Below, piece by piece: positions 1 through 24,688 of a stretch of 24,688 nt of DNA. Where the stretch lies: the IMG/VR virus record IMGVR_UViG_3300027419_000190, positions 1 to 24,688 of that record, one strand, 5' to 3'. Position 1 is the stretch's first letter. Each line of letters opens with the position of its first letter. This stretch comes from a virus. Lineage: Duplodnaviria; Caudoviricetes. Both the position numbers and the translations under genes were made by a program. Under the pieces are notes generated by a model. It searched no databases. It saw nothing but the letters and a program-made list of their open reading frames with translations, and was not told where the DNA came from.

Positions 1-16
1 TAATACTTATACCTAT

Positions 17-45
17 ATTTTACTTTACAAACCAAAGGTTGTCAA
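17..45 (-). promoter_or_regulatory. sigma70-like promoter (TTGACA-17 bp-TAAAAT) pointing out of the left end of the window
   Basis: Minus strand reads TTGACA (45-40), a 17-nt spacer, then TAAAAT (22-17). Same architecture as the promoters at 13055-13083, 21989-22017 and 23931-23959. Confidence 0.65.
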
Positions 46-125
46 ATCGGACTATCAAAAGCGAAAAACTGCTTGGCTTCGTCAAGGGTGTATTTGGGGT
101 TTAGGTTGTTTATTATTTCAGGCAT
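42..125 (-). CDS. possible 27-aa ORF (MPEIINNLNPKYTLDEAKQFFAFDSPI) or 5' fragment of an interrupted gene
   Basis: The ATG overlaps the 3' end of the upstream glycosyltransferase gene, as in the rest of the coupled operon. Its TGA lies inside the TTGACA -35 box. Confidence 0.3.
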   Translation of the reverse strand: MPEIINNLNPKYTLDEAKQFFAFDSPI

Positions 126-1090
126 TTGACTTCTTCTTTTTTTAGTTTATCTAAATCTTCTTTTGTCCATCCTTTAACTGGCCAGAATTTTTCCACTAAC
201 CACGAAACCGGATAAATCTGTCCGGGGCATTTTCCTTCCCAAATCATATCTTTCACTCTTTGTTTTGTTCGCTGACATTCTCTTCCTGATTGCGTGTAGG
301 GGAAGCCGAAGACATCGCCTTTAGTTCTAAAACAGTGGCTATACCAGGTTTTGTGATTTATTAATACTTTTCCTCCGCTTAACCACATTTTGCATGCCAG
401 CTCGATGCCCTGCGAACCCCATGAGCCTAAATCATCTCCACATAATTCCAACTCCCAATATTTTTCTCTAGTACACATGAAAAAGCTCCCTTGGAGCGAC
501 ATTGATTGAGTTAGTCCGGTTTCTTCTAGGTCTTTTTTATACTCATCTCGTAATGTATATTCATTCCAATATTGAAAATGCGGAAGGCTGTCAAAACAGT
601 AAACTCTTGAATTAGTACCTCGTCTCGGTTTCCATACTAATTTCTTTTTCATAGTGCTTCCACAACCTGGACAAATGGGTTTGACATCTTGATAAACTTT
701 GAATCCACATTTGTAACATTTGAAATCATAAACGTGAAGATTCTTCATGACGGGAACAATTATTGCATTATCTCCTGCCTTCTCAAATGCTTCAAACATT
801 TTCTTATCAAAGTCTTTATCAAAAGAAGTGTGAGCGTCTGCCTTGCACACATACTTTGCTTTTGATAATCTTGCACATAGATTAGTCATCTTTCTCTGAC
901 CGATGGTTTCTGGAGAATAAATAACGCTAACTCTTGGATGTTGAAGTAATGGGGGATTACTCCATTTACCGTCTAGCCCAACAATCACTTCGGTCTCTTC
1001 TGAAGTATTGGCTAAAATATCTTCTACTGTGTTTTTTAAAAACTCCTCTGTGTTGGCAGGAATTAAAAATGAGAGCTTGTATTGTTTCAT
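113..1090 (-). CDS. GT-A fold glycosyltransferase (GT2-like with GT27/ppGalNAc-T-like motifs) with an inserted Zn-ribbon
   Basis: N-terminal LSFLIPA GT2 strand; DxH motif (KADAHTSF); C-terminal GSFF..REKYWEL...WGSQGIELACKMWLSGG...YSHCFR block; CYKCG...CPGCG insertion. Confidence 0.85.
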   Translation of the reverse strand: MKQYKLSFLIPANTEEFLKNTVEDILANTSEETEVIVGLDGKWSNPPLLQHPRVSVIYSPETIGQRKMTNLCARLSKAKYVCKADAHTSFDKDFDKKMFEAFEKAGDNAIIVPVMKNLHVYDFKCYKCGFKVYQDVKPICPGCGSTMKKKLVWKPRRGTNSRVYCFDSLPHFQYWNEYTLRDEYKKDLEETGLTQSMSLQGSFFMCTREKYWELELCGDDLGSWGSQGIELACKMWLSGGKVLINHKTWYSHCFRTKGDVFGFPYTQSGRECQRTKQRVKDMIWEGKCPGQIYPVSWLVEKFWPVKGWTKEDLDKLKKEEVKCLK

Positions 1091-1091
1091 A

Positions 1092-1850
1092 TCACCATTG
1101 TGTTAATTGATGAAGGTATTGCCCTATCCACTCATCGTGGAGGGCTTTTAAATCCCAATACGGCACTTCTTCCAGTTTCACTTCTTTCCAATTCACAGGG
1201 GGATGTTTGAAGTCCGATAGAGATGTTTTAGGAGAGGAAAAGGTATGTCTGTGCCTGATGTCGATGTTCGGTAGCTCTGACCGCCAGACTTCAAATGTTT
1301 CATCAGAAAATCCACCTCTTCTTCGGGGTTTGGTTCCCGGTTCATAACCCATGACACGACCCCATCTGGGTTCTCTGGCCCTGTCTTTGTCCCAACCCTT
1401 TGATTCCACATAATCCAATCTATCCTGAAAGTGTTTCAACGCTGTTTTTCGATAACAGCAAAGAGCCGATAGAGAATGCAGTCCATCGTAGGTAATAGCG
1501 AAGTCTTCTTTCACAGACCATCGGTAGTTATTGATGTTGTAGTAATAGATGTAATCAGTAGGAGGAGTAAAGTCGAAATGTGATTTGTGATAAAGTAAAT
1601 CGTGTTCAAGAAAGTAAACTATGTCTGTATCAAGAGCTTTCAACGCAGTCACAATCTGAAAAAGCATTGTTGGATATGACCTTTCCCGGTCTGTGATACA
1701 AATGTTTGTTCCTAGGTCAATCGGTTTGTGTAAGGACACAGAAACAATAGGATAAGGACAATTCTCTCTAAGTGTCTGACGACACTTTTCTAATATAAAT
1801 TCTTTGGGTCGGTTGTCGGTGTAGAAGATACAGCCCTTCGTTTTTTCCAT
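1092..1850 (-). CDS. putative GT-A-like glycosyltransferase
   Basis: VYFLEHDLLY acidic motif in the DxD position; paralogous to 3075..3788 (IVSVSLHKPIDLGTNICI vs VISVTQRPMIFGKNICV); cluster context. Confidence 0.6.
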   Translation of the reverse strand: MEKTKGCIFYTDNRPKEFILEKCRQTLRENCPYPIVSVSLHKPIDLGTNICITDRERSYPTMLFQIVTALKALDTDIVYFLEHDLLYHKSHFDFTPPTDYIYYYNINNYRWSVKEDFAITYDGLHSLSALCCYRKTALKHFQDRLDYVESKGWDKDRAREPRWGRVMGYEPGTKPRRRGGFSDETFEVWRSELPNIDIRHRHTFSSPKTSLSDFKHPPVNWKEVKLEEVPYWDLKALHDEWIGQYLHQLTQW

Positions 1851-1851
1851 A

Positions 1852-2475
1852 TTATTTTCGTATGAAGAACCAAGAAAGCATTACATCATTCTTAGTTTCT
1901 TCTTCTAATGGTTTAGACCGTCCGAGAATGTAAAAGTTTTCAATTCCGTTAGCTTCCACATATTCATCCACAGCCCGTCCCACTTCCTCATGCTTTCGGT
2001 ATCTTTGGGGTAGAGAGTTTATTTGAGGGTCGGTGCAAGCATAATCATGTCCTGAAACTATTCCACCTTTCCGAACCTTCTTCGACCATTCTCTGATGTC
2101 TTCAACGACGAAACGGTAACTGTGGTCTCCGTCAATGTACACGAAATCGAGTGATTCATCTTTGAAATCTGTTACACACTGTGCTGACCTCTTCCTGATA
2201 ACTTCGCAGTCGTAAGGTTTCAGTCTTTCAATGGCTCGGAGACATCTGGCATCTTGTTGAACCTGGCTTTGTCTTCCTCTGGCCTTCCAAGGGTCGATTC
2301 CATACATCTTTATTCCCTCTTTACAGAACTTTTCAGTGTACTCTCCTTCCCAAATTCCCACTTCTACGCCTATATTATAACACATTTCCTTGAAAAAAAC
2401 AGGGAGTTCATCCCTGGAACAGTCTGGAATTAAAAAAGGTTTTTCCTTTTTTTCTAATGCTTCTGAAATTTTCAT
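1852..2475 (-). CDS. class I SAM-dependent methyltransferase (Methyltransf_24-like)
   Basis: GVEVGIWEG motif I, GIDPW, LDFVYIDGDHSY and GGIVSGHDY motifs. Confidence 0.9.
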   Translation of the reverse strand: MKISEALEKKEKPFLIPDCSRDELPVFFKEMCYNIGVEVGIWEGEYTEKFCKEGIKMYGIDPWKARGRQSQVQQDARCLRAIERLKPYDCEVIRKRSAQCVTDFKDESLDFVYIDGDHSYRFVVEDIREWSKKVRKGGIVSGHDYACTDPQINSLPQRYRKHEEVGRAVDEYVEANGIENFYILGRSKPLEEETKNDVMLSWFFIRK

Positions 2476-2479
2476 AAAT

Positions 2480-3097
2480 TTAATAGTGTTTTTGCATAAA
2501 ATAACTTAAATCTCTATCCTTAAAGTCGTCTTTGGTTCCTAAGACCCAAAAATTCTCAAAATCATAACTCTTCACAAAGGCATCTACCACGTCTCCAACG
2601 TGTCTCACAATCCTAACGCCTTCGGTAGAGTAATAATCGTGACCTGCGATGACCCCTCCCTTTCTAACCTTCCTGCACCACTGAGCCAAATCCATCGCTA
2701 CATAACCGAATCCGTGGTTGCCGTCTATGTAGACGAAGTCTAGTGAACGGTCGGGGAAATCATCCAGAGCATCCATTGAAAGTTTCTTGACTAACTTACA
2801 GTTAGGATAATCTTTCGTCCTTCCTTTGGCGATTTCATAGACTTCATCTATTGTTCTTCCACCTTTAATGCTGACTATTTTTCGGTAAGTATTGTCTCTC
2901 GTATCCTGCCAAGGGTCAATTCCTGTGATGTCTAACCCAGCCTCGCAATAATCAACGATGTTTTCTCCCCAGGAGACTCCGATTTCAACACCTTTCTTGA
3001 AACCCAGTTCCTTGAAAAGACCCGGCAGGTCTCGGCGAGAAGCTCCCGGTATCCAGTAAGGTAAACCTTTTTTATCAATGTATGACTTTAATTCCAT
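2480..3097 (-). CDS. class I SAM-dependent methyltransferase (Methyltransf_24-like)
   Basis: GVEIGVSWG, GIDPW, LDFVYIDGNH and GGVIAGHDY motifs. Start moved to the ATG at 3097 (MELKSY) to match the paralog 1852..2475. Confidence 0.9.
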   Translation of the reverse strand: MELKSYIDKKGLPYWIPGASRRDLPGLFKELGFKKGVEIGVSWGENIVDYCEAGLDITGIDPWQDTRDNTYRKIVSIKGGRTIDEVYEIAKGRTKDYPNCKLVKKLSMDALDDFPDRSLDFVYIDGNHGFGYVAMDLAQWCRKVRKGGVIAGHDYYSTEGVRIVRHVGDVVDAFVKSYDFENFWVLGTKDDFKDRDLSYFMQKHY

Positions 3098-3788
3098 CTC
3101 GTATAATCGTATAAAATTTAGCTCTAAAATCTTTCCCTGAACCCCAGTATGGGATGTCATAGATTGGTTCTCTGATAGATGAAGTGTAGTTCCTCATACT
3201 CTGGGAAGTCTTGATTTGTACAACGGGTATCTCAGTTTCGTAAAACAAAATATCCTCCTTATTAAAGACATCCTCTCTTTTTGCATGGAACTTCTCTTTA
3301 GGGAAGTTTTTTTGTTCTTCCTTATAATCCCAATCTTCGTCTCCTTTAAATAATTCCTCTAATGTTTTTCGATAGAACTCTGTCCCAACAATTTGTGCAT
3401 GTGTTGCTCCACCTGGTTTCTTAAAAAAATACTTTCTGTGCTGACCCATCACCATGAGGTTATCATTCCGATAGCACTTATCCAGTCTTTCTGGAACAAA
3501 TTTGAAATAATCCGGTCCATAGAAAGTATCTGCCTCGCATGAAAGAGCAAAAGGTGTCTTTATGTTCTGTAAAGCTATAAGTGTTTGTTTAAAGAAATTT
3601 TTTCCAGAAACTCCTACATTGTCTCCTACGCAAATGTTTTTACCAAAAATCATCGGTCGTTGCGTCACCGATATAACATCTAGGTCTCCTTTGTTTTTTA
3701 TTATGTTATCCACTACTCTTTGCTCAAATTCAGGATATTCTCGATTGCTACTACAATAAAAAATCGTAATTAAATCTTTTAGTTCCAT
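3075..3788 (-). CDS. putative GT-A-like glycosyltransferase
   Basis: FALSCEADTFY motif aligns with FLEHDLLY of 1092..1850; the two also share a C-terminal (I/V)PYW motif. Confidence 0.55.
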   Translation of the reverse strand: MELKDLITIFYCSSNREYPEFEQRVVDNIIKNKGDLDVISVTQRPMIFGKNICVGDNVGVSGKNFFKQTLIALQNIKTPFALSCEADTFYGPDYFKFVPERLDKCYRNDNLMVMGQHRKYFFKKPGGATHAQIVGTEFYRKTLEELFKGDEDWDYKEEQKNFPKEKFHAKREDVFNKEDILFYETEIPVVQIKTSQSMRNYTSSIREPIYDIPYWGSGKDFRAKFYTIIRDGIKVIH

Positions 3789-4225
3789 ATTTTTAATTCA
3801 GCTTGTTTACGCCTATTTATAGCTTCTGACTTGCTTTTAAAATAACCAATAAGAGTGGTTTTTCCGTCCTTCGTTATTCGAACTCTCCAAGATTTATAAT
3901 TCTTATACCAATTAACACCCCTGTAACCTGAAGTGCTATCACTTCTCAAGCCAGAATTTATAATATTCTCTGAACGAGTAACCATTCTCAGATTTTTCCT
4001 TGTGTTATTTAGTTTATTTCTATCTTGGTGGTCAACTTCTTTTCCTTTCTGACGGTTTCCCATTATTAGATTATGCATCAATATTGTTTTCTTGTTTTTT
4101 CCACCCCCGATGTCTCTAACTGCATAACCCGTCGACAAGAGATACCACTTCCACTGGTTCAAAAACTCAAAATCATCATCATCAACCATCGCTCTTTTTC
4201 CTTGTGTCAATTTTATATACCTCAT
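3779..4225 (-). CDS. HNH homing endonuclease with C-terminal AP2 DNA-binding domain
   Basis: VDHQDRNKLNNTRKNLR..T..EN..N HNH_3 motif; TSGYRGV..W.V.I...IGYF AP2 motif. The start at 4225 gives an ATGA overlap with the upstream stop. Confidence 0.9.
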   Translation of the reverse strand: MRYIKLTQGKRAMVDDDDFEFLNQWKWYLLSTGYAVRDIGGGKNKKTILMHNLIMGNRQKGKEVDHQDRNKLNNTRKNLRMVTRSENIINSGLRSDSTSGYRGVNWYKNYKSWRVRITKDGKTTLIGYFKSKSEAINRRKQAELKIWN

Positions 4226-4800
4226 GGTTTTAGTATTCCCCATCCATGTTGCGAAAGTTCATGGACAGTCAAATTATTTTTAGAAGCAAATTCGTCCACA
4301 GCTTCTATGACGCCAAAGACTACCCCCGTGTGCTTGGCACGGTAGCGAGAATAATCATCCCCGGTAAAGAAACCTCCCTTCTTCAACTTCGGCCACCAGG
4401 CTTCTAGGTCAGCCTTGCAACCTTCTTCAGTGTGGTCAGCATCGATGTAGATAAGGTCAAAGTATTCATCCGGGAAGAACTTAGCCGCATCCACTGTGTA
4501 CATCCTCATAATCTTAGCGAATGGTTTGTCCTTAATCGACTCCATCACCGAATTATACATGCCATTTAAACGCTCCTGTGGGTAACCACAGTCGTTTCTG
4601 GCGATGATTCCGTCGTCTATCCACATATCCACCCCTACTGCGACTTCTGGGTTGTGTTCAATCATCAGATTAAAATTAAACCCTTCAAACACGCCGATTT
4701 CGGCAATCTTTTGGATGTTGTACTTCTCCATAAAAGGCCTCCAGACTCTCCTTTTATGCTTGATTTCAACTCCTCGTAAATCTTCAACCCAGGTATCCAT
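4222..4800 (-). CDS. class I SAM-dependent methyltransferase (Methyltransf_24-like)
   Basis: AEIGVFEG, FDLIYIDADH and WWPKLKKGGFFTGDDY motifs. Confidence 0.9.
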   Translation of the reverse strand: MDTWVEDLRGVEIKHKRRVWRPFMEKYNIQKIAEIGVFEGFNFNLMIEHNPEVAVGVDMWIDDGIIARNDCGYPQERLNGMYNSVMESIKDKPFAKIMRMYTVDAAKFFPDEYFDLIYIDADHTEEGCKADLEAWWPKLKKGGFFTGDDYSRYRAKHTGVVFGVIEAVDEFASKNNLTVHELSQHGWGILKP

Positions 4801-5521
4801 ATTTGTTAAAATGATTAATTAACCTTTTATTGACTAGCTCCTGTCCGAACCTATTCTTCTTCAGTCTGTGCTGGTGAAAATGCAGAACTTTGATGGGTAA
4901 CTCTGTTTGCTCGTAACAGTGTTTCCTGGTGAGAGGATTGAGATTAAAGTTATAGGTAATGTTCATTCGTTTAATCCGGTCGTTGATGTTTTGGAAATTT
5001 TTATCAGTCAGGTATTTGATAGCCACCTCATCCGAGTAAGCCTTGTAAGCCTCGATGTGATTGATTAAAGTCTTGTCAGGGTGTATATACATTCTCATCC
5101 TCATCCAGACAAAGATATCTTTGGCGTTTGGAGTGAGAAATGAACTCCCACCGTTCCAATTCAATCGGTATCCGTAATCCGTAAAACCTACATCTTTTCC
5201 TTCCAGGTCAGGTTCTGGAAACGGTTCCAACTGAAACGCATCGAAGTCATGATACCAGGTAGTTTCTGTGATAAGCCCTCGGTCGTAGAGTTCAATAAAA
5301 GCATTAATCTTCCCGGAGTACATATAAAACGGACAGATACAATCATCACTGACTTCGATTGATTTCACTCCATCATATTCATAGGGAAAATTACAAACTA
5401 ACATCATGTCTTCTTTATTCCAACCCAATTCCAATGAATTGTCAATAACAATCCTGACGAGCTTTTCATACTCAGGATTGAACTTATGGTCGGGCGAAAT
5501 GTATACGAGAAGATTTTTCAT
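4784..5521 (-). CDS. putative GT-A glycosyltransferase (GT8/nucleotide-diphospho-sugar transferase-like)
   Basis: WYHDFDAF (DxD), WNGGS, SDE, ITYN and VLHFH motifs in the order typical of GT8-like enzymes; paralog of 5986..6693. Confidence 0.65.
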   Translation of the reverse strand: MKNLLVYISPDHKFNPEYEKLVRIVIDNSLELGWNKEDMMLVCNFPYEYDGVKSIEVSDDCICPFYMYSGKINAFIELYDRGLITETTWYHDFDAFQLEPFPEPDLEGKDVGFTDYGYRLNWNGGSSFLTPNAKDIFVWMRMRMYIHPDKTLINHIEAYKAYSDEVAIKYLTDKNFQNINDRIKRMNITYNFNLNPLTRKHCYEQTELPIKVLHFHQHRLKKNRFGQELVNKRLINHFNKYGYLG

Positions 5522-6032
5522 TTTTGAATTGTTTATAATCTACTACCTCATTATTAAAATCGTGAGTCTCTATTATCCACTCCACATCTTCCACTAAATG
5601 TTCTATGGGGTATCTTCTTCCCCATTTCATTAGTGGGTCTTTCAATTTAACAATAGGACAGAGTCTAAGAATAATCGTCCTTAATCCTGATTCTTCCACC
5701 ATCTTCTGAGATTCTTGTTTGCTTCTTCCATAGGCCATCTTCTCAGCGGTAGAACTGAAATGAATCAGCTTGCAGTGATATTCCTTGCAGAGTTCGATAA
5801 CATTTTTGGTTCCCAGAACATTAGTGAAGTGGCAGGCTTCTTCATCTTGAATCTTCTTGGCCTCTCCGGCAGCGTGGATAACAAACTCCATTCCTTCGAA
5901 ATATGGTCTTATTTCTTCCTTATCTCTAATATCCTTGGTAATTGCAGTAATACTGTATCCTTTACTACTGAGATACATAAATAAGTTATGACCTATGAAC
6001 CCCCGGTATCCTAGTATTAATATCTTTTTCAT
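5484..6032 (-). CDS. NAD-dependent epimerase/dehydratase (short SDR)
   Basis: ILILGYRGFIG Rossmann motif, VIHAAG, NVLGT, FSS and the catalytic YGRSK. Confidence 0.85.
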   Translation of the reverse strand: MKKILILGYRGFIGHNLFMYLSSKGYSITAITKDIRDKEEIRPYFEGMEFVIHAAGEAKKIQDEEACHFTNVLGTKNVIELCKEYHCKLIHFSSTAEKMAYGRSKQESQKMVEESGLRTIILRLCPIVKLKDPLMKWGRRYPIEHLVEDVEWIIETHDFNNEVVDYKQFKNEKSSRIHFARP

Positions 6033-6693
6033 ACATTAAATTATATAAATTCTTAGGTAATAGTGTTGCAAATTTAGCTAGAAGATTTTCCCTATAAGGA
6101 TGAAAATGAGCAACTCTTATAGGTTCATCCGCCCACATCATATTTTCTTCCACTCTTCTTTTTCCTAAATTATAAGTAATATTCAATCTTTCAATCCTAT
6201 CATTTATATTTTCAAAATTGCTTTTTGTTAAAATCATCATTGCTCTTTCGTCATCAATTTTTTCTTCTTCTATCACAGTTTTCCATAGTTTAAAAATGTC
6301 TAACGTAGTCGGTTCAAAGAACATACTCCCTCCGTTCCACTTAGAAGACCAACCATAATCCGTCAATCCCAGTTCTTTGTCTAACTTCAAATCTATCGGT
6401 TCTAATTGCCAGGCTTCTGTGTCGTGGAACCAGGTCAGGTCATATAAATAATTATTTTCCAATAGATAACAAATGACATTTATCTTGATAGCACAACGAC
6501 TTGTTTCACTATAAAGGTCATCGGGAACTACCAGGGATTTAACGCCCATATACTCATAAGGGAAGTTCGTCGCCAGTAAAATATCTTCTACTTTCCAGTA
6601 ATTTAAAGAGTTCTCAATCTGAATTTCTATATATTTAGCGTTCTCTTCGTTAAACTTATGTTCCGGACTCACGAAAATTAGCAAATTTTTCAT
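5986..6693 (-). CDS. putative GT-A glycosyltransferase, paralog of 4784..5521
   Basis: Near-identical N-terminus (MKNLLIFVSPEHKFN vs MKNLLVYISPDHKFN); WFHDTEAW, GLTDYG, WNGGS, ITYN and VAHFH motifs. Confidence 0.65.
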   Translation of the reverse strand: MKNLLIFVSPEHKFNEENAKYIEIQIENSLNYWKVEDILLATNFPYEYMGVKSLVVPDDLYSETSRCAIKINVICYLLENNYLYDLTWFHDTEAWQLEPIDLKLDKELGLTDYGWSSKWNGGSMFFEPTTLDIFKLWKTVIEEEKIDDERAMMILTKSNFENINDRIERLNITYNLGKRRVEENMMWADEPIRVAHFHPYRENLLAKFATLLPKNLYNLMYEKDINTRIPGVHRS

Positions 6694-7478
6694 AGTTTTC
6701 CTTCTTTAACTAATTCATCATAGTATGGTTTCCAGACTTTTATAGCGTAAGCATAACCATCATCACAATTAGCTGGGTTCTCTGCTGTGCCGTTGTTATG
6801 AGTGCGTTTAAATGAACGGTGTTTATGAGCATGCCATGTGTTTTTGTTGACCATCAGTTTCCCTCCGGCTTTCCAAGTCTTGAAGACCATTTCGTGTGAG
6901 TCCTGGATAAGAGGTCCATAACCTTCCGTTTGCAGCTCGCCAATAACATCGTCCCACCACTTACGAGGCATTACCCACATTGAGCCTTGCATAGCCTGGG
7001 ATTCTTCTATTTTTAACTTGTCATTACCAGGACGTGAGACTCCAGTGAACTTTCCACCGGAAATCTTTAGTTTCATATAATCGACATAACCGTGTTCTTC
7101 CATAACTTCCCATTTTTCTGGATTTAGGAAGTATCTTCTGGCTGTCATAATCCAGTTTGGCTTGCAGTCCCTGGTAAGTTTCCTGTCATAACCTTTTCCA
7201 AACATTTGGTGTTCATCTGCTCTAAGTAAAAACTCTCCCCTCGAAACCGCCACCCCAGCATTTATAGCGTCTCTCATCCCTCGGTTTTTTCCCAAATGAA
7301 GGTATCTTACCCTAGGGTCTTGGATAATCAAATCAGCAGAAGGATAATAACCATCCCAGACTGCTATAACTTCTAATCTGTCTCCTAACTCTGATTTTTT
7401 TAGCAAGTCATCAATAGTCTTAAATAGCAACGGGTCTTTATAGCTCGGCAAAATGCAACTAAGTTTTATTTCTTGCAT
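6690..7478 (-). CDS. GT2-like glycosyltransferase with DxH motif, paralog of 113..1090
   Basis: LSCILPSY, NRGMRDAINAG, RADEHQMF (DxH), MQGSMW and WKAGGKLMVNKNTWHAHKHR motifs. Confidence 0.85.
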   Translation of the reverse strand: MQEIKLSCILPSYKDPLLFKTIDDLLKKSELGDRLEVIAVWDGYYPSADLIIQDPRVRYLHLGKNRGMRDAINAGVAVSRGEFLLRADEHQMFGKGYDRKLTRDCKPNWIMTARRYFLNPEKWEVMEEHGYVDYMKLKISGGKFTGVSRPGNDKLKIEESQAMQGSMWVMPRKWWDDVIGELQTEGYGPLIQDSHEMVFKTWKAGGKLMVNKNTWHAHKHRSFKRTHNNGTAENPANCDDGYAYAIKVWKPYYDELVKEGKL

Positions 7479-7927
7479 GTTATAAAATGATAATTATTAT
7501 CAAAACTTTTTTTCTCTGTTATCTCAAAGTCTTTGAAATCTATGTCTCCTTCCTCATAAAATAACCATTCTCTTTTGTAGGGTTTATAATCCTTACCAAC
7601 GAATCCAAAGATTGCGACTCCTCCAGGAACCAATATTCTGTATATTTCATTGACCATTAATTGTGGGCTACTTACAAATTCCAGCATGCCATTACAAAGG
7701 ATAGTGTTAAAACAATTTGTCTCCATTCCAGAGTCGCAGATGTCTCCCAGAAAAGTAGGTTTCATTCCCTTGGCTATGTCTATGGTAGGAAATCCATAGT
7801 CCCAATAACGAGACTTTCCCACATCCAACACATTGCCGCTAGCGTTTTTTTCTACCCATTCGTTATACCAGAGTCTACTTGGCGATGGGACGAAATCCTT
7901 TCTTAACTCCTTTATTGAATGGGACAT
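7466..7927 (-). CDS. class I SAM-dependent methyltransferase (Methyltransf_11-like)
   Basis: NVLDVG, GDI, FNTILCNGMLEFV and EIYRILVPGG motifs. Confidence 0.8.
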   Translation of the reverse strand: MSHSIKELRKDFVPSPSRLWYNEWVEKNASGNVLDVGKSRYWDYGFPTIDIAKGMKPTFLGDICDSGMETNCFNTILCNGMLEFVSSPQLMVNEIYRILVPGGVAIFGFVGKDYKPYKREWLFYEEGDIDFKDFEITEKKSFDNNYHFITCKK

Positions 7928-8645
7928 TATTTTTTGTTAAATATTCAAATATTGGTGCTTTGTAATTTCTGTTCTTTAACTCAGGCTTTAACCACAAAAA
8001 CTCCTGGACCAGGTCAATGTCTAGCATAGGATAACGGACTTCTACATCATAAAGTGCAGCAATCTCCTCCAGTTCATTCAGGTATTCTCTTTGCATACCT
8101 TCTCTGAAGTTAGGCCATTCGTAAAGTTCCTCTGGATACTTTCCATTAAAGGTGGACTGTTTGGGGAAGAGGGCATAGTCTGAATAAAGTTCATCTCCAC
8201 CTTGACCTGATATGCAAATCTTCTTTCCTTCCTTGGTAGCGGTGTCAAACATAAAAGCCACTCCCATAGAGGCAATGTCTTTCATCGCTGTTTCATTAAT
8301 TTTTCCCTTCAAGAAGTCGTAGTATTCTTGCCAAACATATTTTGGCATTTCTGCGATAGTGTAATCCTTTATATACTCAAGTCTCTTTTTGATGATACTC
8401 TCATCTTCATTATTGAAAATTGTATAAGCTTTAAAATCCACTCCTTGTTTCACCAACTCCTTAGTAATCGCTCCAGAGTCATATCCTGAAGATAGTCCAA
8501 TAAAACATCCGTCTACTGCTCGTTTTTTAATAGCGTTTTCAAAAGCCCTTAGCCAGTCGTCATAGTTGTCCATGTTCTGGTTGTTAAAATCAAACTCGTG
8601 GGCGTAGAACTCACTTAACTCCTTGTTTTCCCAAGTGTTGTTCAT
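7875..8645 (-). CDS. asparagine synthase C-terminal-like N-type ATP pyrophosphatase (no glutaminase domain)
   Basis: GLSSGYDS PP-loop, SGQGGDELY and EVRYPMLD motifs. Start placed at the ATG at 8645 (MNNTWE) to limit overlap with the upstream gene. Confidence 0.8.
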   Translation of the reverse strand: MNNTWENKELSEFYAHEFDFNNQNMDNYDDWLRAFENAIKKRAVDGCFIGLSSGYDSGAITKELVKQGVDFKAYTIFNNEDESIIKKRLEYIKDYTIAEMPKYVWQEYYDFLKGKINETAMKDIASMGVAFMFDTATKEGKKICISGQGGDELYSDYALFPKQSTFNGKYPEELYEWPNFREGMQREYLNELEEIAALYDVEVRYPMLDIDLVQEFLWLKPELKNRNYKAPIFEYLTKNNVPFNKGVKKGFRPIAK

Positions 8646-9432
8646 ATAACGAAAAATAATTGTTAGCCATTTTTTTAATCGTGTAATCTTCCAATATCTG
8701 AATCCTTCCACTGATTCTTCTTAAAGCACATTTTATTGACTCTACATCTCTTTCAACGATAGTTACTCCTTCTAACTCACTGGAAATTCCCACATCTGTA
8801 GAAAGAACAGGTTTGTTCATCGCCAGAGCTTCGAGCGTTGGGTTGTTGCAACCTTCGCTGATGCTGGGAATGACGAGACAATCAATCCTTTCATAAAATT
8901 TTGGCATTTCTTCATAAGGTATTCCATCAGCCTTTGCCAGCCATAAGTCTAATTCCTTGCAAGCCTGCTCTACTAATTCTAAGCCTTTGTGTTCTGTAGT
9001 CGCTCCTACAAATCCTACTGTAAAATTACTTTTAAATAACTCCGTATCTACTCCATTTGGTATATAGACCATATTTCCCTTATTTGTCAACCTTCTTAAC
9101 TTGTTTTCTAGGTCTGGATTTTGACAAACGCAACAAACTGTGTTTTGGTATATCTCTTTTAAAACTTCTTCCTTATCAAAAAACTGGTCAAGAGTGCGTT
9201 GGGAAGCGAGAGTGGTAAAAGTCTTTTCTTTGTATTTCAATATGAAATCCTTTATCTTCCCTATTCCTCCACTGAACAATATATGTATTATGTCATACTG
9301 TTCTCCGTCTGGCAAATTTTTAAAATAACAGATATCCACAGCGTGTTGAGGCCACTCACGTTTAAGAGCCTCAGCTCTGCGAGTGGTACACCAAGGAGTC
9401 CTGTCAGCATGTACAAGGAGTATTTTACTCAT
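8611..9432 (-). CDS. GT4 (GT-B fold) glycosyltransferase
   Basis: YIPNGVDTELF, VGFVG...KG and LVIPSISEGCNNPTLEALAMNKPVLSTDVG (EX7E motif). Confidence 0.9.
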   Translation of the reverse strand: MSKILLVHADRTPWCTTRRAEALKREWPQHAVDICYFKNLPDGEQYDIIHILFSGGIGKIKDFILKYKEKTFTTLASQRTLDQFFDKEEVLKEIYQNTVCCVCQNPDLENKLRRLTNKGNMVYIPNGVDTELFKSNFTVGFVGATTEHKGLELVEQACKELDLWLAKADGIPYEEMPKFYERIDCLVIPSISEGCNNPTLEALAMNKPVLSTDVGISSELEGVTIVERDVESIKCALRRISGRIQILEDYTIKKMANNYFSLYEQHLGKQGVK

Positions 9433-9908
9433 AAGATTGGCCCATCAATTAAATTCCAAAAATGAAATGACTTAATATAATAATCGTCCCAATAACCTTC
9501 ACGTTTGTTACAGAACTTTAGTCCTAAATCAGCACAAGCCTTTTTTATGTTCTCACTCTCGTGATTCCAGGGAGCGAAGAATATTTCTATCTTCTTTACT
9601 CCTCCGGTCATGCGTTTGGAATTAGTCTTCCAGTAATTCAAAGATTTTTTTAAATCTTCGTAACATTCTTCGTAACTTAATTTGGAATAATCTTTGTGTT
9701 CCCACCCATGAAGACCTATCTTAAGAACAGGAGCAGTCGCCAGATACCAAAAAAGGGCCTGATTCTCCCAGAGGTCCTTCATTATCACGGCTACTGCGTG
9801 TTGTTTTCCTTTGAACATAAATTGCTCATGCAACTCTTTGAATTTAAAAGCATCTGTATATACAGAAATATCATCATCACGGTAGAGCTTAGGTTTTGAA
9901 ATGGGCAT
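9429..9908 (-). CDS. polysaccharide deacetylase (NodB/DUF2334-like)
   Basis: YRDDD, IGLHGWEH (HxxxH) and FFAPWN motifs. Confidence 0.8.
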   Translation of the reverse strand: MPISKPKLYRDDDISVYTDAFKFKELHEQFMFKGKQHAVAVIMKDLWENQALFWYLATAPVLKIGLHGWEHKDYSKLSYEECYEDLKKSLNYWKTNSKRMTGGVKKIEIFFAPWNHESENIKKACADLGLKFCNKREGYWDDYYIKSFHFWNLIDGPIL

Positions 9909-10491
9909 GGTCTTCGTATCTTAAATATTTATGCTTCTTAATATTACCACCTATAAAATTAACTTTCAAATCGGGAAACTTTTTTAGAATAACCGGAAGA
10001 CTTAACTGGTCTCGTTGGCTCCAACGACAAATTTCAGACCACCAGGCTTCGTTAAATCTTTCTACTAACGGAGCGTGTCTTCTGATTATAAACCCTCCCA
10101 TGTACATCTTGGTATCCTCTGGAATACCTATATCTCGATAATGATTCAACTGTTCTCTCACTTCATCTATCACCCATGGAGTCCTGTTTTTAAACATACT
10201 CTCTAAATACCTTTCTTCCTTGTAAATCGTGAAGGCGTGGTTGTGCATGAAGATAGCCATATCAGCGTCTCGTAACCATCTCTTAACGTAAAATTCGGGT
10301 TCTTTTAAAAGAAAAATATTTCCATCCACCCAAATACTTACATCGCAATCAAGGAACTTGTGGGGAAGAATCTTATAAATCTTACTATTATAAACGGGAG
10401 AATGAAATTTAGAAAACTCCGAGAAAACTAAAATGTCGTCTCGGAGTTTATCTTTTTCTCCATGAATTGCAGTATATGCGGTTATTCTCAT
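9889..10491 (-). CDS. DUF616 (TOD1/MUCI70-like) putative glycosyltransferase
   Basis: AYTAIHG, KILPHKFL, SIWVDGNI, FNEAWWSEI and RDQLSLP motifs. The start at 10491 forms a TAATG overlap with the stop of the Ser-rich gene. Confidence 0.75.
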   Translation of the reverse strand: MRITAYTAIHGEKDKLRDDILVFSEFSKFHSPVYNSKIYKILPHKFLDCDVSIWVDGNIFLLKEPEFYVKRWLRDADMAIFMHNHAFTIYKEERYLESMFKNRTPWVIDEVREQLNHYRDIGIPEDTKMYMGGFIIRRHAPLVERFNEAWWSEICRWSQRDQLSLPVILKKFPDLKVNFIGGNIKKHKYLRYEDHAHFKT

Positions 10492-11432
10492 TAGAACTCC
10501 ATCAAACACTTAACAGTTATTGTACCAATCGCTGTCCCAGAAGAAGGAGATACTGAAGGACTGACAGACGTAGAGACTGAAGGAGAAGCAGACTTACTGA
10601 GTGAAGGAGATATTGAAGGGGACGCTGACCTAGAAGTTGACGGACTGATTGAAGGAGATTTGGAAAGACTGACAGACGGTGAGTAAGACTTCGATACAGA
10701 TGGACTAGCCGATGGAGACATCGAGCTACTAGCTGAAGGAGAAAGTGAGTTTGGCGGACTTACAGAAGGACTGATAGAAGGAGAAACTGAAGGGGAGATT
10801 GAAGGAGAAGCTGAAGGACTAGCAGACAATGAAACCGATGGACTTTTCGATGGACTGATTGACGGTGAAGTCGAAGGACTAGCAGACCTTGATACCGATG
10901 GACTAGTAGAAGGTGACACCGAAGAAGACCTTGAAGGACTAGCTGATGGAGATACTGATGGAGAAGCTGACTTGCTAACGGATGGGCTTATCGAAGGTGA
11001 AGCTGACGCACTCCTAGAAGGGCTGTAAGAGTTCACCGGACTGACGCTTCGGCTCACCGAAGGAGATAGTGAAGGTGATACTGACGAAGAAACGTCAGAC
11101 ACTGTTACGGCGACTTTCATCTCTTGAAATCCAAAGAAGTAATAGAGAGCCGCTATCTTTGAACCAGTGTTACCTAAGGTAATAGCGTTAGTCAGGGTTA
11201 TATCAGCCGTGCTGGCTTTCTCCAGGTTGTTGACCAACATATTGTAGTCAACAAATGTGCTTCTATCTAAAGAAACCTGCGTAGCCATTGAAACACTTCT
11301 ATTGGCAAGTCCGGCTCCAGTAAGAATCAAGGAAACCTTCTTGGCGTTAGAAATGTCTATGACCGCTGAAGTTGTGTCCACCGATACCCCATCAATCGCT
11401 GTTACTAAGACTGGAGGTATTCTGTAATACAT
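10491..11432 (-). CDS. Ser/Pro-rich mucin-like protein, probable virion structural protein with a beta-rich domain and an internal (Ser-X)n tract
   Basis: aa 1-114 is beta-strand-like, aa 115-298 is the Ser-X repeat, and a final strand GTITVKCLMEF follows. No signal peptide or TM helix. Located just after the capsid genes. Confidence 0.75.
   Translation of the reverse strand: MYYRIPPVLVTAIDGVSVDTTSAVIDISNAKKVSLILTGAGLANRSVSMATQVSLDRSTFVDYNMLVNNLEKASTADITLTNAITLGNTGSKIAALYYFFGFQEMKVAVTVSDVSSSVSPSLSPSVSRSVSPVNSYSPSRSASASPSISPSVSKSASPSVSPSASPSRSSSVSPSTSPSVSRSASPSTSPSISPSKSPSVSLSASPSASPSISPSVSPSISPSVSPPNSLSPSASSSMSPSASPSVSKSYSPSVSLSKSPSISPSTSRSASPSISPSLSKSASPSVSTSVSPSVSPSSGTAIGTITVKCLMEF
10539..11090 (-). 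repeat. degenerate coding repeat: (Ser-X)n / SPS[V/I/A/T] tract of 184 codons
   Basis: Ser occupies 90 of the 92 alternate positions from aa 115 to 297. Synonymous codons are mixed, so the DNA repeat is imperfect. Confidence 0.95.
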
Positions 11433-11436
11433 ATAT

Positions 11437-11721
11437 TTACTCTGTTACATTGTTAATTAGATTTTGCAACTTTATATATTCCCGTACGACCTTACGAGTC
11501 TGAAGAATAAGTTGCGCTTCCTTATGAGGAACGTAATCATTACCAATTATAACCTTAGGCTCACCATCTACGAAAACTGTCCCAGCTTCGCCCTCTTGGA
11601 CAGCACCTGGGTTGTAGTTCTTTTCTGCGATGAGTTCCTTGACCTTAATCATTACATCAGGAAGATTTTCGATGAAAAGATAATTTTCATAGTTTTCTTT
11701 AACTTTTTTTGGTCGAGCCAT
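11437..11721 (-). CDS. hypothetical protein (head module)
   Basis: 94-aa ORF tightly packed in the operon; basic MARPKK N-terminus. Confidence 0.7.
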   Translation of the reverse strand: MARPKKVKENYENYLFIENLPDVMIKVKELIAEKNYNPGAVQEGEAGTVFVDGEPKVIIGNDYVPHKEAQLILQTRKVVREYIKLQNLINNVTE

Positions 11722-11737
11722 ATAATTGGTTAATTAA

Positions 11738-12115
11738 TTATGATTCCTTGGTCAGGACGCCAGAGTAAGATGTGACGTAAAATGAAGTCCCATCACAGTA
11801 TACCTCTGCATAATTTCCGATAGTTCCGGCGATAGCCAGATACTTAGAAGCTACTCCGTCACCACCGAGATAAATCTTTTCCCCGGTCTGTGGGAGAAGT
11901 TGAACTATTTGAGCGGCTGTAACTTGAATTCTTGTCTTTTGTCCTTTCAGACTTGACGCTGCTGGCAACGTGAGAACGATAGTTCCGGAAGCACCAGTGT
12001 TGGTGTTGTTCTTCTCGAAATCATAAGTGTTCATATCAGCCGTAGCTGCGTTGGCTTTGACAGTGGTATTAGTATCTAAACTAGTGACCACTACGTCAAA
12101 ATTAGTATTTCCCAT
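11738..12115 (-). CDS. putative virion structural protein (capsid decoration/fibre-like)
   Basis: Thr/Ala/Gly-rich beta protein with an IVLTLPAA...G...YCDG..FYV pattern common in phage structural domains; position after the major capsid gene. Confidence 0.55.
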   Translation of the reverse strand: MGNTNFDVVVTSLDTNTTVKANAATADMNTYDFEKNNTNTGASGTIVLTLPAASSLKGQKTRIQVTAAQIVQLLPQTGEKIYLGGDGVASKYLAIAGTIGNYAEVYCDGTSFYVTSYSGVLTKES

Positions 12116-12123
12116 TTGAGTAG

Positions 12124-12185
12124 GATTGCCAATCTATATGTCTTGCGACTTCCTCTCGCACTCCTGCGAGGTCTAAATGGCAATC
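12124..12185 (-). other. predicted structured RNA element (three-way junction) in the intergenic/5' UTR region
   Basis: Closing stem GATTGCCA/TGGCAATC encloses two hairpins on the minus strand: CTCGCA-GGAG-TGCGAG and GTC-GCAA-GAC (GNRA loop). Confidence 0.55.
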
Positions 12186-12191
12186 AATTAG

Positions 12192-13025
12192 TTAATTAAG
12201 TGAAGTGTGCGGGACAGAAATTATTTTTGCGGATTTTATAGAATTGCATTTTCTACAAAGAGGTTGGATATTGTTCTTGTTGTTCTTTCCTCCTTTAGAG
12301 ATGGGATGGATATGGTCGATGGTCAGTTTCATTTCTTCATTTTCTGTCTTACCACAATCAGCACATTTGTTTCCGTGGAGTTCTTTTATTTCCAACCAAC
12401 TCTTTAGACTTATGTGATTATCATCATCCCTTTTACAACCTCTGTTTATTGCGTGATAGTTTGCGTCCTGAACCCTTTTTCTAGCTAACGCCTTGCAATA
12501 TTTTTCAGAAGCAAAGTCTGGATTTTTAAGAAGAAGCATCCGTTCTCTTGTCTGTTTCCTAGAATTGGATAGTTGTTGGCATTTTTTGGAACAATAAGTC
12601 TTATAAGGATTTCTTCTAGTATTATATGGATTGAATTCTTTTTGACATTGAGGACAGATTTTGTTAGCAATTTCTGATATTTTTTTATCTTGATTTCTTC
12701 TGAATCTAATTCTCTGTTCTTCTAATACTTTTTCAGGATTATTCTTTTTCCATAGCTCTTTGTTTAGTCTTGAGAGTTTTTTAGAACACTCAGACGAGCA
12801 AGTATAATGAACAGAATTTTTAGAAAAGAATTTTTTTCCACATATCTTGCAATTGGATTCTACCTCACCACGATATTTAGATTCCCAATAAGACTTATAA
12901 TAATCACGGTGTTTTATGTAGTTTCCTTTTGCACTACACTTTCTTGAACAATAAATTTGCTTTCTTCTCTCTTTTACCTTTGGAACAATCTCTATTCCGC
13001 ACACTTCACATTTTCTCTTTTGCAT
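12192..13025 (-). CDS. HNH endonuclease with three N-terminal CxxC...CSxxC Zn-binding repeats
   Basis: C-terminal CADCG...LTIDHIHPISKGGKNNKNNIQPLCRKCNSIK HNH motif; N-terminal CEVC/YCSRKC, CKIC/TCSSEC and CPQC/YCSKKC repeats. Confidence 0.9.
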   Translation of the reverse strand: MQKRKCEVCGIEIVPKVKERRKQIYCSRKCSAKGNYIKHRDYYKSYWESKYRGEVESNCKICGKKFFSKNSVHYTCSSECSKKLSRLNKELWKKNNPEKVLEEQRIRFRRNQDKKISEIANKICPQCQKEFNPYNTRRNPYKTYCSKKCQQLSNSRKQTRERMLLLKNPDFASEKYCKALARKRVQDANYHAINRGCKRDDDNHISLKSWLEIKELHGNKCADCGKTENEEMKLTIDHIHPISKGGKNNKNNIQPLCRKCNSIKSAKIISVPHTSLN

Positions 13026-13083
13026 ATACTTATAGGGTTATTTATTACCTTATAAGTATAACGCTCTATTGGGGACTTGTCAA
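13025..13083 (-). promoter_or_regulatory. sigma70-like promoter of the HNH gene (TTGACA-17-TATACT) overlapping a hairpin that covers the translation start region
   Basis: -35 at 13083-13078 and -10 at 13060-13055; inverted repeat TATACTTATA (13025-13034) / TATAAGTATA (13051-13060). Confidence 0.75.
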
Positions 13084-13091
13084 CCTATGCT

Positions 13092-14096
13092 TTACAGGGC
13101 ATAAGATGAGTTATCGCCTTTTGACCCCCAGCACGCGCGCCAGTTCTTATTACCAACCTGCCATCTCGCAGAGATGTCATAGATAGTATTCTTGTTCTTG
13201 TTGTCCATGTAGACAGAAGTCTGAATACCTCTTCGTTGATAAAAGATGAACGGCGAATAAAGGGAATCAATCAGGAACCAAGCTGTGTCAGAACCACCAT
13301 TTTGAGAGTTAATCCACTTAGTGGAGATAACAGTGACATTCCCATCGAAGATGTTAAGGTCATTGTTAGCTGTTCCACTTCTTTTAGTAGACTTGGTGAT
13401 AACGACAGCTGTTTCTTCCAGAGAATCAGGAACCAACAAAATCAAGCGACCAGAACCGATAGCCATCGGAAGTCCTCGGTCATCGAGTTGTCTTCGGAGA
13501 GCTTGTTTCCCGGTGCTAAGATTTGTCGGAGTCAAAGGAATACCTGACGCAGAGGCATTGCTTATTCCAGTTCCACCATCTTTACGAGGGTGAAGAATGG
13601 AACAAAGGGGAACACCATCTGAGTAAAAAGTCAGGTCGGAAGGCAGAGAAGCCTGAGCTGTGAAAGCATAGTTGAAGATAGAGAACGCTGAACGGTCAAA
13701 TTCCATATTCATTGACACGTTCAGGTCATAAGCCTCATCAAACTTGCTTTGCAGGTCATTCTCTCTGTCATCTTTTTCTTCCTCAGTTATTTCGATAGAG
13801 TTCGTCTTCTTGATGAATCGGAACACAGTCAGATAACCAGGGATTCGACTGTCAGTAGCATAGTCCTGACCCTCAGTCGTGAGTGTCGGGTATCCTACAC
13901 CAGTCTTGCTTGTGTATCTTTCTTCCGCTTTATCGGAAGTTTTTTCTTTGAAGAGACGAGTAGCTTTGTTGGTTTCCACTCCCAAAGCTGAATTTATTCC
14001 TAGAGAATAAGACATTGAAGCCTGATTCTCTACTTCAGCAAATTTGGCAGCTAATCCCTTAATCCACCCATCACCCCATGTTGCTCGTGTTTCCAT
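13092..14096 (-). CDS. major capsid protein (HK97 fold)
   Basis: 334 aa after scaffold and cement genes; DGVPLCS..HP, LLVP..LE..A, WFL and a C-terminal R..VG...WRACWGS pattern typical of Mu gpT-like capsid proteins. Confidence 0.85.
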   Translation of the reverse strand: METRATWGDGWIKGLAAKFAEVENQASMSYSLGINSALGVETNKATRLFKEKTSDKAEERYTSKTGVGYPTLTTEGQDYATDSRIPGYLTVFRFIKKTNSIEITEEEKDDRENDLQSKFDEAYDLNVSMNMEFDRSAFSIFNYAFTAQASLPSDLTFYSDGVPLCSILHPRKDGGTGISNASASGIPLTPTNLSTGKQALRRQLDDRGLPMAIGSGRLILLVPDSLEETAVVITKSTKRSGTANNDLNIFDGNVTVISTKWINSQNGGSDTAWFLIDSLYSPFIFYQRRGIQTSVYMDNKNKNTIYDISARWQVGNKNWRACWGSKGDNSSYAL

Positions 14097-14120
14097 AAAA
14101 TTAGTTTAGGTTAATTAGGG

Positions 14121-14660
14121 TTAGGCTGTTTCTGCGTTAAATTCGTGCAGAGCGATACTAACAAGGATATTCCCAGAGTCATCAGGGTCAACCCCATGAC
14201 CGTAGAAATTAGCCTCTGTTCCTTCAGTCCGGGTAGCGGTCGTTTCGAGAACCTGTCCGAATGACGAACCAGCTGAATCGATGTCGATTCGTATTCCACG
14301 AAGGTCAGAATCATTGGTTGTTCCAACTGTTCCATTACAGTCAGCCGAATAGATAGAATCTTTCGAAACATCAACCATTGCGTAATAAGTTGTATTAGCC
14401 GCTCCGGTTGTCTTTGAACGGGTGTCAGTTCCAGAAGCAGTTCCAGCTACCGGGTTGGTAGACTTAAATGGAAGCCCCTGTGCATCGCAGATAGAAGCAA
14501 TGACTCCCAAAACAGGTTTCCCGGCTTCACCTCTAAGGGCAACTCCGGTTGACATTGTTTCTACAACATCTCCGACTGCGAAAGCCAAACTAGAACCGAG
14601 AAGAATCTTCTCCAGTTTTCGTCCCACTCCGCCAATCGTTCTTTTATACTTTAAAGCCAT
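14121..14660 (-). CDS. putative capsid cement/decoration protein
   Basis: Gly/Thr/Ala-rich beta protein (FAVGDVV, PVLGV) between the scaffold and major capsid genes. Confidence 0.6.
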   Translation of the reverse strand: MALKYKRTIGGVGRKLEKILLGSSLAFAVGDVVETMSTGVALRGEAGKPVLGVIASICDAQGLPFKSTNPVAGTASGTDTRSKTTGAANTTYYAMVDVSKDSIYSADCNGTVGTTNDSDLRGIRIDIDSAGSSFGQVLETTATRTEGTEANFYGHGVDPDDSGNILVSIALHEFNAETA

Positions 14661-14677
14661 AGTAGTAATTTAGTTAA

Positions 14678-15349
14678 TTATGTCAGAATCCGCATAGAAC
14701 CAGATTTAATTTTAGCCTTATACGCCTTCATTCCCTCATCAGAAATGTTAAATTCCTTCTGGTATTTGCGGTCTTCTGCCGTGAACTCATCCTTTATAGT
14801 GCCTTTAGAAGCACCATCGCCGGAAACGGCGTCCCCAGCCATCTCTTTTTTCTTCTCCTCTACTTCGGCATTTCCGGGGTCTCCAGCGTCTATTCTGTGT
14901 GCCATTTCGAGTTGTTCATAATAACTGAACTTTGAATCTGGTTTTATAGCTTCATCCATCACATCGAGAAGTCTCTGCCATCTTTCGGCACTACTCTCGT
15001 ATTCAGGATGAAGATTAAAGAAAGCTGTCCTATCTTTTCTTCTGTTGTCCTGTTCCCGTTTGTTCATTTGTTCGAGAACTGGTTTCAGTTTCTCGTCAAT
15101 CAAAACAGCTGGGTCAGGTTTCTTTTCCTCCTCGAAAATATCTTCTTCCTTTTTCTCTTCCTCTTCAGGGGGAGTTTCTTTTTCAGCAAGTTTCTTTTCG
15201 AGTTCTCTTTTTTCGGCTTCGAGTTCACGTTGCTTTCGCAATGTTTGGTTGAACTTGTTAGCCGGGACAACTTCTTCTACCTTTTCAAAGTCCTCTTTTG
15301 AAGGTTCCTCTATCTTTTCTTCAGGAACTTCTTTTTTTTCCTCTTCCAT
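14678..15349 (-). CDS. capsid scaffolding protein
   Basis: Highly acidic coiled-coil protein with a short basic C-terminal helix pair; syntenic between portal and major capsid. Confidence 0.7.
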   Translation of the reverse strand: MEEEKKEVPEEKIEEPSKEDFEKVEEVVPANKFNQTLRKQRELEAEKRELEKKLAEKETPPEEEEKKEEDIFEEEKKPDPAVLIDEKLKPVLEQMNKREQDNRRKDRTAFFNLHPEYESSAERWQRLLDVMDEAIKPDSKFSYYEQLEMAHRIDAGDPGNAEVEEKKKEMAGDAVSGDGASKGTIKDEFTAEDRKYQKEFNISDEGMKAYKAKIKSGSMRILT

Positions 15350-15426
15350 AATTTTGTAGCTTTAACCTGTTTTTTTTACTCCAGAGTGTCATCTCTGGGA
15401 TAAGTTACTAATTATATTATTATGAA

Positions 15427-15750
15427 CTAATATTCTGTGTGTACTTTGCCACTTTTTTTAGGTTTTGTCAAATTGTTCTTCGATTCCCTGTAACCTGGTC
15501 GTTTTTCCAATATCTGTTCTCGGAGAGAAACGAAGGCTAAAACAGTCCCACGAAACCTTTCATCCTTAGTATATAGGAATTGGTTTCTGTAGGTACTTGC
15601 ACATTGTTCTAAAAAATCTGGCAATCTCTCAAACCCTTCTTCTGTAGCTATCCTCGTCAATAATGAATCTACTTCATCAGAAGAAAGTGGTTTATGATAC
15701 ATCTGCCCCAACATTCTTAACAATATTTTTATTATTAATCCTCTAATCAT
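15427..15750 (-). CDS. hypothetical protein (between portal and scaffold)
   Basis: 107-aa helical ORF with an ATGA overlap with the upstream HNH gene. Confidence 0.65.
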   Translation of the reverse strand: MIRGLIIKILLRMLGQMYHKPLSSDEVDSLLTRIATEEGFERLPDFLEQCASTYRNQFLYTKDERFRGTVLAFVSLREQILEKRPGYRESKNNLTKPKKSGKVHTEY

Positions 15751-16235
15751 ATTATATTTAGATTAGCAAATTTACCGTGATATTTTTTTGCGACATCGTT
15801 ATACGTTTTTACTGCGTCAATAATATTTTTAAAATAACCACAAAATTTGTATTTATTATTCGTTTTAATTCTTACCGACCATTTATTTCTTCTCTTATCC
15901 AGTGAAACTCCTTTGTAACCAGAAGTGTTATTTTTTTGTTTTACCTTATTTCTTGCATTATTTCTATAAGAACATATTCTCAAATTACATTTTCTATTAT
16001 CCAATTCGTTACCATTAATGTGGTCAACAACAAATCCTTTTTTTGGTTTACCCATTATCTCCCAGTGCATTCTATACAAAACTACAGTTCCGTTATCTTT
16101 TCTTCCTATATTTCTAACGGCACATCCTGTTTTTTCCCTCTGCCTACTAAATGTCCACTTAAAGATGTTTAACCGCTCAAAATCTTCATCATCCACAATG
16201 GCAACCATATTTTGACTTAATAATATTTCTTTCAT
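15747..16235 (-). CDS. HNH homing endonuclease with AP2 domain
   Basis: VVDHINGNELDNRKCNLR...N..N and TSGYKGV...WSVRI...CGYF...A...YN...HGKFANLN motifs; homologous to 3779..4225. Confidence 0.9.
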   Translation of the reverse strand: MKEILLSQNMVAIVDDEDFERLNIFKWTFSRQREKTGCAVRNIGRKDNGTVVLYRMHWEIMGKPKKGFVVDHINGNELDNRKCNLRICSYRNNARNKVKQKNNTSGYKGVSLDKRRNKWSVRIKTNNKYKFCGYFKNIIDAVKTYNDVAKKYHGKFANLNII

Positions 16236-16238
16236 AAA

Positions 16239-18059
16239 CTATTTAATCATATTAGGATTAGGAACTCCAGTATCATTAGGAGGAGGAATAGACTGACTAT
16301 TTTGAAAATCCATTGCCTTTTTATCTGGCTTCACATAATACTTGTCTGGATTAAAACCTAAACTTTCCAAATAATTTATCGTACAATTGTCGGCCGACAG
16401 TGTGGGGTTTGCCTTGGACTCGTCCAGCAGAGCTTTCGCTAACTCTACCCTAGTAGAACGGTTCATTGCAACCTCAAAGTCTTCCACCAACCTAACTTGC
16501 CAGGTGCAACCTTTTAATTCTGGGCTTAAACTAATCCACATTGGCTCTTTTCCCGGATTGACTACTGGAATCTGTCGAAAGACGGGTTTTTTAACCTTTT
16601 TACCGGAAGAATCTTCCACATCACGTCCGTATTTATCCTTGAGAACCGAATACTGGATAGGTTTAGTGTAGAACTGTTGAATTATAGGTATTCGGAGTCT
16701 TGCCCGGTCAAATAAGAGCTTGTAAATATGTACCATAAACGTCCCGGAGATACGTTTGGAATTTTCGTCAAGAATAACAGTCTCACGAGCGGTCTTTCGT
16801 CCAGAATGAACTCCCTGAGCGGTGGCGTCTATTGAAGAATTCTCATTGGAGTTGGTTTTTAAGAGTTGCAGAAGCTGAAACGCTGACTGAGTAGACCCGG
16901 ACATATCCATTTCTTTCATCTGGGCGATATCTCCGGTCATTTTAATCGTCTTTCCTGGGTACAACTGGTAAGAATCAATCTCAATTCCCATCCCTAAAAG
17001 GATAGGTTTGTTGATGGCCAGGACTTCCTGGTCAATCATCAATCTTAGAAGTGCGTTGCGAGTATCTTGTTCTCCAGATAGGAGGTCAGGGAAAGATTTC
17101 CCATAAAAACAATCCTCATCGGCGATTTCAAAGACAGTCTTGGCGAAAGGTAATCGGTGGTGGTCGAAAGGAATCGGTCCTATCTCATCTCCGTCTTGAG
17201 GGTTCAGCCACACTCCATTGGCGAGAATAACGAACTCATCGAAATCTTCGTTGTAGTAACGAATCACTTCGACCATTTCATTTTTCTTGTCAGTGAGACT
17301 CTTGTAAAGGGACCCGTCAAAGTCACTACCCCACACACCAGCGTTGACGTACTCGGCTCCCGGATACTTTCCAAACTTATTCATGAAAGACTTCTTGGTG
17401 TAAAGTTTCAATACGGCACAGTCGTGTTCTATTTCAGATGAATTCTCGTTAGGATAGAAATCTAATAGGGGAACGATGTTAGAAACAACTTGTCCGGCTC
17501 CTCCGACCGTGATTTCTTTCTCAGAGAACTTAACCTGCCCAGTTTGTTGGTTGACACTCGTTATGTTTTTAATCTTTTGCTTCCGTTCTTCATAGACTTC
17601 TTCAACTACTACTGTTCCCTTACAAGCACAAGAGAGAGCTTGGAGGTAAAGTTTGTACGCTCCGTTCTCCCGCTTCCAGGTATCCTCGTAAACCCGGAAC
17701 ATATCTTGAGCGTAGTCGTGGTCTTTTTCTGTCTCTCCGATTAATGTGATGAAGGGTCTAGCTCCGGTAATCATCGCAACGATAGTCTTCACCTTTCCAC
17801 GAGTCTCGTGGTCCCAGATTAAAGACTGCCAGTCTTCCTTGGAGTTCTTAATCGCATCAGAAACGATTCCGTTATAAGAATCCATTGAATCATTGACGTA
17901 TTCCGTAATAGTCTTGTTGTTGAACTCCCTGCGAACTTTGTTCCTTTCCTCTTTCATCGCCGTGAAACGCTCAAAGACACGGTTAATTACCGCTATCTGT
18001 TTATCGGAAGGAAGATAGTTCGTAGCCGATTTTAATAGTTCCTCTTTTATCAGCTCCAT
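16239..18059 (-). CDS. portal protein
   Basis: ~606 aa directly after the terminase large subunit; P22-like portal features (IPFDH..LPF......FYGKS). Start moved to the ATG at 18059 because the upstream TTG overlaps a promoter. Confidence 0.8.
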   Translation of the reverse strand: MELIKEELLKSATNYLPSDKQIAVINRVFERFTAMKEERNKVRREFNNKTITEYVNDSMDSYNGIVSDAIKNSKEDWQSLIWDHETRGKVKTIVAMITGARPFITLIGETEKDHDYAQDMFRVYEDTWKRENGAYKLYLQALSCACKGTVVVEEVYEERKQKIKNITSVNQQTGQVKFSEKEITVGGAGQVVSNIVPLLDFYPNENSSEIEHDCAVLKLYTKKSFMNKFGKYPGAEYVNAGVWGSDFDGSLYKSLTDKKNEMVEVIRYYNEDFDEFVILANGVWLNPQDGDEIGPIPFDHHRLPFAKTVFEIADEDCFYGKSFPDLLSGEQDTRNALLRLMIDQEVLAINKPILLGMGIEIDSYQLYPGKTIKMTGDIAQMKEMDMSGSTQSAFQLLQLLKTNSNENSSIDATAQGVHSGRKTARETVILDENSKRISGTFMVHIYKLLFDRARLRIPIIQQFYTKPIQYSVLKDKYGRDVEDSSGKKVKKPVFRQIPVVNPGKEPMWISLSPELKGCTWQVRLVEDFEVAMNRSTRVELAKALLDESKANPTLSADNCTINYLESLGFNPDKYYVKPDKKAMDFQNSQSIPPPNDTGVPNPNMIK

Positions 18060-18065
18060 GCCAAT

Positions 18066-18094
18066 ATTATACAACAAAAAAGAAAAGCAAGCAA
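18066..18094 (-). promoter_or_regulatory. sigma70-like promoter (TTGCTT-17-TATAAT) giving a probable leaderless portal mRNA
   Basis: -35 at 18094-18089, -10 at 18071-18066, then 6 nt to the ATG at 18059. Confidence 0.6.
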
Positions 18095-18095
18095 C

Positions 18096-19625
18096 TTAGT
18101 ACGCAACAGAAGCTCCTGATTTTCTGATATTTAAAAACTTCTGGTAAGACCTGTCCACTATTTTTGAGACCGGGATTATGATTTCGATGATGTTTGAAAT
18201 GCAATCTACGATGTCATCGTGAGCCGCCATGGGAAAACGTAGGAGTTCCTGTTCGAGGACTGGAGTGTTCTTGTCATCGGAGTTGTGAAAGACATTTGCG
18301 ATGGCGTACTTAGGTTGCAACTTTTTAATCTTAGTGACCTTATCAATCGTTGGTTTAATTTCTACAATCTGCATCGTTCTGACTGAAGAGTTCTGTCTCA
18401 TCTTTTCTTCGTTAATAAAATACTTGAGGGCTTTCTGGTAAGCAGTGGTTTCAATTCCGACGAACGCAGGTTGCCATCTTTCGTAGTGAGAAAAGATTCC
18501 TCGTATAGTTTCCATTGGGTCGAGACGGTCCCTCGTTATTTCTAAAATAAAGATTCTATTCATCGTGTCCACGAGAACTGAGACGATGGCGGTGAAGTCA
18601 GCGGTGGTCTTTTTAGAAATCGCCGGGTCAACTAATGTGTAGATACGAAAACCTTTCTTCTTGATTTCTTCTAGTTGCAAAAAATTAAAGTATCGAAACA
18701 TCTCTCTACGAAAAATCTGGTCTTCTTCGGAGATAGGTTCGTTAAAATATTCCTGATAAAATCCAGCGTCACCTTTATCGGAGACACGCATCTCTTCTCT
18801 CTTCTGTTCCAGCTTCTCAACAGTCCAGTTAGTCGGCCAGAGAAGAATCCGGTCCTTGTCCCAGGCTCGGTAAATCTTTCCGTTGTGGTTCCTAATAAGA
18901 GTGTTAAGAAGAGAATCATCGTGAAGAATCGTCCCGAACATCTTAATGACCCCGGTGTCGTTATCCACCGCCGGGATGATTCCTTTGATGTAGTTGTTGA
19001 GATACTTAGACCGTTGTTCCACGTTATCAATGTGTTCGTCAGACTCTACGTCATCTAAGAGGACTCTGGTAGGTCTACTGTGACGAGATTTCAAACCTCT
19101 AATCGGAGTGTCGTAACCTTTAGACCTAAGCCGGACACCATTCACAAAGAAGTCTCCTGAGGAATCTCGGATGTTATCTTGGTCTTTCCCTTTCACGTTC
19201 ACCTTGGTCAGGTCTCCATAAACTCTTAAAATCTCATCGTTCATCTTGAACTCCTCCCTCACCGCCTCCAGAACTTCCGCACTCTCAGTAAAGGTCTTTT
19301 CAATAAGGACGATGAACTCATCTAATCCATTAACACAAGAATAGGCGATACAAAGCTGATTGATGGTGGTTTTTCCGAAACCTCTGGGGCAAGCGGTGTA
19401 ATCGTTGCCTTTCCTAAAGAATAGACGGACTAACTGGTAGTGAAACTCCGGGGTAGGTTTGTTGAAGTACTTCGGCAGGAAGTAATGACCCCACATCACG
19501 CACTTCACCGTCAACTCATCCAGGTTGTCCTTAGGTTTGAAAAAAGCCCGAATATCTTCGGGATTAGCACCCTTCTTAATAATCTCTGAAAACTCGGCCT
19601 TTAGTTTTTGGATGAGAAGATTCAT
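18096..19625 (-). CDS. terL: terminase large subunit
   Basis: Walker A PRGFGKTT, Walker B VLLDDVE, coupling motif FGTILH, nuclease motifs VDPA...DFTA and HDDIVD. Confidence 0.95.
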   Translation of the reverse strand: MNLLIQKLKAEFSEIIKKGANPEDIRAFFKPKDNLDELTVKCVMWGHYFLPKYFNKPTPEFHYQLVRLFFRKGNDYTACPRGFGKTTINQLCIAYSCVNGLDEFIVLIEKTFTESAEVLEAVREEFKMNDEILRVYGDLTKVNVKGKDQDNIRDSSGDFFVNGVRLRSKGYDTPIRGLKSRHSRPTRVLLDDVESDEHIDNVEQRSKYLNNYIKGIIPAVDNDTGVIKMFGTILHDDSLLNTLIRNHNGKIYRAWDKDRILLWPTNWTVEKLEQKREEMRVSDKGDAGFYQEYFNEPISEEDQIFRREMFRYFNFLQLEEIKKKGFRIYTLVDPAISKKTTADFTAIVSVLVDTMNRIFILEITRDRLDPMETIRGIFSHYERWQPAFVGIETTAYQKALKYFINEEKMRQNSSVRTMQIVEIKPTIDKVTKIKKLQPKYAIANVFHNSDDKNTPVLEQELLRFPMAAHDDIVDCISNIIEIIIPVSKIVDRSYQKFLNIRKSGASVAY

Positions 19626-19703
19626 TTAATTAAACGGCCACCTCCGGTCGATTTTACGATTAAAGAGAACTGATAAGATGTAAGAAAATAATTTAGTAAT
19701 CAT
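19626..19703 (-). CDS. 25-aa micro-ORF (MITKLFSYILSVLFNRKIDRRWPFN)
   Basis: Its stop codon directly abuts the terL ATG, and its start overlaps the end of the preceding micro-ORF. Confidence 0.45.
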   Translation of the reverse strand: MITKLFSYILSVLFNRKIDRRWPFN

Positions 19704-19776
19704 ACCAACTTCTGGTAAAGAGTCCCCAAATAAAACCAGCGAGGAAGCTACCAAGGATGCAAATAAAGAAAAACAT
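19693..19776 (-). CDS. 27-aa hydrophobic micro-ORF (MFFFICILGSFLAGFIWGLFTRSWYDY)
   Basis: TAATG overlap with the terS stop; one predicted TM helix. Confidence 0.5.
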   Translation of the reverse strand: MFFFICILGSFLAGFIWGLFTRSWYDY

Positions 19777-20336
19777 TACTTTATCTCACTGAAGTTAGCT
19801 ATTCTCTTTTGCGCTACATCTCTTTCTTCATCTGATAACGCTCCGGGAGTCGTTGTGGCTGACAACTCTAATCGGTCCACCCAACCCCTGTTCTTTAGCC
19901 AGAAAATCTGGAAGGCAGGGTTCTGCTTCCTCTGGGCGGTGTACTCCATGTACATCTCTACGAAATAGACGCACTTCTGAAGAAAGGCCATATTGGGGTC
20001 TTTTTCAGGGTTGTTACATTTATTCTGGAATTCAGTCTTATTCATTCCAAGGTAAATCCCTATCCCTGATATAGTAATCGCCATTCCCCCGGTAATACAG
20101 AATCTGAAATACTGCATGATGATAGTAGCCATTTCAATAGGCTTTCTCATGCTATTAGTAAGACCAGGAGCGTTATGGTCGATATTAGAAAGAACTGATG
20201 ACTCAAAAGCGTCCAGGGTTTGCAATAAATATTCCTTGTCCCTCTCCTCAAGTTTTGTTAGTCCCCCAGGAGAATTTTTAGCTCTCCCTGACTTCTTTAA
20301 CATATAATCCTTATTTCTCTGAGCTACTTCATTCAT
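19776..20336 (-). CDS. terS: terminase small subunit (P22 gp3-like DNA packaging protein)
   Basis: ITISGIGIYLGM and AFQIFWLKNRGWVD motifs of gp3-type TerS; upstream of terL; start placed at the ATG at 20336 (MNEVAQ). Confidence 0.75.
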   Translation of the reverse strand: MNEVAQRNKDYMLKKSGRAKNSPGGLTKLEERDKEYLLQTLDAFESSVLSNIDHNAPGLTNSMRKPIEMATIIMQYFRFCITGGMAITISGIGIYLGMNKTEFQNKCNNPEKDPNMAFLQKCVYFVEMYMEYTAQRKQNPAFQIFWLKNRGWVDRLELSATTTPGALSDEERDVAQKRIANFSEIK

Positions 20337-20437
20337 ATTTTTATATTTTAGGAAATTGTAGATGATGTGGACAAAACATAAAATCAGACCCAAATTGTTT
20401 CCTTATCGAATTACAGGTCGAACAGTCATTGGTCTCC

Positions 20438-20674
20438 TTATACCTCTCGATAAAAAAAACTGGCATGCTCTTCCAGATAATCCCTCCTCCACTCATCCTT
20501 GGGAACGACATTAATCTTAACTTTATCCGTAACAGAAGACACCGGATTATCCGTAACAGATTTATCCGTAACAGAAACTTTGTTACGGTTAAACGTAACA
20601 CGACAACTAGCAGAACAGAACTTAGCATCAGTTCTCTTTGATTCAAATTCTTTTTGGCAAGTATAGCACTTCAT
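20438..20674 (-). CDS. small Zn-finger protein with SVTD repeats (possibly extending to 20341 across a T8 run)
   Basis: CYTC...FCSASCR motif and three SVTD repeats; promoter immediately upstream. Confidence 0.7.
   Translation of the reverse strand: MKCYTCQKEFESKRTDAKFCSASCRVTFNRNKVSVTDKSVTDNPVSSVTDKVKINVVPKDEWRRDYLEEHASFFYREV
20523..20600. repeat. iteron-like array: three direct copies of TTATCCGTAACAGA, one inverted CCGTAACA and one CGTAACA
   Basis: Copies at 20523-20536, 20547-20560 and 20562-20575; inverted copy at 20581-20588; core copy at 20594-20600. Confidence 0.85.
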
Positions 20675-20680
20675 AGTCCT

Positions 20681-20708
20681 ACTATAACATTTGATACATT
20701 ATTGTCAA
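20681..20708 (-). promoter_or_regulatory. sigma70-like promoter (TTGACA-16-TATAGT, extended -10 TG) at the head of the packaging/structural operon; leaderless start
   Basis: -35 at 20708-20703, -10 at 20686-20681, then 6 nt to the ATG at 20674. Confidence 0.7.
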
Positions 20709-21017
20709 GGCCTTTTTTGTTTTTTATGCGTGGGAAAGGGGTCTTTTTACATTTTTATGGGGGGAGGGGGTTTTAATAAAACTATAGGATTGAGGGGGTG
20801 GACCCTAAATTTTTAAGAGAAGAGGGGGTGGGAGGGTGATGGTACACCCCCTTGCCCTATGTGCCTATGATTATCAAATAACGCTTAAACAAAGCAAAGC
20901 AAGCACAATAAACTAACTAGCTATGCTTAATAACATACTATATATGGTATATGTATGTATGTATGCGTATGTACTGTATATGTTATGGCTTATATAAAGC
21001 ACATAATGTATGTGTAA

Positions 21018-21045
21018 GTGTCGCATAATACATATTGTGCGACAC
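21018..21045. other. dif-like Xer/tyrosine recombinase site (11-6-11)
   Basis: GTGTCGCATAA-TACATA-TTGTGCGACAC. The left arm shares CGCATAA with the XerC arm of E. coli dif (GGTGCGCATAA); the arms are inverted repeats with one mismatch. Confidence 0.65.
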
Positions 21046-21383
21046 TGTATATTTGGCTCTGTATTGCATTTTAAGTGTTGTATGCCTTATTTGGACATCT
21101 ATGTATGCCTAACTGTTTTACGCCTCTTGTAGGCTATTTTATTGCGTCAAAATGGCTTGATATTTTTAACTGTCAAGGTTTTTTGCTGTTTTGATTCATT
21201 TCGTTAATAATCCAATCTAATATATTTGATACATTTCGTCATTATTTTCTTAATATCTCTATAATTTTATTCTGTTATATAAAAGACTAATAAAATTTGA
21301 TAATTAATAATATATTTATTCTCTATATAATAATAACCATATAATCCTATAAATACTTTATTACTGGCGGGATTTTTGTAATC

Positions 21384-21413
21384 AAAAAGGCTAGCGATTT
21401 TATTCGCCAGCCT
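21384..21413 (-). terminator. rho-independent terminator
   Basis: Minus-strand stem AGGCTGGCGA/TCGCTAGCCT followed by a T-run, just after the stop at 21429. Confidence 0.75.
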
Positions 21414-21428
21414 CTATTAAAAACTATC

Positions 21429-21932
21429 CTATTTTGTATAAGCGTTATTTGAATAATGAGCCAAAAGCTGTTCGTCAGTCATTCCTTGTGCTCTATGGTC
21501 TATAATCCAATTAGTCACAATCTTTTCTACACTTGCATTATCCTTGTAACAAGTGGGCGGATTATATCCATATTGATTAGATAATCCCTTAGCCTTGCAA
21601 GTTACATCTAAACCAGTTTTGGCTGTTCCGGAGTTTGTTTCGTGTTCATGGATTATATCCAATAAGTCATTAACTGTTCTTTTATCTGTTTTGACTTCTT
21701 TTTTAGCCTCTTGTGGCTTAATTTCTTTGGCTTCGGCTGGTTTTGCTATGTTGATTATAACTGTTTTTGGGCTAAAATAGTCATATATTCCCCATTTGAT
21801 GCCATAGTGTAGGCATCCAACCATCACCGCTTCTGTTACAACCACCGCAAAAGCCAATTTCAGGGCTTCTTTTCGGGCATCTATGTAGAAAAGCCTACAT
21901 TTTAGCTCGATTGCCCGTAATTTTGTTTTCAT
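21429..21932 (-). CDS. membrane-anchored protein, possible lysozyme-like C-terminal domain
   Basis: Hydrophobic segment LAFAVVVTEAVMVGCLHYGI, a Lys/Glu linker, and an IHEHET.SG...NQYGY...Y pattern loosely resembling lysozyme-like folds. Confidence 0.45.
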   Translation of the reverse strand: MKTKLRAIELKCRLFYIDARKEALKLAFAVVVTEAVMVGCLHYGIKWGIYDYFSPKTVIINIAKPAEAKEIKPQEAKKEVKTDKRTVNDLLDIIHEHETNSGTAKTGLDVTCKAKGLSNQYGYNPPTCYKDNASVEKIVTNWIIDHRAQGMTDEQLLAHYSNNAYTK

Positions 21933-21988
21933 TTTGTTTTTTTTAGTTAGTTATATCACCCGTAGGTTTACACCCTAACCATATGTCC

Positions 21989-22017
21989 AGTATAGCAAAT
22001 TTTAGGCCGTTTGTCAA
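21989..22017 (-). promoter_or_regulatory. sigma70-like promoter (TTGACA-17-TATACT, extended -10)
   Basis: -35 at 22017-22012 and -10 at 21994-21989, upstream of 21429..21932. Confidence 0.75.
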
Positions 22018-22019
22018 AT

Positions 22020-22045
22020 AAAAAAGCAAGCTGTTTTAGCTTGCT
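22020..22045 (-). terminator. rho-independent terminator ending the small-gene operon
   Basis: Stem AGCAAGCT/AGCTTGCT followed by a T-run on the minus strand. Confidence 0.7.
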
Positions 22046-22057
22046 AGTTTGTCTTAT

Positions 22058-22213
22058 TTATTCCGCTTCTTTTATCCATTTCTTTATTATGTCAATATCA
22101 TTTCCGCCGATTATATGATTGACGACACAATCAATCCAGATACATCTTGCTTTTCTTTTCTCTTCAACTTCTTCAATTATTCTCTTCAATGCTCCGAAAG
22201 TTTCGTTATTCAT
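22058..22213 (-). CDS. hypothetical protein, 51 aa (MNNETFGALKRII...)
   Basis: ORF read by hand; fills the gap between 22226 and the terminator. Confidence 0.55.
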   Translation of the reverse strand: MNNETFGALKRIIEEVEEKRKARCIWIDCVVNHIIGGNDIDIIKKWIKEAE

Positions 22214-22225
22214 ATATATAATTGA

Positions 22226-22711
22226 TTATAATATTGGCGATAATATTTCCACTATTCTGGCTGTTATTTTGGGAATAATAACGCTGTTTATTTCTTTGGC
22301 TAATGCTTCGTCTTTTGGTATCATTCCACCTGTTCCAGAAATATGGCAATTTCCACTATTCCAGTATTGCGCCGATTCTCTCAAAAAATAAAACTCTGTC
22401 ATCAATTCCCTTAGTTCCCATCCTTCTTTTTCGCTAAAAGTTTTTACAGTTAAAAAATCCCCTGTAAAAATATTTTTATCGCTTTCCGTTCCCTTATATT
22501 CTCCGTCTGCATGGCTATGGCTTGAAATATCAAGCGCCTTGCTTGGCTGTCTGTTTTGTTTGTATGTTTCAACATACCCAAAACCCCAATACCAGCCACA
22601 ATCCCATTTTGGCGATTCTAGCCAATATTTTACGCTGTCGGCGTCCTTGCCCAATAGATAAACATCTTTATTAAATGCGTGGTCTTTAGTTTTTTTTAGT
22701 TCCTTTTGCAT
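22226..22711 (-). CDS. hypothetical phage protein (WDCGWYWGFGY motif)
   Basis: 161-aa ORF in the early-type operon. The ORF track start is TTG; an ATG at 22712 is not in this frame by the track, so the exact start is uncertain by a few nt. Confidence 0.7.
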   Translation of the reverse strand: MQKELKKTKDHAFNKDVYLLGKDADSVKYWLESPKWDCGWYWGFGYVETYKQNRQPSKALDISSHSHADGEYKGTESDKNIFTGDFLTVKTFSEKEGWELRELMTEFYFLRESAQYWNSGNCHISGTGGMIPKDEALAKEINSVIIPKITARIVEILSPIL

Positions 22712-22720
22712 TTTATTTAT

Positions 22721-22900
22721 TTAATTATTTAATATCATCCGCCCGAGCGTCCTCGCCTTGCTCAATCCTTGCTTTTTGGCTTCCTTTTCTAGTTTTTCCA
22801 TTGCTTCCACTTTCAGCAAAACATTGAAACGGCGGTATTGACTGGCGGATAACTGTTTTAGTTTTTGCCGTAGTTCGGCTATTTCTTGTGTTTTATCCAT
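22721..22900 (-). CDS. ribbon-helix-helix (CopG/Arc-like) DNA-binding protein, 59 aa
   Basis: Read by hand: ...YRRFNVLLKVEAMEKLEKEAKKQGLSKARTLGRMI fits the beta-strand, helix, G-x-S, helix RHH pattern. Confidence 0.65.
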   Translation of the reverse strand: MDKTQEIAELRQKLKQLSASQYRRFNVLLKVEAMEKLEKEAKKQGLSKARTLGRMILNN

Positions 22901-22904
22901 ATAA

Positions 22905-23492
22905 TTATATAATATATTTTGTTAAATCTTCATTTTTCCATTCCTCTGGCAAGTCTTCCCTTATATCCTCAATGCCATAAAATCCACTCCGACTGTCCAC
23001 TTCTTCGCCATTTTCATCATACAAATTAAATCCGTATATTTCCCCGCTTATCCAGTCATTATATAGGGATAATTCGGCTTTTATTACTTTTTCAAAATCT
23101 TTCTTTTTTACCCCGCTATCCTTTTGCGTTTTATCAGTGATGATATAAAAGCCATTATTTGAATAATCAAAACCGCTAATATTCCCCAATTTATAAACTA
23201 CCCCGCTATGCTCATATTTTGTAATTGGATAAATTGCCAATACCTTACCCTCGCTCAATTCATCCTCTACTGCCTTTTTTATCATCTTGATATGACCGGC
23301 TTGGTTTTCTGCCTCGTCCCCTGTTTCCCTGATTATCCTTTCCAAATATTCGTGCTTGTCGGGGCTATACGCCTTACTATCAACAGTGATAAAATATCCC
23401 GAATTGCCGTCCCATTCTCTCGGGCTTTCTGCGTCATTATCGTGGTATATTTCCAGTCTGTTTTTTTCTACTATTGTTTTATATGTTTTCAT
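22905..23492 (-). CDS. conserved hypothetical phage protein (ESPREWD...YEHSG...GEIYG...DS.SGFYG)
   Basis: 195-aa acidic ORF; the motif pattern resembles proteins of phage early regions and mobile elements; function unknown. Confidence 0.7.
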   Translation of the reverse strand: MKTYKTIVEKNRLEIYHDNDAESPREWDGNSGYFITVDSKAYSPDKHEYLERIIRETGDEAENQAGHIKMIKKAVEDELSEGKVLAIYPITKYEHSGVVYKLGNISGFDYSNNGFYIITDKTQKDSGVKKKDFEKVIKAELSLYNDWISGEIYGFNLYDENGEEVDSRSGFYGIEDIREDLPEEWKNEDLTKYII

Positions 23493-23494
23493 TA

Positions 23495-23596
23495 TTATTT
23501 GCTAATTTTTAAATACTCCTCCAGTCTCTCGATATTAAGCACCTCGCATAATATCATTAACTTTTTAAGCTCCTCTAACATTTGTTGTTTTGTCAT
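23495..23596 (-). CDS. hypothetical protein, 33 aa
   Basis: Read by hand (MTKQQMLEELKKLMILCEVLNIERLEEYLKISK); its stop is 2 nt from the next ATG. Confidence 0.45.
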   Translation of the reverse strand: MTKQQMLEELKKLMILCEVLNIERLEEYLKISK

Positions 23597-23613
23597 TTTT
23601 TTGATTTAGTTTA

Positions 23614-23784
23614 TTATTTTTTCATTCTCTCCTTTTTCGTGGCTCTCAAATAAACAGAATACCACTTGTCGGGAATATTATAATAATCCGCCGCGTTTTG
23701 GGCTATTTCTTCAGTTATATCTTCAATCCGGTAATTTAATCGAAGATATATTATAGCCTCCCGCCTCCTTTGTTTTTCCGTCAT
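23614..23784 (-). CDS. hypothetical protein, 56 aa
   Basis: Read by hand (MTEKQRRREAIIYLRLNY...); preceded by SD-like AAGGCGGTG; first ORF after the promoter at 23931-23959. Confidence 0.5.
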   Translation of the reverse strand: MTEKQRRREAIIYLRLNYRIEDITEEIAQNAADYYNIPDKWYSVYLRATKKERMKK

Positions 23785-23861
23785 ATTTCCCACCGCCTTT
23801 CTAGTTTATTTTTTAATTTATTTTGTGAACCGCTTGCAAGTTTTCACTATGTAGCAGTTCG

Positions 23862-23917
23862 GGCAAGGGATAGAGAATATACGCAAATTATATTTATCGT
23901 TTTTTCTATCCCTTGCC
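23862..23917. repeat. 13-bp perfect inverted repeat in the 5' leader
   Basis: GGCAAGGGATAGA (23862-23874) / TCTATCCCTTGCC (23905-23917). Confidence 0.85.
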
Positions 23918-23930
23918 TATCGTTACCAGT

Positions 23931-23959
23931 AGTCTAGCACACTGTATTACAACTGTCAA
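23931..23959 (-). promoter_or_regulatory. sigma70-like promoter (TTGACA-17-TAGACT, extended -10)
   Basis: -35 at 23959-23954 and -10 at 23936-23931; the palindrome ACTGT-CA-ACAGT overlaps the -35 box. Confidence 0.7.
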
Positions 23960-24088
23960 CAGTATAATATTTCAATGTTATATTTTGGCTGTGTTAAGCC
24001 AGTATTGCACACTAAAAAAATGGCACAATTATTTTTGACACATTGAAAAATGTATTTTTTTGGTATATGTTTGTAATATAATTGTAAC

Positions 24089-24115
24089 AAAAAAAACTGA
24101 TAAAAAATATCAGTT
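24089..24115 (-). terminator. possible weak rho-independent terminator
   Basis: Stem AACTGATA/TATCAGTT followed by a T-run on the minus strand; the stem is AT-rich. Confidence 0.45.
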
Positions 24116-24266
24116 CTAAAATTATGAAATTATATAACAACACAACTTTATATTTTGTCAAATTATATTTTTTCGGATATTTTGCCAATAAACCCCAGAA
24201 GCGAACAAAATAACGGGATGCAGATTATTTTTTCAATAGATACGGACAGCGGTCTGGAAGGAAATT

Positions 24267-24635
24267 TCAGCCCATATAACCACTCATTGAACGCTCATTC
24301 TCTTTTATCCTGATAAATTTATTTGACGCCCTAATTATTTGCACAGTCGCTTTCTCAAGTGCCTGGGCTTTTTTTAAGTCCCGGTATTCATCACTCCTCC
24401 GGGCAATCATTTCAATCTTGTTGGTAGGTTTCTCAAAATCCTTATCCAATTCAGCACCCAATAACTGTTGATAAGCATTTTCTTTGTCTGCAATATGAGC
24501 TGTAAGATTGGCGTATAAGCAACTCAACTCTATTATTTTCTCTGATAAAGTAACCGGGTCATAGTTATTTTTGCTGGCCTCGATTTCGTTGATTAGCCCC
24601 CATATAAGAGAACTAATTGTCTTTTTTTCATTCAT
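24267..24635 (-). CDS. hypothetical helical/coiled-coil protein
   Basis: 122-aa ORF, predicted all-alpha; no diagnostic motif. Confidence 0.65.
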   Translation of the reverse strand: MNEKKTISSLIWGLINEIEASKNNYDPVTLSEKIIELSCLYANLTAHIADKENAYQQLLGAELDKDFEKPTNKIEMIARRSDEYRDLKKAQALEKATVQIIRASNKFIRIKENERSMSGYMG

Positions 24636-24688
24636 ACTTTTATTCTCATTATTTTTTTACACCATTTACACTCGTGGGTATAGTATTT

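Follow-up and report, generated by a model that had tools for sequence, protein, structure and literature searches.

Why does a phage carry a large set of sugar-handling enzymes within its head operon, and what do these enzymes modify? The question is raised by a stretch of viral DNA of 24,688 nucleotides (here called the window), for which an initial annotation had proposed that a structural protein with a long Ser-X tract is coupled to a cluster of 15 glycan enzymes.

Gene order and enzyme content of the cluster

All genes in the window lie on the minus strand, in the order TerS, TerL, portal, scaffold, 179-aa protein, major capsid protein (MCP), HNH endonuclease, 125-aa protein, 94-aa protein, Ser-X protein and glycan cluster. 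The features considered here are as follows.

14121..14660, minus strand, 179-aa head-region protein, directly before the MCP in 17/17 viral MCP loci
13092..14096, minus strand, MCP (Pfam Phage_capsid_4 and Mu-like_gpT, phrog_371)
11738..12115, minus strand, 125-aa small protein, no family match
11437..11721, minus strand, 94-aa protein, conserved after the MCP across the lineage, no family match
10491..11432, minus strand, Ser-X protein, likely virion decoration and putative glycosyl acceptor (predicted model, fold matches)
10539..11090, minus strand, Ser-X tract, 184 codons (residues 115-298)
9889..10491, minus strand, DUF616 (TOD1/MUCI70) glycosyltransferase-like protein (Pfam E 5.4e-17)
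9429..9908, minus strand, polysaccharide-deacetylase-like protein (Pfam Polysacc_deac_1, E 1e-4)
8611..9432, minus strand, GT4 (GT-B) glycosyltransferase, accessory (Pfam Glyco_trans_1_4)
7875..8645, minus strand, Asn-synthase-like ATP-dependent amide ligase, short, without glutaminase domain (Pfam Asn_synthase)
7466..7927, minus strand, SAM methyltransferase, Methyltransf_11 (Pfam E 1.6e-07)
6690..7478, minus strand, GT27-like glycosyltransferase B (enzyme B), 262 aa, second candidate initiator (Pfam GT2, PDB profile)
5986..6693, minus strand, paralog of 4784..5521, 44% identical (alignment)
5484..6032, minus strand, short NAD-dependent epimerase/dehydratase, 182 aa (Pfam Epimerase, E 1.6e-15)
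4784..5521, minus strand, putative GT-A nucleotide-sugar transferase (Atlas feature score 0.96)
4222..4800, minus strand, SAM methyltransferase, Methyltransf_24 (Pfam E 4e-14)
3779..4225, minus strand, HNH endonuclease inside the cluster, not a glycan enzyme (Pfam HNH_3, phrog_99)
3075..3788, minus strand, putative GT-A-like protein, paralog of 1092..1850 (alignment)
2480..3097, minus strand, SAM methyltransferase, Methyltransf_24 (Pfam E 1.5e-13)
1852..2475, minus strand, SAM methyltransferase, Methyltransf_24 (Pfam E 1.3e-15)
1092..1850, minus strand, putative GT-A-like protein, core family (in 51/54 viral clusters)
113..1090, minus strand, GT27-like glycosyltransferase A (enzyme A), 325 aa, with an inserted zinc ribbon, last cluster enzyme (Pfam GT2, PDB profile, fold)
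17..45, minus strand, promoter-like site after the last cluster gene (11/12 consensus matches; site totals across the window are at chance level)

As had been described, the stop codon of the Ser-X gene overlaps the start of the first cluster gene, by one base of the ATG at 10491. The run of genes that follows had been called unbroken; of the 16 junctions in the run that starts with the Ser-X gene and ends at gene 113, 13 overlap and the other three have gaps of 1-4 nt, but the HNH gene at 3779-4225 interrupts the enzymes. A second HNH gene (12192-13025) lies between the MCP and the small genes, and the site preceding it resembles the promoter-like site at 17-45 and has a downstream motif in common with it. 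Beyond gene 113 all three frames close within ~100 nt. The next ORF past the cluster is visible in 43 related loci; it encodes another Ser-X protein in 21 of them and matches a window enzyme family in none. The closed frames, the promoter-like site and the lack of a further enzyme-family ORF indicate that the cluster probably ends at 113, contrary to the earlier suggestion that it might continue leftward. One related contig (L326) is identical to the window over 3095-24096 and extends ~27 kb further.

All 15 predicted enzyme-like genes were found. Pfam confirmed the four SAM methyltransferases (three of them, the Methyltransf_24 genes, are labeled ‘DNA methyltransferase’ by PHROG), the Asn-synthase-like ligase and the SDR epimerase, while the deacetylase matched its family just below the cut-off (22.7 versus 23.1 bits). 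Among the eight proposed glycosyltransferases, Pfam bore out the two GT2 members, the GT4 enzyme and the DUF616 protein. Genes 1092, 3075, 4784 and 5986 gave no significant Pfam or PDB profile match. For this reason the label ‘GT8-like’ given to two of them is unverified; the 4784 family leans instead to Nucleotid_trans PF03407 (Atlas 0.96 to a cluster with 63% PF03407). In HHalign the 1092/3075 family gave a weak alignment (probability 45%) with the N-terminal region of the 6690 family. The GT4 gene is present in only 2/54 viral clusters. The ligase has a homolog in L002 with both GATase and Asn_synthase domains. It was not judged a broken gene, because equally short forms (250-257 aa) recur in L026, L032 and L085. 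In agreement with the reported absence of signal peptides and transmembrane helices, no cluster protein has a hydrophobic stretch above KD19 1.36.

Among the head genes, the label ‘cement’ for 14121-14660 found no support, since this protein matched no family in Pfam or PHROG searches. Homologs of the 94-aa protein occur in most close and mid-range MCP relatives, and relatives of the 125-aa protein in L079, L081 and L087 themselves bear a Ser-X tract, as judged by eye. Within the capsid lineage, a tract-bearing jelly-roll protein followed by the cluster is found in the window, L002, L004, L005 and L313, and 11 relatives at 54-76% MCP identity show neither tract nor cluster. In L314 the jelly-roll has no tract, and a tract sits on another protein.

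The serine tract and the GT27-like enzymes

The tract has the 184 residues first reported; serine occupies 90 of the 92 alternate positions, and there are also 33 Pro and 4 Thr. The predicted model shows the Ser-X protein as one jelly-roll built from residues 1-113 and 304-312, the tract being an insertion ahead of its final strand; tract-less homologs are 122-139 aa. The model matched XepA (Z 12.3), YomS (Z 11.8), a capsid chain of phage 7-7-1 (Z 9.3) and a Bordetella phage capsid jelly-roll (Z 8.0), within a common fold that GOLD domains, TNF and CBMs also match at Z 7-9. As modeled, the folded part of the putative acceptor is a jelly-roll of the kind present in phage particles. Both features sought in a virion decoration protein, this fold and a position in the head module, were found.

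In three relatives the serine phase is identical to that of the window at 91/92, 92/92 and 77/78 positions (99-100%), compared with 71/92, 53/92 and 34/78 (44-77%) for the positions between serines. On these alignments, the serine phase is under selection and the interleaved residues drift. Since the Ser codons vary and the Ser phase is selected, we rejected a low-complexity artefact as the origin of the tract. Viral contigs baited with the Ser-X protein itself yielded nothing new.

The pair annotated as GT2/GT27-like proved structurally closest to the polypeptide GalNAc-transferases (GalNAc-Ts) that initiate mucin glycosylation. In a PDB profile search the best matches of enzyme A were GalNAc-Ts (E 2.5e-10). 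Its model (pLDDT 93) superimposed on mouse GalNAc-T1 with Z 26.6 and rmsd 3.0 over 271 aligned residues, and on Toxoplasma GalNAc-T3 with Z 24.6, whereas the next other GT-A structure reached only 18.7; identity to GalNAc-Ts is only 16-18%. Residues D85, H87 and H252, the DxH motif and distal His expected to bind Mn2+, are invariant in the family alignment and align with Asp209, His211 and His344 of mouse GalNAc-T1 (residues named in PMC4202792). For enzyme B the best profile match was a GalNAc-T (6s22; E 4.7e-14, positions 5-257 of 277), and D88, H90 and H218 are likewise invariant in its family. In the WGGEN motif, enzyme A keeps W-G and has Gln in place of the catalytic-loop Glu; enzyme B keeps the acidic residue and lacks the Trp. 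Both proteins consist wholly of the catalytic domain, with neither a Golgi membrane anchor nor a ricin-type lectin domain, the C-terminal lectin domain being described in PMC4202792 as a GT27 family feature. Because the WGGEN motif is altered and the lectin domain absent, the donor and acceptor of these enzymes may differ from those of GalNAc-Ts. From the fold and metal ligands, enzyme A is likely an initiating Ser O-glycosyltransferase. In tblastn searches of 50,697 phage records, enzyme A had no match and enzyme B a single weak one (E 8e-3).

Distribution of the module and its possible function

In order to determine whether tract and enzymes travel together, we compared 80 viral loci baited with one cluster enzyme with 79 HNH-baited control loci. 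A Ser-X tract was near 64/80 of the former and 4/79 of the latter (Fisher p 6e-24); after clustering at 85% the tract was present in 58/69 enzyme-baited loci, and it was found in all 22 loci with at least 3 kb following gene A. In the reverse direction, 58 tract-baited contigs contained GT27-like enzymes within 10 kb in 27 cases and elsewhere in four more (31/58), compared with 0/79 HNH-baited controls. Nine tract-baited loci yielded the GT27-like pair alone among the four GT families profiled. The coupling proposed for this one locus is thus seen with either bait, in dozens of unrelated phages. It is not universal: 16/80 enzyme-baited loci have no tract, none was found by a whole-record pattern search of these 16 records (three are 75-89% complete), and each of them has its cluster at, or close to, an end of the contig. 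Short tracts without any GT27-like enzyme occur in four records that are at least 90% complete. Among the proteins that carry a tract elsewhere are members of PHROG virion-structural and minor-tail families. Representatives of 29 accessory families matched mainly sugar-tailoring, methyltransferase and radical-SAM proteins, with no match to a flippase, ThyS or 2OG-Fe oxygenase.

A Ser-X loop encoded behind the capsid genes, together with enzymes resembling mucin initiators, makes it likely that the phage coats its own particle with sugar brushes. We consider it probable, well short of certain, that the phage encodes a cytoplasmic system for mucin-like O-glycosylation, which would act on a virion protein through its serine loop. 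The enzymes would be translated late in infection alongside the head genes. One or both GT27-like enzymes would start the glycan by moving a HexNAc-type sugar from a nucleotide-sugar donor onto the in-phase serines of a loop that alternating prolines may hold extended. Other GT-A and GT4 enzymes would then elongate the glycan, and the methyltransferases, deacetylase, amide ligase and epimerase would tailor it into a strain-variable form. The jelly-roll would dock on the particle and present up to ~90 glycans as a brush. The attachment and identity of the sugars, the presence of the Ser-X protein in virions and the purpose of the coat are what we infer from the observed gene anatomy, GT27-like fold and metal ligands, insertion of the tract in a jelly-roll and two-way co-occurrence. 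Purpose is the least certain step; the brush might shield against proteases or aggregation, or serve adhesion to, or mimicry of, the surface of the host or a partner cell. The host is probably a Patescibacterium. Since a capsid profile search of 401 + 401 genomes from two Patescibacteria classes found no match, this assignment draws only on the bacterial occurrence of the module and on the near absence of Shine-Dalgarno-like motifs (2/26 genes).

Some observations count against this reading. The jelly-roll is common, 16/80 loci are tract-less and four of the eight ‘glycosyltransferases’ are weakly supported. Further such points are the low identity of enzyme A to GalNAc-Ts, the altered WGGEN motif and missing lectin domain of both enzymes, the exported-protein title of XepA, the four near-complete records with tracts but no GT27-like enzyme, and the separation of tract and jelly-roll in L314. 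Genome G005 contains two copies of the full cluster, and in the 20 kb examined after one of them no tract was called. The module also works, or persists, in the chromosomes of Patescibacteria, where phage genes were mostly not seen. The Ser-X proteins might be glycosylated by the cluster without being virion parts, and be displayed on or released from the host surface in a lysogen or infected cell, with roles in lysogenic conversion, superinfection exclusion or adhesion of an episymbiotic host. We regard this as unlikely, although several results agree with it: a Ser-X protein of up to 2372 aa follows the cluster in 8/9 non-prophage bacterial genomes examined, TatC follows the module in G001-G003, nine GT27-like sequences from bacteria group in a single clade (SH-aLRT 99; quick, midpoint-rooted tree) and XepA, the best fold match, is titled an exported protein. 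Yet the genes for tract-bearing phage proteins, some of them from PHROG virion-structural families, lie between those for capsid and tail; nine bacterial Ser-X ORFs that were tested have no signal-like or transmembrane stretch and no twin-arginine in their first 35 residues; and enzyme A was found in only 3/300 sampled Patescibacteria genomes.

Could the acceptor be something other than the tract? The cluster might be auxiliary cargo that remodels an O-antigen- or capsule-like glycan of the host, the tract being a plain flexible spacer. Its accessory genes are typical surface-polysaccharide tailoring enzymes, and PMC12911398 reads sugar-nucleotide genes of Patescibacteriota phages as host-benefit AMGs. 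This is quite improbable in our view: no membrane component was found among 440 cluster ORFs (0/440 with a TM-like stretch, 53 viral clusters), the two conserved enzymes most resemble transferases that act on serine/threonine in proteins, and a spacer leaves both the selection on serine phase and the two-way linkage unexplained. It is very unlikely that the glycan resides on the major capsid or tail proteins, with the tract a minor or incidental acceptor. Capsid and tail tube are modified by Che8-type mycobacteriophage systems (PMC12363180 and PMC12619734), Che8 gp108 also carries a Methyltransf_24 domain and some clusters have no visible tract; however, the MCP is highly conserved between cluster-bearing and cluster-less phages, and Che8 gp108-110 scored at most 12.4 bits on the window-family profiles, with no orthologs. 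Hypermodification of phage DNA is suggested by the PHROG methyltransferase label and by phage GT-A/GT-B enzymes that, with epimerases, glycosylate 5hmC. In the report on those enzymes (bioRxiv 10.1101/2023.12.21.572611) DNA glycosyltransferases are tied to 5mYOX/ThyS neighbors, and no such match was found in the scanned window genes (about half of the genome) or the 29 accessory representatives. With a morphogenesis-operon location and a serine tract as partner, a DNA target is extremely improbable.

To our knowledge, virion glycosylation by phage enzymes has been documented only for a few mycobacteriophages, with different enzymes. If GalNAc-T-like initiators and a dedicated serine tag do make up a widespread module of this kind, mucin-like coats would be common among environmental phages, and many ‘auxiliary’ sugar genes would become morphogenesis genes. 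Since the proteins are of small size and soluble, and certain loci seem to contain just the GT27-like pair and an acceptor, the idea is directly testable; soluble starters of Ser O-glycosylation in the bacterial cytoplasm would serve glycoengineering and the tracing of the eukaryotic GT27 source. More tentatively, and at somewhat less than an even chance, phages of ultra-small bacteria may harbor a soluble, lectin-less GalNAc-transferase branch, and a portable Ser-X tag may move among unrelated virion proteins and so produce a strain-variable glycocalyx; Patescibacteria would have acquired the module on several occasions and, in at least one case (beside tatC), put it to use in making giant serine filaments. 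On this reading, a mucin-type pathway would exist in prokaryotes and viruses and would bear on the origin of GT27.

Comparison with known glycosylation systems

A search of the openly readable literature found no description of the module. Virion glycosylation is known from the mycobacteriophages Che8 (gp108-110), Corndog and Myrna (Freeman et al. 2023, as related in citing papers). There, as here, soluble phage glycosyltransferases are proposed to coat the virion and Methyltransf_24 is present. Neither enzyme A nor enzyme B has an ortholog in Che8 gp110, which is GT25-like, or in gp108, a fusion of GT2 and methyltransferase. As those citing papers present it, the Che8 system consists of three genes located at the genome end, with capsid and tail-tube acceptors, whereas the window has 15 genes in the head operon and a dedicated 90-serine loop.

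The jelly-roll has its fold in common with PBSX XepA, SPbeta YomS and capsid jelly-roll proteins (9-14% identity), and the 184-residue tract is an insertion missing from all of these. Streptococcal and staphylococcal serine-rich repeat adhesins, which include GspB, Fap1 and PsrP, likewise have Ser-X repeats encoded beside a cytoplasmic glycosyltransferase cluster. In those systems the GT4 pair GtfA/GtfB initiates, SecA2/Y2 exports and an LPxTG motif anchors the product. No SecA2/Y2-type gene, signal peptide, wall anchor or transmembrane segment was found in the window, and GT4 is accessory here, with a GT27-like core. The tract travels with the GT27-like pair and not with GT4, which makes this analogy weaker than that with the eukaryotic GalNAc-Ts (mouse GalNAc-T1, 8v9q/1xhb; Toxoplasma GalNAc-T3, 8uhv). 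The phage enzymes differ from GalNAc-Ts in being soluble, in the features of motif, lectin domain and anchor given above, in the zinc-ribbon insert of enzyme A and in being encoded by phages and bacteria; they have in common with them the GT-A fold, DxH with a distal His, similarity in a C-terminal motif and, by prediction, an acceptor rich in Ser and Pro.

Gene layout of the window

The window is a fragment of a phage genome with a minus-strand morphogenesis operon encoding TerS, TerL, portal, scaffold, a 179-aa protein, the major capsid protein (MCP, 13092-14096), HNH, 125-aa and 94-aa proteins and the Ser-X protein (10491-11432). The stop codon of the Ser-X gene overlaps the ATG of the next gene, and a cluster of 16 tightly coupled genes follows. 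The initial annotation described an unbroken run of 15 enzymes, including eight putative glycosyltransferases. Fifteen enzyme-like genes are present, but an HNH gene sits within the run, and the four putative GT-A proteins counted among the glycosyltransferases have no Pfam match, their leads coming from Atlas and HHalign only; the other 11 of the 15 enzymes do have Pfam matches. The absence of TM helices was borne out, since no TM-like stretch was found in any cluster protein of the window. Position 113 is most likely the end of the cluster, which would then not run past the left edge as had been suggested. A 53-kb metagenome contig, L326, is identical to window 3095-24096 and extends ∼27 kb beyond the left edge.

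HNH genes break up the late operon in three places, and in close relatives of this phage they occur at different junctions. Two near-consensus promoter-like sites have a downstream motif in common. Because the site at 13083-13055 stands before an HNH gene, the site at 45-17 may likewise lead into a further gene for a mobile nuclease, beginning at the window edge.

HNH genes and promoter-like sites in the window
3779-4225, HNH gene
12192-13025, HNH gene
15747-16235, HNH gene
13083-13055, sigma-70 promoter-like site
45-17, sigma-70 promoter-like site

The Ser-X protein and its capsid lineage

The Ser-X tract comprises 184 residues (115-298), with Ser, encoded by all six of its codons, in 90 of 92 alternate positions. 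In the AlphaFold model of the protein a confident β-sandwich (residues 1-113) and a closing strand (304-312) flank a disordered region (117-300). The top structural match was XepA (Z 12.3, rmsd 2.8, 104 aligned), followed by YomS (11.8) and two subtilisin-type protease chains (9.7 and 9.5). Capsid proteins came next, with a chain from phage 7-7-1 at 9.3 and a jelly-roll from a Bordetella phage at 8.0; unrelated jelly-rolls score 7-9. Since tract-less homologs of 122-139 aa exist, several of them likewise placed after the 94-aa gene, the tract is, judged from these relatives, an insertion in a jelly-roll protein. Conservation in three relatives is 99-100% in the Ser phase and 44-77% at the positions in between, which points to selection on the tract hydroxyls. 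The jelly-roll proteins of P0003 and of the related locus L313 (8777-9427) are 97% identical, yet one has a tract of about 90-105 residues and the other has none; this could be either natural collapse or an assembly artefact.

Both tract and cluster are kept in three relatives with 91-95% MCP identity and visible downstream DNA (L002, L004 and L005), and likewise in L313. Neither is seen in 11 viral loci at 54-76% MCP identity, where fibre and other structural genes come next if enough DNA is visible. The accessory gene set of L004 differs from that of the window, so the predicted glycan is probably strain-variable. In a distant capsid relative (L359:907-1831), two small proteins after the MCP have Ser/Thr homopolymer-like tails and a GT4-like gene, recognized by eye, comes next; this is perhaps a parallel system.

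The GT27-like pair and its association with the tract

Two cluster genes, 113-1090 (enzyme A) and 6690-7478 (enzyme B), encode GT27-like proteins. GalNAc-transferases were already on top in a single-sequence search with enzyme A, and were the best matches of both enzymes (E 2.5e-10 for A, 4.7e-14 for B) using profiles built from 37 and 39 homologs. The enzyme A model (pLDDT 93) scored Z 26.6 against mouse GalNAc-T1 and 24.6 against Toxoplasma GalNAc-T3; the best of the other GT-A structures reached 18.7. A DxH motif and a distal His are invariant in both families and align to mouse T1 Asp209, His211 and His344, residues named in PMC4202792. In both enzymes the WGGEN motif is altered and the lectin domain is missing; by prediction they act like GT27, yet fall short of full family membership. 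A cysteine zinc ribbon (residues about 120-150; C125, C128 and C140 nearly invariant) is inserted in enzyme A; it is unaligned in the GalNAc-T matches and might take the place of the lectin domain in acceptor binding.

The coupling of repeat genes to DxH glycosyltransferases anticipated by the initial annotation was found in both directions. With enzyme B as bait, 64/80 viral loci (the best 80 of 99) had a Ser-X tract of 40 residues or more on the same strand, versus 4/79 control loci for which an unrelated HNH gene served as bait (L224, the same phage, left out); the four control tracts, inspected by eye, had no Ser-Pro periodicity. After 85% clustering the count was 58/69 enzyme-baited loci. 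A DNA pattern for the repeat conversely retrieved 67 contigs, 58 after removal of nine without a 40-residue tract. A GT27-like gene lay within 10 kb of the tract in 27 and elsewhere on complete genomes in four more (31/58). Four records at least 90% complete had short tracts and no GT27-like gene, and two had generic GT2 matches only. Clusters without a Ser-rich acceptor had been named beforehand as evidence against the glycosylation reading. No tract was seen in 16 of the 80 loci, and all 16 stop before enzyme A or at most 1.7 kb past it; the tract was seen in 22/22 loci with at least 3 kb visible after enzyme A. No tract was found either when the pattern was searched for in the entire records of these 16, three of which are 75-89% complete; these are possible exceptions.

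Among 54 clusters with both enzymes, the family of paralogous GT-A-like genes 1092-1850 and 3075-3788 occurred in 51 and Methyltransf_24 in 46. The first five enzymes of the window form an accessory block, because GT4, DUF616 and the Asn-synthase-like gene are rare (two clusters each). Other clusters frequently carry a radical SAM/SPASM enzyme (L034:9522-10307 and 11 other loci); one has a heptose-type kinase, isomerase and cytidylyltransferase set (L020:12539-15064) and another a sulfotransferase-like gene. Many unrelated domains carry a fused Ser-X tract: most of 102 N-terminal parts scanned had no match, and some matched PHROG virion-structural, minor-tail or tail-fibre-assembly families, or LamG or Gly-rich domains.

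Bacterial copies, alternative readings and known systems

The observation is real and non-random. The reading we favour, and judge probable though far from certain, is that the GT27-like pair would O-glycosylate the Ser-X tract in the cytoplasm, accessory enzymes would then elaborate the glycan, and the glycosylated protein would be shown on the phage particle. It is unlikely that the enzymes work on a lipid-linked host glycan instead, since a TM-like stretch was absent from all 440 cluster ORFs. DNA hypermodification is likewise unlikely, since no 5mYOX or ThyS match was found among the genes scanned (cf. bioRxiv 10.1101/2023.12.21.572611).

Among the alternatives the strongest is that the cell, rather than the virion, displays the glycoprotein; chromosomal copies of the module support it. 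Enzyme B was found at 40 loci in GTDB genomes, by title 22 from Patescibacteria lineages, 14 from Gammaproteobacteria, two from other bacteria and two from small archaea; the gammaproteobacterial label is doubtful because the three of those genomes whose size was checked measure 0.9-1.1 Mb. Enzyme A occurred in 3/300 sampled Patescibacteria genomes. One copy (G009) is a prophage with portal, integrase, cluster and two Ser-X proteins; its locus, L148, also has a second glycosyltransferase-/methyltransferase-like group, seen by eye, upstream of the terminase genes. In nine further bacterial genomes no phage genes were seen by eye in the 6-20 kb inspected downstream, and in eight of them a Ser-X protein of up to 2372 aa follows the cluster. 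The exception, G005, carries the cluster twice; after the copy examined (L142:6246-9654) come three paralogs of 373-376 aa in which no Ser-X tract was called and which might serve as acceptor instead. Giant Ser-X proteins of three genomes have a C-terminal domain in common, and tatC comes next; a twin-arginine near the start was absent from the chromosomal Ser-X ORFs tested.

Chromosomal giant Ser-X loci
L138:10195-13990, genome G001
L139:12183-19301, genome G002 (2372 aa, tract about 2040 aa)
L140:1058-12774, genome G003

On a quick tree, 19 bacterial rows among 64 viral rows need five changes, and one bacterial clade has nine rows (SH-aLRT 99). The tree fits repeated capture of the module without giving the direction of transfer. 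A Patescibacterium is the probable host of the window phage, but searches of 401 genomes from each of two Patescibacteria classes did not find the capsid of the phage.

The enzymes of mycobacteriophage Che8 are GT2-Methyltransf_24 and GT25-like, and the window enzymes are not their orthologs. Enzyme A had no match among cultured-phage records. No module of this type was found described in the available parts of PMC12619734, PMC12582341, PMC12911398, PMC11256854, PMC4202792, PMC12363180 or two preprints (including bioRxiv 10.1101/2023.12.21.572611). The predicted system would be a form of phage virion glycosylation that pairs a mucin-type-like initiator with a portable acceptor tag.

Follow-up and report, generated by a model that had tools for sequence, protein, structure and literature searches.

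A Ser-X tract predicted to loop out of a phage jelly-roll protein encoded beside a glycan-enzyme cassette

Introduction

The phage contig analysed here (IMG/VR record IMGVR_UViG_3300027419_000190; 24,688 nt, the whole of which we call the window) contains a minus-strand ORF of 313 aa (10491-11432) whose product carries serine at nearly every second position of a long tract. The locus raises the question of how such a tract is held by the rest of the protein and what it does for the phage. A first-pass annotation, made from the DNA letters alone, had proposed that the tract is a loop inserted before the last strand of one beta-rich domain, that its periodicity is kept at the protein level, and that it offers O-glycosylation sites whose presence follows that of a glycosyltransferase cluster. 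In the literature that we searched, mycobacteriophages are the one precedent found for glycosylation of phage particles. The accessible parts of three reports (PMC11256854, PMC12619734, PMC13445384) state that phage-encoded glycosyltransferases glycosylate mycobacteriophage capsids; for Che8 and other phages (Freeman et al. 2023), the glycans are reported to sit on the C-terminal ends of the subunits of capsid and tail tube (PMC12619734, accessible part). The part of PMC12494034 that was available added nothing on this precedent.

Results

The window is a single contig in which a head block is followed by the Ser-X gene and then by 16 packed ORFs. The head block (terminase-portal-capsid, 11437-20393) was recognized by matches of the portal protein to PF23899, of TerL to phrog_38 and of TerS to PF16677. 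The major capsid gene (13092..14096, minus strand; PF25209, PF10124, phrog_371) lies four genes upstream of the Ser-X gene; its product has no Ser-rich tail and found only 25-29% matches among GenBank phages in tblastn. The other head-block ORFs encode an acidic 223-aa protein taken for the scaffold, an HNH protein, and proteins of 179, 125 and 94 aa. On the other side, the stop codon of the Ser-X gene overlaps the likely ATG (TAATG) of a TOD1/MUCI70 glycosyltransferase-like gene (9889..10491, minus strand; PF04765, E 5e-17). This gene belongs to a cassette of 16 abutting or overlapping minus-strand ORFs (113..10491), in which the later gaps are at most 4 nt. Eleven of the 16 products match glycosyltransferase, methyltransferase, epimerase, deacetylase or Asn-synthase-like families, one is an HNH protein and four have no family; the cassette holds four methyltransferases, a GT-B enzyme (8611-9432, PF00534) and an Asn-synthase-like ligase. 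Promoter and terminator counts around the Ser-X gene were at chance level only.

The Ser-X tract spans aa 115-298 (10539..11090, minus strand), is predicted to be disordered, and contains 94 Ser in 184 residues, 90 of them in phase. Recounting agreed with the first-pass annotation that Ser fills 90 of the 92 odd positions of aa 115-297, the exceptions being V133 in the break SPVNS (aa 131-135; 11028..11042, minus strand) and P227 in the break SPPNS (aa 225-229; 10746..10760, minus strand), 94 residues past the first. The flanking stretches MKVAVTV and GTITVKCLMEF were found at aa 105-111 and aa 303-313. As had been described, X is mostly Pro, Val, Ala or Ile with scattered Lys and Arg (P32, V15, A11, I6, L5, R5, K5, T4, S3, N2, Y2, M1); the tract thus has 10 Lys/Arg, and Asp and Glu are absent. 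The probability of this Ser phasing by chance, given the composition, is 8e-45. Proline is periodic too: S-P pairs are spaced by 4 residues (17 times), 8 (12) or 6 (2), and SPSP is absent, which gives SPSX or SPSXSXSX as the repeat unit.

All six kinds of Ser codon are used in the tract (TCT28, TCA27, AGT16, TCG10, AGC5, TCC4), in a mix that does not differ from that of 20 neighbouring genes (chi-square p=0.17). Self-identity of the tract DNA at lags of 24 and 282 nt, both chosen after the autocorrelation profile was viewed, was higher than in all 1000 shuffles, and for a lag of 12 nt the shuffle count was 45 of 1000. The 282-nt lag aligns the two phase breaks with each other. Because these lag signals are present while the longest exact repeat is 15 nt, the DNA suggests old duplications and not recent slippage. 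The full tract is also present in seven other full-length homologs, each from a separate contig, so it is no assembly artefact. Six of these seven tracts likewise have exactly two breaks, and that of locus L003 has none.

Searches of Pfam, PHROG and PDB with the sequence of the domain around the tract gave nothing significant, and tblastn of the domain against 50,697 GenBank phage records found no relative. A profile search for insert-less homologs, as the annotation had suggested, was productive: 61 homologs of 61-252 aa were found, and the tract is absent from all 58 that were aligned. The profile built from the insert-less homologs matches the Ser-X protein over aa 9-114 with E 2e-26. Together with a model of the closest insert-less sister, P0006, it defines aa 1-114 (11091..11432, minus strand) as a jelly roll that lacks its last strand. 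The remainder, aa 299-313 (10494..10538, minus strand), is by alignment and model a remnant of an ancestral turn followed by the last strand, 304-312.

P0006 begins with MRIPPVLVT, as does the window protein, and ends with ISD-SGGSPSG-TISCSVLVEY. Its model, folded with 59 sequences, has a mean pLDDT of 91.9 and places strands at 103-112 and 118-128; the fold without the tract was thus judged on a natural sister, not on a deleted form of the window protein. The model superposes on the C-terminal domain of XepA with Z 14.3 (rmsd 2.0, 108 residues aligned) and on YomS with Z 13.7, the rmsd for the two being 2.0-2.1 over 107-108 residues; the next structure in the search reaches only Z 9.1. Matches in BFVD are mostly uncharacterised phage proteins. 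The model of the full-length Ser-X protein (P0001; 10 sequences) is of low confidence overall, with a mean pLDDT of 41.5, the value being about 30 in the tract as against 63-70 at strand 304-312. It nevertheless aligns from residue 1 to 313 with XepA 172..279 (Z 9.4, rmsd 3.2, 103 residues) and with YomS at Z 9.0, the strand after the tract completing the jelly roll. According to these models, the ORF product is a predicted single jelly roll of the XepA/YomS type, whose last hairpin turn is expanded into a 184-residue Ser-X loop. Atlas look-alikes of the domain are viral clusters of 97-137 aa proteins, with feature scores of 0.87-0.89 to clusters in which XepA makes up 23% of the members.

In most insert-less homologs the last two strands are joined by a short turn of the form D-G-x-T/S-P-T/S-G, a motif found in 40 of the 61 insert-less rows. 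Two tract-bearing proteins keep the end of this turn behind the tract (GGTPTG in L009, PGTPTG in L012), and the insertion site is therefore just past the turn's Asp. A quick tree of 69 rows groups all eight insert-bearing rows into one clade (SH-aLRT 87) and gives P0006 as its sister (99); the three homolog protein searches spanned 30-252 aa, full-length insert-bearing forms came from contig scans only, and other insert-bearing lineages may have escaped. The simplest history that these sequences suggest would be a single gain of the tract in a pre-existing turn. Sequence, tree and models together show that the ancestor, of about 130 aa, had a short turn between the last two strands, and that the tract entered at exactly this point in one lineage, which retained the last strand. 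The placement of the tract as a loop before the last strand of one domain is thus borne out by three lines of evidence, namely the short turn in the homologs, the modelled strand 304-312 and the one-clade tree. The protein search with L013 led to no viral locus. In L067 and L154 the tract of the Ser-X protein is also internal; a loop insertion in a second small beta family, A10, was considered for these two and is not claimed, as the A10 profile gave no match to them.

Comparison of tracts among relatives, measured by one definition in the eight full-length forms, gave 182 residues in four (window, L001, L002, L008), 188 in three (L005, L009, L012) and 156 in one (L003). No in-phase Ser was lost in any of nine colinear tract pairs; in three of the pairs, the lone difference counted was Val versus Gln at the first break. 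Thr never replaced an in-phase Ser. Between 42 and 59 of about 89-92 Ser codons differed per pair, with 7-14 switches between TCN and AGY, and 20-46 of about 91-94 X residues were changed. Neutral simulation at 50-55% site divergence kept a mean of 19-22 of 92 Ser and a maximum of 36 (1000 runs). That no Ser was lost even though over half of the Ser codons differ means that serine is selected. The proposal that periodicity is kept at the protein level is therefore supported, the conserved feature being the Ser side chain at every second position, with X free to drift.

The candidate initiating enzyme, GT2a (113..1090, minus strand), is a soluble GT-A protein of 325 aa in which only PF00535 and a weak zinc ribbon were matched. 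Its best PDB match is GalNAc-T7 (E 1.3e-5), and its best nine PDB rows consist of eight polypeptide GalNAc-Ts and one entry titled 'Glycosyl transferase'; the likeness is weak and spans about 90 residues. Polypeptide GalNAc-transferases, CAZy family GT27, bind Mn through a DxH motif and a distal His, and typically carry a ricin-type lectin domain at the C-terminus. GT2a has DxH at 85-87, WGSQGIE at 224-230 and H252. D85 and H87 are present in 74 of 74 family rows and H252 in 73. WGSQGIE aligns with WGGENFE of GalNAc-T, the Glu of WGGE being Gln in 48 of the 74 rows and Glu in nine. No lectin domain was matched in GT2a by Pfam, and tblastn of GT2a against the 50,697 GenBank phage records found no relative. 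A paralog, GT2b (6690..7478, minus strand; PF00535, E 6e-9), had no significant PDB match when searched alone; against the GT2b copy in L004, the GT2a profile reaches 191 bits.

Relatives of GT2a were found in 73 viral loci, 57 of which have an S/T-X tract within 10 kb. Where at least 5 kb of downstream DNA was available, a long Ser tract was present in 27 of 29 loci; L093, one of the two exceptions, carries tracts in which Thr and Ser are mixed. For the reverse test, 55 contigs were drawn from the leading 74 loci of a scan for repeat patterns in 31 of the collection's 64 parts, with L189-L269 omitted (81 loci, most with less than 2 kb of DNA and four with more than 10 kb). A GT2a-like gene was found in 22 of 37 long-tract contigs versus 2 of 18 with short or spurious tracts (p=0.001), leaving 15 of 37 long-tract contigs without one in the DNA covered; these counts and the p value, like the other co-occurrence counts given here, are for raw loci, not dereplicated and with kinship ignored. 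Neither GT2a nor a tract was seen in any of nine control loci chosen for a related capsid gene (54-76% identity), which include two duplicate pairs and four loci with about 4 kb or less downstream.

The claim that the insert tracks a glycosyltransferase cluster held in one direction only. All seven insert-bearing loci whose downstream genes could be read (window/L004, L001, L002, L003, L005, L008, L009) run into glycan enzymes, these seven representing a single clade and a single insertion event, and four insert-less loci (L030, L034/L040, L036, L038) have neither a GT2a-like gene nor a tract in 4-10 kb downstream. In L031 and L064, on the other hand, transferases stand beside an insert-less jelly roll and the Ser-X tracts are on neighbouring proteins, so the jelly-roll loop is one of several tract carriers. 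L029 is a weaker case of glycan enzymes with an insert-less jelly roll: it encodes a GT2-methyltransferase fusion, and no tract occurs within 4.4 kb. On this comparison of loci, the co-occurring pair is apparently a GalNAc-T-like enzyme and a Ser-X tract on some nearby protein.

Discussion

We consider it fairly probable that the loop is a dedicated acceptor, O-glycosylated by the phage's own glycosyltransferases, and forms a sugar brush on the particle; O-glycosylation of the tract serines is in itself plausible and has indirect support. GT2a and GT2b would add HexNAc to the tract serines in the host cytoplasm, and the other transferases, methyltransferases, epimerase and deacetylase would elongate and cap the glycans. 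The jelly-roll domain may dock on capsid or tail, perhaps as a pentamer like XepA/YomS. Since both ends of the tract are fixed, it would project as a closed loop. If each residue of a glycosylated chain adds about 0.25 nm, the closed loop could reach roughly 20-25 nm. With its sugars, such a loop might serve as a shield or as a weak multivalent contact surface, and the loop format would provide about 90 sites per subunit while the C-terminus stays in the sheet.

The weakest step of this model appears to be the virion location. XepA, the top fold match (Z 14.3), is exported and absent from mature PBSX particles according to the accessible part of PMC6834076, and no PHROG structural family matches the jelly-roll domain. 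Both observations would fit a protein that is glycosylated on its loop by the cassette and is no stable part of the virion, with a role in assembly or lysis or as a released, soluble glycosylated decoy. We regard this as rather unlikely, because in nearly every locus examined the jelly-roll family comes directly after the capsid gene, and because related loci bear Ser-X tracts on a head-closure-like protein and on LamG- or DUF2341-bearing ones. Further, XepA toxicity requires the XepA N-terminal domain (PMC6834076, accessible part), which the Ser-X protein lacks. The likeness to XepA-C and YomS consists of a 4+4 beta-sandwich jelly roll superposable over the whole domain; sequence identity is 10-14%, the Ser-X gene is in a head block and not in a lysis or tail context, and the 184-aa loop is its own. 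YomS adjoins tail genes and has no assigned location, and the authors of PMC6834076 only propose capsid-vertex binding. Against proven decoration proteins the P0006 model gave Z 8.8 for gp002 of phage 7-7-1 (a decoration protein in the available part of PMC12796354), 7.2 for the KHP40 cement protein and 6.9 for BPP-1. Jelly-roll decoration and cement proteins share with the Ser-X protein a small single jelly roll and a gene near the capsid gene; the Z values are in the common-fold range, and these proteins have no long loop.

The tract might also be an unmodified, disordered spacer or entropic bristle, with the cassette acting on DNA, host surface polysaccharide or other proteins. Among the known targets of phage glycosyltransferases are DNA and the host serotype (PMC12619734, accessible part), and most homologs have no insert, including two from phages with the cassette. 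A spacer, however, should tolerate Thr, Ala or Gly, and no in-phase Ser was lost in the nine pairs; a loop closed at both ends separates nothing; and GT2a resembles peptide-acting enzymes and tracks Ser-X tracts in many phages. We therefore think this explanation unlikely, a little more so than a role outside the virion.

If the serines are modified, the agent could be a host enzyme, the group could be other than a sugar (phosphate, methyl or acyl), or the GT-B or MUCI70-like enzyme could act in place of the GalNAc-T-like pair. The cassette includes four methyltransferases, a GT-B enzyme and an Asn-synthase-like ligase, the gene that overlaps the Ser-X gene is the MUCI70-like one, and host-dependent methylation of a phage tail protein has been reported (PMC13445384, accessible part). 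We judge such modifications improbable: there is no kinase match among the 32 window ORFs, in L003 the gene after the tract gene is not the MUCI70-like one, and GT2a-like genes accompany tracts widely. Selectively neutral expansion of a repeat that a permissive loop tolerates, which the 24-nt and 282-nt duplication traces and the variable loop length of insert-less homologs might suggest, is highly improbable, since it is contradicted by the codon comparison, with synonymous sites heavily diverged and Ser fully kept, and by the clustering of tract lengths at 182 (four of eight), 188 (three) and 156 (one).

The first-pass annotation had also likened the alternation to the serine-rich repeat proteins (SRRPs) and to staphylococcal SD repeats. 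The Ser-X periodicity beside a glycosyltransferase island is indeed common to SRRPs (PsrP, Srr1), SD proteins and the Ser-X gene; beyond that, the comparison is an analogy only. SRRPs have a signal sequence, two Ser-rich regions, a binding region, an LPxTG motif, accessory Sec and GtfA/B (PMC7661464, accessible part). Whereas they begin with an extended signal and end with LPxTG, the Ser-X protein begins with the jelly roll, as seen on the sister P0006, and ends in the domain strand GTITVKCLMEF. No Sec-family Pfam match, which the secA2, secY2 and asp genes of SRRP loci would call for, was found among the 32 window ORFs. GtfA/GtfB initiate glycosylation of SRRPs, and the window has one GT-B ORF (PF00534). 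In the staphylococcal proteins X is Asp, while in this tract it is Pro, Val, Ala or Ile and never Asp. The SRRP and SD repeats form a linear stalk, unlike the closed loop proposed here. With only the Ser-X pattern in common, the tract may work like an SRRP repeat without being a member of that family.

Mucin-type O-glycosylation is a second point of comparison. GT2a has the DxH, the third His and a WGxxxxE..K.W..GG stretch, and the acceptor is Ser/Pro-rich. The enzyme differs in its size of 325 aa, its zinc-ribbon-like insert, its lack of a lectin match and the mostly Gln residue in place of the WGGE Glu, and the candidate acceptor in the phage is strictly Ser and strictly alternating. We found no paper describing a phage GalNAc-T-like enzyme with Ser-X acceptors, in a search that had most subscription journals outside it. 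With the mycobacteriophages the locus shares phage-encoded glycosyltransferases and virion proteins as the proposed target; here the acceptor would be a dedicated internal loop of an accessory protein with about 90 candidate sites, and the enzymes are GalNAc-T-like.

The locus points to a different and apparently common design, in which a dedicated, strictly periodic acceptor is paired with enzymes resembling animal mucin initiators. If this is true, the pairing would be a source of soluble prokaryotic-system enzymes that O-glycosylate densely, and the protein a natural example of a jelly roll accommodating a loop of 184 residues. The small size of the Ser-X protein (313 aa), the natural insert-less sister as a control and the overlap with the first enzyme gene place it among the easiest test substrates.

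There is an even chance, in our estimate, that the Ser-X tract is a portable glycan-acceptor module of a widespread mucin-type O-glycosylation in uncultured phages with soluble GalNAc-T-like enzymes, and that linkers, C-terminal ends and the interior of folded domains can all receive it. In the window it would make a bottle-brush in loop form, with about 90 sugar chains on each subunit, out of an ordinary XepA/YomS-type jelly roll, the site and lineage being traceable from an insert-less sister. A second case of placement inside a protein comes from L045, which is 79% identical to window positions 167-2290 and was used as a proxy for the DNA before window position 1. L045 continues with an 834-aa protein that has a long Ser-X tract and then with a head-closure-like protein of 925 aa (phrog_578, E 1e-6). 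Within this second protein, a block of about 440 residues, consisting of Ser-X, a LamG domain (PF13385) and Ser-X again, separates two motifs that are adjacent in L027 and L034, and insertion within a structural protein has therefore occurred at least twice in this lineage.

Discussion

In L031, a distant phage whose capsid protein is 28% identical to that of the window phage, the polypeptide GalNAc-transferase-like enzyme GT2a is 55% identical. The gene order at L031:9980-17537 is a jelly-roll homolog lacking the Ser-X loop, then an epimerase, the GT2a paralog GT2b, a methyltransferase, GT2a, and finally two proteins with Ser-X tracts, both of which are Glu-rich. This locus suggests a cassette that is mobile among phages and a variable charge of X.

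Ser-X tracts are also found on other proteins of L045, a close relative of the window phage. A head-closure-like protein (phrog_578; L045:8224-11001) carries an insert of about 440 residues, composed of a Ser-X tract, a LamG domain and a second Ser-X tract; the motifs flanking it adjoin each other in the viral loci L027 and L034. SPPNS/SPPDS breaks, similar to those of the window tract, are present in this protein. Directly after the GT2a gene, L045:2575-5079 encodes an 834-aa protein with a 204-Ser tract, whose counterpart in the window phage would probably follow window position 1. By eye, its N-terminal part looks like the protein at L031:13657-15438.

Two small proteins carry Ser-X tracts of 233 residues (L067:5043-6146) and 311 residues (L154:9601-10974), each mid-way in an apparent short beta domain. 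A profile of a candidate insert-less family matched neither protein. The L057:4274-4801 protein, which resembles by eye the 125-aa window ORF (11738-12115), has a 31-residue Ser-X tail that is absent from the window copy.

Within the window cassette, four ORFs (1092-1850, 3075-3788, 4784-5521 and 5986-6693) had no match in Pfam and PHROG searches; DxD-like motifs were seen in them by eye, and they are likely further GT-A enzymes. The Asn-synthase-like ORF (7875-8711) encodes 278 aa, versus 402-413 aa in its L002 and L005 counterparts, which are extended at the N-terminus; the glutaminase domain may be missing from the window copy.

The three HNH endonuclease genes of the window (3779-4243, 12192-13025 and 15747-16235) have a patchy distribution in close relatives: no such gene follows the capsid gene in L001, and in L045 one precedes GT2a. 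A near-consensus sigma-70 site (13083-13055, minus strand; TTGACA-17-TATACT, 11/12) lies directly after the capsid gene, upstream of the HNH-to-glycan-cassette run, the overall count of such sites being at chance level. GC skew and AT skew change sign within window 10001-11000, which would be explained by the codon make-up of the Ser-X tract. At 791 aa, the terminase large subunit of L003 (L003:2055-4430) is longer than the 509-aa window protein; its gene has an ORF nested in a different frame, and it possibly carries an intein or other insertion.
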